Below are positions 1 through 64,000 of a DNA stretch of 64,000 bases, one piece after another. The translations under genes and the position numbers were made by a program. The stretch lies in IMG/VR virus record IMGVR_UViG_3300018876_000008, positions 64,001 through 128,000 of that record. One strand, written 5' to 3'. Within the stretch, counting starts at the first letter, position 1. Every line of letters starts with the position of its first letter. Origin of the DNA: a virus. Below the pieces are notes generated by a model. It saw only the letters and a list, made by a program, of their open reading frames with translations. It was not told where the DNA came from and made no database searches.

Positions 1-1443
1 TTACATAATTTATCAGAAGGTCAGAATCCACACAGAAAAAAATATGTAGACGTTATAAGTGAGGGTAGAAGAGAAGATATTTTAAATAGGTTTAATGAAA
101 ATCCTGAGTTACAAAAAACAGTAGAGGAATTCTTGGATAACGAATTTAACAAAAGAACTAATTACAAATATGTAAATTGGGTCCTCAAAAAAAACTTTGA
201 TGATTTTGGTAATACTTTTATTTCTTTAGATAGTGTAATTAATTGGCTTGAGAAATTTGATAGAGTAAGAAAAAACTTACAATACAAAGATATTAATCAA
301 TATAAAAATATTCATGACCTTATAGATACATTAGAGGTTTATGGTGATACAAAAAGTCAACAAAGGTCAAAATTAAAGGAAGGTACTGAAAGGATATATG
401 AAGACGATAGAATATTAGTGGTAAAACCATTAACCAAAGATTCTTCATGTTATTATGGGTCAGGTACCAGATGGTGTACAGCATCAACACAGTTCGGTAA
501 TAGATTTGAACAATACAATTCAAAGGGTCCATTGTATTATTTAATAAATAAAAATATGCAACCTACTAATGATTATTATAAAATTGCAATTCATTATGAT
601 AGTCAAAATAATAGAATGACTCTATATGATGCTAAGGATGTTGTCAATGAAAATCTTTTAGGTTTAATTAAGACACTTCCGGCCTTTGATGCTATTCAAA
701 ATGACATTACTCAAAATCATAAATGGGATAGGAGTGTGAACATTATTGATATGTTCCGTAAAATATTTAGTGGTGATTCTAAACTTACTCAAAATCTTAA
801 TTTTAAAAGATATAGTTACATGATAGATGGTAAACCACTTAGATTACAAGGTTTTACATCTGGTAAACTAATAGGTACATGGGGAGTGAGAGAGTTTGTA
901 TTAACTGTCAAAGATGATGATTTTGTATTTTATGCGACCAAGAGTAATGTTTTAGATGAAAGACCAATATATGAGGCTATTGAATATGTAGAAAACAAAA
1001 CAGGTCAAGAGATAAGTCCTGATAGAGTGGATAAATCATTATTTACATATGTTTTGTATAAAATTGTGGACTTATTCGTAGAAGAAAACTCACAGTTCAT
1101 GACTGTCGGTAATGACGAGATAACATATTGGAGACCTAAAAATAGTCATTCAAATTATAGGTTTGCTAGTGTGAATCCAGACAATGCTTACATCAGATTT
1201 TTAGAATATATTAGAGATAAAGAATCTCAAAATGAACCAGCCAGTAAAAGAGATTTTTTAATTAATGTTTTAGAAAAAGACCCTGAAAAGATAGTTTTAT
1301 CAGGATATCTCTCAACAATGTTCAGTTCAATGAAAGATGCTGGACTCGTTAGTCTTTACAGAGCCAAAGATTACCCTTATTTTAGGTACAAGATTGGACC
1401 CAACTACAATCTTTGGAAACAAGGAAGACTAGAGAGAATATGA
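1..1443 (+). CDS. Conserved large-phage hypothetical protein (SCYYGxGTRWCTA domain), 5' end outside window
   Basis: Frame 1 is open from base 1 (LHNLSEGQNP...) into the listed ORF; motif KPLT..SSCYYGSGTRWCTAS..F..Y...GPLYY. Confidence 0.6.
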   Translation, partial: LHNLSEGQNPHRKKYVDVISEGRREDILNRFNENPELQKTVEEFLDNEFNKRTNYKYVNWVLKKNFDDFGNTFISLDSVINWLEKFDRVRKNLQYKDINQYKNIHDLIDTLEVYGDTKSQQRSKLKEGTERIYEDDRILVVKPLTKDSSCYYGSGTRWCTASTQFGNRFEQYNSKGPLYYLINKNMQPTNDYYKIAIHYDSQNNRMTLYDAKDVVNENLLGLIKTLPAFDAIQNDITQNHKWDRSVNIIDMFRKIFSGDSKLTQNLNFKRYSYMIDGKPLRLQGFTSGKLIGTWGVREFVLTVKDDDFVFYATKSNVLDERPIYEAIEYVENKTGQEISPDRVDKSLFTYVLYKIVDLFVEENSQFMTVGNDEITYWRPKNSHSNYRFASVNPDNAYIRFLEYIRDKESQNEPASKRDFLINVLEKDPEKIVLSGYLSTMFSSMKDAGLVSLYRAKDYPYFRYKIGPNYNLWKQGRLERI

Positions 1444-2216
1444 GATTAAATACAGACTGGATTTTACAAGAACCTATAGATTTAGAACACAAACAATATG
1501 TTCTATTAGACTACATGGCCAAAGTCAATGAAGACTTTGATAACTTCGTATTATACCCATCTTTTCAAGAACTAGCACTACATTTAGCGAGTATAGGTTC
1601 TTTAAAAGAGAGAGGACAGTACCTTATTTTAAATAGAGAACCTGAAGATATTGACGATGAAATATTATTAAGTGATTTAAACTATAAAAAGTTAATTAGT
1701 ACTAAAGAAAATATTGATGAAATATTCAAAATAGTCGAATACTCAAAAGATAAATTAACCGATTTATTTCTTATTGGTAAGTCTATTTATTCTTTAATTT
1801 ATGATGCTACATTGGTGAGTGTTGTTTTTAATGGGGATAAAATAAAAACTGAAAAACCAGGTAGAGGTTTCATTTACTTCAATTACAAAGGTAAAGGTTA
1901 TATTTACCAATACTTTATTAGGTTATTATCAGATAAATCAGGAGAAAACAAATGTGATATAAGTAAAATATATGAAGGAGATATTATAGGTGAAAATTTA
2001 GAAGATGTTATATCATTAATAAAACAAAATCACCAATTAAAAGATGGTCCTAGATATCAACCACATGAAAAAATAGATAAAAGACTACCAATATTTAGAG
2101 TTAAATTTGAACAAGAATATGATTTAGAAGGTGGTTTACTTGCGATTATAAAAAGAAAGGTAATGAATTATATTTTTCAGACAATAAAAATTCAAGAACT
2201 AAAAAATGACGACTAA
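1440..2216 (+). CDS. Hypothetical protein
   Basis: ATG at 1440 overlaps upstream stop (ATGA coupling). Confidence 0.7.
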   Translation: MRLNTDWILQEPIDLEHKQYVLLDYMAKVNEDFDNFVLYPSFQELALHLASIGSLKERGQYLILNREPEDIDDEILLSDLNYKKLISTKENIDEIFKIVEYSKDKLTDLFLIGKSIYSLIYDATLVSVVFNGDKIKTEKPGRGFIYFNYKGKGYIYQYFIRLLSDKSGENKCDISKIYEGDIIGENLEDVISLIKQNHQLKDGPRYQPHEKIDKRLPIFRVKFEQEYDLEGGLLAIIKRKVMNYIFQTIKIQELKNDD

Positions 2217-2619
2217 AATTAAAAAACCTGACCATATAGTTTGGGATGAAGAAAATCAAAAATATCATGCGAATATTTTACCTTATGGTAGTAGTGTTTC
2301 TGCACCTGTTATTAAGATAGAAGATATATCTTCATATAAACAAAGAAATGTTCAAAAAATACAAACTAAATTCAATAAGAAATATCAAGAGTTAGTTGAT
2401 GAATATAATAATTTAGTTGATGAAGTTAAGTTAAACCAAATAGTGTATGAATCTGATTTCTCATTTGAGCCTGTGATAGGTAATACTTATCATTTATACT
2501 ATAGAGAAAATGGAAAATATTTTTTATCTTTAATTGAACCTGAAATGTGGAATCAAGAATATGTTTTAAGTGTAGAATTAAATTCTGAACATAAATGGGT
2601 TTTAATTAAAGAGGTATAA
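2206..2619 (+). CDS. DUF2452-like protein
   Basis: LPYGSSVSAP.I and FSFEPVIGNTYHLY motifs. Confidence 0.6.
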   Translation: MTTKIKKPDHIVWDEENQKYHANILPYGSSVSAPVIKIEDISSYKQRNVQKIQTKFNKKYQELVDEYNNLVDEVKLNQIVYESDFSFEPVIGNTYHLYYRENGKYFLSLIEPEMWNQEYVLSVELNSEHKWVLIKEV

Positions 2620-2621
2620 AT

Positions 2622-3554
2622 ATGAGTTTACAAAATCCAAAAGACGTAAATGTTACTAACAATACCATATCCACTGTATTAGCTGGAGGATTAGGTAATA
2701 TGATGTTCCAAACAGCTACACTAATGGTTTACGCAAAAGAAACGGGTTATGACCCCTTAGTTGGGTATTGGACAACTCATCAATCCGAAAGTTCTAAATT
2801 TAATAAACATCTCAATAGAAACGGTAGAAATATACACTTTGACCCATGGGGAGGACACATACTTAAAGACCCACATATTTCTTTTGGTGATGTATATCCT
2901 AATATACCTTGGTTCGATAGTCGACCTAATGCATTTCAATGGTGGTTCGACCAAAGTTTAGCGTGGGACATCGATACTGGAGAAGGTGGAGTTTATTACG
3001 ATTTAAAACAAAAAGTTAAACCACCTTATCTATTTCAGGGATATTTTTTCAATAAATTATATTGGCATCATGAAAGAGATTATATTTTAGAATTATTTAC
3101 ACCCGATAAAAATATTAGTGATTATATTGAATATAACTATGGTAACTTATTTGATAAAAGTATTTCTTTACATTTGAGAATGGGTGGAGGAAGACAAGAT
3201 AATTTTTTTGATATTAAATTAATTCCAGATGAATGGGTAAGTAAAATTTTAAAAGAAGAAGGTGATGGACATAAAGTACTTGTATTTTCTGATAACCTAA
3301 ATTCAGCCAAATCATTTGTAAATAAATTAGGATTTCCCAAAGAAAAATTTGTTTATATTGACGAAGACCCGTATATTGCGGTTCATATGATGAGTATGTG
3401 TGATAAACATATTCTATCTAATTCAACTTTATCATTTTGGGGTGCATACCTTGATAAAAAACAAGAAAATGAATATACTTTTATACATGAAAGTTTTTTC
3501 GAAAGACACCCTTATAGTATGATACCTTACGATAAATGGAAAATTAATTATTAA
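2622..3554 (+). CDS. Alpha-1,2-fucosyltransferase-like glycosyltransferase (GT11)
   Basis: GGLGNMMFQ, QGYF, SLHLRMG, FSDN and MSMCDKHILSNSTLSFWGAYL motifs. Confidence 0.85.
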   Translation: MSLQNPKDVNVTNNTISTVLAGGLGNMMFQTATLMVYAKETGYDPLVGYWTTHQSESSKFNKHLNRNGRNIHFDPWGGHILKDPHISFGDVYPNIPWFDSRPNAFQWWFDQSLAWDIDTGEGGVYYDLKQKVKPPYLFQGYFFNKLYWHHERDYILELFTPDKNISDYIEYNYGNLFDKSISLHLRMGGGRQDNFFDIKLIPDEWVSKILKEEGDGHKVLVFSDNLNSAKSFVNKLGFPKEKFVYIDEDPYIAVHMMSMCDKHILSNSTLSFWGAYLDKKQENEYTFIHESFFERHPYSMIPYDKWKINY

Positions 3555-3565
3555 ATTATATTATT

Positions 3566-3781
3566 ATGAGTGAACAAATTGAAATAACAAAAACAATGAT
3601 GAATAAATTGAATGGTAAACTTAGAGTTCCAATTCACATTAGTTATATAGCTAATTACATCTTAAAAGATTCTGTAGAAAAAACTAGAAAAGTTATGAAC
3701 AAACTTGTAGAAGATGGTATGGTAGTAGAAAGTAAGATTGCAAAAGATTATTACGTATTAAATAAAAGTAAAAATGAATAA
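3566..3781 (+). CDS. Small hypothetical protein, possibly winged-helix
   Basis: Helix ending KLVEDGMVVES followed by short beta segment. Confidence 0.45.
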   Translation: MSEQIEITKTMMNKLNGKLRVPIHISYIANYILKDSVEKTRKVMNKLVEDGMVVESKIAKDYYVLNKSKNE

Positions 3782-4007
3782 AGAGTTAGTCACACATCCA
3801 ACACATTATGGTGGAAAAGACAATCCATATGAAGTTATAAAAATAGCGGAAGCAACAGGATTAGATAAGGATGCTTATCTTTTTAACGTACTTAAGTATA
3901 TTGTTAGAAGTGGTAAAAAAGATGATAATCCCCCTGTACAAGATTTAAAAAAAGCGTTATTTTATTTGGATAGAAGAATAAAAATAATAGAGAAGAATGG
4001 AGAATAA
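3774..4007 (+). CDS. DUF3310 (SaV-like) phage protein
   Basis: HPTHY...NVLKYIVRSGKK...DLKKALFYL motif. Confidence 0.8.
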   Translation: MNKELVTHPTHYGGKDNPYEVIKIAEATGLDKDAYLFNVLKYIVRSGKKDDNPPVQDLKKALFYLDRRIKIIEKNGE

Positions 4008-4866
4008 TAAAATTTATTGCGGTGATGGCCGTAAACTTATGGCTGAAATGCCTGAGAAGACGATTGACTTAGTTGTTACAAGTCCACCTTATGGGGTAGG
4101 AATCGATTATGATAGTTGGGATGACGATAAAGAAATTGCTGAGTATTGGAAATTTACTAGAGAATGGTTAAGAGAGACTTATAGAGTCCTCAAAGATGAT
4201 GGACGTATTGCCTTGAATATTCCTTATGAAATTAACCGACAGAAAAAAGGTGGTAGAATATATTTCTCAGCTGAGTTGTGGATGATAATGAAAGAGATTG
4301 GATTTGGTTTTTTCGGTATTGTGGACTTAGAAGAAAGTTCACCACACCGTAGTAAAACTACCGCATGGGGAAGTTGGATGAGTCCGTCTTCACCATACAT
4401 ATATAACCCTAAAGAATGTGTAATACTAGCCTACAAAAAGAAACACAAAAAGGATGTTAAAGGAACACCCCAATGGAAAGGAGAGTATCAAATGGTACCT
4501 AACGAAAAGATTGAGGGTGAGTTTAGAAAGAAGTTAGTGTATGAAGATAAAGACAAAAAAGATTTTATGTCTTTAGTTTTTGGTCAATGGAATTATTTTG
4601 CGGATACTCAACAAAAGACCAAAGCGACATTTTCATTAGATATTCCATATCGAGCAATTAAAATTCTTTCTTACAAAGAAGATTTGATAATGGACCCATT
4701 CAACGGAAGTGGGACAACATGTTTAGCGGCGGAAATGTTAGGTAGGCCATGGATTGGTATTGATATCAGTAAAAACTATTGTGAGGTTGCTAAAAATAGG
4801 ATAAAAGAATATCAGACAGAACAAAAACAACTCAAATTAGTTTTAGATGAACATACGAGAAATTAA
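3997..4866 (+). CDS. DNA N4-cytosine/N6-adenine methyltransferase (beta class), orphan
   Basis: TSPPY catalytic motif before DPFNGSGTT SAM-binding motif. Confidence 0.9.
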   Translation: MENNKIYCGDGRKLMAEMPEKTIDLVVTSPPYGVGIDYDSWDDDKEIAEYWKFTREWLRETYRVLKDDGRIALNIPYEINRQKKGGRIYFSAELWMIMKEIGFGFFGIVDLEESSPHRSKTTAWGSWMSPSSPYIYNPKECVILAYKKKHKKDVKGTPQWKGEYQMVPNEKIEGEFRKKLVYEDKDKKDFMSLVFGQWNYFADTQQKTKATFSLDIPYRAIKILSYKEDLIMDPFNGSGTTCLAAEMLGRPWIGIDISKNYCEVAKNRIKEYQTEQKQLKLVLDEHTRN

Positions 4867-5017
4867 AATGATTAGTCATGATTATATAACTATAGTTACC
4901 ACCGATAATCACGTAAAAACATTTAAAAAGGAAAAACTAACACCAACACAAAAGGTATGGTTTGAGAATATAATTGCATGTTCTTTATCATTAATCACCG
5001 AAACCCCTACAAAGTAA
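4847..5017 (+). CDS. Small hypothetical protein (56 aa, not in ORF track)
   Basis: MNIREIKMISHDY...ETPTK*, overlaps MTase end and runs into terminator. Confidence 0.5.
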   Translation: MNIREIKMISHDYITIVTTDNHVKTFKKEKLTPTQKVWFENIIACSLSLITETPTK

Positions 5018-5030
5018 GGGGTTTTTTGTT
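5001..5030 (+). terminator. Intrinsic terminator
   Basis: aaacccct-acaaagta-aggggttttttg. Confidence 0.7.
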
Positions 5031-5037
5031 ATTCAGG

Positions 5038-5045
5038 ATATTTAT
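5038..5045 (+). promoter_or_regulatory. ATATTTAT phage promoter-like motif (example of about 20 copies)
   Basis: Recurs 4-5 or 13-20 nt upstream of start codons on both strands. Confidence 0.65.
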
Positions 5046-5058
5046 TAATAAAACTTTT

Positions 5059-5628
5059 ATGTCACGTATTATATTAAAAGAAGAAGAAAAACATTATATA
5101 CAAAAACTGTATTTACTTGAAAATGATACGGTAAGGAAAGATGGTACTAAAATGAGGGCTAGTCAAAACTTTTGGGATTTTATAAAATTCGAAGAAGGTG
5201 ACCCTAAGAAACCTGTGGGTTCTATCAAAGAACCTGTACTTAAAGCTTACAAAGACACTAGTGGTATTTGGACTATAGGTTATGGTCACACAGGAAGTGA
5301 TGTTAAAGAAGGGTTAGTTATAACTAAACAACAGGCACTTAAATTATTATACTCCGACGCAACTATTTCCGCAGATTGTGTTAGAAGATTTTTAAGTGAA
5401 TGGAAAGATAAAGGTTTAAAAACTTATATGTTAACACAAGGAGAATTTGATTCATTGGTTTCATTAGTTTTTAATTCAGGATGTGATTCAGTGAGGATGT
5501 CAAGATTTATTCAATACCTTAAATCGGGTCAAAATAAAAAAGCGGGAGAAGCTATTCTAAAATACAAAGCCAATAATTCTGGTTTAAAGAATAGAAGAGA
5601 AAAAGAAAGTAATATGTTTTTATCATGA
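5059..5628 (+). CDS. Phage lysozyme (GH24) with N-terminal leader
   Basis: FEEG...AYKDTSGIWTIGYGHT and FDSLVSLVFNSG; start reassigned to ATG 5059 after terminator and promoter motif. Confidence 0.85.
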   Translation: MSRIILKEEEKHYIQKLYLLENDTVRKDGTKMRASQNFWDFIKFEEGDPKKPVGSIKEPVLKAYKDTSGIWTIGYGHTGSDVKEGLVITKQQALKLLYSDATISADCVRRFLSEWKDKGLKTYMLTQGEFDSLVSLVFNSGCDSVRMSRFIQYLKSGQNKKAGEAILKYKANNSGLKNRREKESNMFLS

Positions 5629-7880
5629 AAAAATTAATTAAAGAATCGGGACTAAGGAATATGAAGGCGTTAGCCGACAGATATAAAAAGGCTAAAATTT
5701 ATTTCCACCAAGATTTAGACGGTGTTACAACTGCCTTAGCTATGAAAAATTATTTAGAAGATAACGGAATTAAAGTTGTTGATTCTGAGATAATACAGTA
5801 TGGTGATAAAGAGTTCACTGTTAAAAAACAAGACGCTCAAGGAGATACTATGCCGGTTTTAGTTGACTTCGCCCACGGTAAACCAATGTTTGTTGTCCAC
5901 ACGGACCACCATGATAGTCAAACAGGTGTTGAAGATGAGACTTCAACTTCTTTCAGGTCATCAAGGTCTAATGTTGAAACCTTATCGCAGATAATGTCTC
6001 CAAAAGATATTTTTACTTCTGATGATATAAGGTTAATATCTACAGTTGATTCTGCAGATTTTGCGAAGTACGGATTAAAACCTAAAGATATTATGAATTT
6101 TGTTTTTAAACTTCAAAAAGACGAATCATTACAAAAAAATAAAACAGCTTTAGGATTGGCGACTAACAAATTAATGTTAGCCTATAAGAATAAACCTGGA
6201 TTTATGGAGGAATTAGTTATGACTTCTAACCCATCGTTGTTAAATATATTTCAAAATATTAATAGAATCGCGGCGGAGAGAGGATATGCCCTTCCTGATG
6301 AAATGGATTTAAATCAAAAAGATTACATTCAAAAACAAAAAGAAAGTGAAAAAGTATATGTGGACGATAATATTATAGTTCAATATGGTGGAGGTTCAAT
6401 GTTTAAACCAGGTTCTTATGATAGATACACACCATTTGAAAATAACCCTGACGCTGATTTCTTAGTTATTGCTTGGCCTATGGGATTAGTACAAGCATCT
6501 TGTAACCCATTTAAAAAAGAAAGAGAACTAAAAGGTGTTAATTTAGGTGAGATTGCTCAAGAAGTGTTAAGTAAATGGGAGAGTCAATTAAAGGATAAAA
6601 TAATTCCATTATCTACAATAAAGTGGATATCTGAAGGTAACAAACAATTTGGTGATGAATCAGTTGGTTTTACAAATGCAGATTTAGAAGCATTTTATGG
6701 TGATAAAGTACGTTCTATTGATGGTGGTGATGAATATATGGAAAAGTTAAAAGACATCATGGATACACCTTCAACTCAATTAACGGAAGACCAGTGGGCA
6801 ATATTAGACAAATTAGGTGTACCTGCGTGGGAAATGATTCAAGCAAACTCAGGAGGACATAAATGTATTACTAATATATCGGCACTTAATTATTTCGGTA
6901 GAGGTAAGAGAAAACCTGAAGGTAAATATAAATACAATAAAGATAAAGGTGACTCACCTTATGTTAAGTTTACTAAAATGATTCAAAATGAATTTGTTAG
7001 AAAACTTAAAGAAAAGATTAATGAATCTAAAAATTTAAATGAATCGGTTTTAAATGAAGCAATAGGTTTTATATTTCCAATTGGTAATGAAGAATTCAAT
7101 GTTGGTTATGATTCCTCAGGATTAGGTAGAGGTAAGAAAAAAGTATTAGATAAAGACGAGGCGATTCATAATAGTGATTATGGGGCAGGTGACGCTAAAC
7201 ATCAACACAGAGGAGGACATTTAGGAATTGATATATTTGCACCTAAGGGTACTCCAATTATTTCAGCTACGGATGGAGAAGTGATTAAAGTTAGAAGAAA
7301 AGATAGAACTACTGGTGGTAAGACAGTTAGTGTATTATTAAATGGTATAGTTTATTATTATGCACACTTAGACCAAGTATCTGATAATATAAGTAAAGGT
7401 GACGATATTAAAAAAGGCACATTCATAGGTACAGTTGGTGATACAGGAAACGCTAAAGGAACCCATCCACACTTACACTTTTCGATGTATGAGAAAAGAG
7501 GTGGGTATAAAAGAGGAACTATTGACCCATGGCCATTTTTAAAAGATAGTCTTGATGGGGGAGATTTAATTGTTATTGAACCAGGACAAGTTGTTGATAA
7601 AGTTGAGGGAAAAATTGCACGTGAAGATTTAAGTATTACGGATATTGTTAACAACGGTGATAACTCTGAATTAATATCAATGGGTTCACAAGGTAAAGGA
7701 GTTGAAGAAATCCAAACAATTTTAGATAAAGAAGGTTACGATTTAGGGGATGCTGGGATTGATGGAATCTATGGTCCTTATACAATGAGAGCGGTTAAGA
7801 AGTTCCAAAAAGATAATGGTTTAAATTTGATTGACGGAATTGTTGGTATTGAAACGTCAACAGAATTCAAGAAACACTAA
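5625..7880 (+). CDS. Fusion: DHH-like phosphoesterase + M23 peptidase + peptidoglycan-binding domain
   Basis: YFHQDLDG/VDFAHG/TDHH/GGH; HLGIDIFA, YYAHL, HPHLHF; DGIYGPYT..AVKKFQ..NGL..DGIVG. Confidence 0.8.
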   Translation: MKKLIKESGLRNMKALADRYKKAKIYFHQDLDGVTTALAMKNYLEDNGIKVVDSEIIQYGDKEFTVKKQDAQGDTMPVLVDFAHGKPMFVVHTDHHDSQTGVEDETSTSFRSSRSNVETLSQIMSPKDIFTSDDIRLISTVDSADFAKYGLKPKDIMNFVFKLQKDESLQKNKTALGLATNKLMLAYKNKPGFMEELVMTSNPSLLNIFQNINRIAAERGYALPDEMDLNQKDYIQKQKESEKVYVDDNIIVQYGGGSMFKPGSYDRYTPFENNPDADFLVIAWPMGLVQASCNPFKKERELKGVNLGEIAQEVLSKWESQLKDKIIPLSTIKWISEGNKQFGDESVGFTNADLEAFYGDKVRSIDGGDEYMEKLKDIMDTPSTQLTEDQWAILDKLGVPAWEMIQANSGGHKCITNISALNYFGRGKRKPEGKYKYNKDKGDSPYVKFTKMIQNEFVRKLKEKINESKNLNESVLNEAIGFIFPIGNEEFNVGYDSSGLGRGKKKVLDKDEAIHNSDYGAGDAKHQHRGGHLGIDIFAPKGTPIISATDGEVIKVRRKDRTTGGKTVSVLLNGIVYYYAHLDQVSDNISKGDDIKKGTFIGTVGDTGNAKGTHPHLHFSMYEKRGGYKRGTIDPWPFLKDSLDGGDLIVIEPGQVVDKVEGKIAREDLSITDIVNNGDNSELISMGSQGKGVEEIQTILDKEGYDLGDAGIDGIYGPYTMRAVKKFQKDNGLNLIDGIVGIETSTEFKKH

Positions 7881-7886
7881 ATTATA

Positions 7887-8243
7887 TTAAATCAAAGAAA
7901 AGGAGACATTGTCTCCTTTTTTTATGCCGTGATTTTTACAGTATCTACCTTCAACTTCTAAAACTGTATTACCAAAACCTTGATATGACTCACAATTTTT
8001 ATTATCATTACACGGTTGACAGTTGGAATGGATTTCAGTTATTTCTGTTCCGTTAATAAAAATGATATCTAATGGTATTATACAGTTATACATCCAAAAA
8101 CTTTGTTCAGTGGTGTTTGGCATAAAAAATAACATACCATCAAAAGATTCGTCAAACTTTTTACCCATCATTCCTTTAGAAATGGAATCTGGAGTGGCAG
8201 AAACTTTGACTTTTAAAATATTATCATTTATTATTACTTTCAT
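7887..8243 (-). CDS. DUF192 family protein
   Basis: KGMM...GMLF...SFWM.NC.IPLDIIFI...VLEV; start reassigned to ATG 8243. Confidence 0.8.
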   Translation of the reverse strand: MKVIINDNILKVKVSATPDSISKGMMGKKFDESFDGMLFFMPNTTEQSFWMYNCIIPLDIIFINGTEITEIHSNCQPCNDNKNCESYQGFGNTVLEVEGRYCKNHGIKKGDNVSFSLI

Positions 8244-8271
8244 ACTAATAAATATACAATAAAAAGAATAT

Positions 8272-8679
8272 ATGAAAAAATACGCAGGTATAATTGTAAG
8301 GTGTAACAATAAGGTTCTACTTTGCAAAAGAAATTCGGACACGACATTACCAGGGTTTTGGTCATGTCCTGCAGGAAGTGTAGAAGATGATGAGCCAGTT
8401 AAAGACGCGGCCATTAGAGAATTTATTGAAGAGACTGATTTACCTGTCATGGGTGATATAGATTTTGCTGCAGTCATAAAACGATATAATAGAGATGGTA
8501 CAAAGGTTAAAGGTATGTTATATACCTATCTTATGGATGTTGAAGAAGAAATGTTTCCGGATTTAGAGAACGCTCACGATGGTGATGAGCATACAGAGTG
8601 TGGTTATTTTGGTAAAGATGAACTACCTGAACCAATGACCAAACAATTTAATAAACTTATAAATATAATTTTAAAATGA
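8272..8679 (+). CDS. NUDIX hydrolase
   Basis: Nudix box GSVEDDEPVKDAAIREFIEETDL. Confidence 0.9.
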   Translation: MKKYAGIIVRCNNKVLLCKRNSDTTLPGFWSCPAGSVEDDEPVKDAAIREFIEETDLPVMGDIDFAAVIKRYNRDGTKVKGMLYTYLMDVEEEMFPDLENAHDGDEHTECGYFGKDELPEPMTKQFNKLINIILK

Positions 8680-8885
8680 ACGAACAATTATTTAACATGT
8701 TGATGAAATCTGCTGAGGCAGATAGAGCAAAGGCTTTATTATCTTTAGAATTACTTGGTAATAAAGCAGTGGGGATTGGAGACCATTCAACAGAAGACTT
8801 CTACAAAAATGCTGAAGAAGCACTTACTACTTTAGTGGATGCAGATGATAGAATCGCAGCATTAACTAAGTATTTTAATAAGTAA
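8676..8885 (+). CDS. Hypothetical protein
   Basis: Translationally coupled ORF. Confidence 0.65.
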   Translation: MNEQLFNMLMKSAEADRAKALLSLELLGNKAVGIGDHSTEDFYKNAEEALTTLVDADDRIAALTKYFNK

Positions 8886-9013
8886 ATTCAAAAAAATTGG
8901 TCAAAGAGCTTGTCTGAGAGTAATTTTTTTGTATCTTTGTATAACTTTTAAAGAAAACGGGCATATTTATATTTTACCCTACTGATTATTTCAGAAATTT
9001 TTTTTAAAAAGTA

Positions 9014-9045
9014 TTTGACAGATTGAAAATTTTGTTGTAAGTTTG
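9014..9045 (+). promoter_or_regulatory. Bacteroidota-type housekeeping promoter for large ncRNA
   Basis: TTTG (9014-9017), 20 nt spacer, TAAGTTTG (9038-9045). Confidence 0.75.
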
Positions 9046-9049
9046 TCAA

Positions 9050-9915
9050 ACAAATCAGTAAGAGTACTGAAGACGTTCTTTGAAAATATTAATAAGTGTC
9101 TAATTTGACCATCACAGTTTGTGAAAGAAATACAAAAAGATTAACCCCTTTTTTCTACAACGGTTAAAATAAGACATTTGACGGCGGTTTAGCGTCGTTA
9201 GATAACCCCAGTAATGGGACTAAAGGGATTGAAACGGGAATAGTACACCGTGAATGTCCGCAGTCGTGAGGCTGACAACTAAACAAAGTGGCTACAATCA
9301 AGACCCTAAGGGCAACTGCTAAAGGGACGAGATTACTCTGAATCCGTGGAATATCAGAGTTGAGATAGTGATATCAATAGGAAAAGCTACAGGTGACGGT
9401 TCGACACATCCTGTCAGATGTTGTAGGGCTGGGTACCAGTACGAAGGGATTCCGAGACGATAAGTTAACGTATTCCTGAAGTACCGTAAGTTGACAGACT
9501 TACAGAGAGGTGTGAAGCATTTTGTTTCCAAAAGAAACGAACCTTCTCCCGAAGCACATCTTTCATTATCCCACAGTTGCTATACTAACTAACAATTAGA
9601 AAGCAAAAGTTCTTCGGGCGTTGACAACGAAAGGTGTCTAACACTTCGAGTCATAGACTAACGAAGTCATTGGTAAGACCGCAAGTCTTCTGATGTCGAT
9701 TACCAAATACCTGGTGGGACGGCCATCCCTTCGTAAACTCGCAAGGTTTAACAGAGTAAAGTAGTAGTTGAGTAGTTGTTAACGAGAAGAGTGGTTCACT
9801 CAAATAACCGACACTGACTTGATACTCTCGGCAACGATAGTGGATAAGTGAGCAACCGACATAGGGTAATCTCACTAAAGACAGGTCACATAAACGTGTA
9901 ATCTCAGCGTTCTAT
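9050..9915 (+). ncRNA. Large structured ncRNA, GOLLD/ROOL-like candidate (~860 nt)
   Basis: No credible ORF, GC-enriched, many GNRA/UUCG-capped hairpins, flanked by promoter and terminator. Confidence 0.75.
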
Positions 9916-9935
9916 ACTTTATATATATCTTCCTT

Positions 9936-9969
9936 AACCTCAGTTCTAACCAACTGAGGTTTTTTTTTA
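9936..9969 (+). terminator. Intrinsic terminator
   Basis: aacctcagtt-ctaacc-aactgaggtt followed by T run. Confidence 0.85.
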
Positions 9970-10029
9970 CCTAATAATTTGTGAGTTAGAATAATATTCC
10001 TTATATTTGTAATACTAAAAAAAAATATT

Positions 10030-19017: not shown

Positions 19018-20838
19018 ATGAAAAAAACATTATTAACATTAATTACGGGATTACTCTTAATGGGTTGTTCCAACACGGAAAAACTCACATTTAATGAAAT
19101 GGTTGAGAAGACTGAAGAAGTAGCTTTAGGTATTGATAAGACCGCACTTTTTTATGAATCTAGCGCAACTAAAGAATTAAATGGAGTAAAATCAGTTTTT
19201 GCTGGTAAAAATAATACAACTATTGAAGTATTATGTACTTCTAACGGATTAACCAAATCTATAGTTATCAATGAACCCTTTTTAGAGGATGAGGTTATTA
19301 ATTTACCTGTTAAACTCACATTAGAGGAGGCTGAAGAATTATTATTAGAAGCAGGTTATGGTACTGGAGTTGAAGGTGAGGCGGATTGGTCTGTGGTAGT
19401 TTTAAGAAGACCATTAGGGCCAGATTTTGAATTCGCACAATACATTTTTACGACTAGTAAAGGTTTTGTAAGTGTGGATGCTACCACAGGTAAAGTCACA
19501 CCTGTAGGTTTAGAAGGTTGTCCATGTCCTTTTAAAGACCCATGTATATGTCCTGAAAGTAACTTATCAACTATGTCTAATCAAACATGGAAAAATACTT
19601 CTTCACAGGGTACTCTTAGAGTATCTCAAGGTAATCCACAATCGGGACATCAAGACTTTTCACCAGCAGTAGGTACTGAATTGGCACCAAATGGTACTTG
19701 GAATAATGTAAATGGAGGTGATTGGGCGTACTTAGTTTTAGATATATTAAACGGGACTACTTACCTTACTACTACTACAGTACATTTTACTGACCCTGTT
19801 GGTGGAGCTCCTTTAGACCCACCAGTATCAATGGATGGTAATAATAAACCTGATAGTGTTTTAACTTTTACTAAAGTAGGTGATAATTCATATGATGTTT
19901 CGTATGGTAAATCTTCTTATCCACCACCATACACTACAGGACTAATTGATTGGACAGGTGGTCAAACAGGTAAAAAACCTTTTAGTACTCCAGGTTCATA
20001 TTGGACACAAGACTATAATTTTGATGATACATTAAGATGGACATCTGACGGCACTTCAACAGTTCAGAGTACAAAACAAACAGGTGATTCAGTTTACGGA
20101 TACAATTATGGTAGTAGAGCGTACCCTGTTAATGTTTTAGATTCAGATATGAAAACTGATGACAGCGCTTATGGAGTTGCGATGGATGGAGTATGGCAAA
20201 TAGATATTAAAATAGGTTCCAATGGTGGAGGTACTTATCCTGATAGTTTATTTTGTGAAACCTTTTATTTGGCAGAAAGAAAAGTTATGATGTGGGATAA
20301 TAAATATTATTTGGACAACAGTCCAAAAGGTGGTTCACAACAATACTCTCAATACGGAAGAGAGATTGACATTATGGAAACTAAATGGCAACCTTCAGGT
20401 CCACAAGCAAATTTACCTAATGGTAATCCATCAGACCCATCAAGTCAGATGAGTTGGAATACTGAAGTATCTGGAACAAATGGATATAATAAATTAGAAG
20501 CAAAATGGGAGCAAATGTATAGTACATTCCCTAACCCAACTACATATGCTACATTTGGTATTGCAATTTTAGATGATGGGTTATACTTTTATGGTTATAA
20601 TGACAAAGGAACTCAAGTTTATGTAGACGGACCGATTGTATTAAAAAACGATGGGTATACACAAGAAAATCCATTCGTACCTTACATCGGTACTTGGACT
20701 AAGCAAGATACAAAAACAAAACCAGGTGTAGAAGGTGGATTTAGTACTTCATATAAAAACTTTATTTATAAGAAAAAAACAGAAGTATCTGGTAACCCAA
20801 TAACAAATAAGTCAGGTTTTGGACCAGGATTAAAATAA
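19018..20838 (+). CDS. Putative lipoprotein with GH16-like (ConA-fold) C-terminal domain
   Basis: Lipobox LMGC; GREIDIMETK matches the GH16 ExDxxE catalytic motif. Confidence 0.55.
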   Translation: MKKTLLTLITGLLLMGCSNTEKLTFNEMVEKTEEVALGIDKTALFYESSATKELNGVKSVFAGKNNTTIEVLCTSNGLTKSIVINEPFLEDEVINLPVKLTLEEAEELLLEAGYGTGVEGEADWSVVVLRRPLGPDFEFAQYIFTTSKGFVSVDATTGKVTPVGLEGCPCPFKDPCICPESNLSTMSNQTWKNTSSQGTLRVSQGNPQSGHQDFSPAVGTELAPNGTWNNVNGGDWAYLVLDILNGTTYLTTTTVHFTDPVGGAPLDPPVSMDGNNKPDSVLTFTKVGDNSYDVSYGKSSYPPPYTTGLIDWTGGQTGKKPFSTPGSYWTQDYNFDDTLRWTSDGTSTVQSTKQTGDSVYGYNYGSRAYPVNVLDSDMKTDDSAYGVAMDGVWQIDIKIGSNGGGTYPDSLFCETFYLAERKVMMWDNKYYLDNSPKGGSQQYSQYGREIDIMETKWQPSGPQANLPNGNPSDPSSQMSWNTEVSGTNGYNKLEAKWEQMYSTFPNPTTYATFGIAILDDGLYFYGYNDKGTQVYVDGPIVLKNDGYTQENPFVPYIGTWTKQDTKTKPGVEGGFSTSYKNFIYKKKTEVSGNPITNKSGFGPGLK

Positions 20839-20859
20839 TCTCAATTGATTATGAACTCT

Positions 20860-20890
20860 AAACCCTCATCAGAAATGGTGGGGGTTTTAT
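20860..20890 (+). terminator. Intrinsic terminator
   Basis: aaaccctcatca-gaaa-tggtgggggtttt. Confidence 0.75.
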
Positions 20891-20940
20891 TTTTACAGAT
20901 ATTTATGGATAAATGATTAAATTTATCTTATATTTTATTT

Positions 20941-21228
20941 ATGGGTAAACTAATATTAGACTTTTCTGAATCAGTTAAAATTGATTTTAATGATATAATT
21001 GATGAGGTTATTGAAAAAGATTGTAGGGACGAAGCTCATAAAATAATTAGTCATTATATTAAAGGTGATTTTTTAATGCGTTTCAAATTACTCAATGTAT
21101 ATAAGGAATATCTAAATGAGGATTTAGATAACTTAATTTTAGAAATTGATAATTTAAAGTTAAAATTAATTAAAGAAAACCTTATTTCAGAACGTGGTTG
21201 TTTTGGTGTGGTTGTTGATGAAGGATAA
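20941..21228 (+). CDS. Hypothetical protein
   Basis: ORF upstream of DHFR. Confidence 0.55.
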   Translation: MGKLILDFSESVKIDFNDIIDEVIEKDCRDEAHKIISHYIKGDFLMRFKLLNVYKEYLNEDLDNLILEIDNLKLKLIKENLISERGCFGVVVDEG

Positions 21229-21230
21229 AA

Positions 21231-21608
21231 ATGAAAGCCATAATTGCTGTTAATAATTTAGGGTTTATCGGAAAAGGAGATAAACTTTTATGGTATAATA
21301 AAAAAGATTTGAGTCATTTTAAACGTATGACTTCGGGTGATACGTTACTGGTCGGTCACAGGACCGCACAAGCCTTACCCCTTTTACCTAATCGTGAATT
21401 AATCATTGTAGATAGAAGGGACCACTCAACTTTTCATTACTATAATTGTGATTGGTGTATTGGTGGTAAAAAAACATATGAGAGATTCTGTGAGGTCTTT
21501 ACGGAATTACATATATCTCATATAGATAACAATGATATCGGAGATGTTACGTTTCCAAATCTAAGTAGATTAAATCCTGATTGTAAGATTTATAACTACA
21601 ACTTTTAA
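21231..21608 (+). CDS. folA: Dihydrofolate reductase
   Basis: IAVNNLGFIG...LLW...DLSHFKRMT...GHRT...LPNR...IGG...GDVTFP. Confidence 0.88.
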   Translation: MKAIIAVNNLGFIGKGDKLLWYNKKDLSHFKRMTSGDTLLVGHRTAQALPLLPNRELIIVDRRDHSTFHYYNCDWCIGGKKTYERFCEVFTELHISHIDNNDIGDVTFPNLSRLNPDCKIYNYNF

Positions 21609-21618
21609 AAACAAACAT

Positions 21619-22452
21619 ATGAAAAAATTACTATTATTAATGGGTTCACTACTATTAACTAGTTGTGGTGTACAATGGCAGTACAGTACCTTAAACCATG
21701 CGGGTCATAATCCAAAATACAATACAGTTATTAAATTACCTGATGATGTGGTTGTAGATACTTTAAGTTATTTTGATTTACAACGAAAACTTAGAAACGA
21801 TTTTGTCTTTAGACATAATTTTGCTCTTTACGCATCTAATCAACCTTATAATTGGTATTTTAACAATCCCATGTTTAATAGATACAATTATTGGTCACCA
21901 TTTAATTCCTTTGATTTTTATACTAACAGATATTGGTTTTGGAATGATTGGGCGTTTAATTATTCGTGGTATAGTCCTCATCGATGGTCTTTCTTTGGTT
22001 ATGACAGATGGGGTTATAATCACTACGGATGGAACAATTATGGGTGGAATAGTTGGGGTTGGAATGGATACTATGGTAACAATTGGGGTTGGAGACAACA
22101 CATGAATAATTATGCTTGGAATAATAGGTATAGAAGAAATACGGTATATGTGAATGGTAGAAGAGGACAATCTTCAATAATAGAATCAACTAAACGTAGT
22201 ATTAAGGTTGATAATAAAAGAGAAAGGATTTATATTAATAATAATAGTCGACCTAACATTAACAATAGTAGACCAAATAATAATAGACCTAACATTAACA
22301 ATAGTAGACCAAATAATAATAGACCTACTATTAATAATACTAGACCGACCATTAATAATAATAATACAAGACCAAGAGTTAATAATAGTCGTCCTGTAAT
22401 TAATCGAAGTACACCGACAAAAACAAATAATAATAGGAGGAGAAAAAACTAA
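21619..22452 (+). CDS. Bacteroidota-type lipoprotein with W/Y/G/N-rich core and NNRP low-complexity tail
   Basis: Lipobox LTSC; composition. Confidence 0.65.
   Translation: MKKLLLLMGSLLLTSCGVQWQYSTLNHAGHNPKYNTVIKLPDDVVVDTLSYFDLQRKLRNDFVFRHNFALYASNQPYNWYFNNPMFNRYNYWSPFNSFDFYTNRYWFWNDWAFNYSWYSPHRWSFFGYDRWGYNHYGWNNYGWNSWGWNGYYGNNWGWRQHMNNYAWNNRYRRNTVYVNGRRGQSSIIESTKRSIKVDNKRERIYINNNSRPNINNSRPNNNRPNINNSRPNNNRPTINNTRPTINNNNTRPRVNNSRPVINRSTPTKTNNNRRRKN
22250..22327 (+). repeat. 36 bp coding tandem repeat (2.2 copies)
   Basis: gacctaacattaacaatagtagaccaaataataata x2, encodes RPNINNSRPNNN. Confidence 0.85.
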
Positions 22453-22455
22453 AAT

Positions 22456-22911
22456 ATGATAATAGTAGACCACAAAACATTTAAAGATAATCGAGGAAGT
22501 TACACTCCAATGGAGTTAGACATAATGGGAAAGGAATGGACACAATGCTCCATTTCAATTAATGATGGTAGATATACCTTCAGAGGTTTACATTACCAAA
22601 CAGACCCACCACAAGAGAAATACGTTAAAGTTATTCGTGGTTCAATTATAGACATAGGTTACGATTTAGAAACTAAACAAACACAACATGTCTTGGTAGA
22701 TGAAGGAAATGCAGTTTACTTACATGATGAGTACGCTCATGGATTTTTAACTTTAGAACCTGATACTATAGTTGTTTATATGGTTAAGGGTGAATACTCT
22801 CCTGAGTCAGAACATTCGATTGTCTGGAAAGATGTTCCTGAAGTAAAATCTATTATAGAGAAGTATACGAATGACCCAATAATTTCAGAAAAAGATAATA
22901 AAGGAAAATAA
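22456..22911 (+). CDS. rmlC: dTDP-4-dehydrorhamnose 3,5-epimerase
   Basis: DNRG, FRGLHYQ, QEKYVKVIRG, AHGFLTL. Confidence 0.88.
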   Translation: MIIVDHKTFKDNRGSYTPMELDIMGKEWTQCSISINDGRYTFRGLHYQTDPPQEKYVKVIRGSIIDIGYDLETKQTQHVLVDEGNAVYLHDEYAHGFLTLEPDTIVVYMVKGEYSPESEHSIVWKDVPEVKSIIEKYTNDPIISEKDNKGK

Positions 22912-22914
22912 ATT

Positions 22915-23196
22915 ATGAAAAAAATATCAATACTATTTGTTTTACTAACATTTACAATGTTTTTATTTAGTTGTACTGCTGAACAAAGATATAAAAAACA
23001 TATTAAAGAGAGTGGACCGATTCCTCAACCTAAGTTTAGTGTTGAACTATCAGTATTAGATAGTGTAAGTGAAATCCTACACTGGGAAATTATTAATGAT
23101 ACTCTTCATATTTACACACAAAAAGATTCAATAAGAGATGAGTATGAAAGGTGGGAATATATAAGAAGTTTAGACCCTGAGGGCTGGGAGGAATAA
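22915..23196 (+). CDS. Putative lipoprotein
   Basis: Lipobox LFSC. Confidence 0.55.
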   Translation: MKKISILFVLLTFTMFLFSCTAEQRYKKHIKESGPIPQPKFSVELSVLDSVSEILHWEIINDTLHIYTQKDSIRDEYERWEYIRSLDPEGWEE

Positions 23197-23218
23197 GTGC
23201 GGGCCACTATTAGAAAGA

Positions 23219-23725
23219 TTAAATTAACTCGTCCTCATAAGGAATACCGTATAAGAAAGATTCACTATAGTCATAATTATCCGCCATCTTTTTCATAATG
23301 TCAGAGTCCTTAATTACATTATCATAAAAGTCTTTACCACGAGAAATAACATCAACCCTAAGGTCACCCCAACCATCATCACCAACATTAATACCTCTCC
23401 CACGGTCAGATGAGATATCCAAAGATGTGGATTTAAACATTATTATTTTCTCCAATAATCTAATGGCTTCAGATGGAACACCAGCAAAACGGTTAAGGTC
23501 CATTAAGTATTTTTTAACTCTTCGGTAGTCGTCATCTTTTTTATAGTCCAATAAGTCAACTACATACCAAAAGAAATCATCGGCACTAGTAACCCCTGTT
23601 TTTCTACTACCTGTTAACTTTTCTAAGTCATTATACATTCCGGTAATAACTTCACCTTTTTCAATAAGGTCTTTAGCGTTAATGGATTCCCTTAATACTT
23701 TTTTAATTAAGTCTTTATATATCAT
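23219..23725 (-). CDS. Hypothetical protein, DUF4240-like C-terminus
   Basis: DFFW.VVD and DDGWGDLR..VISRGKDFY; IKKVLRES leader. Confidence 0.45.
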   Translation of the reverse strand: MIYKDLIKKVLRESINAKDLIEKGEVITGMYNDLEKLTGSRKTGVTSADDFFWYVVDLLDYKKDDDYRRVKKYLMDLNRFAGVPSEAIRLLEKIIMFKSTSLDISSDRGRGINVGDDGWGDLRVDVISRGKDFYDNVIKDSDIMKKMADNYDYSESFLYGIPYEDELI

Positions 23726-24089
23726 ACTTATATTTCATATGTATGTCGACACTATCAATGTCAACGTCAAATGTTTTAGTGAACCAATCGGCTAATAAAT
23801 CTAACACTTTAGATTGTCTAAATCGTAAGTTTCTCATGAACAAAGATACCAAACTGTGTTGTAGTGATAAATAACCTGATTCATTCTCAACTACTTTTCC
23901 GTTCATATGTTTTGGTCCATAGTGTATATAATACATTAAAAACTTACCGCTTTTACTATAAAGGTCCCATCTAGTATTTCCGTAATCGTCAGTATCTCTC
24001 TTTCTTACTTCACCGCCTGCCATTTGTTCGGACATAAAGTTTTCAACTAAATCGAATAGCTGAGATTGTGAAATAATATAACGTGACAT
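23715..24089 (-). CDS. Hypothetical protein with IISQSQL leader
   Basis: MSRYIISQSQLFDLVENFMSEQ. Confidence 0.6.
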   Translation of the reverse strand: MSRYIISQSQLFDLVENFMSEQMAGGEVRKRDTDDYGNTRWDLYSKSGKFLMYYIHYGPKHMNGKVVENESGYLSLQHSLVSLFMRNLRFRQSKVLDLLADWFTKTFDVDIDSVDIHMKYKYDI

Positions 24090-24115
24090 ATAAAATACTT
24101 TTAATATAAATAGTT

Positions 24116-24430
24116 TTATGAAGAAAAAACTATCTCAATTTTATAGTGATTATTAATTAATTCAAAAGAACGATTAACAGTATTAATAATATCTGAGGTG
24201 AGAATCTCATAAAAATAGTCAGATGTGTAACAATCATATTCTTCTTCCAACTGTATATAAGTGTTAAAATCAATGATGTCACTCATAGTAAAGTCTACTT
24301 TATTAGTATCAACAAATAATAAAAGGGTATCTTCATGTATATCCCAATCGGTAAGTTCAGGATGTTTAGGATATATAAATTTATCGAATAGTACATCAAT
24401 AACTTCTAATAATAAAACAGAGGTGGACAT
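24116..24430 (-). CDS. Hypothetical protein
   Basis: ORF in minus-strand run. Confidence 0.55.
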   Translation of the reverse strand: MSTSVLLLEVIDVLFDKFIYPKHPELTDWDIHEDTLLLFVDTNKVDFTMSDIIDFNTYIQLEEEYDCYTSDYFYEILTSDIINTVNRSFELINNHYKIEIVFSS

Positions 24431-24433
24431 GTG

Positions 24434-25114
24434 TTAAGGTAATGAAGACTTTAACTTAGATATGTCCATAGAAAGGTTATTAGGTACGTGTGGCGGAACC
24501 AAAGACTTTTCGACAACATTTGTCTCACTGGCCAAGTCAAACATCGTCTTAACCTCTGTACCTAAGTTATATACACCTGACAAATCTTTATTAACGCAAT
24601 CGATAATAAGAGAGGCGATGGTATCAACATAATCAAAGTTACCGATATAATCGACCCAAGCGGTATCATAAGTAAAAGGGGAAGGTTTATGAGAACAACG
24701 TATAAGAAGATAATCTTCAGACCTTAACTGAACCAAACCGTCAGATAATAGTTTAGTATATCCATACCAATTATTACAATGAACAGGGACATCATCTTCA
24801 CTAGCGAAAGGGATGGAGTTAGCATAAACATAATCAGTAGATATATGAACGAGTTTAATAAAGTTCTCGTTACAATAATCAATAAGTTTATCAGTAAACT
24901 CACAATTAACTTTCCAATGGTCATCCTTTCTTATATCATATGTGTCGGTGTGGGCAATACAATTAATAATAACATTATAGTTAGATAAGATAAATTCATC
25001 AAAATGTTCAATATCAAAACCATCTTTACTACGGGAAACATAATCCCAATTAGACTGACTAACTAATTCACGACCTAACAGTCCATCACCAAGAACTAAT
25101 ACTTCATTATTCAT
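24434..25114 (-). CDS. rmlD: dTDP-4-dehydrorhamnose reductase-like SDR
   Basis: GDGLLG, INCIA.T, HISTDYVY, YGYTK. Confidence 0.85.
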   Translation of the reverse strand: MNNEVLVLGDGLLGRELVSQSNWDYVSRSKDGFDIEHFDEFILSNYNVIINCIAHTDTYDIRKDDHWKVNCEFTDKLIDYCNENFIKLVHISTDYVYANSIPFASEDDVPVHCNNWYGYTKLLSDGLVQLRSEDYLLIRCSHKPSPFTYDTAWVDYIGNFDYVDTIASLIIDCVNKDLSGVYNLGTEVKTMFDLASETNVVEKSLVPPHVPNNLSMDISKLKSSLP

Positions 25115-25227
25115 ATTACCAATTTCTTCTTTTGTTTAATCTATCTTTCAGTGTCACATAAAGATATACACCTATAAAACCGAATAGACTTACATTCATT
25201 ATTATCTTAAGACCAACCATTATAGTA

Positions 25228-25929
25228 TCAATTATCTCCATCATCTTTTACTCTCTTACAATTTATACAAGTAAAAAACTTTTTAACTAACCAATCAAGA
25301 ATAAATCTTTCAAAAAATACATCTCTAAATAAACGCCAAGGGAGTATAGTTAAGATAGTCCACGGAGTTATTTTAAAACTTCTTAAAACGATAACAGTTT
25401 TCTCACCGGCAGTAACAGGCATACCACCATGATAGGCCAATATGTGATTAGAGTTATAATGTATGTAATGACCTGGCTTATAATCCTGAGGACGATGTTC
25501 TAAATTAGCAAGAGGGAAGTTAGTACCACCACCTTCAAAATTAGTATTCAAATATATAAGGGTCGTAGTATAACTCCCATCATAATGAGGTTCCATTTCG
25601 AGACGGTCACCCCTATACTTAATAACGAATTTATCTTCATTATATTTAACACCTAATTCTTTCTGTAACTTATTAATTCTATAATCCATAAGTTTCTTAC
25701 CCTCACAATCTAATATATCCTCATAAGGACATTCATAAACGGAAAGGGAGACATCACCAAAAGCATCAGTGATAGTAAACTTATCATGTTGTCTTTCTAA
25801 ATCCCTAAGGATAATCTGACATTCAACATTCGGAATAGCTTTACCTACTTTATAATTAAATTTAAACATACTAAGAAATAATAAGAAATAATATATAGAA
25901 AGGAAATAAAGGTAATAGATTAATTCCAT
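25228..25929 (-). CDS. 2OG-Fe(II) oxygenase with N-terminal TM segment
   Basis: PHYD, YLN..FEGGGTNF, H.G.PVT.GEK; start placed at MELIYY. Confidence 0.8.
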   Translation of the reverse strand: MELIYYLYFLSIYYFLLFLSMFKFNYKVGKAIPNVECQIILRDLERQHDKFTITDAFGDVSLSVYECPYEDILDCEGKKLMDYRINKLQKELGVKYNEDKFVIKYRGDRLEMEPHYDGSYTTTLIYLNTNFEGGGTNFPLANLEHRPQDYKPGHYIHYNSNHILAYHGGMPVTAGEKTVIVLRSFKITPWTILTILPWRLFRDVFFERFILDWLVKKFFTCINCKRVKDDGDN

Positions 25930-26170
25930 CCCCCTCACCCTAAAGGGACGTTCACTATCGTTCACTTTCAGTGTCTGAAATAAATCCATTCCCTATTTCC
26001 CCTTAAGAAGGTCATTAAAGACTTATCTCATAACTTAGTAGGGTATAACAAAACAATATATCTACCATACCCTAAAGGGTATTATTATGTATATGAAAAC
26101 ATTATACTATAAGAGAAAGAATACAATAGTATATAAACAATAACCCATAGGGTTAATTAACAATACTTCT

Positions 26171-26458
26171 CCCACTTTCTACCACTTTTGTAAGTCTAAA
26201 TAAGACCTTATTCGTTGAGGTCATTTTGTCATAGTTTTAAAAAAGTAGTCCTACAGATACGTTGAGGTATACTTATTTAAACCTATAAGACTACGTCTCC
26301 CCCGCTTATGGGATTAATACTATATTATTTACTGGAAATTAGACATAGTAATTTATTACCCTCTACAAACCCCTAAACAGGGATTTATTGTCGATTTCAT
26401 CGGTGAAATCAGGGATTTTCTTATTTTACACTATTACAGGATGGTGGTAGAAAGTGGG
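26171..26458. repeat. Perfect 15 bp inverted repeat (MraZ-box-like GTGG-N6-GTGG)
   Basis: cccactttctaccac 26171-26185 / gtggtagaaagtggg 26444-26458. Confidence 0.8.
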
Positions 26459-26519
26459 GAAAGGGACTGTGCTGTGTGTAACGTCCACATGACATTCTGA
26501 CAAATCCAAATAAATTAGT

Positions 26520-27331
26520 AAAAAGTTTTCAACAAAATATCCCCTGACACCCTGTCAGAGGTAATTTATAAAAAGTTATCAACAATTTTAATGTGTACCA
26601 AAACGGGACCATAATAAAAAGTTATTAACATATGGTGTTCACAACTCTCCAAAGGGTGATATATTTATTAGTATGAAAGAAATCAGGGAGTTCATAGAAG
26701 AGAGTTTCACCCCAAGGGTAGATGAAGACATGAATGGTGTTAAGGTAATATTCTCCTCAACGGTAGGGGAAGGGACCATTTGGTTTGAACCTGCCAAGAG
26801 AGGGTGGAATAGAAAACCCTTATCCACAAATCAATATATCATTGTGGATGCTGACCTGACCCATGTGTTAACATTCTTAAATAGATACTACCAACTCAAC
26901 GAGGAGAACTACCACGACATAAGAAGAATGTTTATCCAGCTCGGAATGGATATGGTAGACAAACATACCAAGGGGGAAGATTAAATTGTTAATAAATAAC
27001 TCCCCTAAAATTTGGTAGTCTCAAAAAAAAGTGGTACCTTTAGGGTGGTATGAGGGAGGGTAGTATACCAAACAAATCCCCCACACTCTAAAGCATCAAC
27101 ACAAAGATACAACAATCTTTTTTAATACACAACTTGTATGGTAACTTTTTTTTCCTTATCTTTGTTATGTAATATCTCACAAGGATAGGACCGAGTAGAC
27201 TCCAACCTGCCTTATACTTTCCTTCCCCCTAAACTCCAGGGCATCAGTACAAAGATACGAATAATAATTGACACTGCCAAATCCCCACACCATAAAGTTA
27301 TTAACATGACATAATGACTGTTGATAACTTT
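26520..27331. promoter_or_regulatory. Cluster of DnaA-box-like sites (candidate origin or control region)
   Basis: AAAAAGTTWTYAACA x3 (26520, 26570, 26616), TTATCCACA 26820, further copies at 26987, 27298, 27319. Confidence 0.55.
26673..26984 (+). CDS. Hypothetical protein inside control region
   Basis: ATATTTAT 4 nt upstream of ATG. Confidence 0.6.
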   Translation: MKEIREFIEESFTPRVDEDMNGVKVIFSSTVGEGTIWFEPAKRGWNRKPLSTNQYIIVDADLTHVLTFLNRYYQLNEENYHDIRRMFIQLGMDMVDKHTKGED

Positions 27332-27392
27332 CCCCACATATATTTGGATATTAACTTGTTCTGACATGACTCCCATAGATGAGGTCTCAGCT

Positions 27393-27720
27393 ATTCCCCC
27401 CCTATATGGGGGTAGGGGTTAAAATACCTTAGGAACCCCCCCTTATGGGGTCCCCCCTCCCTGTATGGGTCCCGTATCCCCCCTCCCCCTGGGGGTGTTT
27501 TGGGGTCCAAAAGGGGGTTCAATCCCGTAAATAAAATATGTACAGATTTCTATATAAAAATGTTTATAAAAATTTTTGGGAAAATTTGGAACTATTTACC
27601 CTTGTTCTATGTATGAGAGTAAATGTTACTTGTGTTTTCTAAAAGGGGACCCCTTATTGAAAAAGGGTCCCAAATGTTGAAACAAAATTTCTGGAAAATT
27701 TTTTGGTAAAATTGGATATT
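27393..27720. other. Poly-C/poly-G hairpin tract followed by phased A/T tracts (candidate pac/terminus/origin element)
   Basis: ccccccc-tatat-ggggg, accccccc-ttat-ggggt, ccccct-ggggg; then aaaatttttgggaaaatttgga repeats. Confidence 0.5.
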
Positions 27721-27740
27721 TATTATTAAACGAAATTATT

Positions 27741-28058
27741 ATGGGACAAAGAATAACAATAACAGAAGAACAAAAGGAACATCTACTTGGGATGCATGGT
27801 TTAAATGAACAACCATCTACAGGTTTTGAACGTAGTCTTGAACGTAGTCTTGAGAAAGATATTCCTAAAGGAGAGAAGATAGGTTTTTTGAGTGATGGTG
27901 AATTCAAAGACTTAATTGAAAAACTATCAAAGTGTGTAGATGAAGATGGGTTAAACAAAATGAAAAGATTAAGACCTGAACAGAAAAAGGAATTTGTTGA
28001 GAGAATGGAAATGGCTCTTGGTATTCACATTGATAGACCAGATAGGTCAAAGGGATAG
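27741..28058 (+). CDS. Hypothetical protein with ITITEEQK leader
   Basis: MGQRITITEEQKEHLLGMHGLNEQ; ATATTTAT at 27716. Confidence 0.65.
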   Translation: MGQRITITEEQKEHLLGMHGLNEQPSTGFERSLERSLEKDIPKGEKIGFLSDGEFKDLIEKLSKCVDEDGLNKMKRLRPEQKKEFVERMEMALGIHIDRPDRSKG

Positions 28059-28144
28059 AATATAAGATATAATATTATTTATAAACCCTCGCATTGTTGT
28101 GAGGGTTTTCTTTTTCTAAGATATTTATGTATAAATAGAATATT

Positions 28145-28753
28145 ATGAGTTGTCCAAGTAAAGAACAGATAGAGTTTACAGTTAAATCCAAAGGGTATAA
28201 ATGGTTTGAGAGTGGTAACTACAATGTTAATATTGTTGGAGTTAGGAATTCTTCTACTTTGAATGATGTTACCAACCAATTTGATGATTGTATGACAATT
28301 AGTTATATGGTTAATGGGATTTGGAATTATAATTGTTTTAAATGTACCACCGACCCTGGTCGTTATTGGGTTGAGGACCCGATGAATGATTCGGGGTGTG
28401 CTATTTTAAAACCTGGCCAATACAGGGGAGCGTATCAAGTTGGATTACATAAGAATGATTATGAGGCTTTGTGTCAGGTTAAACCTGTTGAAGTATATAG
28501 AGACAATGATTTGGATGACGAATATGATTTGAATGATGCCACCGTTCAACGTGGATTGTTTGGTATTAATATACATAGAGCTACTTCCATCCCTGGTAAT
28601 GTTTCCACTCAGATTGATAAATGGTCTGCGGGGTGTCAGGTGATTGCTTCTTATGATGAATACCAAATCTTTATGTCCATTTGTAATGCTGCCAAAAACA
28701 TATGGGGTAATTCATTCACCTATACTCTTATAAATTCGGATGATTTATTATAA
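28145..28753 (+). CDS. L,D-transpeptidase-like (YkuD-type) peptidoglycan enzyme
   Basis: TTDPG, L.PGQY, GINIHRA...WSAGCQV His/Cys motif. Confidence 0.6.
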   Translation: MSCPSKEQIEFTVKSKGYKWFESGNYNVNIVGVRNSSTLNDVTNQFDDCMTISYMVNGIWNYNCFKCTTDPGRYWVEDPMNDSGCAILKPGQYRGAYQVGLHKNDYEALCQVKPVEVYRDNDLDDEYDLNDATVQRGLFGINIHRATSIPGNVSTQIDKWSAGCQVIASYDEYQIFMSICNAAKNIWGNSFTYTLINSDDLL

Positions 28754-28758
28754 CCTGT

Positions 28759-29085
28759 ATGGTAAACGTTAAAGATATACTCGATAAATTAATTGATGGT
28801 TTGTATGTTGATGTTGTGGATGGTCTTCTTAAAGACTATGTTATTAAACAATATCCCAACAAAGGTCCCCTTGTTGTTCATGCGTTATTGAATAATGATA
28901 CCTATTGGAAGGATGGACCCAATGGTAACGGTGGATGGTACAATCTTAAAGAGATGAAAGAAAGAATAGGTAATCTTATGAGGTATGTAAACCTTGAAGT
29001 TGTTGATGTTGAGGTTGTTCCTTACTTTGATAATTCTCCTGAGGATATGTTAGAATGGGAAAAATTAATTAGTGATGAAAGATAA
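28759..29085 (+). CDS. Hypothetical protein
   Basis: Similar in size and motifs to next ORF (L.KDY, MRYV/MKYV, DNSPE/DDNPE). Confidence 0.6.
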   Translation: MVNVKDILDKLIDGLYVDVVDGLLKDYVIKQYPNKGPLVVHALLNNDTYWKDGPNGNGGWYNLKEMKERIGNLMRYVNLEVVDVEVVPYFDNSPEDMLEWEKLISDER

Positions 29086-29398
29086 ATATAAAACGGTCCG
29101 TTCTGTGATTGATAATTTATTGGATGAACATACTAAAGACCTCATCAAAGATTATCACGTTGAAATCGTCCCATTTGTTGGGGATTCTTTTAGTGTCAAT
29201 CTTTATGTGTTGATTGATTCGGAGTATTATAACTCTTACGATTCCATAACCAAGTATTCTCAGATAATTCAGATGGATAAAAACCTTAAAGCCATTATGA
29301 AATACGTTTCTCCACTAAAATATGAGAGGTATCTTTTTATGGACGATAACCCCGAACAAGTGAAAAGATACCACAAAATTATCGGTCAGACAGAATAA
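29072..29398 (+). CDS. Hypothetical protein, probable paralog of 28759..29085
   Basis: Shared motifs and tandem arrangement. Confidence 0.6.
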   Translation: MMKDKYKTVRSVIDNLLDEHTKDLIKDYHVEIVPFVGDSFSVNLYVLIDSEYYNSYDSITKYSQIIQMDKNLKAIMKYVSPLKYERYLFMDDNPEQVKRYHKIIGQTE

Positions 29399-29448
29399 AA
29401 AAAACCCCAACTATTAAGAAGGGGTTTCTAATTGTGACAGATTTGGTT

Positions 29449-29868
29449 TTACTCGCCAATAATATACTTCCATGAATCATTAATTTCTTCCATTAATGTT
29501 TCCTCGTTATATGTATCTGAGTGTAATCCTGATGCGATGGTTAAACGATATCTCTCAATGAACAATTTCTTGTTATCATTATCAAGGTTTTCGAATTCTT
29601 CCATCCACCATCTTCCAAAGTCCATTAACCATTCATCAATATCTTCATAGAACTCTTTTTCACTTTCCTCAAGGTTATTGTACTCTTCGGTTAGTGATTC
29701 GTATCTATCAGGGAAGGCTTCTCGAAACCATTCTCCCATTAATGATTCGATAGTAATAGTCATGTCTTCGTGTAAGTATGCGAAATCAAGCATTCCCCAT
29801 AAGTTTTCATCCAGTTTCTTCAACTGTCCGTCTAAATCTGACTCGTCAATGTAAAATCTCTGTGGCAT
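29449..29868 (-). CDS. Acidic hypothetical protein
   Basis: ORF ending at bidirectional hairpin 29401-29428. Confidence 0.6.
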   Translation of the reverse strand: MPQRFYIDESDLDGQLKKLDENLWGMLDFAYLHEDMTITIESLMGEWFREAFPDRYESLTEEYNNLEESEKEFYEDIDEWLMDFGRWWMEEFENLDNDNKKLFIERYRLTIASGLHSDTYNEETLMEEINDSWKYIIGE

Positions 29869-30096
29869 AATATTATTTTTTATTAATTAGTTAATTGTAT
29901 AAAATTTTATTTAATCTTTGGTAGTATAATATAAAATTAATTTTAATAAGACAAGTCATCTATTAAAGTTTTTTGAAATATATATATTTGATGGAAAAAA
30001 GAAAAATAGATATTAGTAAGAGTTTATACGTAACAATTATGGTTGTGGTTTACATTTTATCAATTTAATGATATTTATAAATAAAAACGGTTTAAG

Positions 30097-30735
30097 ATGA
30101 AAAAAGTAATTAAATTAACAGAATCTGATTTAGAAAATATTATCCAAAAAGTTCTTACTGAAAAGACTATGGGAGAAGTGCCAGGTGAACATCCACTATG
30201 TAAAGTTAAGTGTAAGAAAAAAGTATTAGGTAAAGGTAATGTCGGTGTCGATGTTAAAATGGTACAAAGTGCTTTATCTAAGTGTGGATTTAACAAAGAA
30301 AAAGAAGGTGGTGGTATGAACGCCGGTTGTGGTAAAGACTACAAAAAATGTGACGGTAAGTTTGATGTTGAAACTCAAAAAGCTGTTCGTGAATTTCAAA
30401 AAGATAGAGGTATTACAATCGATGGACTTGTTGGACCAAGAACATTAGAAGAATTGACAAAAGGTCAAGACTCGTGTTTGGCACCTTTCAAATGTAACTG
30501 TAAACAAAAAACAAGAGGAGACAAAGAGGGTACTATTCCCGGCACAGGTGTTGTTCCCGCTCCAGGAGATAAGGTTTCAATAAGTTGTAAGAAATCAATA
30601 TCATGTTTTGAAAAACATAAAGACGCATGTGGATTAGCTAAATGTTTAGGAATATGTATACCTGACAATATGTGTAGTACTAAGAAAGATTATCCAATTA
30701 GTGACTTCCCACCAAAATATAGATTTGACGTTTAA
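30097..30735 (+). CDS. Peptidoglycan-binding-domain protein with LTESDL leader, Cys-rich
   Basis: G.DVKMVQSAL...DGKF..ETQKAVREFQ...I.IDGLVGPRT. Confidence 0.75.
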   Translation: MKKVIKLTESDLENIIQKVLTEKTMGEVPGEHPLCKVKCKKKVLGKGNVGVDVKMVQSALSKCGFNKEKEGGGMNAGCGKDYKKCDGKFDVETQKAVREFQKDRGITIDGLVGPRTLEELTKGQDSCLAPFKCNCKQKTRGDKEGTIPGTGVVPAPGDKVSISCKKSISCFEKHKDACGLAKCLGICIPDNMCSTKKDYPISDFPPKYRFDV

Positions 30736-30806
30736 CGACAATATTTAATAGATTAAAAACCCTCATAGAAATATGGGGGTTTTATTTTTATAAGATATTT
30801 ATAGAT

Positions 30807-31274
30807 ATGGAGTTCAACGTATTCAAAGATAAATTTAGTAAAGTGATTTTCTTAGTCACTGCAATTGGTGCAACTATTACACTAATCAACTATGTTGGTC
30901 CTGTTATTAATTATGCTAATGATTTAAATGACCTTGTTCAACAGTATGAACAAATAAATGAATCCTTAGAAAGAATGGACAAACATATTGACCAATACGA
31001 ACAAGATAGGTCTAATAAGAAAAAAAGTTTTTCAATCGGACTGAGAAGTGATACAGAATCGGGTCAAGTTATTTATGTTGATGAAAATAATGGTATTTAT
31101 AGAGCCTTTTTAGATAAGACAACTAAGCAGTATTTTTATTATGATATTGAAGGTATTGCTGTTTACTGTTATACAAAAAAACCAGTGAGAGGTGAGGAAC
31201 GTCACGTTGAGATTAAACCTCTTATTATTCCTGATACTGTTATTATTAATAACTTAGATTCAATACAGAGGTAG
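30807..31274 (+). CDS. Membrane-anchored coiled-coil protein
   Basis: N-terminal TM plus heptad region; ATATTTAT 4 nt upstream. Confidence 0.55.
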   Translation: MEFNVFKDKFSKVIFLVTAIGATITLINYVGPVINYANDLNDLVQQYEQINESLERMDKHIDQYEQDRSNKKKSFSIGLRSDTESGQVIYVDENNGIYRAFLDKTTKQYFYYDIEGIAVYCYTKKPVRGEERHVEIKPLIIPDTVIINNLDSIQR

Positions 31275-31317
31275 GTTTTTCCATTTAACCGATATTTATT
31301 AATAAAACAATTAGACT

Positions 31318-31782
31318 ATGAAACATTTATTAAATGACATGAGCCAAGATGAAATGAATTCTATTCGTGAACAACATACTGGCGGTAAAGAATTAACAAT
31401 TGAGAATTTCTCAGAAATGGTTAACAAAAAATTAGGAGAAGTACCAACATTAGTTACTGAATCAGAATTAGAAGAACAAGGTTTAGGTGCTAGAATGAGA
31501 GCTAATAAAGAAGCTAGAAAACAATCTAAAGAAGCTAACAGAAAATACGATAATTGGGCACGTTCTAAAGGTAAAATACTTTCATACAACCGTGATTTTA
31601 TTAAACGTATTGGTAAATTTCAGGAACAACTAAAAAAAGATTACGTTATTGGTGACAGTTTAAAACTTAGTAAAGATTCACAAATGTTTGAAAAATATCT
31701 TAAAAGTGTTGACGATATGAGAAAGACTTTACAGGCCGCTGAAGAACAAATCAAAAAGTTAGAATTCGACCCTAACAAGTAA
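31318..31782 (+). CDS. Hypothetical protein with leader
   Basis: MKHLLNDMSQDEMNSIREQH; ATATTTAT at 31292. Confidence 0.65.
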   Translation: MKHLLNDMSQDEMNSIREQHTGGKELTIENFSEMVNKKLGEVPTLVTESELEEQGLGARMRANKEARKQSKEANRKYDNWARSKGKILSYNRDFIKRIGKFQEQLKKDYVIGDSLKLSKDSQMFEKYLKSVDDMRKTLQAAEEQIKKLEFDPNK

Positions 31783-31864
31783 TGACTTGGAAAATTCTTT
31801 TCCTTTTTAGTCTTATAATTATAATTTATGGTTATTGGGTAGATTCCAAACACGAATAATTATT

Positions 31865-32137
31865 ATGAAAAACTTACTTAAGATAGATGAGTCCGAGAAA
31901 AAAAGAATCTTAGGATTACATGAAAATGTTTTACCTAAAAAGGTAAACCTATCTGAACAATGGTGGGAAGAAGAACCACCAAAAGATAAGTGGCAATTAC
32001 TTGAAATGGACATTAGAAAAAGTATGGATAAGATAATTGATAACCATAAACATAATTGGGGAAATGACCAATATAATGTTATGGGTGCCATTGAAGAAAT
32101 AATGGAAGGTCTATTTCAAAAAGTACAAATAAGGTAA
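31865..32137 (+). CDS. Hypothetical protein with IDESEK leader
   Basis: MKNLLKIDESEKKRILGLHE. Confidence 0.65.
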   Translation: MKNLLKIDESEKKRILGLHENVLPKKVNLSEQWWEEEPPKDKWQLLEMDIRKSMDKIIDNHKHNWGNDQYNVMGAIEEIMEGLFQKVQIR

Positions 32138-32210
32138 TAAAAATAAAAACCCAACTTATTGTTGGGTTTTTTTATGTAATTAATCTTCGTATTCACCGTT
32201 CCACATCATT

Positions 32211-32531
32211 CTATTTTTTAAATTCATCTTCATCAACATCTTTAACTATATCATTAAGTACCATATCTAACGCATGTTCTTCATCCCATTCGTTTTCCTC
32301 TTCTTTACAATTTTCGTGAACTTCATTAATTACTCCTTTAAAGTGAACATGTTCTTTAGGTAAGTAGATACTTGCTAAGATTTCAATGACAGTCGCCACA
32401 AAAGCTATAACTGCAGTTATGTAAGCTGATTCATAAAGAGCTGAGAAAAATTCAACTACATGAAATAGTGAATGTAACCTTAATCCCCATCTTATGAAAC
32501 TTACTAATATTTTATTGTGAGAATCTTTCAC
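32211..32531 (-). CDS. Membrane protein, hypothetical
   Basis: Hydrophobic helices with His residues. Confidence 0.5.
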   Translation of the reverse strand: MKDSHNKILVSFIRWGLRLHSLFHVVEFFSALYESAYITAVIAFVATVIEILASIYLPKEHVHFKGVINEVHENCKEEENEWDEEHALDMVLNDIVKDVDEDEFKK

Positions 32532-32796
32532 TACCTAACATATATTTTAACACAGATTGAGGTATTCCTGAATTTGTGAATTGGTTTAATTTTGCTAACG
32601 CTTGAGTTACATCATAAGCAAGTATAGAAACGGTCTTTTCCACCTTACCGTCAAGGTAAGTACATTGATAAATTAAATTATCTTTTACTTTTGAAGTACC
32701 TAATAATTTAATTTCTATTACTACGGCATCTCTACCTAACTCCGTAAGTGACTCACGGAATTCTTGCTCTTCTTTTTTGTATTTTTTTCTAATCAT
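32512..32796 (-). CDS. Hypothetical protein
   Basis: ORF in minus-strand run. Confidence 0.55.
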   Translation of the reverse strand: MIRKKYKKEEQEFRESLTELGRDAVVIEIKLLGTSKVKDNLIYQCTYLDGKVEKTVSILAYDVTQALAKLNQFTNSGIPQSVLKYMLGSERFSQ

Positions 32797-33236
32797 TTTT
32801 TTCTCTAATTTTTTTATAGGCTAATTCGTAAACATCTTCTAATAACATATTAGGATGTTTGTCTCTAATATTAGAAACGTTATTAAATAACTCCATACGC
32901 TTATTTAAATAATACGCTTCATAAACTAATTCTTCAATTCTATTACTCATTTTTTTACATTAATGGACCAGCACTACAAGTGTGAATTGCAGCTTTGATT
33001 CTTTGTTCTTCCATCCATTTAATGAACTTCCAAAATTCAACTATCTTTTTGACTATTTTCATCATTTAATTTTTTTTGGTCAGTAAACGTCACAAATAAA
33101 CCTCCGACCATAATACCTACACCGAGACCATACATAAACATTTCCATTATTCTATTTTTTTACAAATGTAATAAAAAGTGTCCTAAATAAAAAGAATATA
33201 CGATATTTTTTTTTATTTGTTTCAATATTTATAGGT

Positions 33237-34232
33237 ATGAGTTTATATGATGAGATAATAGATTACATTAAAGGGAGAGTTTACCATAGGGAAAATAATC
33301 TTGAATGGGAAGAACACGACATGGAGTATAATCACCCATTAGCAGGTATTGAAAAATCTCATATTTTTAATGCTGATGGAGTCCCTTCTTTCGATATTAA
33401 TAAAATTGGAGAGATGAGTGATGATGAGTTAGAAAATATTCAAAAGTATTTTAACGACTTTGAGACCGCTAATAGATTTAGGGTGAGGACCAATTATGGT
33501 GAGGGTGATGAATTAACTTTTAGGTATTACACAAATAATGACTACATTATACCATTCGCAAGTGTAGCTTACTTTCGTGAAGTACGAAATAATGTAGTTC
33601 AAGAGTTAAGAGAAAGACAAATGAAAAGGCGTAATCAAAATGCTAATGATTTAATCCCTATACTTAATAAATTTATTGAAAAACATAGTAAAAATAATCC
33701 TACATTATATCCTGATTGGTTAACTTTTAATTTTTATGAGGTAAGTTATGGTGATTTGATAGCCCAACCAGTTGTAGATATAGAAAAATTATTAAAATCT
33801 GGAGACAAACTTAGTATTGCAAAAAATACAAGAACTCTTTTAGAGAGAATATGGAATAGACTTTTAAATTCAGACACCTACCGTTCATATCAGGACACTT
33901 CACTTAATCAAGTAAAACCTAAATTACGTTTTACTAACGTTAAGTTTGATGGTTGGAACTCTTATATGAAAAATGTTGTTAATAAAGAGATAAAACCAGC
34001 CATAAAAAACCTTCCGAGAGCGAAAGAATGTGTCCATTCAATAATTTTTAGATTTAGAGGAGGTATCGATTATATAGAAATACAAATTCACCCAAGATTT
34101 AGGAAAGACTGTACTGATAATTATTGGAATCGATTCAATACTTACGATTTTAAAAATCAAATGAGAGAAGTTTTGGATGGTTATGGATGGAAACGAAATA
34201 TAAACTATTCAGATAGTACTTGGAGAGACTAA
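33237..34232 (+). CDS. Hypothetical protein
   Basis: 331 aa ORF; ATATTTAT 4 nt upstream. Confidence 0.7.
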   Translation: MSLYDEIIDYIKGRVYHRENNLEWEEHDMEYNHPLAGIEKSHIFNADGVPSFDINKIGEMSDDELENIQKYFNDFETANRFRVRTNYGEGDELTFRYYTNNDYIIPFASVAYFREVRNNVVQELRERQMKRRNQNANDLIPILNKFIEKHSKNNPTLYPDWLTFNFYEVSYGDLIAQPVVDIEKLLKSGDKLSIAKNTRTLLERIWNRLLNSDTYRSYQDTSLNQVKPKLRFTNVKFDGWNSYMKNVVNKEIKPAIKNLPRAKECVHSIIFRFRGGIDYIEIQIHPRFRKDCTDNYWNRFNTYDFKNQMREVLDGYGWKRNINYSDSTWRD

Positions 34233-34236
34233 TAGT

Positions 34237-34875
34237 ATGGATTATAAGGACAAAATAGACGCTTTATTGAAATTTTGGGAACGTACAGGTTCTCCAAGGA
34301 TAAAAGATACTCTATTTTTCGGATGGAAATTTGAAAATATGGGACAATATTTAGATGTTTTGGGTAAATATTATGGAATTAGTGATATGAAACAACATAT
34401 GATTAACGAATATAACGAAATCCTTAAAAAATATGACAAATGTGAGTCAAATTTAGCGTTAGAACAGTGGAATGTTGAAGATTATCCCATGAGTGTACCA
34501 TATAATGGATGGGGAGGTAAGCCAACACAACACGTATACTATGATTATGACAAAAATTGGGAATTTCCGACTGAATGGTTTGAACAAAGTATAGAAATAC
34601 TTATTGATGATTCCGAAACTTACTCATCAGACGTAGAAGAGACTTTAGAACACATCGAAGGGGAAGTAACAAATTATATTTATGACTCATATGATGATAT
34701 TTGTGTTTCTGAAGCAATTAATAAAGCTCATCAATACATATATAAAAAATACGGACTATCTAGTAACATGGTAACAGGTCTTAGAGACTATGAGATACTT
34801 GATAAAATCGCTGAAAGAGAATCCGAAAAGGCTAAAAAGAGATTTTTAGAAACATATAACTTAAAGAAACTTTAA
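34237..34875 (+). CDS. Hypothetical protein
   Basis: Co-oriented, 4 nt gap. Confidence 0.65.
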   Translation: MDYKDKIDALLKFWERTGSPRIKDTLFFGWKFENMGQYLDVLGKYYGISDMKQHMINEYNEILKKYDKCESNLALEQWNVEDYPMSVPYNGWGGKPTQHVYYDYDKNWEFPTEWFEQSIEILIDDSETYSSDVEETLEHIEGEVTNYIYDSYDDICVSEAINKAHQYIYKKYGLSSNMVTGLRDYEILDKIAERESEKAKKRFLETYNLKKL

Positions 34876-34919
34876 ATTTATATAAAAACACCTAATTTTG
34901 TTCATAAATTACAAATTTT

Positions 34920-35264
34920 ATGAATAAATTACTATTAGGTTTCATTCTTTTCTTTATTGGACAAGCCGCAATATGGTTCCAAACCAACGGACAGTTCGTT
35001 TGGCCTTGGTTTAAGAAAAATCCTCTATTAATATCAATTTTTATGGGTTCAAGTATTAGTTATGTGTTAATCTACGCAACAAGATTCATGGTTGAACACT
35101 TTGATGGTCTATTATGGCCAGGTAGATTCATCGCATTTGGTTCAGGTATCATTTCTTTTACATTTTTAACTTGGTATTTCTTAGGTGAGGGTATTACAAC
35201 CAAAACTATCGTGTCTTTGTTCTTAGCGTGTAGTCTGATAGGTATACAACTTTTTTGGAAATAA
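34920..35264 (+). CDS. Four-TM membrane protein (DMT/SMR-like)
   Basis: Four hydrophobic helices, WYFLGEGIT. Confidence 0.55.
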   Translation: MNKLLLGFILFFIGQAAIWFQTNGQFVWPWFKKNPLLISIFMGSSISYVLIYATRFMVEHFDGLLWPGRFIAFGSGIISFTFLTWYFLGEGITTKTIVSLFLACSLIGIQLFWK

Positions 35265-35310
35265 GTTTTTAAATGAAAACTTAGATATTTATAGTAAAAC
35301 ACTATAAATT

Positions 35311-35574
35311 ATGAAGAAAATTGTGGATTGGGTCTGTGGACTACTTAAAGATGAGAAAGGAACACCATCATCAAAAAGATTTATTGGTATAATATCAGGA
35401 TTATCACTTTGTGTGGCTTTATTTATCAATTTATACACAGAACAACCCGTTGAACCTACACTTGTACAAGCAGTCGCTGCGATTTGTATTGGTGGATTAG
35501 GATTAGCGTCTGCAGATAAGATATGGGGTAAACATAAGCCTTGGGGTGACAAGAATTCAAACGAACATGAGTAA
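35311..35574 (+). CDS. Small two-TM protein, holin-like
   Basis: D..G.PSSKRF motif then two TM helices; ATATTTAT at 35285. Confidence 0.5.
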   Translation: MKKIVDWVCGLLKDEKGTPSSKRFIGIISGLSLCVALFINLYTEQPVEPTLVQAVAAICIGGLGLASADKIWGKHKPWGDKNSNEHE

Positions 35575-36886
35575 AAAAATACAATTAACAGAACAAGAAG
35601 TGTCCTCAATTAGAGGATTATACCCATTAGTTAACGAAAAAGTACTTAATGAACAAAGTGTATATGAAAAAATTAAGAAATCTTATAGTGAGCCTTGTAG
35701 TGGTAGTAATGAAATAAAAAAACCTGTAGTAAATGTTAAGGTAGTATTTGATAAAGAGGGTATACCTATCAGGGCTAACTTTTTTTTAAAGGGATATTTT
35801 GGTGCCACTAAGAGTGCCGATGAAGTTTACAAATCAGCATTACTACAAATGAAAGAAAAAATATTCGCAGAACTAAAGGCTAAACGAGTTATAGGTAACT
35901 ATGATTTAGGTTTGGTCTTTATTAAAAAAGTTATAGGTTCTGCAAGTAATTTCTTAAATGGACCACTTCTTCCCACACATAGTTTGTACGGTAAACCTAT
36001 ATCACCTCAAGCTTTAACTCGTGAACCTTATAATAATTTACCTAAAGAAGGTGATTCTAATTGGAATAAAAATAAGGGATATGCTGATAGTAGATGGAAA
36101 AATATGGTTTCTTTTATAAAAAATAATGGAGACTCGATTGGTTTTTCTGTTGGAGAACAATTAAGAGACCCTAAAAATATTGAATCTAGAATCACAGACA
36201 CTGGTGGGTGTACTGACGAAAAAAGAGATATTAATAATTTCCCTAACCCTGGTCAATTTGTTGTCATTGAAGGCGTAATGAAATTAACTCCACAACCAAT
36301 GGACGATGATTTAATACAGCAATTAACCGAATGTGCTGAAGGACTTAAAATTATTGTAGGTTACTTTAATCAATCAATGAGTGCAATGGATACAGGTATT
36401 CGAATGCCACAAAATAGTAGGGGACATAAATGTGATTATGCCACATTTACTGTTTATTGTAACGATATTCCTGTAGGGGTATCAAATATGAATAACGGTG
36501 ACCAAAGAGTAAGAAGTAACAATCCAAAGGCACGTGTTGGAATAGACCAAAGTAACGTTAGATATAGAGCACCAAAAGCAGTCGGTGATACTGTCTACAG
36601 TCTAATAACGGTTGGTACTAAACAATTAGAAGAAATAATTAAAAAGAGTGCTAATGGTAGAGTGAAGATGAGAATTCAAGGAACTCCAAACACTTTATTA
36701 CGTCCGTCAACAAAAGGATATCATGGTGATGCTCCAATGGTATGCGCATATGTTGAAGAAGATAACGGAGATAAGAGAATAGTTTATGGACCTAAAGAAC
36801 CTTTTGGTGGTTCAGGAGATGTTGGACCAGGTAAGTCACAATCACTTGGTTCCTTTAATCCTTGTATAACGATAGATAAAGTTTAA
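35567..36886 (+). CDS. Hypothetical protein with LTEQEV leader
   Basis: MSKKIQLTEQEVSSIRGLYPLVNEKVLNEQ. Confidence 0.7.
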   Translation: MSKKIQLTEQEVSSIRGLYPLVNEKVLNEQSVYEKIKKSYSEPCSGSNEIKKPVVNVKVVFDKEGIPIRANFFLKGYFGATKSADEVYKSALLQMKEKIFAELKAKRVIGNYDLGLVFIKKVIGSASNFLNGPLLPTHSLYGKPISPQALTREPYNNLPKEGDSNWNKNKGYADSRWKNMVSFIKNNGDSIGFSVGEQLRDPKNIESRITDTGGCTDEKRDINNFPNPGQFVVIEGVMKLTPQPMDDDLIQQLTECAEGLKIIVGYFNQSMSAMDTGIRMPQNSRGHKCDYATFTVYCNDIPVGVSNMNNGDQRVRSNNPKARVGIDQSNVRYRAPKAVGDTVYSLITVGTKQLEEIIKKSANGRVKMRIQGTPNTLLRPSTKGYHGDAPMVCAYVEEDNGDKRIVYGPKEPFGGSGDVGPGKSQSLGSFNPCITIDKV

Positions 36887-37383
36887 GCATCTAACCACAA
36901 TACAAAAGTAGAATACACTACTTTAAAGTCATAGTTATTTTTAGTAAAGATACTATTACCACAGTTCACCGCACCTACAGTAGCTCCTTTATTTAACATT
37001 GCTTTATTGTGACCTTTAGAGACCTTCCAAGAATCTACAATTTTTTCTGCAATATCATCAATAGAATCCTCGATTCCGTTTATGGATACCATAGATACAT
37101 TTTCATTTCCTAAAATATAATCGTTATCGACAAATACCATTAGTCTGTCTGTGAATTTTGGTGTTGTACTATTTTCAGTATGTGACAACCTACCTTCTAC
37201 AATCATATATTTAGTATGAACCTCAACAGATAAAAAGGTTTTTTCACACCAAATTAATTCATTTAGTCCATTCTCAACCCTGTACTCATTGATTTTTTCG
37301 AATACTTTTAAGTCTAACGTTGTTTGTGAATACACATTTAACATTAGTATCGTAAATAATATGGTTAGTATCTTTCTTTTCAT
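36883..37383 (-). CDS. Secreted CAP/SCP-domain protein
   Basis: Signal peptide; INEYR..NGL, SH, ENV, W..S.GH..AML. Confidence 0.8.
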   Translation of the reverse strand: MKRKILTILFTILMLNVYSQTTLDLKVFEKINEYRVENGLNELIWCEKTFLSVEVHTKYMIVEGRLSHTENSTTPKFTDRLMVFVDNDYILGNENVSMVSINGIEDSIDDIAEKIVDSWKVSKGHNKAMLNKGATVGAVNCGNSIFTKNNYDFKVVYSTFVLWLDA

Positions 37384-37445
37384 ATTACAAAGATACAAAA
37401 AATATTTGAATTAAACACGATATTTATTATAAAAGAACAAACTCT

Positions 37446-37799
37446 ATGAATTGTTGGACAACAAAATTATTTAAACATTTTCAATCTTATTACGGTAAAG
37501 AAGTTAATAAGTGTCAAATAGCTTTTGAAAGTGGTGAATTTAAAAATATTATAGGTTCTATGTCAAGAACATTTATTATTGAACCTGAAGATTTTTTAAA
37601 TATCCTATTAGTTAAGACTGCACATTTTGGTAAGGAGTGTTTTAAAGATGACAAAATAGAAAGAATAAAACTTTATGATAAATGTGTTTTTATTGCCAAA
37701 AAATATAAAATAGATTTACCTAAAGATGTTGAAATGTTAATAGATGACAGAAAACAAAAAGTAGGATTGTTTAATAAACTAAAATCAATTTTTAAATAA
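37446..37799 (+). CDS. Hypothetical protein
   Basis: ATATTTAT at 37420. Confidence 0.6.
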   Translation: MNCWTTKLFKHFQSYYGKEVNKCQIAFESGEFKNIIGSMSRTFIIEPEDFLNILLVKTAHFGKECFKDDKIERIKLYDKCVFIAKKYKIDLPKDVEMLIDDRKQKVGLFNKLKSIFK

Positions 37800-38209
37800 T
37801 GAAAAAACAAGAAAAACAATACATCATTACAGAATCACAATTAAAAACGGTGATTAAAGACGTTATCAAAGAACAAGGTCTTTATGGGAACACTTCTGAC
37901 GTTGTTGATTACGATTTACCTGAATACTTATCCGATGTTATTATTTTAAGTAATTTAGAATCAATGAACGATGTTGAAAATGCGGTTAAAGAATTACATA
38001 AAAGACTTATGAGATTAGAAAAAGGTCTTGACACTGCAGGTTCACACCAAAAAGCTTACGGAACGGGTTTAAATTACGCTGAAAAAAATAAGAAAGATAA
38101 GAGGGATTTAGATAGGGATATCGAAGATAAAGCAGAGTCAGAAGAAAGAGATGAGGAACTAAGAAGAGAAATCGAAGCTCTTCAAAAGATGATTCAAAGT
38201 AATGACTAA
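37799..38209 (+). CDS. Hypothetical protein with IITESQL leader
   Basis: MKKQEKQYIITESQLKTVIKDVIKEQ. Confidence 0.65.
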   Translation: MKKQEKQYIITESQLKTVIKDVIKEQGLYGNTSDVVDYDLPEYLSDVIILSNLESMNDVENAVKELHKRLMRLEKGLDTAGSHQKAYGTGLNYAEKNKKDKRDLDRDIEDKAESEERDEELRREIEALQKMIQSND

Positions 38210-38831
38210 CAAAGAAGATTTTAAAATTGCTACCGAAAAATTATTAAATACTTTAGGTCGTGACATGGGTATTAAATACTATGGGTTTGATACTGAATAT
38301 GAAGTTGCTAGTATTGTCGATTATACTACCGGTAAAGAAATTACAGACTTTGATTTGAATGATTACGAGAATTATACTGTGATAGTTAAATCTAAAAAAC
38401 CACTTCCTGAAATATTTGATGTAAAAATTGAACCGTTATTTAGATATGGTAAGTATGCTCAACCTGAGGACTTAAAATTTAATTTAGAATATCTTACTCA
38501 ATATATAACACCAAATAGGTTAGGTATAGACCTTGTCGGACCTGAGTGGAAATATGGGGATAGTACATACGCTACTTCAAAATCTTTTGAAGAAAAATGG
38601 GGTAGAAGTTTAGAAAGGGACGCGAATGATTTTAAATTAAATCCCGATAATTGGATACTACTAAGTAATGATGTCGTTGTCGATAAATTAACTGGTGATA
38701 GTTTTCCTTTAATGTATAATGGGTTGATTGATAAAACTGAAGTATGGAACATAGCCAGAGTTGATGACGATGAGTGGTGGAATTCTTTAAATGATGAGGA
38801 TAAAGAAAAGTTAAATGATAACTTTAGTTAG
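38202..38831 (+). CDS. Hypothetical protein
   Basis: Coupled ORF. Confidence 0.6.
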   Translation: MTNKEDFKIATEKLLNTLGRDMGIKYYGFDTEYEVASIVDYTTGKEITDFDLNDYENYTVIVKSKKPLPEIFDVKIEPLFRYGKYAQPEDLKFNLEYLTQYITPNRLGIDLVGPEWKYGDSTYATSKSFEEKWGRSLERDANDFKLNPDNWILLSNDVVVDKLTGDSFPLMYNGLIDKTEVWNIARVDDDEWWNSLNDEDKEKLNDNFS

Positions 38832-39277
38832 TGAAATTGAGAACTAGCGGGTCTACCAAACATATGGTCATTCCAAATAACTTGACCTTCATCACCAATT
38901 ATAGATAATTCAATAGCCACTTTAGGTTGATTCTTACCCTTAGGTAAAATAACATTTAGTATTTGTTCAGGTATTATAATATCCGCCAAATAAAATGGGT
39001 CAATACCGTATTCCCATATTTCATTTTCTATTTCATCATAACCTTCGATTTCACCATTTTTAATCTCTTTATCAAAATTAAGTGGGATGTCAGTGTATAA
39101 TGTTACCTTAAAAATATAGTGTTCGTATTTAGTAGTGAATTGACTATTAGAAGTTTTTTCTACAAATTCAAAATCGATTGCATTAATTTCAAATTTATCT
39201 TTATAGATTGACCTTAATGTAGGGGTATTTAAAAGTACTTTACCTAACTCAACTATTTTATCTATATCTAATTCCAT
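38828..39277 (-). CDS. Hypothetical protein
   Basis: ATATTTAT 4 nt upstream on minus strand. Confidence 0.6.
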   Translation of the reverse strand: MELDIDKIVELGKVLLNTPTLRSIYKDKFEINAIDFEFVEKTSNSQFTTKYEHYIFKVTLYTDIPLNFDKEIKNGEIEGYDEIENEIWEYGIDPFYLADIIIPEQILNVILPKGKNQPKVAIELSIIGDEGQVIWNDHMFGRPASSQFH

Positions 39278-39304
39278 AACTATAAATATAACTATTTATA
39301 TATA

Positions 39305-39961
39305 ATGAATAGAAGTGAAGAATTAAATAAAAGAAGGGAACAATTAAAAATTGACCACGAAGCTAAGACAAATTTAGAAATGGTTAGAAAGGTCTTAGAT
39401 GGGTTAGCTTTTAAAAATTTAGATGTTAATTATGATATTAAAATTAATAAAAAACATCTAGGTGCAACATTACCATATTACTATGATATTTGGGTGGATG
39501 TTGATGTTGATAAACATTACTCAAAATCCCCTAATTATGACCAACAGTATGTGGATGTGATTTATGACTTAGAACAAAAAATAGAAAATGCATTAAGATA
39601 TGTTAATCTACAAAATTATTTTGGGGGTGTCATATTTGACTACCAAAATGATGAATTAGTAGAATTTGAAATAAATCGATTAAATGACCGATTTAAAAAA
39701 TACATTCAATCACAATTCCCCAATGTAACTGATACAGATTATATTGGTGCTGATATATATTTTTATTTTTATAAAAGTGAAACTGATAATCCATACATGA
39801 GAGTAGAATTTATAGGTAACCCTCCATTCGCCCATGACCCTGAAACGGGTGAAGATTATGATGTATTTAGTTGTGACGAATTATATGAGATGATGAACAA
39901 TTTTTATTTCACTTCTCCACTATCTTCTGAATTCGAATACGAAAACTTTACTTGCTCCTAA
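39305..39961 (+). CDS. Hypothetical protein
   Basis: 218 aa ORF. Confidence 0.65.
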   Translation: MNRSEELNKRREQLKIDHEAKTNLEMVRKVLDGLAFKNLDVNYDIKINKKHLGATLPYYYDIWVDVDVDKHYSKSPNYDQQYVDVIYDLEQKIENALRYVNLQNYFGGVIFDYQNDELVEFEINRLNDRFKKYIQSQFPNVTDTDYIGADIYFYFYKSETDNPYMRVEFIGNPPFAHDPETGEDYDVFSCDELYEMMNNFYFTSPLSSEFEYENFTCS

Positions 39962-39991
39962 TATATTAAGTATTAGTTGATATTTATCTAT

Positions 39992-41071
39992 ATGAAACAG
40001 ATTAAACTTGTCAATGTATTAAAAGAATCGGTACAAGAAATGTACTCACAAGACAAAACATCATCGGGTGTGGGAGAACTTGTATTTGACAAAATTTGGT
40101 ACTCACAACAATATGGTAACTCGGTATACTTTTCAAATTTTGATAAATCCTTAGGTTCAGTTGCTAACAGTAGTAAATTAAAGTTAACTGATAAAAAAAC
40201 GGGTGAGGAATACATTTTTGATTCCGAAGATTTAAGAAGCACTAGAAACGGTAAAACATTATACATTCCTATGGGAGAGATTAAACAACTCTACCCAAGA
40301 TTACTTTCAGATTTATTAGATAAAGAACATAAAAATAAAAATGAAAACTTAAGTGTTAATACACTAAAAACAAAAGCCTCAGGAATACCTCAACTTATAT
40401 TAGATATTTTAAAAGAAGTGTACCCAAATAATTGGGGTAAGATTGACGAACCTGGATGTGAAACATTAGAAGGGGTCATCGATATCTTTCCCGCGATGGA
40501 AGGGGAAAGATGGTCTATACTAAATTTCTTCGATACTAATCCAGGTGTAATCAGATTATTATTAGAAAAATATCAGGACGAAAACGAGGATACTACATTA
40601 GAAGGATTCAAAGATTACCTAAGAGATAATAAGGATGAATTGTTCAGAGCTGACAGTCCATTCTTACAAACATTAGTAAAGAGAAACTTACAATCATTCG
40701 AAAGAGGGTGGAAGACCGAAGCAGAGGTCATAGACATCGTTAAAAGAGAGAATCCCGAACTAACTGATGAAGACTTTGTACAATACTGTTTAGGTTCAAT
40801 ACAAGACCGTGTAAGTGGTGTAGACTTTAAAGTTAAAGGAAAGGGTTACCAAACAAAACCAGCGTCTAAAATGGAAAGATTAAGAAACGGTGGTATAAGA
40901 GTACAAACTTATGGTATGAGAGATTGGTACAAAAGAAAACCTGAGATAGATTACATACTATATTCTAACGGTAAAAACATAGCCGTATTCCCTAACAGTA
41001 ACTATACAGTTTCGAAAGATGGTAAAACAGTAACACATTTCGGACCCATAGTTAAAGATTCATTTGTATAA
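39992..41071 (+). CDS. Hypothetical protein, possible C-terminal PD-(D/E)xK nuclease-like domain
   Basis: G..TE...QD...GVDF....YQTK; VLKES leader. Confidence 0.45.
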   Translation: MKQIKLVNVLKESVQEMYSQDKTSSGVGELVFDKIWYSQQYGNSVYFSNFDKSLGSVANSSKLKLTDKKTGEEYIFDSEDLRSTRNGKTLYIPMGEIKQLYPRLLSDLLDKEHKNKNENLSVNTLKTKASGIPQLILDILKEVYPNNWGKIDEPGCETLEGVIDIFPAMEGERWSILNFFDTNPGVIRLLLEKYQDENEDTTLEGFKDYLRDNKDELFRADSPFLQTLVKRNLQSFERGWKTEAEVIDIVKRENPELTDEDFVQYCLGSIQDRVSGVDFKVKGKGYQTKPASKMERLRNGGIRVQTYGMRDWYKRKPEIDYILYSNGKNIAVFPNSNYTVSKDGKTVTHFGPIVKDSFV

Positions 41072-41113
41072 ATAAAATTATTATTCTATATTTGTCCTAT
41101 AACAAAGACAGAT

Positions 41114-41404
41114 ATGAGTAAATACCGAGTAGTTCGAGAAGATTATTATAATGAACGGGGTATCTCTTTTGATACATGTTTCTTTATTCAAAAACAAAAA
41201 TCATTTCTATTTTTTAAAAGATGGGTATATATCACACATAAGGATGTGGGAATTAAAACTCTAAATAAAGTACCTCTACATTTTAAAGGTGGACTACTCG
41301 AAGCTGAAGATTTTATTAAAGATGTTCTCAGTAAAGATATTATGATTAATGGTCATCATCTTTCTGTCCTAAAAGAGTATGACTCTAAGGGTGTCAGTAT
41401 ATAA
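41114..41404 (+). CDS. Hypothetical protein
   Basis: KYRVV...FIQKQKSFLFF..W; TATATTTG promoter. Confidence 0.55.
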   Translation: MSKYRVVREDYYNERGISFDTCFFIQKQKSFLFFKRWVYITHKDVGIKTLNKVPLHFKGGLLEAEDFIKDVLSKDIMINGHHLSVLKEYDSKGVSI

Positions 41405-42200
41405 ATTTCTAAATTTTTTTGTGTCTACATTTCTCAGGCGGGGGGTCTTTAAAAAACTTTCTATTGTAAACCTCAAGGTTATAACTCCAAAGTTTCTTCA
41501 ATATATTATATAAGAGATTCATTTATATAGAGTCCATAAGATAATACCCACTCTTTACATATACACAGTAAAAGAAAGGGGTATTGTATGGATATACATA
41601 TAAAGGTTAAGAAAAGGGGGTATCTATATGAGTAAACATATAATCCCTAATAAAAGGGTGTGGAGTATAGTCTATTATATAATACACTACCTATAATTCT
41701 CCGTAAGGAGAAGAAAACCAAAGTGTAGTGTGAGTATAGACTCATATAAGAACACCCTCTTAATAGAAAATCACCCAAAATCACGGTTTCATCTACGAAA
41801 CACTCTACAAAACACCACTTAGAACACCATTAACCGATATATAGGGATGGTGCCCACTAGTATTTCTAAATAGGGGATTCCGACAGTAAGGGAGGGGGTT
41901 ATGACCATTAGTGAACATAATCACCTAAAAGTATAACTAAATGGGGATTTCACCGATGAAAACAAAGATTTTTTAGGTATCTGTCGGAATAAACTCTTTG
42001 GAAATATTATTAAATGGTGTAAAACTAATGATTTAATATACTTAATTAATCATTCATATGCCGGAATCGGTTCCTTCGGACCTCTTTCTCGACCTTCGGT
42101 CGGTCTTTTTTCTTCTAAAAAATTTTTTTTTAACGGGTCCTTCGTCCCGTATTATTTACACCTTTTTAAGAAAGTCTTTAAACATAAAGGGGTCACATAT
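41405..42200. other. ORF-free control region with palindromes and GAA-loop hairpins
   Basis: Shares an 18 bp palindrome with 26393; three C-GAA-G hairpins on minus strand at 42069-42150. Confidence 0.55.
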
Positions 42201-42210
42201 ATTTATAGTT

Positions 42211-42732
42211 ATGGATTTTAATTTAATGAGTGACATGTTTAATAGAATAATGCCTAAATCATATGAAGATTTATCTAAGTATTCTAATATGGTTATGGAC
42301 CATACTTTATTAGATGGTAAGATAAAGAATATTGAATTAAAGTTTGAACCTTCTAAAGAACCTATTAAATATGGTGGATGGGAAATGAGACAACCCGGTA
42401 CTTTAGTTGTTAATGTATTTTTAAATACAGAAAATTTTTATGGAATATCTGATAGTATACCAGGGATAGAAAAGACATATGAATTAATGCCTGAACTTGA
42501 AGCCGACACTTTTTTAGAATTTAATGGATACGAATTTATAAAAAACATAATCTTCCCATATATTTCAAAAAAGTTTCTTAGATTATTAGGGTTGTCATTT
42601 AATGATATCCCTTATATAGAATTTAATCTTATTAATCACAAAGGTGATGTTTTAGTTAATTACGAAGAAGATTTGGATACGTATGTTAGACCTTATTTGT
42701 TTGACAAACGTTTGTGGAAAAAAATAGATTAA
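42211..42732 (+). CDS. Hypothetical protein
   Basis: Start reassigned to ATG 4 nt after ATATTTAT (42199). Confidence 0.6.
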   Translation: MDFNLMSDMFNRIMPKSYEDLSKYSNMVMDHTLLDGKIKNIELKFEPSKEPIKYGGWEMRQPGTLVVNVFLNTENFYGISDSIPGIEKTYELMPELEADTFLEFNGYEFIKNIIFPYISKKFLRLLGLSFNDIPYIEFNLINHKGDVLVNYEEDLDTYVRPYLFDKRLWKKID

Positions 42733-43610
42733 AGTTCGTACTTACCTTTATTGGTTTCTAACCAATTAACAAACATATCTAATACTTCAAAGTCAACGTC
42801 CTCAAGGTATTCACCATAATTTAAATTATTTAAACCATCATAAGATGGTAAAGTAACTTGAATTAATACTGATATATTTTCAGTGAAAATATTATCATAG
42901 ACCATACCTGAATCGTATAGCATATCATAAAATGATGAGAATATATCACCATCAACGTTAAAGTGTCTATCTCTTGATTCTTCAGTAACTAAATTAGATA
43001 TTAATTCAAAAATATAATCAGGAGAAACCTCTTCAGATATACCTTCAACACTCTCTATAAAATCGTTAATAGTTTTACGAGTAAACGGATTACCATTTAA
43101 TTTTAATAATTCAGGATTATTTATTATTGCATCAAAACGAATAAAATCTTCATCCTCTAATTCAAAATAATAATTTATTTTACTATTGTATCCTTCTAAT
43201 AGTAAACTCTTAACAGTAGAGTTTAAAGGGAGTGTAACTTTAAAGTATTTAGTTATGTTTTTATAGTAATCTTGAATATTATTTTTAAGTTTATCACTTA
43301 AAGTTAAATTATTCCCAATTTTTTTACCATTTAAAATCACATTTCTAATATAAAAAGTTTTATTTAGAACTTTAGGTATATTGAAATAGGGTGAGTCTTT
43401 CATAAAAAGAGAAACAAACATATCTGAAAACATGACTTTAGTTAATATTGGTACAGGAAAATCTCCTTCCACAAAGATATCGATTGGTCTCAAACCATTA
43501 TCAGGTTCTTTCTCTCCCAATTCATAAGTTATATCCATACCCATATACTTAGAACGAGTTTGGTTCATAAATTGAATTAACATGTCGAATTTGGTATCCA
43601 TTTCACTCAT
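42729..43610 (-). CDS. Hypothetical protein
   Basis: 293 aa ORF. Confidence 0.65.
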   Translation of the reverse strand: MSEMDTKFDMLIQFMNQTRSKYMGMDITYELGEKEPDNGLRPIDIFVEGDFPVPILTKVMFSDMFVSLFMKDSPYFNIPKVLNKTFYIRNVILNGKKIGNNLTLSDKLKNNIQDYYKNITKYFKVTLPLNSTVKSLLLEGYNSKINYYFELEDEDFIRFDAIINNPELLKLNGNPFTRKTINDFIESVEGISEEVSPDYIFELISNLVTEESRDRHFNVDGDIFSSFYDMLYDSGMVYDNIFTENISVLIQVTLPSYDGLNNLNYGEYLEDVDFEVLDMFVNWLETNKGKYEL

Positions 43611-43665
43611 AACCTATAAATAGTTACGTAAAACATATTTAACCGAACAACTAATATTTATTAAT

Positions 43666-44028
43666 ATGAGTAACAAAGTTGCATTAGAGTTATTAAGGGA
43701 CTTTTTCATGATGCTTGGGCCCAAGAGACCTACCGAGTTTTATAACTTTGTGGTGACCCCTTATAAGGATTATAAGGAGGGTTCTCACGTTATATCTTTT
43801 AACCTATCAGATAAGTTAAAGGAAGAGTTGAATATTGATATAAATATGTTACCATTAAGTGCCAGTTCTTTAGAGAATTTGATTTTGTCTCACATGACTA
43901 GTGAGACCGGAGTTAATCAAAAATTTATGAATCTAATAGATTTTATTAAATCTTTACCTGATTTTAAAAAAAAGATTGACAACTATTTTGAAAAACAAAA
44001 TATAGATATTATATTTGAGTTCCAATAG
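43666..44028 (+). CDS. Hypothetical protein
   Basis: ORF. Confidence 0.55.
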   Translation: MSNKVALELLRDFFMMLGPKRPTEFYNFVVTPYKDYKEGSHVISFNLSDKLKEELNIDINMLPLSASSLENLILSHMTSETGVNQKFMNLIDFIKSLPDFKKKIDNYFEKQNIDIIFEFQ

Positions 44029-44056
44029 TATTCCATAAATTATTTAAACAGAAAGA

Positions 44057-44272
44057 ATGGGAAATGCAGAGAAAATTAATCAACTTGAAAAACAGATTAA
44101 AGTTTTGGAGGATGAGAAATCAACTATACAAGAACAGTGTAGTCATAAAGAAACTCGTGTCCAATTCGAAAAAGGTACCAGTAATATGAGATTGTACTGC
44201 TGTGAATGTAATAGACAATTAGGTTTTCCTTCACAGAGCGAAATCGATAAATTTTTAAACGTAAAAAAATAA
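44057..44272 (+). CDS. Small coiled-coil plus zinc-ribbon protein
   Basis: CSH...CCEC. Confidence 0.55.
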   Translation: MGNAEKINQLEKQIKVLEDEKSTIQEQCSHKETRVQFEKGTSNMRLYCCECNRQLGFPSQSEIDKFLNVKK

Positions 44273-44275
44273 AAT

Positions 44276-44383
44276 ATGGCTTGTGAAAATTGTACGTGTA
44301 ACAAAGACAAATGTCTTAACGAAGGTTGTACTTGCACTAACTGTGAGTGTAAATTTATAGATAATACCTCTGAGGAGGTTTAG
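44276..44383 (+). CDS. Metallothionein-like peptide (35 aa, 8 Cys; not in ORF track)
   Basis: MACENCTCNKDKCLNEGCTCTNCECKFIDNTSEEV*. Confidence 0.7.
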   Translation: MACENCTCNKDKCLNEGCTCTNCECKFIDNTSEEV

Positions 44384-44440
44384 GACCGCTTATGTTTATG
44401 GGCGATTTTAAGGGGGAAGGTTCGCTACCGTCTCCCTTTT

Positions 44441-45199
44441 CTATTTTCTAAAACCTTTGATTTCTTTTCTGTTAACCACATCAATTAAACTCTTTAATTG
44501 GTTAACTCTATTAGATATAACTGATTGCATTAATTCTAAGGTTTCAATATCATATTCACCATTAACGAAGTTCATAAAATCCTCCGATTTTATTTCTGGC
44601 TGTACCTCAACATCTTCATTTAATTTTGATGTATCTGAGTTCATCGGTACTTCTTTAATGTCATCTACAATTTGTTCAGTATCCCAAGTGTCACCCCACT
44701 CCTCATATAAAAACTTACCATCAGATACGTCAATTTCACGATAATCAATTTGTTTTTTGATAAACTCTTTTGAATATCCTTCAACAAATAATTTATAATA
44801 ATCGCCTTTTCTACCGGTATATCTTTCTTCAGCTAATACTTCAAATTTTTTAAGAGTTGGTACGACATACTTAGTTTTATCAGTTTCACCATCACGAATT
44901 AGTTCAATATTTTCTAATATGAAATTTCCATATAAATCTTCAATAATTCCATCAAATTTAGGTAAACCAAATAAAGATAAATTTTTAATAATTAAAGGTT
45001 TTAAACTTGTACTGTAATTTGAATCAGTAAAATCGATATCATCAAAATCTTCTACATAATCAAATGGTTCAGGGTTTTTTTCTTTTAAAAATAATAACAT
45101 AGTTATAAGTGCGTCTATATTAATTGAAGGAGCAACAACCTTTTTAAAACTTTGTTCTGTTATCATCATAATATTTTTGATTCTTTTAACTGTAGACAT
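44441..45199 (-). CDS. Hypothetical protein
   Basis: MSTVKRIKNIMMITEQ leader; ATATTTAT at 45218-45225 (minus). Confidence 0.65.
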   Translation of the reverse strand: MSTVKRIKNIMMITEQSFKKVVAPSINIDALITMLLFLKEKNPEPFDYVEDFDDIDFTDSNYSTSLKPLIIKNLSLFGLPKFDGIIEDLYGNFILENIELIRDGETDKTKYVVPTLKKFEVLAEERYTGRKGDYYKLFVEGYSKEFIKKQIDYREIDVSDGKFLYEEWGDTWDTEQIVDDIKEVPMNSDTSKLNEDVEVQPEIKSEDFMNFVNGEYDIETLELMQSVISNRVNQLKSLIDVVNRKEIKGFRK

Positions 45200-45254
45200 G
45201 TATAGTTTTATTTTTAAATAAATATCTGAATATTTATATTAAAACAATACTAAA

Positions 45255-46109
45255 GTGAATTTTGAACAAATAGTACCCTTAATAAAAAAATTTATCGATA
45301 AGGTAGTTAATCTTGATAAAACATTATCAAAACCAAGCGCCGGATTTATTATTAATAGAATGTTAACACTACCAGGTGCTAGTAGATTAGTTAGGTCTTC
45401 TTTCAATAACAAAGAAATAGTTCAATTAGCATATGCAGTTTATTTCATGTTTAAAGGTAACAGTTTGGAAGCTGCAATATGGAAATCTAAAAATGATTTA
45501 AGTCTCTTAAAATTAAGAGAAGTTGGGGATTCATATACATTAGAAATAGAATGTGAGGAATGTTATGGTGATGGCTATATAGATTGTGATGAATGTGAAG
45601 GTTCAGGTAATGAAGAATGTGAGGAATGTGAAGGTACAGGGTTAGTTTATGACGTAGATGTATCTGATGAGGACATGGAGTGTCAGGAATGCGAGGGTAC
45701 AGGACAACGTCCTTGTTGGACATGTTCGGAAAGTGGGGGACATGTTGATTGTGATAATTGTGTTGGTTCAGGGACTCATGATGATGATGAGGATACCGTA
45801 TTTTATAATGATTCTGTTTGGGTAATCGGAAATCCTGAATTAAGTCAAAAATTAGATTCTTTAGAACAAGGTACATTTATTCCGAATATAGAGGAGTTAT
45901 TAGATGAATATAAAGGGGATATAGTACTTTTATCGTGGGTTGAGGAAGCGGATAGTGAACCGATATATGATTTTGAAAGTACGTATGGAAATTATTCAGA
46001 TTTACACAAAAGTGAATCTATTGAATTCTTAAGAGATTATAAAGAGACTAGTCCATCTAGTTTTATAGAAAAACCCTCAAATAAAAATCTTATAGGTTAT
46101 AGAATCTAA
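45255..46109 (+). CDS. DnaJ-type zinc-finger (CxxCxGxG repeat) protein
   Basis: Six CxxC units, mostly CxxCxGxG; no J-domain HPD motif. Confidence 0.75.
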   Translation: MNFEQIVPLIKKFIDKVVNLDKTLSKPSAGFIINRMLTLPGASRLVRSSFNNKEIVQLAYAVYFMFKGNSLEAAIWKSKNDLSLLKLREVGDSYTLEIECEECYGDGYIDCDECEGSGNEECEECEGTGLVYDVDVSDEDMECQECEGTGQRPCWTCSESGGHVDCDNCVGSGTHDDDEDTVFYNDSVWVIGNPELSQKLDSLEQGTFIPNIEELLDEYKGDIVLLSWVEEADSEPIYDFESTYGNYSDLHKSESIEFLRDYKETSPSSFIEKPSNKNLIGYRI

Positions 46110-46114
46110 ATATT

Positions 46115-46396
46115 TTAGATTGAATACTTACTTATAAATCTTTTTATTTTATTAATATTACCAAATGATTTTAATACGATAGTTCCCCCATCTCTAGTTA
46201 TAGATACTGATAAATTATCCATATCGTAAATAATTTTATGTGTATCATTTTCCTTTATTAACTTTTTATTGTTAAACGTACTTAATTTAAATCCTAAATT
46301 AATAAGATATTCTTGTATGTCATCTTTAGGAATAAAAGATGGTTCACTCTTTTTAATTCCAAATAAATTTTTTAAAAAATTAATCATCTCTCTCAT
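46115..46396 (-). CDS. Hypothetical protein
   Basis: ORF. Confidence 0.5.
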   Translation of the reverse strand: MREMINFLKNLFGIKKSEPSFIPKDDIQEYLINLGFKLSTFNNKKLIKENDTHKIIYDMDNLSVSITRDGGTIVLKSFGNINKIKRFISKYSI

Positions 46397-46688
46397 CTAT
46401 TAATGGGTATTCTTTATTGATGTGTTTTAGTCTGTTCTCCAACCAACTATTATAGGTTTCATCACTTTCTAAAATACCGTACCTATTTAATGTATCCCTT
46501 AAAATTGAAACTTCATTTCTAATATCATCCATTAATTTCCAAATGTAGGGAGGGGCTTTACTTACATTCTGAATACTTACACTGGTATGGTTTGCGGATT
46601 GCAAATATTTTCTTAATTCAGTATACATTTCGACAATTTTATTGTCGGCTTTAGTTTTATCTAAAAATTTTTCCATTGAAGTACTCAT
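46380..46688 (-). CDS. Hypothetical protein
   Basis: ATATTTAT 4 nt upstream. Confidence 0.55.
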   Translation of the reverse strand: MSTSMEKFLDKTKADNKIVEMYTELRKYLQSANHTSVSIQNVSKAPPYIWKLMDDIRNEVSILRDTLNRYGILESDETYNSWLENRLKHINKEYPLIDERDD

Positions 46689-46708
46689 GACTATAAATAT
46701 AGTCGAGT

Positions 46709-46963
46709 TTATAAAGTATGAAGTATATTTTTATAAACTAATGAAAGATTTTCACCGCCAGTATTATTTTGATAAAATTCTAAATCTCCTGTATGTGTTG
46801 TGTCTTGAGACCAGTAAGTTTCTGTCTCATTTTTGATAGTTTCGATAGTATAAGTTTCTATATTATCAATTTTAAGTACGTTAAATATTTCAGTTAAATC
46901 CTCTTTTGTGAATTTACCGTGTATTTGTATCGTTTTAGTTTTTAAATCTAATGTGAATTTCAT
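46709..46963 (-). CDS. Hypothetical protein
   Basis: ORF. Confidence 0.5.
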   Translation of the reverse strand: MKFTLDLKTKTIQIHGKFTKEDLTEIFNVLKIDNIETYTIETIKNETETYWSQDTTHTGDLEFYQNNTGGENLSLVYKNILHTL

Positions 46964-47220
46964 TATTTTTCTTTAGTTTCTTTAGTTTCTATATTTTTAG
47001 TGAAACAATTACCTTCATTGATATTATTCCACAAATAGTATAGTAAAAAAACAGAAAGTAGTAAAGAAATTGATTCTACAATCCAAAATTCTTTGGAGTA
47101 ACCACATTCACTTATAATATAACCTTTAAATGTATCAACCACTGATAGTAGTGATAACCCAATAAAGATTAATATAACTTTTTGATACTTTAGACAAAAT
47201 TTTAAATGTTTGTTAAACAT
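46963..47220 (-). CDS. Small membrane protein
   Basis: Two TM segments; TATATTTG 4 nt upstream. Confidence 0.5.
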   Translation of the reverse strand: MFNKHLKFCLKYQKVILIFIGLSLLSVVDTFKGYIISECGYSKEFWIVESISLLLSVFLLYYLWNNINEGNCFTKNIETKETKEK

Positions 47221-47221
47221 G

Positions 47222-47845
47222 TTACAAATATACATCTAATGTGTCAGCATCAGTACTAAATTCGTCTATGAAATCCTGAGTGAATTTACCATCTTTTCTT
47301 AGATATTCAACAGGTATGTTACTAAAAACCCAATCTAAACAAAGTATAGCTACTAAATGCTTGTCTTTATCATATATCGGTACGGCGCAATGTCCTTTAG
47401 TTCCACTAGAATAAGCCAATGACCTCAAACCAATATCATTCATATCTTCGATATTTGGAAAATACATATTATTTTCCATAACATCTTTTATGTAACTAGT
47501 AAAACTAGTGATTAAATGATTTTGATTTTTTTCGGCTTTTCGTTCTAATCCATCAGAACATCTTTCATAAGTAATTGATAATTTTTGCATAGGTGAAGTA
47601 GTATAAAAACTACCACCATTATGAAATTGCCATATATATACTCTATCGGCGTTATATCTTCGCCTAACGTCTCTTATTGCGAGATGTACTATTTCATCTC
47701 TTTTGATTTGTTCCATTAGTTTTTCTTTAGACTTATTTTTTTCTTGTTTTTCTCTCATTTGTCTAAAGAAACCTGCACCAACTAAAGCGACAATAATTGA
47801 TGTTATAGAGGTTATTAAAACTTCCGTTATTCTTATCCAGTCCAT
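47222..47845 (-). CDS. TM + GAF-like domain protein (T4 gpT-like holin candidate)
   Basis: Single N-terminal TM; ADRVYIWQFHNG; AVPI...LVAILCLDW. Confidence 0.55.
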   Translation of the reverse strand: MDWIRITEVLITSITSIIVALVGAGFFRQMREKQEKNKSKEKLMEQIKRDEIVHLAIRDVRRRYNADRVYIWQFHNGGSFYTTSPMQKLSITYERCSDGLERKAEKNQNHLITSFTSYIKDVMENNMYFPNIEDMNDIGLRSLAYSSGTKGHCAVPIYDKDKHLVAILCLDWVFSNIPVEYLRKDGKFTQDFIDEFSTDADTLDVYL

Positions 47846-47878
47846 TAAATCGTAATTTATATCTTATAAATATGTGGT

Positions 47879-48118
47879 TTAGAGGACTTTTTTTGTTTTT
47901 TCAACTCTTTTAGTCCCAAAATTTACTTTGTACCACAATCTCTCGTGTATAAAATAAAGAATCATCTTGGTTACAATCTCAAATGAACCGATAGTTAAAC
48001 CAATTAGTGGGTCACCTGAAACAAACCATCCAATTAACATTGTGTCAATAGTACCTACAATTCTCCATGTTATAGTTTTTAGTAGATGTCTTTTTACTGT
48101 TACTTTTGTTTTTACCAT
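47879..48118 (-). CDS. DUF2061 family membrane protein
   Basis: RHLLKTITWRIVGTIDT...KMILYFIHERLW. Confidence 0.85.
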   Translation of the reverse strand: MVKTKVTVKRHLLKTITWRIVGTIDTMLIGWFVSGDPLIGLTIGSFEIVTKMILYFIHERLWYKVNFGTKRVEKTKKVL

Positions 48119-48189
48119 ATAGTATAAGTATCTAAGTAAAAAATACTAAGTAAATAAATCCCCCACAATTAGGTGAGGGATTTAAAAAA

Positions 48190-48861
48190 TTACTTCTTAC
48201 TACGAATCACCTCATCGATAATTCCATACTCTAAAGCCTCTTCCGATGATAACCACAAATCACGGGACGCATCCTGTTTTACTTTTTCGGGGTCTTTATC
48301 ACAAAATTCACCAAGTAGGTTAAATAATGTGTCATTTAGTTTAGTCCATTCTTTCATTGTAATTTCAGCATCTTGAATGTTACCTACCGCACCTCCCGAT
48401 GATTGATGTAACATTGTACGAGAAAATCTAAGTGATGAACGTTTACCTTTAGTTCCCGCTCCCAATAGAATTGAACCCATAGATGCCGCCATACCTGTAT
48501 TTACTGTAACAATATCAGATTTAATGTAGTGCATAACATCGACCATTGAAAGTCCTGATTTAACCGAACCACCAGGTGAATCAATATGCATCGTTATATC
48601 CATATTATCGACAGAATCTAAATACATAAGTTGTGCTTGTACCACTGTTGACATTGCGTCATTAACAGGTCCTGCAACCCATAAAAGACGGTCTCTCATT
48701 AATCTTGAGAAGATATCTAATTGTACTGCCCTCATCTCTCTTTCTTCTAAAATGTAAGGGGTCATAGAACCCTCAAGTTCTTTTTTAATGTGATGCATTG
48801 TTAATGAAGATAAATTATGTTCACTCATTGCATACTTTTGAAAATCTTTTCCGTAATCCAT
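48190..48861 (-). CDS. clpP: ATP-dependent Clp protease proteolytic subunit
   Basis: DIFSRLMRDR, IDSPGG, GMAASMG (Ser), MLHQ (His), RDLW (Asp). Confidence 0.95.
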   Translation of the reverse strand: MDYGKDFQKYAMSEHNLSSLTMHHIKKELEGSMTPYILEEREMRAVQLDIFSRLMRDRLLWVAGPVNDAMSTVVQAQLMYLDSVDNMDITMHIDSPGGSVKSGLSMVDVMHYIKSDIVTVNTGMAASMGSILLGAGTKGKRSSLRFSRTMLHQSSGGAVGNIQDAEITMKEWTKLNDTLFNLLGEFCDKDPEKVKQDASRDLWLSSEEALEYGIIDEVIRSKK

Positions 48862-48934
48862 ATTTTTTTAATTTTAGTTCTACCGTTATATTTATAGTAA
48901 CAAAGGTAAGTAAAAAAAACCAAATAGAAAAGAT

Positions 48935-49999
48935 ATGAGTTTAAATTTGAAAGAAGCTGCTGGAGTACCTAAAGGTATTGTTGATGCGGGTGAAAAACTA
49001 TATAATGATTTTAAACAAAAGGTAGTTCCTATGTTAAAGGATGGTCAAACTGAATATGAAGTTAATTTTAAACCATCAGAACCATACAAAATAGGTGATG
49101 AAGAAATTAGTGATGTTGAGATTAATTTAACCCTTAGACCTGATAGCGATAGTTATGGGGAAGCTAACATGCAAGTATTTAGAAAAAATACTTTGAAAAA
49201 AGTTGGTAATGAATATGTTCTAATGAAGGTTAATAAGAATGGTAAAGTTATATTAACTATTGATAAACCTGTACCTGAAGATTGGAATGTAAAAGATGTG
49301 ATAAATTCTATTAATAACTCAAAAGTTCAAACAGTTAGCGCCTTATCACACGAATTAAAACATGAGTATGACGATTTAAAAACACCTCATATGGGAGTTG
49401 AAAAAGTTTCAGAATATCAATCAAATACTGAAATGTTTAACTTTCCAATTGCGCCAATCCAAAGAATGTTTTTTGATTTATATTATTTAGATGAAATAGA
49501 AAATTCAGTTAGACCCACGGAACTTTATGCTAAATTAAAAACTTTAGGTATAGGTAAATCAGGATTTTTAGATTACTTGAAAAAAGAATATTTCATTATT
49601 ATGGAATCTATGAGATTTAGTGTTAATGAAATGATAAAGGAAATATATGGTAATATGAATTCAGTTGATGAGTTATTAAGTCAGGTAGATGGTTTAGGGG
49701 TACCTGTTTCTGAACTTAGTGACGATGAAAAAGTAAATTTAGTTTTGAGGATTGCTTATATATCTGCGTCTAATACTCGAAGACAGAATTATGGAGACTC
49801 ATTAGTTGACAATGATATTGAAACTGAAATAGGGTTTTTCGGAGACAAAGCCGTACAATTTGATAAGTATGAAAAAAGTTTTGGTAAGTACGAAGAAGAT
49901 ATTATGAAATTTTATCAAGACATCGAAAAATACTTAAAAAGAAGTTCCGCAAAAGTTATGAAGAAACTAGGGAAAGTTTATTCTCTACTCCCTGACTAA
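48935..49999 (+). CDS. Hypothetical protein with HExxH motif
   Basis: LSHELKHEYD; MSLNLKEA leader. Confidence 0.55.
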   Translation: MSLNLKEAAGVPKGIVDAGEKLYNDFKQKVVPMLKDGQTEYEVNFKPSEPYKIGDEEISDVEINLTLRPDSDSYGEANMQVFRKNTLKKVGNEYVLMKVNKNGKVILTIDKPVPEDWNVKDVINSINNSKVQTVSALSHELKHEYDDLKTPHMGVEKVSEYQSNTEMFNFPIAPIQRMFFDLYYLDEIENSVRPTELYAKLKTLGIGKSGFLDYLKKEYFIIMESMRFSVNEMIKEIYGNMNSVDELLSQVDGLGVPVSELSDDEKVNLVLRIAYISASNTRRQNYGDSLVDNDIETEIGFFGDKAVQFDKYEKSFGKYEEDIMKFYQDIEKYLKRSSAKVMKKLGKVYSLLPD

Positions 50000-50462
50000 A
50001 CCATTTAGGGGTTTTTCTATTTTTCCATTTAGAAAAATAAGCTTTATCTCCGAGATAATAGTTTCTATAAGATTCTACAACAGATTTAACCTTATATTGG
50101 TTTGGCATTGCTTTAGGTGGTTCAGTAAAACCTTTATCGGAAATGTTAGGTTTATTTACCACACACCATTCAATAACCTCCTGAGATTTGTGCTTACGAC
50201 CATAACGGTAAGTGTATTCATAACATAACTCTAATCCTAATTCGCACAACCACAGATAATTGGTGATACTTTCACGTGCCCAAATAGAACATGGATGATT
50301 CTTATGTGATAATTTATAAGGTATCTCATTACTGATTGATTCTGTCATGTGATGTACTCCGCAAAGTAGTTGGGCGGATTCAAGTATCATTTTAACTACA
50401 TGTTTGTCGTTGTGATATTCGGCACATTTCTTTACGTCTAAATCTAATACAAATATATTCAT
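49956..50462 (-). CDS. Pyrimidine-dimer DNA glycosylase (DenV-like)
   Basis: MNIFVLD...HNDKHVVKMILESAQLL...HKNHPCSIW. Confidence 0.8.
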   Translation of the reverse strand: MNIFVLDLDVKKCAEYHNDKHVVKMILESAQLLCGVHHMTESISNEIPYKLSHKNHPCSIWARESITNYLWLCELGLELCYEYTYRYGRKHKSQEVIEWCVVNKPNISDKGFTEPPKAMPNQYKVKSVVESYRNYYLGDKAYFSKWKNRKTPKWFSQGVENKLSLVSS

Positions 50463-50499
50463 AGTGTTTATTTATTAATACAAATATAATAAAAAATGT

Positions 50500-50733
50500 T
50501 TAATTAAAGCCTAACTCTATCGACCGAAATGCTATTTTTTCAGAAATTAAATTCCACCTCTCTATTTCATTTACATGTGTTGAGTTAAATAAATCTATAA
50601 CATCACTTGATAAGTCATCATTCATTACAAAGGCGTCCGCATGACCTAAATAAGTTTTTATCTCAGTTATCCCCCCTCTCCTGTATTTTTCAACTAATAC
50701 TTCTTCTGTAATCCATCTTTTATGAAATCCCAT
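50500..50733 (-). CDS. Hypothetical protein
   Basis: MGFHKRWI ORF. Confidence 0.55.
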   Translation of the reverse strand: MGFHKRWITEEVLVEKYRRGGITEIKTYLGHADAFVMNDDLSSDVIDLFNSTHVNEIERWNLISEKIAFRSIELGFN

Positions 50734-50746
50734 AATTTTTATTTTT

Positions 50747-51286
50747 TTATAATCCTAAACTAAATGTTAATATGTAGTCAATAGTACTATCATTGACTTT
50801 TAAAGTTCGGTAATCTATAGAGTGTTTATCTAAGATACCTTTAATTTTATTGTCGAACTCTAATGACTCTTTATAATCTTGAAATCTACCCTCATCTTGG
50901 AACACTTCAGGTCTATCTAAAAATATATTAATATTTTCGTATTGTTTAAAAATATTTAAAACCATATCGTCAAAAGTAGTATCGTATAATGCAGAGGGGT
51001 AACCATCTTCATAACCGTTTTTATAAGCTAACGACAATAGTAGTGGAGAGTCTAAAATAATATAATCTACTTTACCATAAGACCTTACTATACCACGATG
51101 TTGACTTGCAAAAATAAAAAGTTGGTCATTTATTTGTGACGAGTTTTCTTCCCAAGCTACTTGTTTAGGGAATTCGTATGGATTATCACAGCTAATATTT
51201 CTTTTTTTTAATTCGTAAAATAATCCTGAAGTGATTGTTGATTTTCCTGAACCTGGACCACCGAATAGATTTATTATTTTAGTCAT
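50747..51286 (-). CDS. NadR/AAA_28-like P-loop kinase
   Basis: INLFGGPGSGKST, DSPLLL, GRFQ. Confidence 0.75.
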   Translation of the reverse strand: MTKIINLFGGPGSGKSTITSGLFYELKKRNISCDNPYEFPKQVAWEENSSQINDQLFIFASQHRGIVRSYGKVDYIILDSPLLLSLAYKNGYEDGYPSALYDTTFDDMVLNIFKQYENINIFLDRPEVFQDEGRFQDYKESLEFDNKIKGILDKHSIDYRTLKVNDSTIDYILTFSLGL

Positions 51287-51292
51287 CTTTTA

Positions 51293-51499
51293 TTAAAATA
51301 TCTTGGTGAATAAATAAATAAGTCCCATTAAAAACATACCAACAAACCCAACAAATGCACCAATATAACTACTTCTCATCTGTAATTCAGTTTTACCTTG
51401 ATTATCAAAAACACGTTCATCTACCGATTCTTTAGGTAATGGTTGTTTATATCCGTACTCTTTAGTCTGTCTTAATTCATTTATGGTTCTTTTCTTCAT
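51293..51499 (-). CDS. Small membrane protein
   Basis: C-terminal TM. Confidence 0.5.
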   Translation of the reverse strand: MKKRTINELRQTKEYGYKQPLPKESVDERVFDNQGKTELQMRSSYIGAFVGFVGMFLMGLIYLFTKIF

Positions 51500-51504
51500 C
51501 TTTT

Positions 51505-52095
51505 TTATTTTTTTAAGTCTCGTTTAATATCTTTTTTTACTGTCTCTAAATACTTTTTACGTTTTTTGTCGCTCACAAATGGTACTGACCAAAATTGTTT
51601 AGTTTTTCTCCATCTTGATGGGCTCCAACCAAATACAAAAGTATAAACCCCCATTACTAATCTTAATTTAACTGAATTTAAATAAAGGGTAATTACGGGT
51701 AACATTGGAGCTCCATGAGTTATATAAGTCCTCACCTTTTTATCACTTAGAAATGGTTTAGGGTAAGCATACATACCAAATAGGGGTACAAATTTATATG
51801 CGAATCCAGGAGTGAAAACTTCATCAAAAAACGTTTCCATTTTAGGTACCATTCTAAACCACCAAACAGGTGAAATAAAATAGATATGTGTTGACCATGT
51901 AACTAATTCTTGATAATCTTTAATTAAATCCTCTCTGTTCCTATGTAGTTTATCTTCATAAACGTCAATAACTTCATAAGTTTCATTTTTAGAATCTAAT
52001 TCATTAATTATAGTCTTGAATATACCATTATAACAAAAGGATTTATGGTCAGGATGACCAACAACGACTAAATGTTTTTTATTTTTAGAGTTCAT
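51505..52095 (-). CDS. NAD(P)H dehydrogenase (flavodoxin-2 family)
   Basis: GHP...SF, SPVWW...P..FFDEVFTPGFAY, THGAP. Confidence 0.85.
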   Translation of the reverse strand: MNSKNKKHLVVVGHPDHKSFCYNGIFKTIINELDSKNETYEVIDVYEDKLHRNREDLIKDYQELVTWSTHIYFISPVWWFRMVPKMETFFDEVFTPGFAYKFVPLFGMYAYPKPFLSDKKVRTYITHGAPMLPVITLYLNSVKLRLVMGVYTFVFGWSPSRWRKTKQFWSVPFVSDKKRKKYLETVKKDIKRDLKK

Positions 52096-52118
52096 AATAC
52101 TTTAATATTAGTAAAATT

Positions 52119-52505
52119 TTAGTTTATATTCAACTTAGATTTAAAATATTTAACCATAATATGTCCACTCCTATAATTTGTAGCAAGCGGTACATCATGA
52201 ACATCACATAATCTCATTAACATTGAAATATCTACATCATGTGGGTGTTTATCTAAAGGGTCCCTGAAAAATATAACCCCATCAATCTCACCGCGAGTTA
52301 CCATAGCACCGATTTCCGCATCACCACCTAATGGTCCGCTATTTACCGCGTCAACTTTATCTATACCAGCATGTGTTATTTTTTTACCTGTAGTTCCTGT
52401 AGTTACTAAAGATACTTTATTATTATTAAAAAATTTTAAACGTTTCATTACAAACGCAACCATATCGGATTTTTTACCATCGTGGGCAATAAGTGCTAAT
52501 TTCAT
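52119..52505 (-). CDS. mgsA: Methylglyoxal synthase
   Basis: ALIAHDGKK, TTGTTG, SGPLGGD, FFRDPL..HPHDVD, LATN. Confidence 0.95.
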   Translation of the reverse strand: MKLALIAHDGKKSDMVAFVMKRLKFFNNNKVSLVTTGTTGKKITHAGIDKVDAVNSGPLGGDAEIGAMVTRGEIDGVIFFRDPLDKHPHDVDISMLMRLCDVHDVPLATNYRSGHIMVKYFKSKLNIN

Positions 52506-52567
52506 ACTTTAATTATTTTATACAAATATATTATAAAATATAATATTGATAAAATCAAAAAAATAAA

Positions 52568-52831
52568 TTACTTTAACACATCTACTTTAATAATAATTGA
52601 ATTAGTATCCTTTGGATTTTTTTCAATCCACCATACTCTATTTTGAATATCTACAAATTCTTCCCCGAACTTAACAGGTAAAACCCACTCTTTAACGGGA
52701 TACTCACCATTCCATTGGGTGTCAACTATAATTGGTACTCCCCACATACTTGGATTTTTAATTATTTTTGCGGGTGTTTGATTATAACATCCCGAAAATA
52801 GTATTGAACAAACTATTAATATTTTTTTCAT
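52568..52831 (-). CDS. Putative lipoprotein
   Basis: Lipobox FSGC. Confidence 0.5.
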   Translation of the reverse strand: MKKILIVCSILFSGCYNQTPAKIIKNPSMWGVPIIVDTQWNGEYPVKEWVLPVKFGEEFVDIQNRVWWIEKNPKDTNSIIIKVDVLK

Positions 52832-52856
52832 ATCATTTAATTTTTATATAATTTAT

Positions 52857-53747
52857 TTATCTAAATAATGTCACATGTCCGTGAGTTTTTATCCCATAAC
52901 CAGGACGAGTAGCCTCTAATTTCCAAGTATAAACACCATCGGGACAATAATAATCTCCACTATATGGTAAAAACCAACTCAATTCGGGAAGAGGTGCCCC
53001 CGTCCAATTAGCTAAAGGATAGTCAGTTCTCCATACTAAATTGCCCCATCTATCGTAAATTTTCATATCCCACGTTAACCAACAATCAGCTTCAGTTACT
53101 ACCCTAAATGATTCGTTTTTACCATCTCCGTTTGGTGTAAATGCGTTAGGAATATATAAGTCATCATCAACACATGGAACAACTGGTCCGTCATTGGATG
53201 AATTACAATCAGGGTTTGTTAGTGAGAAGGTAACTATGTTATTTAAGGGTTCCACATCAGGATAGTCAAAGTTTCCTAAACCACTATCACTTTCGTATGG
53301 CCAAGTATTACTATCGTTTATTTGAGTTATGGAAAGAATCCAACATTGTTCATCAAAGAATCCATCATTTATTGCCTCCTCCCAACAAAAGCTGGCGTCT
53401 GAACCGGTAACAAATGCGTCTACAATGTTAAAAGTAACTTCATCACCTGTTTGTAACCAAGGACCTGGTGAATTAATATTGACTAAAGGAAAACTTACAG
53501 GGTAGATTAAAAGTGCCCAACCATTATCATAAAAACACGGATATGGGTAGGTATCTAATTGTGGTTCTGTAGTTATACCTAATAAAAATTCACCGATTGA
53601 ATCAGAAGGTGAACCACAATTTACTCCTGAATTCACGTATAAAGTAATATCCATGGTTTGAGGGTCAAATGACACAATTTCCATATCACATTGACCTTTC
53701 ACTATGAATGAAATAAATAATAAAATTAATGTAAGTGGGTTTTTCAT
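52857..53747 (-). CDS. Secreted protein with T9SS type-B (gliding-motility-associated) C-terminal domain
   Basis: Signal peptide; YIPNAFTPNGDGKNESF...IYDRWG...GVY...GHVTLFR. Confidence 0.85.
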   Translation of the reverse strand: MKNPLTLILLFISFIVKGQCDMEIVSFDPQTMDITLYVNSGVNCGSPSDSIGEFLLGITTEPQLDTYPYPCFYDNGWALLIYPVSFPLVNINSPGPWLQTGDEVTFNIVDAFVTGSDASFCWEEAINDGFFDEQCWILSITQINDSNTWPYESDSGLGNFDYPDVEPLNNIVTFSLTNPDCNSSNDGPVVPCVDDDLYIPNAFTPNGDGKNESFRVVTEADCWLTWDMKIYDRWGNLVWRTDYPLANWTGAPLPELSWFLPYSGDYYCPDGVYTWKLEATRPGYGIKTHGHVTLFR

Positions 53748-55603
53748 CTGAATATAGTTATATGTCCCCTTTCTTCAATTATCAATGCACTATTTACTTT
53801 CTTACCTGTAACTACATAAACGTATAGCCCGTCAGAAACGTAATGATTTCCTCCATTCACACTTCCATCCCAATAAGGATAGTCGTCAAAATTATCACCA
53901 GTATTGTAATACACTTCATTTCCCCATCGGTTAAAAATTCTAAATTCAACGTTTTCCCAACAGTTTAAATCATAGATTAGTTTCCACACATCGTTAATTC
54001 CATCATTATTTGGTGTAAAAGTATTAGGAATATGGATAGTTGTCCAATCAGGACATATTAAACCTGGTGGGTCTTCATCACAAGGTAATCCCGTTTCACA
54101 GTCAATCCAAATTTCTTGTACAACATACTCGGTAACTGTGTCAGTTAGGTATATGTAATTATCAATAAAGACTGTATCTGTAAGATACTCTGTTATGTAA
54201 AGGGTGTCAGTTATGAATTCTGTTTCAGTTAAATAAATCGTATCTGTAACTACTTCTGTAATATACAGTGTGTCTATAATGTATTCTGTTTCTGTAATAT
54301 AGAGTGTATCTGTGACGTATTCTGTGATATATTCATAAACAGTATCTGTTACATACTCTGTTACATACTCAGTTATATATTCATAAACTGTATCCGTTAA
54401 GTAAATATAATTATCCACATACTCAATTAAAGTATCAGGTGGTGACTCAACATAAAGAGTGTCTATAATAGTATCAGTTATAAAGATAGAATCGATTTCA
54501 TAGATATAAGTTACCGTTTCAATTTCAATAGTATCTGGCTCACAAACCTCAGGACAGATTAAATCTTCTAATTCATCAGGATAGTAAACGGTAGTGTTAT
54601 TGTTACCCGTTACAATCTCATCATTAACATTATCAACAGTCATTGTAAAGAAACTACCTAATGCGTCATATTCAAAGAAAGGTGAGGTGAATTGTTGACC
54701 CTCACCTACAGGAATATCATACCCACCAAACATAGAATCATCAAAGCATTGATAGTAATCTTCATTCCATATCTCAATACAGTAATTTGTGATAGGTTCA
54801 TTACCGTAATTGTAAACGGTATAAGTTATTTGATATGAGGGAATATCACCAATACACCCTATTTCAAATTCTATATTATCAATAACAGCATCAGGGGCAT
54901 CGGGAGGACAATCAAAATCGGGAGAGGCTACTGCCGCACCGGGATTCTCATCTCTACATAGGTACCAAGAATTATTACAATTTTGGTCTTGATATGTATT
55001 TGGTGCGAAATCGGGATTAGTTGACGAACTTGCCCAACCTCCGTTTCCAACATACCAAGAAGAACCATAATTTACCTGCCACACAACAAATTCAATACAC
55101 TCATCTTCAGATAACCAATAATCTATTAAGTCATCACCACACTCGGCAAGTGGATATGGATATGTATCATAATCTCCAGGTGGGTTTAAAGGGATATTTA
55201 CAACATCTCCTGTTACTAAACCGTCTCCCATTATCTCTTCCTGAAAAGTAACAGACGCTGAAGGACTGTACCACCAACCCGGATGATTATTATCGGGATT
55301 CTGACCCAAGTAGTATCCATTAGCATCCCATCCTGGACTACATGGTGGTAATCCAAATGTTTCATTAAAATCTTCAATGACTTCATTATCGGGATTTATA
55401 GGTTCAGGAAGATGATAACCTATCTGTAATTGTGTAACTTTACCGTTTACACCACCAGGACCGTTTGATAAACATCCTAGTGAATTAATTACCTCAATGG
55501 TGACTTCGTATGTGTTAAGGTCAACAGCGGTAATTGCGACATCACATTGTCCTTGTATAAAAAAGGCATGTAGATATGCTATAAGAAATAATAGTCTTTT
55601 CAT
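53744..55603 (-). CDS. Secreted repeat protein with T9SS type-B C-terminal domain
   Basis: Signal peptide; TDTxYxTEY repeats; IPNTFTPNNDGIND...IFNRWG...GHITIFR. Confidence 0.85.
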   Translation of the reverse strand: MKRLLFLIAYLHAFFIQGQCDVAITAVDLNTYEVTIEVINSLGCLSNGPGGVNGKVTQLQIGYHLPEPINPDNEVIEDFNETFGLPPCSPGWDANGYYLGQNPDNNHPGWWYSPSASVTFQEEIMGDGLVTGDVVNIPLNPPGDYDTYPYPLAECGDDLIDYWLSEDECIEFVVWQVNYGSSWYVGNGGWASSSTNPDFAPNTYQDQNCNNSWYLCRDENPGAAVASPDFDCPPDAPDAVIDNIEFEIGCIGDIPSYQITYTVYNYGNEPITNYCIEIWNEDYYQCFDDSMFGGYDIPVGEGQQFTSPFFEYDALGSFFTMTVDNVNDEIVTGNNNTTVYYPDELEDLICPEVCEPDTIEIETVTYIYEIDSIFITDTIIDTLYVESPPDTLIEYVDNYIYLTDTVYEYITEYVTEYVTDTVYEYITEYVTDTLYITETEYIIDTLYITEVVTDTIYLTETEFITDTLYITEYLTDTVFIDNYIYLTDTVTEYVVQEIWIDCETGLPCDEDPPGLICPDWTTIHIPNTFTPNNDGINDVWKLIYDLNCWENVEFRIFNRWGNEVYYNTGDNFDDYPYWDGSVNGGNHYVSDGLYVYVVTGKKVNSALIIEERGHITIFR

Positions 55604-55755
55604 TAATGGAAAGTTTAGTTGTTTTATATAAGAATCGTATGTCTAATTTTTAATTTGTAGAAGATTATAATTAAAAAGTTAGACAAGTATAACAGTGTTT
55701 CCTATAAATATATAACTAAACTTGTTAATACTATACTTTTTTAACACTAAAAAAG

Positions 55756-56043
55756 TTAAATTGTTAACATAACTAGAGCTCTATCAAAATCTGCAAACTC
55801 TTTATAGGTTTTGGCTCTACGAACGGTATTAGGGTTTACACGAAGACGAACATGTGTAGGGTATTTTTTTTCAGACTCTTTCCTTTCTCTATTAACTTTA
55901 GAAATTGCCTCACGTTTAGTTTTTGCCCAAACATTATTACCCCCTGTGGTTGGTTGGAAGTCTTTATTTCCCGTTGTCCCTGCGGGTGCTTCCAACCAAC
56001 CAAACATATAAAGGTTCTCACCTTTTTGATTCTTGTATGCCAT
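55756..56043 (-). CDS. Hypothetical protein
   Basis: ORF with GGNNVWAKT. Confidence 0.55.
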   Translation of the reverse strand: MAYKNQKGENLYMFGWLEAPAGTTGNKDFQPTTGGNNVWAKTKREAISKVNRERKESEKKYPTHVRLRVNPNTVRRAKTYKEFADFDRALVMLTI

Positions 56044-56460
56044 ATTACTACTTAGTTTAAAATTGATTTACCCAATACCAAAGGAGATGCGTCAGGATGC
56101 GACGATACTAAAAAGCAATTATCTCTTTCAGTAATGTAAAGTGTTTTGTTTTTGAACATTTTGTAGTTGTTGTATGCGTACTCCTCAACTTTTGATTTCA
56201 CTTCCGGTGCGATTGTTTCTTCTTTACCCATGATTTTTAATTTTTAAATGTTTAACTGTTTTGATGATACAAATATAAGTAATAATTCTTTAAGTTTTAC
56301 TAAAAATATTATTTTTTTTTAAATTCCTATAACAACTTCTTTATTAATCCAACCTACACATAATTCTAAATCACCATTTAGAAATCTATCGTAAGTTATT
56401 TTGATATATGGTATAATATAAATTTGAGATACTATAGTTGATATTGATATTTTCATAATT

Positions 56461-56760
56461 TTAAAATAAAAGTGTTAAATAATAAGCTAATTTATATCCT
56501 ACAAACGCCCCTATTGCGGTTGGTACGGGAAATATGATAAATTTACCTAAACTTGTCACGTATTTAGGTCTATTAACTACTCTCCCTAAGAAAAAATAGT
56601 AAATCATATAACCTAATAGTACTAATATATCTACTCTTTCCGCAATAAAAACAACTAATATTGCCCCAAGTAGACCAAATATAAAGTTATCCAAAACAGC
56701 AGTTGTTAATTCGATTGTTGGTGTTTCTCGATACTCTTCTTGTATTTTTTTAAGACTCAT
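56461..56760 (-). CDS. Membrane protein
   Basis: Three hydrophobic helices. Confidence 0.6.
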   Translation of the reverse strand: MSLKKIQEEYRETPTIELTTAVLDNFIFGLLGAILVVFIAERVDILVLLGYMIYYFFLGRVVNRPKYVTSLGKFIIFPVPTAIGAFVGYKLAYYLTLLF

Positions 56761-56775
56761 TATAAATAAATTTTG

Positions 56776-56849
56776 AGCTTCCTGAGGGACTCGAACCCAC
56801 GACCTGCTGATTACAAATCAGCTGCTCTAGCCAACTGAGCTAAGGAAGC
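56776..56849 (-). tRNA. tRNA-Thr(UGU)
   Basis: Cloverleaf; anticodon loop TTTGTAA. Confidence 0.95.
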
Positions 56850-56852
56850 TTT

Positions 56853-57068
56853 TTATACTAATTTCCATTTTTTGGCAGATTTGACTATCGCCTCTTCATT
56901 TGTTAAATTTGGTTCCTCTCTAATTATATCCATTGCAGTATACATTATTTGACCCTTTAATCCTTTTTTACTTGCTAAGTCTAAAACGTCAACATAATAA
57001 TTAGGGTCAAATTTTGGTAGTGTACCGTCTTCTTCCATGTCTGCAATTTTACTAAGTATATTACCCAT
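56853..57068 (-). CDS. Hypothetical protein
   Basis: Start at MGNILSK after TATATTTG promoter. Confidence 0.55.
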   Translation of the reverse strand: MGNILSKIADMEEDGTLPKFDPNYYVDVLDLASKKGLKGQIMYTAMDIIREEPNLTNEEAIVKSAKKWKLV

Positions 57069-57199
57069 AAATGTTTTTTTTATTAGAGTACAAATATATG
57101 ATAAATGCATGAAAAAACCAACATTAAGTATAAAAAAGTTACCTAATGATGGTTTTTTACTGCATAATTAAAAAAGTGAATTCTTTAACGGTTTATTGA

Positions 57200-57535
57200 T
57201 TATCCGTTAATGACGGAATTATTGTTTTCATCTAATTGTCTATAAATTTCTGATACGTGTTCGCTCATAATATTTATAGTTTTATCAACTCTACTGTCAA
57301 TATGACTATAAAGTCTCTCATTCTCTTCTTTACAATTACGGTCAATGTTATTCCCAAAATCATAAAGTTCAGAACTTCTTTTCTCCAAATCCATATGGGT
57401 ATATTCCAATTCTTTTTGGAGTAGGTTTATTTCCTCTTTCAAGGACTTTGTTGTCAAATAATTCACAAACGTACCCACAACCATTAATAATACAATGACT
57501 GCACATACACCTAAAATAAATGATGTTATTTCCAT
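57200..57535 (-). CDS. TM + coiled-coil protein
   Basis: N-terminal TM; IDSRVDK. Confidence 0.6.
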   Translation of the reverse strand: MEITSFILGVCAVIVLLMVVGTFVNYLTTKSLKEEINLLQKELEYTHMDLEKRSSELYDFGNNIDRNCKEENERLYSHIDSRVDKTINIMSEHVSEIYRQLDENNNSVING

Positions 57536-57582
57536 AATTTCTAATTTTTAATTTAAATTTTATGTCAAAGAACTCACCTCGT

Positions 57583-57663
57583 TGGAGAGGAGGGACTCGA
57601 ACCCCCAAGGTCGAAAGACGGCAGATTTACAGTCTGCTGAGCCAACCAATTGCTCAACTCTCC
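57583..57663 (-). tRNA. tRNA-Tyr(GUA)
   Basis: Anticodon loop CTGTAAA; long variable arm. Confidence 0.93.
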
Positions 57664-57824
57664 ATTTAATTATTTAAATTTTGATTTAATGAACAGGTAG
57701 AGACTTTCGAAGATATGATACAACAATAATCCAACCATCCACGATACTAAACCAAATACTAATGATGCAATAATAAATCTAAATATTTCCATGATTTTAT
57801 TTTTTTTATAGTTTAAGAGTTTAG

Positions 57825-57909
57825 CGGAAGATGTAGGATTCGAACCTACGGTACATTGCTGTACGCTGGTTTTCAAGACCAGTGCATTCGACCACTCTGC
57901 CAATCTTCC
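57825..57909 (-). tRNA. tRNA-Ser(UGA)
   Basis: Anticodon loop CTTGAAA; long variable arm; G73. Confidence 0.95.
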
Positions 57910-57914
57910 GTCTG

Positions 57915-57988
57915 TGGACCTTGTAGGGCTCGAACCTACGACCTACGCATTATGAGTGCGGTGCTCTAACCAACTGAGCTAAAAGTCC
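57915..57988 (-). tRNA. tRNA(CAU), probably Ile2 (lysidine) rather than Met
   Basis: Loop CTCATAA; body resembles bacterial Ile2 tRNAs; lacks initiator features. Confidence 0.85.
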
Positions 57989-58086
57989 GTTATTCAAAAA
58001 TATCTACTCCACTTAGACTCCGTCTTTCGACTTGTAGGCGTGAGATTTGACGCCTCGTTGTTCGGTTGTTAAACCTATCTAAGAGC

Positions 58087-58203
58087 GGGGGAGTAGGGGA
58101 TTCGAACCCCCACCTCTTCTCAACAAGCCTAATCGTATCTCGTAACTAGTATGATATTTTCGGCCTTATAGTTGGAGCGTCGTACCACTTTGACTAACTC
58201 CCC
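58087..58203 (-). ncRNA. tRNA-like RNA with greatly extended anticodon arm (117 nt)
   Basis: Acceptor GGGGAGT/ACTCCCC, D-loop with TGG, T-arm GGGGG-TTCGAAT-CCCCT, ~60 nt central arm. Confidence 0.75.
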
Positions 58204-58211
58204 GTATTTAG

Positions 58212-58285
58212 TACACCCATCAGGATTCGAACCTGAGACCGTCTGCTTAGAAGGCAGATGCTCTATCCAGCTGAGCTATGGGTGC
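58212..58285 (-). tRNA. tRNA-Arg(UCU)
   Basis: Anticodon loop CTTCTAA. Confidence 0.95.
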
Positions 58286-58357
58286 ATGTGAAAAAGATAG
58301 GGTTCTTTTTTAAAGTTACATAGTTCCAACGCGTATTGTGTAACTCCCTATCTATAG

Positions 58358-58443
58358 TACCCGGAGACGGGCTCGAACCGTCACGGACCGTTCGGTCCAA
58401 CAGATTTTAAGTCTGTCGTGTCTACCAATTCCACCATCCGGGC
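58358..58443 (-). tRNA. tRNA-Leu(UAA)
   Basis: Anticodon loop CTTAAAA; long variable arm. Confidence 0.95.
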
Positions 58444-58549
58444 ATGTGGTACTAATTTATAATTTCAAATAACGTTTTTGTCTTTCAACAATGTAAATGT
58501 ACGATACAAAAGATTAAGTAACAACTATTTTTTTAAAATAATTTAATTG

Positions 58550-58623
58550 TAGGGATGGAGGGACTTGAACCCCCGACCTTGACTATATAAGAGTCCTGCT
58601 CTAACCAACTGAGCTACATCCCC
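58550..58623 (-). tRNA. tRNA-Ile(UAU)
   Basis: Anticodon loop CTTATAT; A73. Confidence 0.88.
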
Positions 58624-58676
58624 ATGTTGAAAACACCTATATTTTATGTAGAGGTGCAAAACTCGATTTGTATTGG

Positions 58677-58752
58677 TGGTGACCCCTCAGGGGTTCGAAC
58701 CCTGGACCCTCACATTAAAAGTGTGATGCTCTACCAGCTGAGCTAAGAGGTC
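58677..58752 (-). tRNA. tRNA-Lys(UUU), encoded CCA
   Basis: Anticodon loop CTTTTAA; ends ACCA. Confidence 0.95.
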
Positions 58753-58786
58753 AATTTACCGAATACTGTGTCGTTACTTAATCCCG

Positions 58787-58798
58787 ATGTCAAAGAAC
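58787..58798 (-). promoter_or_regulatory. boxA-like antitermination site GTTCTTTGACAT
   Basis: Identical 12-mer at 57562-57573; related GTTCTTTGAAAA at 9075. Confidence 0.55.
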
Positions 58799-59036
58799 AC
58801 TACTAATATAAAATAAGAAACCCAAACATTTCTGTTCGGGTCTCTTCTTCTTCATAGCTTTAAGTCTATTTTTATTATATCATGTTTACCGAACTTTTAC
58901 ATAATATTATAGAACCTTATTATTGATAAGCTTCTTAATATTGATATGTATGTTTTCGATTTGTACATTTTAAAATAGTCTTTTAATTGTCTGTTTGTAT
59001 ACTACAAATATACTCCATTTATTTCTATTGTCAAAT

Positions 59037-59417
59037 TTATTTTGAGATATTTCTTCTTCTAAACCAAATTTTTGCACCAAATACTACTAATGTAATAAAC
59101 ACAAGACCGATAAGGAGGAAGAAACCACGATATGAATCTGTAGGTGAAAGTTCGTAAGTTAGTAAAGTCCATCCTGAAATGTAACCAAACCACAAAGTGA
59201 CCCAAATAAAATCAGGAATTCTCTTAGTTTTTTTCTCAATCTTTAAAACTCTTTCATCATGTACTACACGACTAAGTGCGTCCTGTAAATCTTTACCATA
59301 TGCGGGTACGGTCTCAAATGTACCGTCTATATTTTGAATAGTAACTTCATACTTCAACCATCCTTCAAAAGTTTCACTTTCCTTTCTAAGTTCAACTTGA
59401 ACCGCCTTTCTTTTCAT
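59037..59417 (-). CDS. Membrane protein
   Basis: PAYGKDLQDALSR plus two TM helices. Confidence 0.6.
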   Translation of the reverse strand: MKRKAVQVELRKESETFEGWLKYEVTIQNIDGTFETVPAYGKDLQDALSRVVHDERVLKIEKKTKRIPDFIWVTLWFGYISGWTLLTYELSPTDSYRGFFLLIGLVFITLVVFGAKIWFRRRNISK

Positions 59418-59557
59418 AATATTATATTTTTTACTTTAACTTAATCTAAAACCTATAAACCATAAATCAACTCTAAAAAATTTATTTCCTTTATTTAATC
59501 CAAAACCAATACGTAACATACGATTTTGTTTATCTAAAATTATTTTAGTTAGTTTCA

Positions 59558-60172
59558 TTAATTTATGATTCTACCATCTTGAGTATAAATTTCTACCGTT
59601 GCTGCTTTACCCATATTATCCATCCATTCATGAATTTCTAAGAGTTGGTCTTTGAAGAAAATTCTAGAAACAAAATCCCATTCACCGTCAGGTGTGTCAA
59701 TAGAACCTCCCATAACCGAGAAATCCTGTGCAACCGGAATTTGTTCTGATTCAAACATCATTTCGTAAATCCCTCCTTTTTGTTCATCAATAATGAGTAA
59801 AACATGTTCGACACCATCGTCACGATAATGAGGAGATGCTAGAAAAGATTGGTACGGGTACATCTCGTCTACATCTCCAACATTCTCATATTCATCACCT
59901 AAGTCTTTTTCCTCAAATTCGGCAACTACATTATCATTTTCATCTATAACTTTAAAAAAAAGTCTACCGTTATAAAATGGTGCGGACATTTGGAACATAT
60001 CGGGGTCCCACATATCATCTATAATATCATCCTCCATAAGGTGCCTAACTTCCCATAGTTCGTCACTATTATTATCTCTCATAAGGATATCCACCTTTTC
60101 TAATTGTTCATCATTTAAAGAATGTGCCACGGATTCCATAGACCATCCATAAACTTCCAACTTGTACTTCAT
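59558..60172 (-). CDS. Acidic hypothetical protein
   Basis: 204 aa ORF. Confidence 0.65.
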   Translation of the reverse strand: MKYKLEVYGWSMESVAHSLNDEQLEKVDILMRDNNSDELWEVRHLMEDDIIDDMWDPDMFQMSAPFYNGRLFFKVIDENDNVVAEFEEKDLGDEYENVGDVDEMYPYQSFLASPHYRDDGVEHVLLIIDEQKGGIYEMMFESEQIPVAQDFSVMGGSIDTPDGEWDFVSRIFFKDQLLEIHEWMDNMGKAATVEIYTQDGRIIN

Positions 60173-60184
60173 TTTGATTTACTG

Positions 60185-60877
60185 TTAATTTAAAAATTTA
60201 ATTTGATTTGTATTTGGGTCCCAATCCACTGTTAAGGGTTTGTTTTTAAAAATATAATCTTCACCCAATACTGAAGCGTTAATGTAATGGGTTCCATTAT
60301 CGAACTTATAACCGTATCCGCTATGAATATGGCCAAAAACGTGTATCTTAGGTTTAACGACCTTTAAACGTTCTGCCAATAGTTCACAACCAAGATTATC
60401 ATATCGACCTACTACAGTATCTAAACATCCTTTAGGGGGTCCATGAGTGATAAGAATATCAATATCATTAGGTATGATACTCCATTTATGTTTTAATTCT
60501 TCACTGTTACGTGGTAGATTAAAAGCCCAATTGTAGAACTCAGGTTGCCATGGAGTTCCCCATACTTTTACTGATGACTGATAATCGTCCCCAATAATTT
60601 GTAAGTCATCTTCAAGATAACTTACATTAAGGTAATTAGAAACAATTTCTTTAGCCAATTTAGGGTTATCCTCAAACATAAGGTCATGATTACCTGCAAT
60701 AACAATTTTATTTGTGTAATTCTCTAAATCATTAAACCAATCCATAAAACCATCAACCTCATGTTCATAACCTCGTGAAGTAAAATCACCCGCATGGATT
60801 AGTAAATCACCACCTGGTAATTGAGATGTCACTTGACGATGTTTCGTGTGTGTATCGGATATGAATGTGATTTTCAT
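60185..60877 (-). CDS. Calcineurin-like metallophosphoesterase
   Basis: SDTH, HAGD, AGNHD, THGPP, FGHIH. Confidence 0.92.
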   Translation of the reverse strand: MKITFISDTHTKHRQVTSQLPGGDLLIHAGDFTSRGYEHEVDGFMDWFNDLENYTNKIVIAGNHDLMFEDNPKLAKEIVSNYLNVSYLEDDLQIIGDDYQSSVKVWGTPWQPEFYNWAFNLPRNSEELKHKWSIIPNDIDILITHGPPKGCLDTVVGRYDNLGCELLAERLKVVKPKIHVFGHIHSGYGYKFDNGTHYINASVLGEDYIFKNKPLTVDWDPNTNQIKFLN

Positions 60878-60914
60878 TTTATTTCTTTTGGCTAATATAA
60901 ACATAGAATTTTAA

Positions 60915-61514
60915 TTAATAAAACTTTTCTTTTAATTTTTGTTTTTTCACCATAGATTTTAAAAGGTTAACATAATTATCCGCTTCAGCATATGATTTAT
61001 CTAAGTATATATAATATTCTTCTTCAGTTTTTATTGTGGAAAGATACCTACATTGATAAAAGGCGTAGTCGTAGACAGATTCTCTCCAGTGAACATAAAA
61101 TGCGTGATTATATTGTGTTCCTTTTGATGTGTGTACTCTAACTTTAGCTTCTTTCATACCGAATAGATTGTGGTTCTCTAAAAAGATTTTAGACTTATAG
61201 TGTCCACTCTCCAACTGAGCTTGGGCTAAAACAATATGAGGAAATTTAACGTTTAGGGATTTTAATAATAAAATTAATTTTTCTTCAGAAAAATCATTTA
61301 GAGTGTCTTTAACATTAAGGACAACAATATCAGATTCTATATTATCTAAATTGTTTAAGTTGGTAGGTGTACTACATTTATTATTAGTTAAAAAATATAC
61401 AGATAACAAGAATAATATACTTAATATTGGTATTAAAAATTTAAATGTATTAATTTTTTTGAATTGTAATGTTTTACTACAATAATAGTATAATTCTTTT
61501 TTATTTAATTTCAT
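60915..61514 (-). CDS. Membrane-anchored glucosaminidase (GH73-like)
   Basis: AQAQLESG..S.....HNLFGMK...YAE..NY. Confidence 0.8.
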   Translation of the reverse strand: MKLNKKELYYYCSKTLQFKKINTFKFLIPILSILFLLSVYFLTNNKCSTPTNLNNLDNIESDIVVLNVKDTLNDFSEEKLILLLKSLNVKFPHIVLAQAQLESGHYKSKIFLENHNLFGMKEAKVRVHTSKGTQYNHAFYVHWRESVYDYAFYQCRYLSTIKTEEEYYIYLDKSYAEADNYVNLLKSMVKKQKLKEKFY

Positions 61515-61580
61515 ATTTTTAGCTCATTAATTTTAAAAATAAGGCCCATTTAAATTAATAAATGAGCCGTAATGTTTAAT

Positions 61581-61973
61581 TTAAAGACCCATTTCTTTAC
61601 GAATCTTAGTTGCCGAGATATCTCCGATATCAGAAGGTGGGGTATGTTCAATAATATCATATCCAACACCTCTTCCAAACTCTATTGAACAAATATCAGG
61701 TATAATTGTTACTGCTATTTTACCTGACTCAACTTCAGTTTCATAATGGTTGATAATATTCTCCTTAACTTCTGAAGCGGTAAACGGATTCTTTTCATTG
61801 GGTTTACCGTCCCTAATACAAATTAAGACATTCTTACCTTTATCCAAAGCTTGTTTGAATAACTCTTGATGGCCTTTGTGTAAAGGTTGCCATCGACCTA
61901 CAAACATCGCGTACTGACCTTCTCTAGCCGGCATCGATGACTCTACATGAAATTTACTATTCCATTCACTCAT
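61581..61973 (-). CDS. Nucleotidyltransferase (HxGH cytidylyltransferase-like)
   Basis: FVGRWQPLHKGH, NPF, ISATKIR. Confidence 0.8.
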   Translation of the reverse strand: MSEWNSKFHVESSMPAREGQYAMFVGRWQPLHKGHQELFKQALDKGKNVLICIRDGKPNEKNPFTASEVKENIINHYETEVESGKIAVTIIPDICSIEFGRGVGYDIIEHTPPSDIGDISATKIRKEMGL

Positions 61974-61982
61974 AATTTATAA

Positions 61983-62354
61983 TTAAAAATATTTAGACCA
62001 ATCGATACTTTTAAAACCCTCGTCCCTATTAAGGTTTACTCCAAAAGCTCTTTGACCTGGTTTATTAGGGTCCATATCATTTATTAATATTCTAGGACCT
62101 CTCTCGATTCCTGTGATTAGACGGTCATATACAATTCCATTTTCTTTTAGTTCTTTAACCGTATGGTCATGGAGATAATCAGGTCTTGCAGTTGTTAATA
62201 TAACCATATGACCTTCTTTACTCCATAACTCTAACCTTTCTTTAACCTCAGGTAAGACCTCAACAGATGAGGTTTCATACGTTTCAAACTTTCTATATTT
62301 AAATAGTGTACCGTCAATATCACAGAATATTGTTGATTTTTTTTCTACCATCAA
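61983..62354 (-). CDS. HAD-superfamily phosphatase-like protein
   Basis: FCDIDGTL, LTTAR, LIND. Confidence 0.75.
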   Translation of the reverse strand: MMVEKKSTIFCDIDGTLFKYRKFETYETSSVEVLPEVKERLELWSKEGHMVILTTARPDYLHDHTVKELKENGIVYDRLITGIERGPRILINDMDPNKPGQRAFGVNLNRDEGFKSIDWSKYF

Positions 62355-62791
62355 GATAAATTTAACTGTTTTACTAATTTATCGATTGACTCCTCCGGTG
62401 TGTCAATTGTGGTATCAATATCAATAAAGTTTTCTTTAGGTGCAACATACGCTTCTGACCTAAAATGGTCTCTTTCTCTTGGTTCAGAGGTATGGACGTA
62501 TACTTCAACTAAATCTTCCCCTAATAATTTTTTAAATTCTTCTCTTTGGTCCACGTAAGGTGAAACTAAAGATACTATTACATCTTTTCCTTGGTTGTGT
62601 AAATAATGTGATATTTTTTGAGCTGCATCTACATTAGTTACTCTACCTTTAATTGAATAGTCTTTATTGGTAAATAATTCTCTCATTTCATCACCATCAA
62701 TTCTAAACGCTTTTGGGAGAAATCTTTCTTTAAACATATTAGCCAACACGGTCTTACCGTGAGAAGGCTGTCCTGTAAACCAATATACCAT
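62351..62791 (-). CDS. cysC: Adenylylsulfate kinase-like protein
   Basis: WFTGQPSHGKT, IDGDEMR, DYS..GR..N, SLVSPY...R. Confidence 0.75.
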   Translation of the reverse strand: MVYWFTGQPSHGKTVLANMFKERFLPKAFRIDGDEMRELFTNKDYSIKGRVTNVDAAQKISHYLHNQGKDVIVSLVSPYVDQREEFKKLLGEDLVEVYVHTSEPRERDHFRSEAYVAPKENFIDIDTTIDTPEESIDKLVKQLNLS

Positions 62792-62793
62792 TA

Positions 62794-63222
62794 CTATCCG
62801 ATTTCTACTAATTCGATATTAAAGTTTAGTGACTTACCAGCTAAAGGGTGGTTCATATCTAAAATAAGGTTTTCCTCATCTTCACCAATAATAGTTGCTT
62901 GAATTGGCATACCTTGTTCGGTTTGTCCTTGAACCATTCCTCCGATTTCAACTTTAAAATCTTCAGGAAAGTTTTTACGACTTACCGGCATAACCGCCTC
63001 TTCTTTTCTCTCCCCATAAGCTTGAGTTGAGTCAAGAGTAATATCTTTTACTTCACCAACAGTCATACCTTCTACCGCCGAGTCAAAACCTGGAATCATT
63101 TGACCTGTTCCTACTGTGAAATTTAATGTTTCACCTCTTTTACGTGAACTGTCAAATTCTTGACCATCTTCTAAAGTTCCTGTATAATGAACTTTTACAT
63201 TATTTCCTTTTTCTACTTTCAT
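62794..63222 (-). CDS. FKBP-type peptidyl-prolyl isomerase (SlyD-like)
   Basis: VHYTGTLEDG..FDSS, QMIPGF, AYG, DMNHPLAGK. Confidence 0.93.
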   Translation of the reverse strand: MKVEKGNNVKVHYTGTLEDGQEFDSSRKRGETLNFTVGTGQMIPGFDSAVEGMTVGEVKDITLDSTQAYGERKEEAVMPVSRKNFPEDFKVEIGGMVQGQTEQGMPIQATIIGEDEENLILDMNHPLAGKSLNFNIELVEIG

Positions 63223-63240
63223 TTTTTTTTGTTATTTAAT

Positions 63241-63642
63241 TTATTTAATGTACTTATTTTTAACCCTTTGTGAAATTGGGATAGGGTCCCCAGATTCGTC
63301 AATCCTAACAAATGTTATGTTAGTTGATAATATAATAGTTTGATTACCTGAATAAACATTATGTGAACGTGCCTCCATGTAAATAGTTAATGACGTACTT
63401 CCAATACTTTCAACCTCACCATAAATTTTGATTAGTTGACCTTCTTTAGCGGGTTTTTTAAAGGTACATTCATCTATTTTTAATGTCACCATTCTTGGTG
63501 TGTCTGCAACTTGCATAGCAAATGCTGCCGCACTTGCATCTAACCACGCCAATAGTTTACCACCGAACAAATTTCCGTGAAATCCTAAATCACTTTTCTT
63601 TATTGGATGAGTATTTAAAAGTTCCATTGGTTTTAACTCCAT
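63241..63642 (-). CDS. Acyl-CoA thioesterase (hotdog fold)
   Basis: HGNLFGGKLLAWLD...FVRIDE.G.P. Confidence 0.88.
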   Translation of the reverse strand: MELKPMELLNTHPIKKSDLGFHGNLFGGKLLAWLDASAAAFAMQVADTPRMVTLKIDECTFKKPAKEGQLIKIYGEVESIGSTSLTIYMEARSHNVYSGNQTIILSTNITFVRIDESGDPIPISQRVKNKYIK

Positions 63643-63646
63643 ATTA

Positions 63647-64000
63647 TTATTCTATTATTTTAAAATGTCCCCAGTCTTGTCCCGAAACATTTGTATTAGG
63701 AAAGTAGAACATTATTTCATTATTGTCAAATTTTATTTTCTTTTTAAACCCTGAGGGTATAGTTGCCCCTCCTATAACTTTCTGTAAGTCACCATCAAAA
63801 CAAACTGTAATCTCTACAATGACATCTTCAAAAACTTTAGCGAGACCCACTTCAAAACGTTCTAATTCTTTCCACGGACCCCTATTAAGTCCTTCGTGTT
63901 GTAAAACACAATTTAAATAGGTAAATGTCTTTTTCAATGTTTCCCTATCACAATTAAATGCGGAAGCAGGGGCTAAATGACCTTTATCCCATACATTATC
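63647..64000 (-). CDS. DNA/RNA non-specific endonuclease (NucA/EndoG-like), 5' end outside window
   Basis: Frame extends to window end: DKGHLAPA...TF.YLN..LQ...LNRGPWKELE. Confidence 0.88.
   Translation of the reverse strand, partial: DNVWDKGHLAPASAFNCDRETLKKTFTYLNCVLQHEGLNRGPWKELERFEVGLAKVFEDVIVEITVCFDGDLQKVIGGATIPSGFKKKIKFDNNEIMFYFPNTNVSGQDWGHFKIIE

Follow-up and report, generated by a model that had tools for sequence, protein, structure and literature searches.

Candidate T4-style capsid-targeting leaders on unrelated proteins of an uncultured T4-like jumbo phage

[quoted passage not shown] This CTS, M-K-T-Y-Q-E-F-I-A-E, has hydrophobic residues at P7, P4 and P3 (PMC8442874); targeting is driven by its residues 4 and 7, processing by residues 8 and 10, and the gp21 protease family is known to cut precisely at a hydrophobic-x-Glu motif (PMC9026906). 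At the polymorphic ip loci of T-even phages, diverse cargo genes have only the targeting leader in common and the cargo is replaced (Repoila et al. 1994, as cited in PMC3012670). In phiKZ, 201phi2-1 and SPN3US, propeptides of head and ejection proteins are cut by gp21-related proteases (PMC5694885, PMC9026906), this type being marked by S/A-x-E cleavage, by propeptides often longer than 100 residues, and by having no common short tag (PMC9026906, PMC5694885). Here we describe N-terminal leaders on otherwise unrelated proteins of an uncultured T4-like jumbo phage, which are probably propeptides of the T4 CTS kind, their encapsidation and cleavage being argued by analogy with T4.

The window (the whole stretch of DNA that was analysed, 64,000 nucleotides) is part of the 177 kb available for this phage. 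Its head module runs in the order TerL, gp20-like portal, small proteins, Peptidase_S77, acidic scaffold-like protein and Gp23 capsid protein. The best cultured match of the portal is 38% identical, and more than 598 related portal loci are present in IMG/VR. A genome search for a gp21-like prohead protease found it just past the end of the record, on contig L011 (gp21-family Peptidase_S77, Pfam PF03420, E 2.7e-23), which belongs to the same phage, its overlap with the record's end being 99.98% identical over 4,929 bp. This protease can be aligned to T4 gp21 (PDB 5jbl) and is kept in 45 relatives; the Gp23 capsid protein lies on the same contig (Pfam E 1.2e-72). With the capsid protein's inferred maturation site placed by alignment to T4 gp23*, its propeptide (residues 1-60) is near-invariant among 16 relatives and ends in an invariant L-I-N-E followed by A, the most variable segment coming directly after. 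Some leader genes lie within this module between portal and protease, the spot held by gp67/gp68 in T4, and others upstream of TerL.

In total, 10-11 leaders are found in the window and about 19 in the available 177 kb. Where the sequence-only reading had proposed a single motif, the leaders instead comprise long types, of which there are at least two (A and B), and short ones. Type-A leaders are present on a 99-aa protein (12269..12568, +; leave-one-out score 17.5 bits), a 124-aa protein (23715..24089, -; 7.6 bits in leave-one-out, 23.6 bits with the iterated model), a 212-aa Cys-rich PG_binding_1 protein with 14 Cys (30097..30735, +; Pfam 3.7e-13, leave-one-out 19.4 bits), and a 136-aa protein (37799..38209, +). 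The first of these leaders (12269-12328, +) counts 20 aa and ends in I-K-E before G, the orthologue of its protein in the relative G001 being 93% identical; the second (24027-24089, -) has 21 aa and ends in M-S-E before Q; the third (30097-30162, +) has 22 aa and ends in L-T-E before K, leader and Glu both being retained in the orthologue; and the fourth (37799-37873, +) reaches 25 aa, ending in I-K-E before Q-G-L-Y-G.

Type-B leaders are carried by a 189-aa GH24 lysozyme (5059..5628, +; Pfam Phage_lysozyme E 7.8e-27, residues 61-183), the start of which is confirmed by 189-aa homologues, and by proteins of 105 aa (27741..28058, +; leave-one-out 10.7 bits), 90 aa (31865..32137, +; 12.3 bits) and 439 aa, the last containing Cys (35567..36886, +; 14.7 bits). 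The lysozyme leader (5059-5121, +) is 21 aa long and terminates in L-L-E before N; the others are 23 aa with L-N-E before Q (27741-27809, +), 20 aa with L-H-E before N (31865-31924, +; orthologue 86% identical, Glu retained), and 24 aa with V-N-E before K (35567-35638, +), a second site, L-N-E before Q, following six residues further. A weaker, type-B-like candidate leader of 18 aa (31318-31371, +), ending in I-R-E before Q, heads a 154-aa basic protein (31318..31782, +) whose N-terminus is conserved in G001; it scores 20.4 bits with the iterated model, and its membership is less certain because the leave-one-out score is only 0.1 bits.

Of the short types, a 13-aa type-C leader (23687-23725, -), ending in L-R-E before S, is found on a 168-aa DUF4240-like protein (23219..23725, -; DUF4240 E 1.1e-5, just below the Pfam cut-off). 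It reaches 16.1 bits, against a shuffle maximum of 9.9, with an independent type-C model trained on short leaders from lysozymes of other genomes. A 359-aa protein (39992..41071, +) has a borderline, uncertain type-D-like leader of 12 aa (39992-40027, +), with L-K-E before S; its score of 8.6 bits compares with about 7.1, the value surpassed once per database, and its G001 orthologue scores 7.2. The co-operonic 751-aa M23 peptidase with PG_binding_1 (5625..7880, +; Peptidase_M23 2.4e-22, PG_binding_1 1.2e-14) was also considered as a short-leader protein and set aside, as the leader models score it below significance.

Several comparisons place the leaders beyond chance. Matches to a loose core pattern are about 13-fold more frequent within the first 15 residues of proteins (13 of 3,285 positions) than elsewhere (14 of 47,736), and a motif-free, all-against-all comparison of N-terminal 30-mers gave 15 pairs scoring at least 40, against 1-5 in internal and shuffled controls. 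With leave-one-out HMMs, 7 of 16 leaders score at least 8 bits where 0.15 would be expected from shuffles, and the once-iterated model, run with shuffled and reversed controls, recovers 17 leaders here and another 16 in a relative of 199 kb. The proposal that unrelated proteins start with a similar short leader is largely borne out: the N-termini are present at these coordinates, leaders exceed shuffled N-termini, and all eight main examples (5059, 12269, 24089, 27741, 30097, 31865, 35567 and 37799) are supported. From the seven "shorter versions" that had been listed besides, 31318 and 23725 stand and 39992 is borderline, while 5625, 15769, 45199 and 48935 score within chance. These four, together with the genome's G+C content of about 31% and the commonness of M-K-K-type starts, are what could be said for chance, or for an artefact of composition in which the AT-rich genome yields N-termini rich in Lys, Ile and Glu. 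The shuffled, reversed and internal-segment controls, all clearly exceeded, already go most of the way to refuting such an artefact, as does the finding that a model trained on this genome recovers N-terminal leaders in relatives, and we consider it hardly credible.

The tags in this phage are 12-25 residues long and terminate in hydrophobic-x-Glu. This motif is short and common, so that single instances mean little. Its placement is regular: 28 of 53 distinct leaders have it exactly 13 residues past the core Glu, and 40 of the 53 have it between +11 and +17, where shuffled tails would give 10.1. A portal-proximal 126-aa protein has it at +8 rather than at the usual position, and a 325-aa protein (L008:7223-8200) has no hydrophobic-x-Glu near the leader's usual position. 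Among 86 distinct sites, a hydrophobic residue occupies P4 in 85%, P7 in 51% and P8 in 55% (P7/P8/P11 in about 51-55%), and P1' in 5%. As to the amphipathic helix of the sequence-only reading, the hydrophobic moment of the leaders is not significantly above that of shuffles, although P3, P4, P7/P8 and P11 form a clear hydrophobic stripe. A role as Sec or lipoprotein signal peptides was rejected, as the leaders, acidic and polar, contain no hydrophobic stretch, a Sec/lipoprotein-type h-region after a basic N-terminus was not found in them, and the phage's true signal and lipoprotein N-termini cluster apart.

Does the terminal Glu mark a cut site, or could it be a structural feature of a helix? 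The leader might dock its protein, independently of any protease, to another common partner, which could be a chaperone, the membrane or a component of the tail or baseplate. An AF2 model of the 37799 leader, of low confidence, predicts a short separate helix (residues 12-23) followed by a disordered segment, which would suit docking; late co-expression is compatible with any virion-associated role, and cleavage at Glu is here a prediction by analogy with T4. Against docking, Glu25 of the 37799 cargo family is invariant in 73 distinct homologous N-termini, with Ile, Leu or Val at P3 and P2 free, and sequence is hypervariable immediately past the motif in a 26-member orthogroup. Moreover, several type-B leaders terminate like the capsid protein's inferred maturation site (-I-N-E then A), and the phage has a protease of the family that cuts precisely such a motif (PMC9026906). 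One lysozyme cargo is even served by leaders of very different length and sequence that all carry the terminal motif, which is present in 67 of 67 extended lysozyme homologues. Protease-independent docking therefore appears unlikely, and a cleavable capsid-targeting propeptide remains our preferred reading.

Except for one PG_binding_1 domain that is shared, the cargoes bear no relation to one another, and they range from lysozyme, peptidoglycan-binding proteins and poly-lysine proteins to many without assigned function; many have an acidic pI (4-5), and there are large ones (up to 639 aa) and Cys-rich ones among them. The presence of cell-wall enzymes in this set, as had been proposed, is supported by the GH24 and PG_binding_1 matches given above. 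Leader and cargo evolve as independent modules: the 35567 protein bears a type-B leader, whereas its G001 orthologue (55% identity overall) starts with one of type A, at two loci the leader is retained and the cargo replaced between relatives, and the lysozyme cargo occurs with at least six leader variants across lineages, among them a 10-residue form with the T4 layout (4, 7, 8, 10), whereas none is found in classical endolysins. The tag had rightly been called portable. Could the shared N-termini be remnants of ancestry, left by duplication or recombination at gene starts while the rest diverged fast, with no common present-day function? Phage genomes do recombine at gene boundaries, and the leader genes cluster in two regions with similar promoters. 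However, conservation is often stronger in the leader than in the part of the cargo next to it (70% versus 30% identity), and the leaders' conserved residues are encoded by varied codons, which, with the cargoes being unrelated, argues against both paralogy and a DNA cassette. Taken with the leader swaps on one cargo and the invariant Glu, this points to selection on the peptide, and makes mere ancestry quite improbable.

The leader genes also have a promoter motif in common. The late-promoter-like ATATTTAT lies ahead of the lysozyme gene (5038..5045, +) and of 12269 (12243..12250, +), 27741 (27716..27723, +), 30097 (30071..30078, +), 31318 (31292..31299, +; 31865 is downstream in the same unit) and 39992 (39980..39987, +), and a one-base variant, CTATTTAT, precedes 24089 (24106..24113, -). 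Of the 18 leader genes, 10 have an exact copy of ATATTTAT no more than 60 nt upstream; among the 210 other genes, 30 do (p = 1.5e-4). At the operon level the figures are 15 of 18 and 74 of 210, and the remaining three leader genes have the one-base variant ACTATTTAT, in line with the suggestion that all leader units are headed by the motif or such a variant. As ATATTTAT also heads the protease, scaffold and post-portal genes, the shared motif suggests that leader genes are co-expressed with head genes late in infection.

Clp ATPases recognise terminal tags, and the phage encodes a two-ring Clp-type ATPase beside an M42-like peptidase, both conserved in G001; the leader might then be a degron or unfolding signal for this ClpA/ClpC-type AAA+ unfoldase. 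The cultured Flavobacterium phage immuto, however, which has the same head module and in which 8-9 unrelated proteins carry leaders of two separate families, has no Clp homologue. Nor would such a signal explain the fixed hydrophobic-x-Glu, the match to the capsid maturation site or the position in the head module, and we regard it as very improbable.

As the tag on these unrelated, presumably late proteins ends in the putative cut site of the head protease, the proteins probably enter the capsid in the manner of the T4 internal proteins. In the proposed mechanism, about 19 unrelated proteins would be made late from ATATTTAT promoters alongside the head proteins, and the N-terminal helix, with its core resembling I-T-E-S-Q-L and its hydrophobic stripe, would dock each cargo onto the prohead scaffolding core. 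After closure of the gp23-type shell, the gp21-family protease (Peptidase_S77) would cut past the Glu of the terminal motif, freeing mature cargo inside the head, which would exit with the DNA at the next infection. Core binding, cleavage at Glu, capsid residence and injection would thereby follow the T4 model (PMC9026906, PMC3012670). We give about an even chance to a broader claim, namely that uncultured marine T4-like jumbo phages of Bacteroidota and cultured relatives such as immuto use a diversified, freely exchangeable tag family, with at least six variants that all end in the head-protease cut site, and that this family loads some 20 or more unrelated proteins per virion, including cell-wall hydrolases, membrane- or peptidoglycan-binding proteins and poly-lysine DNA-binding proteins. 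If true, the tag would offer a rule by which the proteins that a phage injects could be read directly from metagenomic sequence, on a scale far beyond T4's three internal proteins plus Alt. For a large and abundant group of uncultured marine phages, the injected set would become predictable from sequence if the tags work as in T4, and would likely include anti-defence factors, host-takeover factors and cell-wall-opening enzymes. The tags could also be used, as they are, to direct foreign proteins into the capsids of phages other than coliphages, and immuto's analogous tag families make the idea directly testable in a cultured phage.

How, then, do these leaders compare with the systems already described? 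Like phiKZ, 201phi2-1 and SPN3US, the phage is of jumbo size, and those phages have a large internal-protein set and a diverged gp21 homologue that cuts many of their head proteins after Glu. Their kind of propeptide was nevertheless rejected as a model, since 94% of the sites described here have Leu, Ile or Val at P3, as in T4, leaders measure 10-30 aa and the tag is common to many proteins. Among phages with cell-wall-degrading activity inside the capsid, T7 has the internal core protein gp16, which contains a lytic transglycosylase domain, is carried in the capsid and is ejected at infection. It is a precedent for lysozyme-type cargo, but is a large structural core protein with no known removable targeting tag or gp21-type protease. 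Encapsulin cargo-loading peptides are likewise short and portable and direct unrelated cargo into an HK97-fold shell; unlike the leaders here, they are usually C-terminal, are not known to be cleaved or to occur in a virus, and bind the shell itself. As at the T-even ip loci, cargo is replaced between related phages and the leader stays; here, leader types are also swapped on conserved cargo, and leader genes lie in several regions instead of at a single locus. The principle is already known from T-even phages, whose hosts are enterobacteria where those here are of Bacteroidota type. With T4 itself the leaders have in common an N-terminal tag on unrelated proteins, portable between cargoes, a hydrophobic-x-Glu terminus, a gp21-family protease, a gp20/gp23 head module and presumably late genes. 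P4 and P7 of the leaders are often hydrophobic, as in the CTS, and may serve targeting. For the leaders here, capsid loading is a prediction from sequence. The long type-A and type-B leaders (18-25 aa) have no detectable sequence similarity to the 10-residue CTS, and the resemblance is therefore one of pattern, which makes the leaders a functional analogue or very distant relative rather than a demonstrable homologue. Where T4 has its tag on four cargoes, its internal proteins being small and basic, this phage has at least two long and two short types, most of its leaders being 18-25 residues with an extra conserved core, on about 19 cargoes in 177 kb, among which are cell-wall enzymes as well as proteins that are acidic, large or rich in Cys.

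Here we show that unrelated proteins of this phage share a real N-terminal leader of 12-25 residues, for which the best explanation is probably that of T4-style capsid-targeting propeptides. A loose pattern for the leader core, a conserved stretch resembling I-T-E-S-Q-L, occurs at about 13-fold higher density within the first 15 residues of proteins than elsewhere, and a motif-free all-versus-all comparison of N-terminal 30-mers gave 15 pairs scoring at least 40, against 1-5 for internal or shuffled segments. These controls exclude chance as the source of the leaders. Clustering resolves the signal into two related long types, of which type A resembles I-I-T-E-S-Q-L, about ten residues and V-I-x-E, and type B resembles I-T-E-E-E-K-x-x-I-L-G-L-H-x-L-N-E or E-I-x-R-I-K-x-x-M-G-L-L-N-E. 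Of 16 leaders, 7 reached at least 8 bits in leave-one-out HMM searches (0.15 expected), and a single iteration with shuffled and reversed controls gave 17 members in the phage and 16 in a relative. These first-round members are the leader set used here; further iterations were discarded, as they drifted into an over-sampled orthogroup of a 244-aa post-portal protein, whose own leader membership is doubtful. Outside the window, leaders occur at genome positions 26590 (minus strand), 39015, 135223, 142313, 143018, 144327, 150675, 161131 and 168729. The N-termini cited by the sequence-only reading are all present in the sequence and its eight main examples all hold, but of the seven shorter versions it proposed only those at 31318 and 23725 stand, the latter with 16.1 bits against a shuffle maximum of 9.9 in an independent model trained on short leaders of other genomes. 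The one at 39992 is borderline, and those at 5625, 15769, 45199 and 48935 are at chance level. The amphipathicity claimed for the leader helix was not significant in a hydrophobic-moment test, and an AlphaFold2 model of a 136-aa leader protein is of low confidence (pLDDT 59.7), offering a weak hint at most.

The cargoes, i.e. the remainders of these proteins, are mutually unrelated except for a PG_binding_1 domain common to two of them, and the codons for conserved leader residues vary; therefore, neither paralogy nor a shared DNA cassette accounts for the leaders. A model trained on the phage's genome alone detected leaders at the N-termini of many different proteins encoded by related contigs. 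In G001, a 199-kb relative with a median protein identity of 78% to the phage, the 439-aa cargo encoded at window 35567 carries a type-A leader instead of the phage's type B, and the two cargoes align starting at the first conserved Cys. Conversely, a 438-aa leader protein with a hydrophobic block at about residues 71-130 and a C-terminal PG_binding_1 domain (L008:15018-16334, in a stretch of the phage itself) has only its first 53 residues in common with its G001 counterpart, and the syntenic gene next to it combines a like leader with an unrelated cargo. In a set of 120 lysozyme-cargo homologues, the conserved domain is preceded by any of at least six leader variants, including two type-B forms, type A, a short type C, a 10-residue type D (hydrophobic at positions 4, 7 and 8, with Glu at 10) and others. 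The classical endolysins of about 142 aa among these homologues are without leader, while in all 67 extended forms the motif lies shortly before the start of the cargo. Common ancestry without function, under which the leaders would be mere relics, is contradicted by this exchange of leader types and by conservation at the protein level. Leader genes were not missing from the relative more often than other genes, about a quarter being absent in both groups, which gives no basis for calling them hyperplastic, and a related-locus search for the 639-aa leader protein (L008:16327-18246) found no relative. The last 40 or so residues of this protein are 67% identical to a small membrane-like protein encoded at window 10030-10338.

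In T4, the protease gp21 cleaves after L/I-x-E, targeting sequences measure 10-19 residues, and in IPIII positions 4 and 7 are important for targeting, positions 8 and 10 for processing (PMC9026906); the targeting sequence reads M-K-T-Y-Q-E-F-I-A-E (PMC8442874). Of 53 distinct leaders, 28 place the Glu of a hydrophobic-x-Glu motif exactly 13 residues after the core Glu, and 40 place it at +11 to +17, against 10.1 expected from shuffled tails. Numbering from P1, the Glu before the putative cut, and counting only positions not fixed by site selection, 86 distinct sites are hydrophobic at P4 in 85% of cases, at P7, P8 and P11 in about half, and at P1' almost never, with mostly Lys or Arg at P5 and P6. 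This hydrophobic stripe resembles that of the T4 targeting sequence (P7, P4, P3). Moreover, residues 1-60 of the phage's capsid protein are nearly invariant in 16 relatives and end in an invariant L-I-N-E followed by Ala; directly beyond, the N-terminal region is at its most variable. An alignment with mature T4 gp23* puts the capsid maturation site at this L-I-N-E, and several type-B leaders end as that site does. A 26-member orthogroup encoded upstream of the terminase likewise conserves about 45 N-terminal residues with the motif in one aligned column, and is hypervariable straight past it. The 136-aa cargo family, compared over 73 distinct N-termini, keeps the Glu without exception and has only I, L or V at P3, while P2 varies freely and indels alter the helix length. 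A docking helix acting independently of any protease is a rather improbable alternative, as it leaves unexplained the invariant Glu with its free P2, the hypervariability right past the Glu, and the agreement with the capsid maturation site. For the 136-aa cargo, the N-terminus predicted after cleavage (window 37874-37940), Q-G-L-Y-G followed by D-V-V-D-Y-D-L-P-E-Y-L-S-D, is almost invariant over the 73 distinct homologues, which suggests a functional motif. A 361-aa late protein (L005:12521-13606) begins with half of a type-A leader and carries a complete copy internally, at about residues 142-164; like T4 gp22, gp67 and gp68, it may be a core protein that is cleaved at multiple sites.

A targeting propeptide of this kind would be removed by a prohead protease. 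The IMG/VR virus record of which the window spans bases 64,001-128,000 (169,337 bp, ~31% G+C, ~56% complete by CheckV) encodes a large terminase and a T4 gp20-type portal at its end, and a Peptidase_S77 search of it gave no match, as it stops just before the protease. The sequence-only reading had proposed looking for a gp21-like prohead protease, and one was found just past the record's end, on contig L011, which matches the last 4,929 bp at 99.98% identity. Beyond this overlap L011 encodes, in order, three small proteins, one of which (126 aa) has a type-A leader, a 240-aa Peptidase_S77 protease (L011:4724-5446, E 2.7e-23), a very acidic scaffold-like protein of 536 aa (L011:5825-7435) and a Gp23-type capsid protein of 575 aa (E 1.2e-72), matching the T4 order 20-(67/68)-21-22-23. 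The scaffold-like protein contains tandem repeats whose unit, about 19 residues long, resembles E-E-Y-G-G-K-K-G-D-D-S-K-S-H-K-D-Y-E. The protease can be aligned with T4 gp21 (PDB 5jbl) and is kept in 45 relatives, as are its segments S-E-L-N-H-P-E-S and G-V-S-S-R-G-V-G-S and a G-I-L-(I/V)-E close to the protease's N-terminus; T4 gp21 has a similar L-I-E close to its own (PMC9026906). The portal shares about 26% identity with cyanophage g20 and 38% with the portals of Microcystis phage Mel-JY01 and Flavobacterium phage immuto, with more than 598 related portal loci in IMG/VR. No cultured phage matched the window by megablast, none being close at the DNA level. Homologues of the record's genes sit on contigs of about 290-310 kb, which makes a jumbo-sized full genome probable.

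The promoter-like motif ATATTTAT has a gene start on its own strand downstream at 66 sites, 40 of which lie no more than 60 nt upstream of that start (e.g. window 5038-5045, 12243-12250, 27716-27723 and 30071-30078, with about 36 more genome-wide), and often precedes an A-rich run such as A-A-T-A-A-A-A. It lies directly before 10 of the 18 leader genes, compared with 30 of 210 other genes (p = 1.5e-4). Counted by operon, it accounts for 15 of the 18 and its one-base variant ACTATTTAT for the remaining three, which bears out the earlier claim that leader genes lie in units headed by this motif. Because it heads the protease, scaffold and post-portal genes and also precedes leader genes, ATATTTAT is most likely a late or morphogenesis promoter, a timing that we infer from this arrangement. 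ATATTTATA includes the T4 late promoter TATAAATA in reverse complement, probably by coincidence.

In the cultured phage immuto (160 kb) the head genes follow the same order. The phage's leader profile found no match in the immuto genome, while the phage's own record, searched as a positive control, gave the expected hits. The motif-free N-terminal test gave 19 pairs scoring at least 40 against 1-3, and de novo analysis of immuto uncovered two separate leader families, on 8-9 unrelated proteins with hydrophobic-x-Glu motifs (MW353176; L121:1803-2318; L126:2250-2825, 2836-3315, 3762-4310, 13144-13902, 17587-18588 and 18588-18887; L127:3311-3532), several of them encoded within the T4-type head module. 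The immuto capsid protein reads Q-I-V-S-E then A at the place homologous to the L-I-N-E of the phage's capsid protein. GenBank lists one of the immuto leader proteins as a cob(I)alamin adenosyltransferase. The phage encodes a two-ring ClpA/ClpC-type AAA+ unfoldase of 673 aa adjoining a weak M42-type peptidase match (L009:6404-9588, minus strand), both about 86-91% conserved in G001 and absent from immuto. That the leaders are tags for this unfoldase is unlikely, as immuto has leaders without a Clp. In both genomes, Sec and lipoprotein signal peptides formed a separate cluster, a positive control for the method, and those of the phage thus group apart from its leaders. Such starts, a hydrophobic run followed by Gly-Cys or Ser-Cys, occur on several phage proteins (window 18316-20838, 21619-22452 and 22915-23196; L008:13656-14222) and fit a Bacteroidota-type host.

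The cell-wall enzymes that had been claimed among the cargoes are represented by a GH24 lysozyme, which shares an operon (window 5059-7880) with a leaderless 751-aa protein containing Peptidase_M23, PG_binding_1 and a weak DHH-like N-terminal match. Further cargoes are the two PG_binding_1 proteins, one Cys-rich and one with the hydrophobic block, a weak EF-hand-like protein and a DUF4240-like protein; the remaining ones gave no matches, and a protein atlas search with a 413-aa cargo returned only viral hypothetical proteins, at scores also reached by shuffled proteins. Cargo pI ranges from 4.1 to 9.5. A separate Amidase_2 protein (L008:693-1544) is a candidate for the true endolysin; together with the lysozyme, the M23/PG_binding_1 protein and the two further PG_binding_1 proteins it makes up an unusually large cell-wall-active set. 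Poly-lysine proteins of about 85 aa, encoded at the truncated end of L011 and in relatives (L011:12583-12780, truncated, L043:11085-11348 and L021:20056-20310, all on the minus strand; in G001 at 48653, L113:8653 onward), have a type-A leader ending in V-I-S-E, at once followed by about ten Lys and a Cys-containing tail, and may be DNA-binding internal proteins.

The targeting-sequence principle is already established for T-even phages, where a conserved sequence on diverse internal proteins is removed by gp21 (PMC3012670, PMC9026906). Our literature search found no paper describing leaders such as these in such T4-like phages. In giant phages such as phiKZ and SPN3US many head proteins are processed as well, but at S/A-x-E and with long, unshared propeptides (PMC5694885). 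Compared with the T-even system, the leaders described here are longer, have an additional conserved core and come in several interchangeable types, while the phage carries about 19 cargoes in 177 kb, cell-wall enzymes among them, and the hosts are of the Bacteroidota type.

Follow-up and report, generated by a model that had tools for sequence, protein, structure and literature searches.

A stand-alone GOLLD RNA gene with a lineage-specific 5' domain and a boxA-like leader in a large marine phage

The question raised by this locus was what is encoded by a stretch of about 860 nt which is strongly folded, devoid of long open reading frames and embedded among phage genes. GOLLD RNAs rank among the largest non-coding RNAs of bacteria and phages, and region 9050-9969 (+ strand) is a complete, stand-alone GOLLD RNA gene. 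The window, i.e. the whole stretch of DNA that was analysed (64,000 nt), comprises positions 64,001 to 128,000 of the IMG/VR virus record IMGVR_UViG_3300018876_000008, so the gene sits in a phage context; the phage, a large marine one, is represented by a 169-kb fragment (about 56% complete). The flanking phage genes (endolysin, peptidase, DNA methyltransferase, NUDIX and ThyA) lie on the same strand as the RNA, and their synteny is kept across the lineage. The GC content of the region is 43-45%, versus about 31% for the window. In an earlier note, made from the letters of the window only, the region was described as the longest ORF-free GC-enriched stretch; the enrichment was verified, but the region ranks second in the window, both by GC content and by length without an ORF of at least 80 aa, with the tRNA array at 57.5-59.0 kb in first place. 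Assignment of the RNA to the + strand, proposed in the same note from G-U pairs, was borne out by several invariant G-U pairs compatible with the + strand only and by folding z-scores of -3.79 and -0.28 for the + and - strands, respectively. Coding potential of the internal ORFs was rejected, since stops and frameshifts break them in the relatives.

Membership of the GOLLD class was judged by the gathering score of the Rfam model RF02032 (150 bits) across the entire model, which covers the 3' domain only. Positions 9505-9910 (+) were matched to model positions 1-416 of 416 with 301.6 bits (E = 2.4e-85), i.e. at twice the gathering score, and the RNA therefore belongs to a known class and not to a new one. 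The earlier note had offered both a GOLLD-like member and a new class, with the remark that a strong Rfam hit would make it a known class; the former option was right, as the 3' half matches RF02032 end to end, and the latter was wrong. The Rfam comparison proposed there was performed as a scan of the whole window against 4227 families, by which GOLLD and tRNAs only were found; ROOL, OLE, HEARO, RNase P, tmRNA and group I/II introns were without a match. ROOL RNA (RF03087) is likewise a large ornate phage-linked RNA that forms RNA-only cages, but neither its sequence nor its structure was matched here in the all-Rfam scan. The separate ROOL search of the whole record also gave no match, with a control that was without signal anywhere. 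In a blastn search of 50,697 phage records the region was without a match, at a sensitivity so low that megaphage GOLLDs scoring 275-287 bits were missed too.

Two alignments of relatives were used, A1 with 17 close relatives and A2 with a wider set. The conserved 3' domain of GOLLD is present here in its entirety. It starts with the first stem of the Rfam model, a branched hairpin at 9505..9564 (+; model 1-61), which holds helices 20-22 and which we equate with P14. An A/U-rich variable linker (J13/15 region) follows at 9565..9612 (+) and ends in the conserved AAAGCAAAAGU (9601-9611; Rfam alignment). This linker of about 48 nt varies in length and sequence in A2, and no tRNA was found in it by ARAGORN; the equivalent linker of env-38 GOLLD is disordered and faces the cage interior (PMC12286853). 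The remainder of the RF02032 match, 9613..9910 (+), with helices 24-38, would correspond to P15-P27. Within it, two neighbouring hairpins, one at 9716-9729 whose loop CGGCCA has a central GC that never varies in A2 and one at 9734-9750 with the loop CGCA and an invariant CGCAAG, probably represent P21a and P21b, respectively, and the terminal loop GUAAUCUCA (9898-9906) probably represents L27; the names P21a, P21b and L27 were mapped by position and loop sequence only. The highly conserved 3'-terminal loop of GOLLD, with the consensus GUGUAaUCUCAg, reads GUGUAAUCUCAG here at 9896-9907 in the Rfam alignment; it is invariant in A1 and occurs also as GUGUAGUCUCAG in A2. In env-38, the self-complementary kissing loops L21a (with a central GC or CG) and L21b join the half-shells of the cage (PMC12286853), and the roles of L21a, L21b and L27 have been described (PMC12286853, PMC12990946). 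Helices 20-38 of the 3' domain include 14 with pairs changed on both sides (exceptions: 22, 25, 32 and 34, and the doubtful 23), and 93-100% of the cells pair in all of them but the two-pair helix 38 (87.5%).

The general plan is also that of GOLLD, namely a phage-borne RNA of about 860 nt with two domains, of which the 5' one, about 450 nt long, is variable. Here, the 5' domain is 455 nt in length (9050-9504); that of env-38, of about 420 nt, is large, structured and less conserved than the 3' domain (PMC12286853). The variable 5' part of this domain (9086..9181, +) contains a conserved AACCCCUUU patch at 9143-9151 in A1 and A2, and no consistent consensus helices were found in it by RNAalifold or by pair counts. 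The core (9182..9503, +), assessed by the same two approaches, contains about 17 helices, with 9288-9293/9385-9390 closing a multi-stem junction and with hairpins at 9392-9437 (17 bp) and 9486-9503. Among these helices, numbered 3-19, at least one pair is changed on both sides in 14 (exceptions: 3, 4 and 13), and 84-100% of the cells pair. The covariation test among homologues that the earlier note had suggested was carried out with 28 non-redundant members, in which 97.8% of the cells pair, versus 88.6% in shuffles and 35-42% with slid partners. The number of pairs changed on both sides was 91, a value reached by 0 of 500 shuffles; the slid controls gave 11-24. Two other pairings were drawn by RNAalifold. 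That of the A-run at 9133-9137 with the T-run of the terminator was treated as spurious. For that of 9075-9077 with 9906-9908, the columns barely vary, so that covariation is uninformative.

The subtype of the 5' domain defined by this core is common to 77 IMG/VR loci, and it was weighed whether such loci could represent a new large ornate RNA class unrelated to GOLLD, a reading to which practically no credence is given. It would fit with the finding that the 5' half alone (9050-9504), searched against Rfam with E up to 1, had no relevant match, and with the absence of the signature motifs of the subtype from the 96 other GOLLD loci sampled. Against it stands, besides the full-length match of the 3' half at twice the gathering score, the constant association of the subtype with the GOLLD 3' domain, which directly follows it in 73 of the 77 loci, the other four being cut by the locus end. 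Moreover, the subtype profile is collinear with the major GOLLD 5' type (positions 2-304 of 424, E from 1e-8 to 1e-3, a weak similarity), and GOLLD is by definition endowed with a variable 5' region (PMC12286853). The RNA is thus a member of an already known class, with a lineage-specific subtype of the 5' domain. This distinct 5' domain of one phage lineage sets the RNA apart from the other GOLLDs sampled, as does a distance from boxA to the 3' landmark about 85 nt shorter than in the sampled loci of the major type. In the published GOLLD alignment, the rows named first span some 410-490 nt of the 3' domain and are uninformative on the motifs of the 5' subtype. Genome contigs were also scanned with the 16-mer CGGCGGTTTAGCGTCG, by which 120 loci were obtained, none with the 5' domain, and no prophage host was found; these loci were rejected as relatives and regarded as chance matches in GC-rich genomes.

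The hairpins proposed in the earlier note were found at their places, that is CCCA-GTAA-TGGG at 9207-9218, CAGTC-GTGA-GGCTG at 9261-9274, GTAAGTT-GACA-GACTTAC at 9486-9503, AAGAC-CGCAA-GTCTT at 9675-9689 and TAAACT-CGCA-AGGTTTA at 9734-9750, and all five of these stem-loops lie in helices which covary among the relatives. CTTCGG, noted there as a hairpin, is located at 9612-9617, a few bases off the 9609 given for it. Long-range pairing had also been proposed between GAGATTA (9329-9335) and TAATCTC (9867-9873 and 9899-9905). The sequences are indeed complementary, but the pairing is unsupported, because GAGATTA pairs locally and covaries there. It is replaced by GAGACCA, GAGGTTA and other forms in the relatives and its local partner changes to match, the local helix being AATC/GATT in the window and GGTC/GACC elsewhere. 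The first TAATCTC is identical across the 17 relatives of A1, except that two of them differ at a single base. The other copy is invariant in A1 and occurs also as TAGTCTC in A2, unrelated to the changes in GAGATTA.

For the question of whether the RNA is an independent transcript, the sequences at both ends were analysed. A promoter of the Bacteroidota sigma-A type was recognized at 9014..9045 (+), with the -33 TTTG at 9014-9017, a 20-nt spacer and the -7 box TAAGTTTG at 9038-9045, and the transcription start was predicted at about 9050; the Bacteroidota promoter consensus and its placement at -12 to -5 are given in PMC9723704. The window holds 8 occurrences of TTTG-N19-21-TAnnTTTG, versus 2.1 expected. 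Upstream of the RNA, TAnnTTTG was present in all 39 distinct relatives and the full promoter motif in at least 27 of the 39 (chance about 0.1%). The consensus promoter which the earlier note had placed here is thus a real motif, but of the Bacteroidota type (TTTG-N20-TAAGTTTG). It was not listed by the sigma-70 scan, because its second hexamer TAAGTT matches TATAAT at 3 of 6 positions. At the other end, the strong intrinsic terminator claimed at 9936..9969 (+) was confirmed by the terminator scan as a 10-bp stem with a 6-nt loop (stem-loop 9936-9961) and a T-run, and its stem is kept by compensatory changes in the relatives (alignment columns 994/1007, AU 13 and GC 4; 997/1004, UG 9 and GC 5). 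The folded RNA is separated from this terminator by a 3' trailer (9911..9935, +), which is probably trimmed off.

Metatranscriptome contigs from four studies matched the region at 99% identity or more, at 9065-9888, 9172-9906, 9183-9906 and 9149-9907, respectively; as assembled contigs they carry neither strand, level, timing nor exact ends, and DNA may occur in RNA libraries. The contigs of three studies end at 9906, 9906 and 9907, which is a weak hint of trimming, as contigs cannot prove ends. No contig of these four libraries covered the flanks (7000-9000 and 10006-12000) except for 8633-8783 in one run, and such a lack of contigs is not evidence of silence. These data also bear on the reading of the RNA as a structured, riboswitch-like leader (5' UTR) of the genes from 10030 or as the 3' UTR of the upstream gene, for which the same-strand genes on either side and their conserved synteny could be adduced. 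That reading is highly improbable, since the RNA possesses a conserved promoter of its own, is closed by a strong conserved terminator ahead of the next gene, is followed by a second Bacteroidota-type promoter (9978-10009) for the downstream gene, and is covered by RNA-library contigs which never span into the flanks and of which three end at 9906-9907.

The start of the transcript resembles a bacterial rrn leader, in which a boxB hairpin and boxA serve the Nus-factor antitermination complex: here, a hairpin comes first and GTTCTTTGAAAATATT next, within some 40 nt of the predicted start. An optional 5' leader hairpin CAGUA-AGAG-UACUG was predicted at 9056..9069 (+) by the MFE fold, just 5' of boxA and in this respect like the rrn boxB hairpin. 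In most A2 relatives with a promoter spacing of 24-37 nt, though not in the L021 group, this place is taken by a hairpin whose stem differs in sequence, and members with a spacing of 5-7 nt are without the extra 5' sequence. The boxA-like element GTTCTTTGAAA at 9075..9085 (+), about 25 nt after the predicted start, is the sole exact copy in the window and fits 10 of the 11 positions of the boxA consensus GYTCTTTAANA (PMC5725501). The same sequence was found upstream of 16S in 68 of 401 Bacteroidia genomes, at a distance of 95-125 nt from the 5' end of 16S (control, 0), and an identity of 18 nt (9072-9089, ACGTTCTTTGAAAATATT) was detected with one Bacteroidia rrn leader, 116 nt upstream of the 16S gene. 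The difference is that boxA here precedes a phage non-coding RNA and not rRNA. It was located at the RNA 5' end in 10 of 11 distinct regions of the subtype and in 56 of 68 other GOLLD loci, the remaining 12 of the 68 being without the motif even with one mismatch allowed, and a one-mismatch variant precedes the tRNA array of the phage. Since the leader carries the Bacteroidia rrn boxA, it suggests that GOLLD is made by the rRNA antitermination machinery of the host. Literature searches for GOLLD with boxA or with Bacteroidetes returned only unrelated plant and soil papers.

The host of the phage most likely belongs to the Bacteroidota, as judged from sequence signals only, and this would be another difference from known GOLLDs. 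The proposal of a Bacteroidota phage in the earlier note was supported by the promoter type, the leader boxA, the phage genes on both sides and the start regions of the genes, which are without Shine-Dalgarno sequences and have A at -13/-12/-11/-6/-3 (PMC6847099). GOLLD was not found in two Bacteroidota genomes and 151 sampled Bacteroidia genomes, a weak negative, as no more than 8 candidates were scored per genome. Among the rows listed of the published GOLLD alignment there were no Bacteroidota phage names, which is not evidence of absence, and tblastn of the neighbouring 606-aa protein against phages gave no match. Kinship to the 634-642 kb megaphages was rejected as host evidence, as one protein is shared in part; the paper on these megaphages names no host for them.

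GOLLD genes are "often" near tRNAs (PMC5737381), and because of this wording the lack of a nearby tRNA does not exclude membership of the class. The gene here differs in not being beside tRNAs: the phage encodes 8 tRNAs, and their array (57.5-59.0 kb) is on the opposite strand under its own promoter, with the nearest tRNA 47 kb away from GOLLD. Within the fetched loci, a tRNA was present in 0 of 30 loci of the subtype versus 17 of 30 loci of the major type, and tRNAs lie on both sides of the two megaphage GOLLDs.

Taken as a whole, the locus is very probably best explained as a GOLLD gene in a large marine phage with a likely Bacteroidota host and a proposed mechanism of boxA-aided synthesis and cage assembly. 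GOLLD builds hollow RNA-only cages, resolved as a 14-mer for env-38 (Kretsch et al. 2025, PMC12286853), which is of marine origin like this phage, and as a 12-mer for the GOLLD of S. agalactiae (review PMC12990946); the 3' domain alone mostly forms a 10-mer, and the copy number of the published cages, 12 or 14, depends on the 5' domain (PMC12286853, PMC12990946). GOLLD expression has been reported to rise during phage lysis. In the proposed mechanism, the host RNA polymerase would start at about 9050, and the boxA RNA would recruit NusB/NusE and other Nus factors. The long untranslated transcript would thereby escape Rho termination and fold co-transcriptionally like rRNA, and removal of the 3' trailer and terminator would leave the folded core, with its end at about 9907-9910. 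The RNA would then self-assemble into a closed RNA-only cage of dihedral symmetry with 10-14 copies, a model drawn from the two cryo-EM GOLLDs, which have 5' domains unlike the present one. By analogy with them, the 3' domains may build the pair of rings and hold the half-shells together by L21a/L21b kissing-loop contacts, and the 5' domains may form the caps, with the A/U-rich linker facing the interior. The best guess for its role is that, in the infected cell, the cage is a container or scaffold for a macromolecule of the host or the phage, and in this lineage that role would be independent of neighbouring tRNA genes.

Storage, protection or delayed maturation of phage tRNAs by the cage is a different function, put forward for GOLLDs situated in tRNA arrays or with a tRNA inside the linker; storage has been proposed in PMC12990946. 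The tRNAs at 17 of the 30 major-type loci and beside the two megaphage GOLLDs, as well as the 8 tRNAs of this phage, speak for it; nevertheless it is unlikely here, given the complete lack of tRNAs near GOLLD in the 30 loci of this lineage, the distant array with its own strand and promoter, and a linker of about 48 nt that holds no tRNA. According to another reading, each subunit keeps its boxA and the assembled cage would bind NusB/S10 or ribosomes multivalently, by which GOLLD would interfere with or redirect host rRNA transcription and ribosome biogenesis. Most of the GOLLD loci examined have boxA at their 5' end, and here it lies inside the RNA-library contig starting at 9065; GOLLD has been reported to pull down ribosomes (cited in PMC12286853), and S10 (NusE), a ribosomal protein, is also the partner of boxA (PMC4807359). 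This reading is nonetheless very unlikely, being pure inference: antitermination of its own synthesis fully explains the leader boxA, retention of the first 40 nt by the mature RNA would be needed, and 12 of the 68 loci of other types have no such motif. A combined form, in which boxA, if kept on the mature RNA, gives each cage 10-14 NusB/S10 sites, the function of GOLLD is to capture or redirect host factors of rRNA transcription or ribosome assembly during infection, and the distinct 5' cap sets a size unlike those of the 12- and 14-mers in this lineage, is regarded as very unlikely.

For the GOLLD family, the roughly 77 natural sequences that share this distinct, strongly covarying subtype of the 5' cap domain are material on the control of cage size, and the presence of the RNA in marine and salt-marsh RNA libraries means that its expression can be studied in nature. 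A GOLLD lineage untied to tRNA genes argues against models in which the function concerns tRNAs only. The results also support that phage GOLLDs start with the boxA of the host rRNA operon, by which their synthesis, and possibly their role, would be tied to Nus antitermination.

The whole window was compared with 4227 Rfam families, and the scan was repeated on the whole record. GOLLD (RF02032) matched the + strand at 9505-9910, covering all model positions (1-416), with 301.6 bits and an E value of 2.4e-85 (gathering score, 150 bits; the Rfam model represents the conserved 3' region only), and was the sole Rfam match in the 9050-9915 region. The other families named for an Rfam check in the earlier note (ROOL, OLE, HEARO, RNase P, tmRNA and group I/II introns) gave no match with either the whole window or the 5' half alone. 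Of the two readings in that note, a GOLLD-like RNA or a new class, the second is excluded by the full-model match, and the RNA at 9050-9969 is a new copy of the known GOLLD class. The coordinates and motifs listed there were accurate when checked against the sequence.

The region 9050-9915 has 43-45% G+C (window average, 31%). It is ORF-poor and GC-rich as described, but ranks second rather than first in the window both by G+C and by the extent free of ORFs of ≥80 aa, behind a tRNA array at 57.5-59.0 kb. Its longest ORFs (70-74 aa) lie on the minus strand and are disrupted by stops and frameshifts in relatives. Folding relative to shuffled sequences gave z = -3.79 for the + strand and z = -0.28 for the reverse complement, in agreement with the strand originally assigned.

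In the published description of GOLLD (PMC12286853), a universally conserved 3' region, whose first stem is followed by a disordered linker, is joined to a less conserved 5' region. The same order was found on the + strand of the window: fitting to the published layout placed the 5' domain at 9050-9504, the first stem of the 3' region at 9505-9564 and an A/U-rich linker, ending in AAAGCAAAAGU, from 9565 to about 9612, and the 3' domain follows to 9910 according to both this layout and the RF02032 match, ending in the conserved loop GUGUAAUCUCAG.

For 5' typing, IMG/VR was scanned by exact pattern with two conserved 3'-domain motifs, which returned 116 loci, and 103 sequences with sufficient upstream DNA (102 loci and the window itself) were grouped. 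One 5' type, the major type, was common to 75 of the 103; 18 others grouped with the window, and a few small groups remained. Motifs specific to the window's cluster were present in none of 96 other GOLLD loci, and a further scan with one of them added 57 members, giving 77 loci of this subtype. The GOLLD 3' domain starts 1-5 nt after the 5' domain in 73 of the 77, the other four being cut by the locus end, and the subtype 5' profile can be aligned to the major type in collinear order (positions 2-304 of 424, E 1e-8 to 1e-3). On these sequence comparisons the 5' half is a GOLLD 5' domain of a diverged subtype rather than a foreign element. The distance from the boxA element (the rRNA-operon leader signal treated below) to the 3'-domain landmark is about 85 nt longer in the major type than in the subtype.

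RNAalifold predicted 207 pairs from 17 close relatives, 68 of them with compensatory changes. Covariation was then evaluated on 28 members less than 97% identical, in which standard pairs occupied 97.8% of cells (shuffles, 88.6%; slid partners, 35-42%). Homologues do covary, the point on which the earlier note had staked its RNA: both sides changed in 91 pairs, a number reached by 0 of 500 shuffles (slid controls, 11-24). In the 5' core (9182-9503), 14 of 17 helices covary. Long-range pairing of GAGATTA (9329-9335) with two TAATCTC copies, as proposed earlier, was not supported and the helix was rejected, because GAGATTA sits in a local helix (9296-9307/9323-9334) whose partner changes to match, AATC...GATT of the window being GGTC...GACC or GGCC...GGTT in relatives (alignment columns 286-289/321-324). 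The first TAATCTC (9867-9873) belongs to a local 3'-domain helix (9848-9852/9871-9875), is invariant among the 17 relatives save one base in two of them, and is nearly invariant in the wider alignment; the second (9899-9905), invariant among the 17, also occurs as TAGTCTC in the wider set without relation to GAGATTA changes, and falls within the terminal loop, which in the GOLLD cryo-EM structure pairs with P23 and J24/26 inside the 3' domain (PMC12286853). Separately, RNAalifold paired GGG at 9616-9618, just past the linker, with CCC at 9145-9147 in the variable 5' part. At the third pair, 19 sequences have C-G, 5 have U-G and 3 have U-A, a variation that probably arose in no more than one or two events, and the pairing could be a tertiary contact, an inter-subunit contact or chance.

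The upstream signal previously called a consensus promoter is a real motif, but of the Bacteroidota sigma-A type (TTTG-N20-TAAGTTTG; -7 box TAnnTTTG at -12 to -5, PMC9723704), and was not listed by a sigma-70 promoter scan. The window contains 8 occurrences of the bipartite motif (2.1 expected). Upstream of GOLLD, TAnnTTTG was present in 39 of 39 distinct relatives and the full motif in at least 27 (chance, about 0.1%), and the spacing between motif and conserved core falls into two separate classes. Members with the 24-37 nt spacing, the window included, have equally long extra 5' sequence, and a leader hairpin (9056-9069 in the window) was seen in most of those in the wider subtype alignment and in none of the group of locus L021. 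The strong terminator reported earlier was recovered by a terminator scan (9936-9961 plus T-run) and is preserved by compensatory changes in relatives. Just past it, on the + strand, comes a second Bacteroidota-type promoter motif (TTTG-N20-TATATTTG, 9978-10009), with 20 nt between it and the ATG at 10030, so the small membrane-like protein downstream has its own start signal. Elsewhere in the window, another region of about 650 nt without genes (41405-42057, + strand) ends in terminator-like hairpins (42069-42103), is preceded by a Bacteroidota-type promoter motif (41063-41094) and then a 96-aa ORF (41114-41404), and matched no Rfam family at E up to 0.1.

The only 5' element common to the window and other GOLLD types is the boxA-like GTTCTTTGAAA, found exactly once in the window at 9075-9085, about 25 nt past the predicted start. 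With one mismatch allowed, it was found in 10 of the 11 distinct regions of the subtype (reversed control, 2/11) and in 56 of 68 distinct other GOLLD regions (reversed control, 0/68), always at the RNA 5' end. Seven one-mismatch variants occur in the window. Three (GTTCTTTGACA, GTTATTTGAAA) are on the coding (minus) strand of the 8-gene tRNA array, at 58788-58798, 58463-58473 and 57563-57573, the first in the array leader; four of the eight boxA-type matches thus fall in GOLLD and the tRNA array, about 2.5% of the searched sequence. Both stable-RNA units of the phage therefore seem, from these motifs, to carry a boxA signal. A Bacteroidota-type promoter at 59035-59005 precedes the leader variant. 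In one Bacteroidia genome with assembled 16S, boxA was located 116 nt upstream of 16S on the same strand; the leader of that genome, ACGTTCTTTGAAAATATT, matches window 9072-9089 exactly, for 18 nt. Of 401 sampled Bacteroidia genomes, 68 had boxA 95-125 nt upstream of the conserved 5' end of 16S (reversed control, 0), a number that is probably a lower bound because many of the genomes are MAGs that may lack assembled rRNA operons (16S was present in 1 of 4 tested). The window boxA fits GYTCTTTAANA at 10 of 11 positions (PMC5725501), a gammaproteobacterial consensus. In rRNA operons, boxA RNA binds NusB/NusE and nucleates a complex against Rho-dependent termination (PMC4807359, PMC5725501). The GOLLD leader may act through the same antitermination, which would suit an 860-nt untranslated transcript needing precise folding; no GOLLD-boxA link was found in the open-access literature.

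The virus record containing the window is 169,337 bp long and rated about 56% complete. Its host is probably a member of the Bacteroidota, as the earlier note had supposed, because four sequence signals point there: the promoter type, the rrn-type boxA, Shine-Dalgarno motifs that are not enriched (7.8% of starts and 6.6% of random positions, in the 20 nt upstream of 77 ATG ORFs of ≥100 aa), and peaks of A upstream of the same starts at -13 (0.70), -12, -11, -6 and -3, positions at which A promotes initiation in Flavobacterium johnsoniae (PMC6847099). The GOLLD neighbours encode a glycosyltransferase, DNA methyltransferase, endolysin, peptidase, NUDIX hydrolase, nucleotidyltransferase and ThyA. 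Across the 77 loci a syntenic block was found (peptidase, NUDIX, small protein, GOLLD, several small ORFs, nucleotidyltransferase, ThyA), so that the 5' subtype is the mark of a single phage lineage. Loci with tRNA genes numbered 0 of 30 for the subtype and 17 of 30 for the major type, which counts as a single evolutionary observation since the 77 loci represent one lineage. Two megaphages of 634-642 kb share part of one protein with the window's phage, and each has a full GOLLD of another 5' type flanked by adjoining tRNA genes (LR745206.1, 420875-421280, 287 bits; LR756502.1, 434685-435091, 275 bits). In one viral locus (L041), a major-type GOLLD is accompanied by a tRNA array of 12 genes and by an ARAGORN tmRNA with tag peptide at 2090-2486 (+).

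The stretch was found in 20 public runs of 13 studies (marine, seawater, sponge and salt-marsh sources); six runs, from five studies, were metatranscriptomes. Four of these, each from a separate study, were compared with window 7000-12000, and contigs at least 99% identical covered 9065-9888, 9172-9906, 9183-9906 and 9149-9907, respectively, a cover that may reflect expression, although RNA libraries can contain DNA. The contig ends of three studies agree within one base, where the folded RNA ends and about 30 nt short of the terminator stem. Sampled words across 9050-9969 were present at 97% in DNA runs and 73-86% in RNA runs. Trimming of the RNA to its structured core is weakly suggested by these data, since contigs do not establish strand, level or termini. 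In one salt-marsh metatranscriptome, several short contigs 90-95% identical over the 5' domain (9182-9440) were found beside the near-identical ones, so related GOLLD variants of the lineage co-occur in that sample.

In the mechanism proposed, host polymerase would start at about 9050, boxA would recruit Nus factors, and the GOLLD RNA would fold during synthesis, be trimmed to about 9907-9910 and, by analogy with solved GOLLDs, assemble into a closed RNA-only cage. The solved cages are a 14-mer (env-38), a 12-mer (S. agalactiae) and, for the 3' domain alone, mostly a 10-mer (PMC12286853, PMC12990946). Because copy number is set by the 5' domain in these structures (PMC12286853, PMC12990946), the window's subtype may give another cage size. 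Mapping by position would place the hairpins at 9716-9729 (loop CGGCCA, central GC never varying) and 9734-9750 as the L21a and L21b kissing loops joining half-shells. What this GOLLD adds to the class is a lineage-specific 5' domain, a boxA leader, independence of tRNA genes and cover in environmental RNA libraries.

Follow-up and report, generated by a model that had tools for sequence, protein, structure and literature searches.

The locus described here, on the minus strand of a 64,000-nucleotide stretch of a virus record in IMG/VR (the window), probably belongs to a conserved, phage-specific family of non-coding RNAs built from two domains: a non-decoding and probably dimerising tRNA mimic, followed by an effector or processing domain. 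The original prediction had flagged 117 nt as a tRNA-like RNA with a long arm in place of the anticodon stem-loop. That stretch is real, but the extent of the unit was missed, as about 81 nt more belong to it. We collected the two-domain unit from 131 loci in IMG/VR and marine metagenomes, amounting to 89 distinct sequences. Among the collections searched it is restricted to phage DNA, and it is present in at least three phage lineages with unlike gene neighbourhoods. As judged from the aligned sequences, the two-domain architecture is under purifying selection.

Architecture and conservation of the two domains

The tRNA-like domain aligns end to end with the Rfam tRNA model RF00005, scoring 38.1 bits against a gathering score of 29 bits (E = 8e-6 in 2.7 kb), and the alignment passes over a 58-nt insertion at the position of the anticodon stem-loop. 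In addition to the features in Table 1, the domain has U8, A9, G26, and a variable region of 4-7 nt. The 5-bp anticodon stem and the 7-nt loop with U33 and an anticodon are missing, both in the window and in all other family members; with a tRNA body but no anticodon, the RNA should be unable to decode. ARAGORN with default settings makes no call on the element. The replacement arm is made of three helices, CUC-AAC/GUUGAG, AGGCC/GGCUU, and (A)UAUC/GAUA(C). Its single-sequence fold energy is unexceptional (z = -0.68), so that support for the arm has to be drawn from covariation among relatives.

Most of the structural detail given in the original prediction was borne out. All seven acceptor pairs are Watson-Crick, the T-arm and the unpaired C discriminator are as described, the long interrupted hairpin with its three named helices and no canonical 7-nt loop is seen in the sequence, and the G3-U70 pair is indeed absent, the window having G3-C70. 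The D-arm, called perfect, instead has three pairs and an A13.C22 mismatch, and the spacing to the adjacent tRNA-Arg gene, given as 8 nt, measures 7 nt.

Table 1. Features of the two-domain unit and its immediate neighbours in the window.
Feature	Coordinates	Strand	Description	Basis
tRNA-Arg(UCU)	58211-58285	-	upstream, co-oriented	ARAGORN; Rfam 70.4 bits
Leader UAAAUAC	58204-58210	-	A/U-rich, 7 nt, between tRNA-Arg and mimic	sequence
tRNA-like domain	58087-58203	-	117 nt	RF00005 38.1 bits; covariation
Acceptor stem	58197-58203 with 58088-58094	-	7 Watson-Crick pairs, GGGGAGU/ACUCCCC
D-arm	58179-58194	-	3 bp and an A.C mismatch; G18 and G19 in loop
Interrupted arm	58119-58177	-	59 nt, in place of anticodon stem-loop	sequence; covariation
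ACUAGU palindrome	58145-58150	-	within 13-nt apical loop; candidate kissing-loop contact
T-arm	58095-58111	-	GGGGG / UUCGAAU / CCCCU, canonical loop
Discriminator C	58087	-	unpaired	sequence
Conserved 3' domain	58006-58086	-	about 81 nt, four-way junction	MFE fold; conservation
P1a	58083-58086 with 58006-58009	-	GCUC with GAGU
P1b	58077-58082 with 58013-58018	-	covaries
Hairpin P2	58064-58075	-	covaries
Junction GAACAACGA	58055-58063	-	nearly invariant
Hairpin P3	58037-58054	-	GGCGU/ACGCC, nearly invariant sequence
Junction UACAA	58032-58036	-	nearly invariant
Hairpin P4	58022-58031	-	covaries
tRNA-Met(CAU)	57914-57988	-	17 nt downstream of 3' domain	ARAGORN; Rfam

The 3' domain begins at the base directly after the discriminator. 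This first base, G+1, is invariant, and a G.U pair stands at the base of P1a in 71 of 81 aligned sequences; the discriminator that precedes G+1 is variable. Changes in P1a are one-sided, and this helix is unpaired in 7-9 of the 81. The domain is present after every tRNA-like member found and never after an ordinary tRNA (131 units). A search of Rfam 15 with the 3' domain at E <= 10 returned zero family matches, ribozymes included. The two-domain family gave no match in Rfam 15 as such a family, the tRNA body alone matching RF00005.

Several variations and candidate contacts were considered within and around this domain. The P3 loop, 8 nt long (CAAAUCUC), grows to about 20 nt in some lineages (L133, L182, L190, L149, and L108 are included) by means of a mini-hairpin, which is often palindromic itself (GUCGAUCGAC, GUCAUAUGAC). 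In sequences with the expanded P3 loop, the 3' terminal GGAGU becomes GGGAU or GGGGU. A pseudoknot between the P3 loop and the terminal GGAGU is at most a candidate: the variants correlate, but no consistent pairing could be found by hand, and the correlation is probably phylogenetic. A contact like that of a T-box, in which the conserved UGGN close to the 3' terminus would pair with an NCCA end, was discarded, as the N shows no covariation with the discriminator on inspection. On reading, the arm sequences fitted neither the consensus of a GAAA-tetraloop receptor nor that of a kink-turn. Two contigs, those of L132 (Ga0210296_1085154) and L141 (Ga0181400_1002428), stop exactly at the 3' end of the 3' domain; these are likely assembly breaks at an 80-nt stretch common to co-occurring phages, not ends of a genome or of an RNA.

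A structure alignment of 81 units was scored over 38 pairs, taken from the stems of the tRNA body and from the 3'-domain helices. Overall, 95.7% of cells are paired and compensatory changes are seen at 22 of the 38 pairs; in 500 shuffles such values were never reached, and slid registers come nowhere near. The compensatory changes fall in all seven pairs of the acceptor stem, three of four in the D-stem, and four of five in the T-stem, besides helices P1b, P2, and P4 of the 3' domain. Residues U8, G53, T54, T55, C56, A58, and C61 are invariant in the 81 units, while A14, G18, G19, and A21 are nearly so. They include the tertiary-contact nucleotides U8, A14, G18, G19, T54, T55, C56, and A58, and the elbow of the tRNA body is intact. 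The original prediction had proposed a homolog search with covariation analysis; the tRNA body does covary across the 81 aligned units, and the arm within the window's subgroup.

The nearest homolog of the window unit, on contig IMGVR_UViG_3300048113_001121 (L004), differs from it at 2 of 58 positions in the tRNA core, 15 of 59 in the arm, and none of 81 in the 3' domain. Within the window's subgroup of 23 sequences, the middle and apical arm helices covary (for example, U-A to C-G and G-C to A-U), and the register of the basal helix varies among sub-subgroups. Sequence comparison thus portrays an arm that changes fast yet retains its shape. The discriminator is C, A, or G in close relatives of the window unit, and C, A, G, or U family-wide, and some members carry acceptor mismatches, A.A or A.C, at 3:70 to 5:68. 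Both observations argue against one synthetase identity, and we infer that the RNA is non-decoding and is not charged by one particular synthetase.

Of the 89 distinct sequences, 85 have a 6-nt palindrome in the insert, in most cases at the apical loop. The palindrome takes the forms GCUAGC (32 of the 89 inserts), ACUAGU (30, including the window), UGAUCA (13), GAUAUC (4), GAGCUC (4), and UCGCGA (2). The half-sites covary as three symmetric pairs, with counts of GC 35 and AU 29 for one pair, CG 57 and AU 7 for another, and UA 61 and GC 4 for the remaining one. Computed energies for the 6-bp self-duplex run from -4.2 to -8.3 kcal/mol, and in the case of the window arm the predicted energy of an extended duplex dimer is more favourable than that of two separate monomers by 8.4 kcal/mol. 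Since six adjacent bases of this kind are unable to pair inside one molecule, the simplest reading is that two copies pair with each other. The pattern of half-site changes suggests dimerisation via the palindromic loops, although a dimeric protein or a site acting at the DNA level could be another source of the palindrome.

Distribution and genomic setting

An 18-mer taken from the 3' domain occurs in 24 IMG/VR contigs, and a tRNA-shaped RNA with a long insert lies upstream of it in all 24. Looser patterns added 6 IMG/VR contigs and 106 stretches from marine metagenomes. Across the 131 units, the tRNA-like part is 97-146 nt in length and its insert about 40 to 90 nt. No copy of the unit turned up in 185,579 bacterial and archaeal genomes, scanned twice. 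With blastn, three family members had no match among 50,697 cultured-phage records, nor had the 3' domain any in E. coli genomes. We did not find a description of the family in the literature searched; a catalogue of candidate structured RNAs from IMG/VR (PMC10690425) may include the motif.

In related phages, other tRNA-shaped genes carry inserts of 45-60 nt without the conserved 3' domain. They are found at L044:19567-19683, at L070:13121-13246 and 13540-13670, and at L014:19429-19550. Both L070 copies have the same acceptor stem and a tRNA-Leu-type D-arm but unlike inserts, and one of these inserts has a loop able to pair with the variable region. The insert-bearing genes of L044, L070, and L014 probably constitute separate mimic families.

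The window comes from an IMG/VR virus record of 169 kb whose completeness is put at 56%; GC content is about 31%. Two adjacent ORFs of 296 and 619 aa (window 52857-55603, minus strand) end in CHU_C type IX secretion sorting domains. By their sequence, these domains suggest a Bacteroidota host, and also suggest that phage proteins bearing them may be routed through the host T9SS.

In the window, the unit sits in a row of eight ordinary tRNA genes, and the array has a tRNA-Ile(UAU) at 58549-58623 (minus strand) in addition to the CAU tRNA of Table 1. Family-wide, a tRNA gene lies less than 30 nt upstream, nearly always at 6-11 nt, in 37 of the 89 distinct units; in 25 distinct units this upstream tRNA is Arg-UCU, nearly always at 7-9 nt. 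Of 59 loci of at least 5 kb, 29 have zero tRNA genes. Co-processing with tRNA-Arg, which the original prediction had thought probable, is therefore plausible for the 25 units close to Arg-UCU but does not hold in general, half of the longer loci being free of tRNA genes. Leaders of the type AAA(U/C)A(U/C) stand ahead of the unit in all lineages, even where no tRNA is nearby, and such an A/U-rich stretch may serve as an RNase P leader.

The unit is co-oriented with its neighbours in every case, and at least three recurring gene neighbourhoods were distinguished. In one, UvdE and small proteins precede the unit, which is followed by a tRNA nucleotidyltransferase gene (25 loci) and then by probable structural genes. 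In another, which is that of the window's lineage, genes for a metallophosphoesterase, a sigma factor, and GMP reductase lead into the tRNAs and the unit; of these proteins, the phosphoesterase is the only one identified in the window itself. In the third, a RuvC-like resolvase gene precedes the unit, and genes for a gp32-like SSB, a primase, and a UvsW-like helicase follow it. No protein gene is common to all three. The phage tRNA nucleotidyltransferase (L185:292-1053 and 24 other loci) belongs to one phage lineage, is short at about 240-250 aa, and has the head domain, with the RNA-binding region matched only weakly and below threshold; the gene begins about 90 nt past the unit. The record from which the window comes, at its 56% completeness, has no match to tRNA nucleotidyltransferase or RNA ligase families.

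In L003, L013, and L006, whose phages are closely related to that of the window, the unit is missing between tRNA-Arg and tRNA-Met, so that the unit must be viewed as an accessory module, dispensable for the phage lineage. In the nearest homolog, the 5' fragment of a tRNA-Leu gene (CCGAAUGGUGGAAUUGGAAGAC...) lies just past the unit, at L004:12501-12640, joined to the sequence found right behind tRNA-Arg in L003 and L013. By its sequence this fragment looks like a deletion scar, which indicates that tRNA arrays in these phages rearrange. Related phages encode some unusual tRNAs as well. ARAGORN calls one with anticodon CUA, of the amber suppressor type, at L014:14072-14144, and others with a 4-base 'anticodon', CCUA, in an 8-nt loop at L017:4937-5012 and also in L018, L019, and L020. 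These calls hint at recoding or frameshift-suppressor tRNAs.

Known RNAs and alternative readings

Phage T4 makes two stable RNAs of similar size, likewise as an adjacent pair, species 2 (rnaD, 119 nt) and species 1 (rnaC, 139 nt). Their genes come directly after tRNA-Arg in the phage tRNA cluster, as does the window unit. Like the mimic, rnaC has an acceptor stem and a T-arm, but in T4 the RNA that bears the T-arm is the downstream one. Both T4 RNAs, unlike the mimic, fall below the RF00005 threshold, and T4 has no counterpart of the invariant four-way-junction domain. Homology of the unit to rnaC or rnaD was rejected, since no similarity was seen on reading and blastn against the phage collection, which includes T4, was empty. 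The tRNA-like domain of tmRNA also resembles the mimic, with an acceptor stem, a T-arm, and a long helix at the position of the anticodon arm. The mimic differs from tmRNA in its real D-stem, in its lack of G3.U70, of a conserved tag frame, and of pseudoknots, in its length of 117 nt, and in its 3' extension.

The mascRNA of MALAT1 and the TMERs of murine gammaherpesvirus 68 are non-decoding tRNA shapes joined to a second functional RNA, and in both the tRNA modules allow tRNA-processing enzymes to set the RNA ends. In contrast to the unit, they come from eukaryotes or herpesviruses, have anticodon arms of normal or short length, and carry no palindromic loop. The order of parts in MALAT1 is also unlike that in the unit. 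YrlA, a bacterial Y RNA-like molecule, combines a tRNA-like module (T-arm, D-arm, and acceptor-like stem) with a long protein-binding helix; its connectivity is permuted and it ends in the long helix, unlike the mimic. The YrlA family is absent from the Rfam matches to the unit at E <= 10, and we found no Ro/Rsr gene context around the unit. GOLLD and ROOL often occur in phages beside tRNA genes. They are 3-4 times larger than the unit, have no tRNA body, and form separate Rfam families without a match to it. A paper that treats them together with OLE describes these large ornate bacterial RNAs as forming homo-oligomeric RNA-only complexes, and mentions kissing loops and phages (PMC12286853).

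The closest parallel for a domain that would make the 3' end comes from theta ribozymes, which, like the 3' domain, start at an invariant G past a phage tRNA-shaped RNA (PMC10879173). Further shared traits are a variable base ahead of that G, a G.U pair formed by it, mostly Bacteroidota hosts, and a link to tRNA nucleotidyltransferase; phages with theta ribozymes beside tRNAs are enriched in genes for this enzyme (PMC10879173). Theta ribozymes, however, lie behind real tRNAs, whereas the 3' domain lies behind the anticodon-less mimic only. HDV-like ribozymes, theta included, have a nested double pseudoknot (P1, P1.1, P2, P3, P4) and a catalytic C in J4/2, and cleave 5' of G1; the 3' domain has neither the double pseudoknot nor a catalytic-C junction, its four-way junction being closed by its own ends. 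The hatchet ribozyme has a P1 that is a hairpin with its own loop (PMC4604424). This hairpin lies at the 5' end and P2-P4 follow, with 13 conserved nucleotides, while P1 of the 3' domain pairs the 5' and 3' ends.

We consider it doubtful that the 3' domain is a maker of 3' ends, whether as a new small self-cleaving ribozyme or as a guide for a nuclease, that directs a cut between the discriminator and G+1. The CCA-tailed, anticodon-less tRNA dimer freed in this way would be the active molecule and would soak up a tRNA-binding factor of the host, for instance a synthetase, a modification enzyme, or a nuclease of a defence system. The variable base before the junction with the domain, the invariant G+1 in its G.U pair (71 of 81), and junction strands as nearly invariant as those of a catalytic core would all fit, as would the HDV-like theta ribozymes in the same place beside phage tRNAs (PMC10879173), the tRNA nucleotidyltransferase gene directly downstream in 25 loci, and the metallophosphoesterase gene upstream in the window's lineage. 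But the fold resembles neither HDV-like nor hatchet ribozymes, Rfam yields no ribozyme family at E <= 10, the domain is never found behind an ordinary tRNA, and the invariant sequence of P3 suits a contact with protein or RNA better than it suits a ribozyme helix. Slightly less probable again is a cis-acting element of the transcript, be it tRNA-type punctuation between messages or an element for antitermination or stability of downstream genes. Constant co-orientation and tight packing between neighbours speak for such an element, and in one lineage the upstream gene stops 8-12 nt before the unit and the next starts 13-95 nt after it; the genes that follow are structural in one lineage and gp32/primase in another. 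However, the downstream genes are unlike between lineages, the window's lineage has its unit between tRNA genes and not ahead of an mRNA, and punctuation alone would need neither a near-invariant 80-nt domain nor a covarying palindromic loop.

Three further readings were rejected. The original prediction had offered, as an alternative to a mimic, a tRNA with a small protein-spliced intron, and had suggested running ARAGORN with introns allowed. Such an intron would interrupt the anticodon loop, and its removal would give a decoding tRNA. With introns allowed, the program reports Tyr(AUA) for the window, the intron being 41 nt long, and Ile(UAU) for the nearest homolog, with one of 35 nt. The call in the window is forced and implausible. 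The two calls disagree on anticodon and splice sites, and a good 5-bp stem remains in neither case. Whatever is excised, the sequence lacks a plausible anticodon loop of 7 nt, Rfam has no match to group I introns or any other intron family at E <= 10, and no bulge-helix-bulge was seen on reading, the arm's bulges being of 1 nt and 3 nt and not 4 bp apart. Moreover, it is the insert that has conserved structure, under selection, and a loop palindrome, while the discriminator and acceptor stem are not conserved, and we regard an intron as very improbable. A miniature tmRNA-like molecule with a short tag frame in the arm is more improbable still. The order of acceptor, D region, long helix, and T-arm resembles the tRNA-like domain of tmRNA, and the window contains a frame reading ...ENIILVTRYD-stop, with synonymous Arg codons (AGA, AGG, CGA, CGG) in relatives and stop-to-stop changes; another subgroup reads KAMLAA-stop. 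Yet covariation in the helix accounts for the apparently synonymous changes; 13 of 70 sequences have lost the frame, L201 has a 1-nt loop deletion, and the frame is unlike between subgroups. The 3:70 pair, G3-C70 in the window, varies and the family shows no consistent G.U there, no pseudoknots were seen, and neither ARAGORN nor Rfam calls tmRNA on the element. Judged by tmRNA-ribosome structures, a molecule of 117 nt probably has too short an arm for a codon to reach the decoding centre. That the locus is a pseudo-tRNA in decay, disrupted by an insertion, is scarcely credible. Arrays do rearrange, the nearest homolog has the tRNA-Leu 5' fragment after its unit, and close relatives have no unit, but 89 distinct sequences in several phage lineages show compensatory changes in their helices, and the insert, far from being unconserved, is conserved in structure.

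Proposed mode of action

The two-domain RNA with a non-decoding tRNA mimic thus remains our preferred reading. As a structural description, the term 'tRNA mimic' used in the original prediction stands, since the RNA is conserved, is under selection, and combines the body of a tRNA with the absence of an anticodon. The roles that it had entertained, a decoy for anticodon nucleases or synthetases or a ribosome ligand, are conjectural; a nuclease decoy is argued against by the lack of any anticodon-loop mimic to cut, and one synthetase identity by the variable discriminator and the acceptor mismatches. We propose that host tRNA enzymes would use the tRNA body as a handle, with a cut by RNase P at the A/U-rich leader, and that RNase Z or a CCA-adding enzyme may act at the discriminator. 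Such processing would excise the RNA from a polycistronic or tRNA-array transcript and stabilise it. Two copies would pair through their 6-nt palindromic loops, as a kissing loop or as an extended duplex. The near-invariant 3' domain would contact a highly conserved partner, which might be a host or phage protein or an RNA, or else would mature the 3' end. More speculatively, the 3' domain could be a new class of catalytic or ligand-binding RNA. It might, for example, self-cleave between the discriminator and G+1 and so free a CCA-tailed, anticodon-less tRNA dimer that captures a dimeric host tRNA-binding factor, as a counter-measure or take-over device of the phage; we think this unlikely.

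Non-decoding, tRNA-shaped phage RNAs have been known since species 1 and 2 of T4, and to our knowledge no function has been established for either. The present family is a cleaner handle on such RNAs. It is widespread in ocean phages, in several lineages, and the unit often stands alone, which shows that it is not a mere by-product of tRNA arrays. It also offers two sharply bounded features that can be mutated, the covarying self-pairing loop and the nearly invariant 80-nt junction domain. The target of the invariant domain, once found, would explain why phages keep tRNA bodies without anticodons, and could reveal a new RNA-based way of handling the host tRNA machinery.
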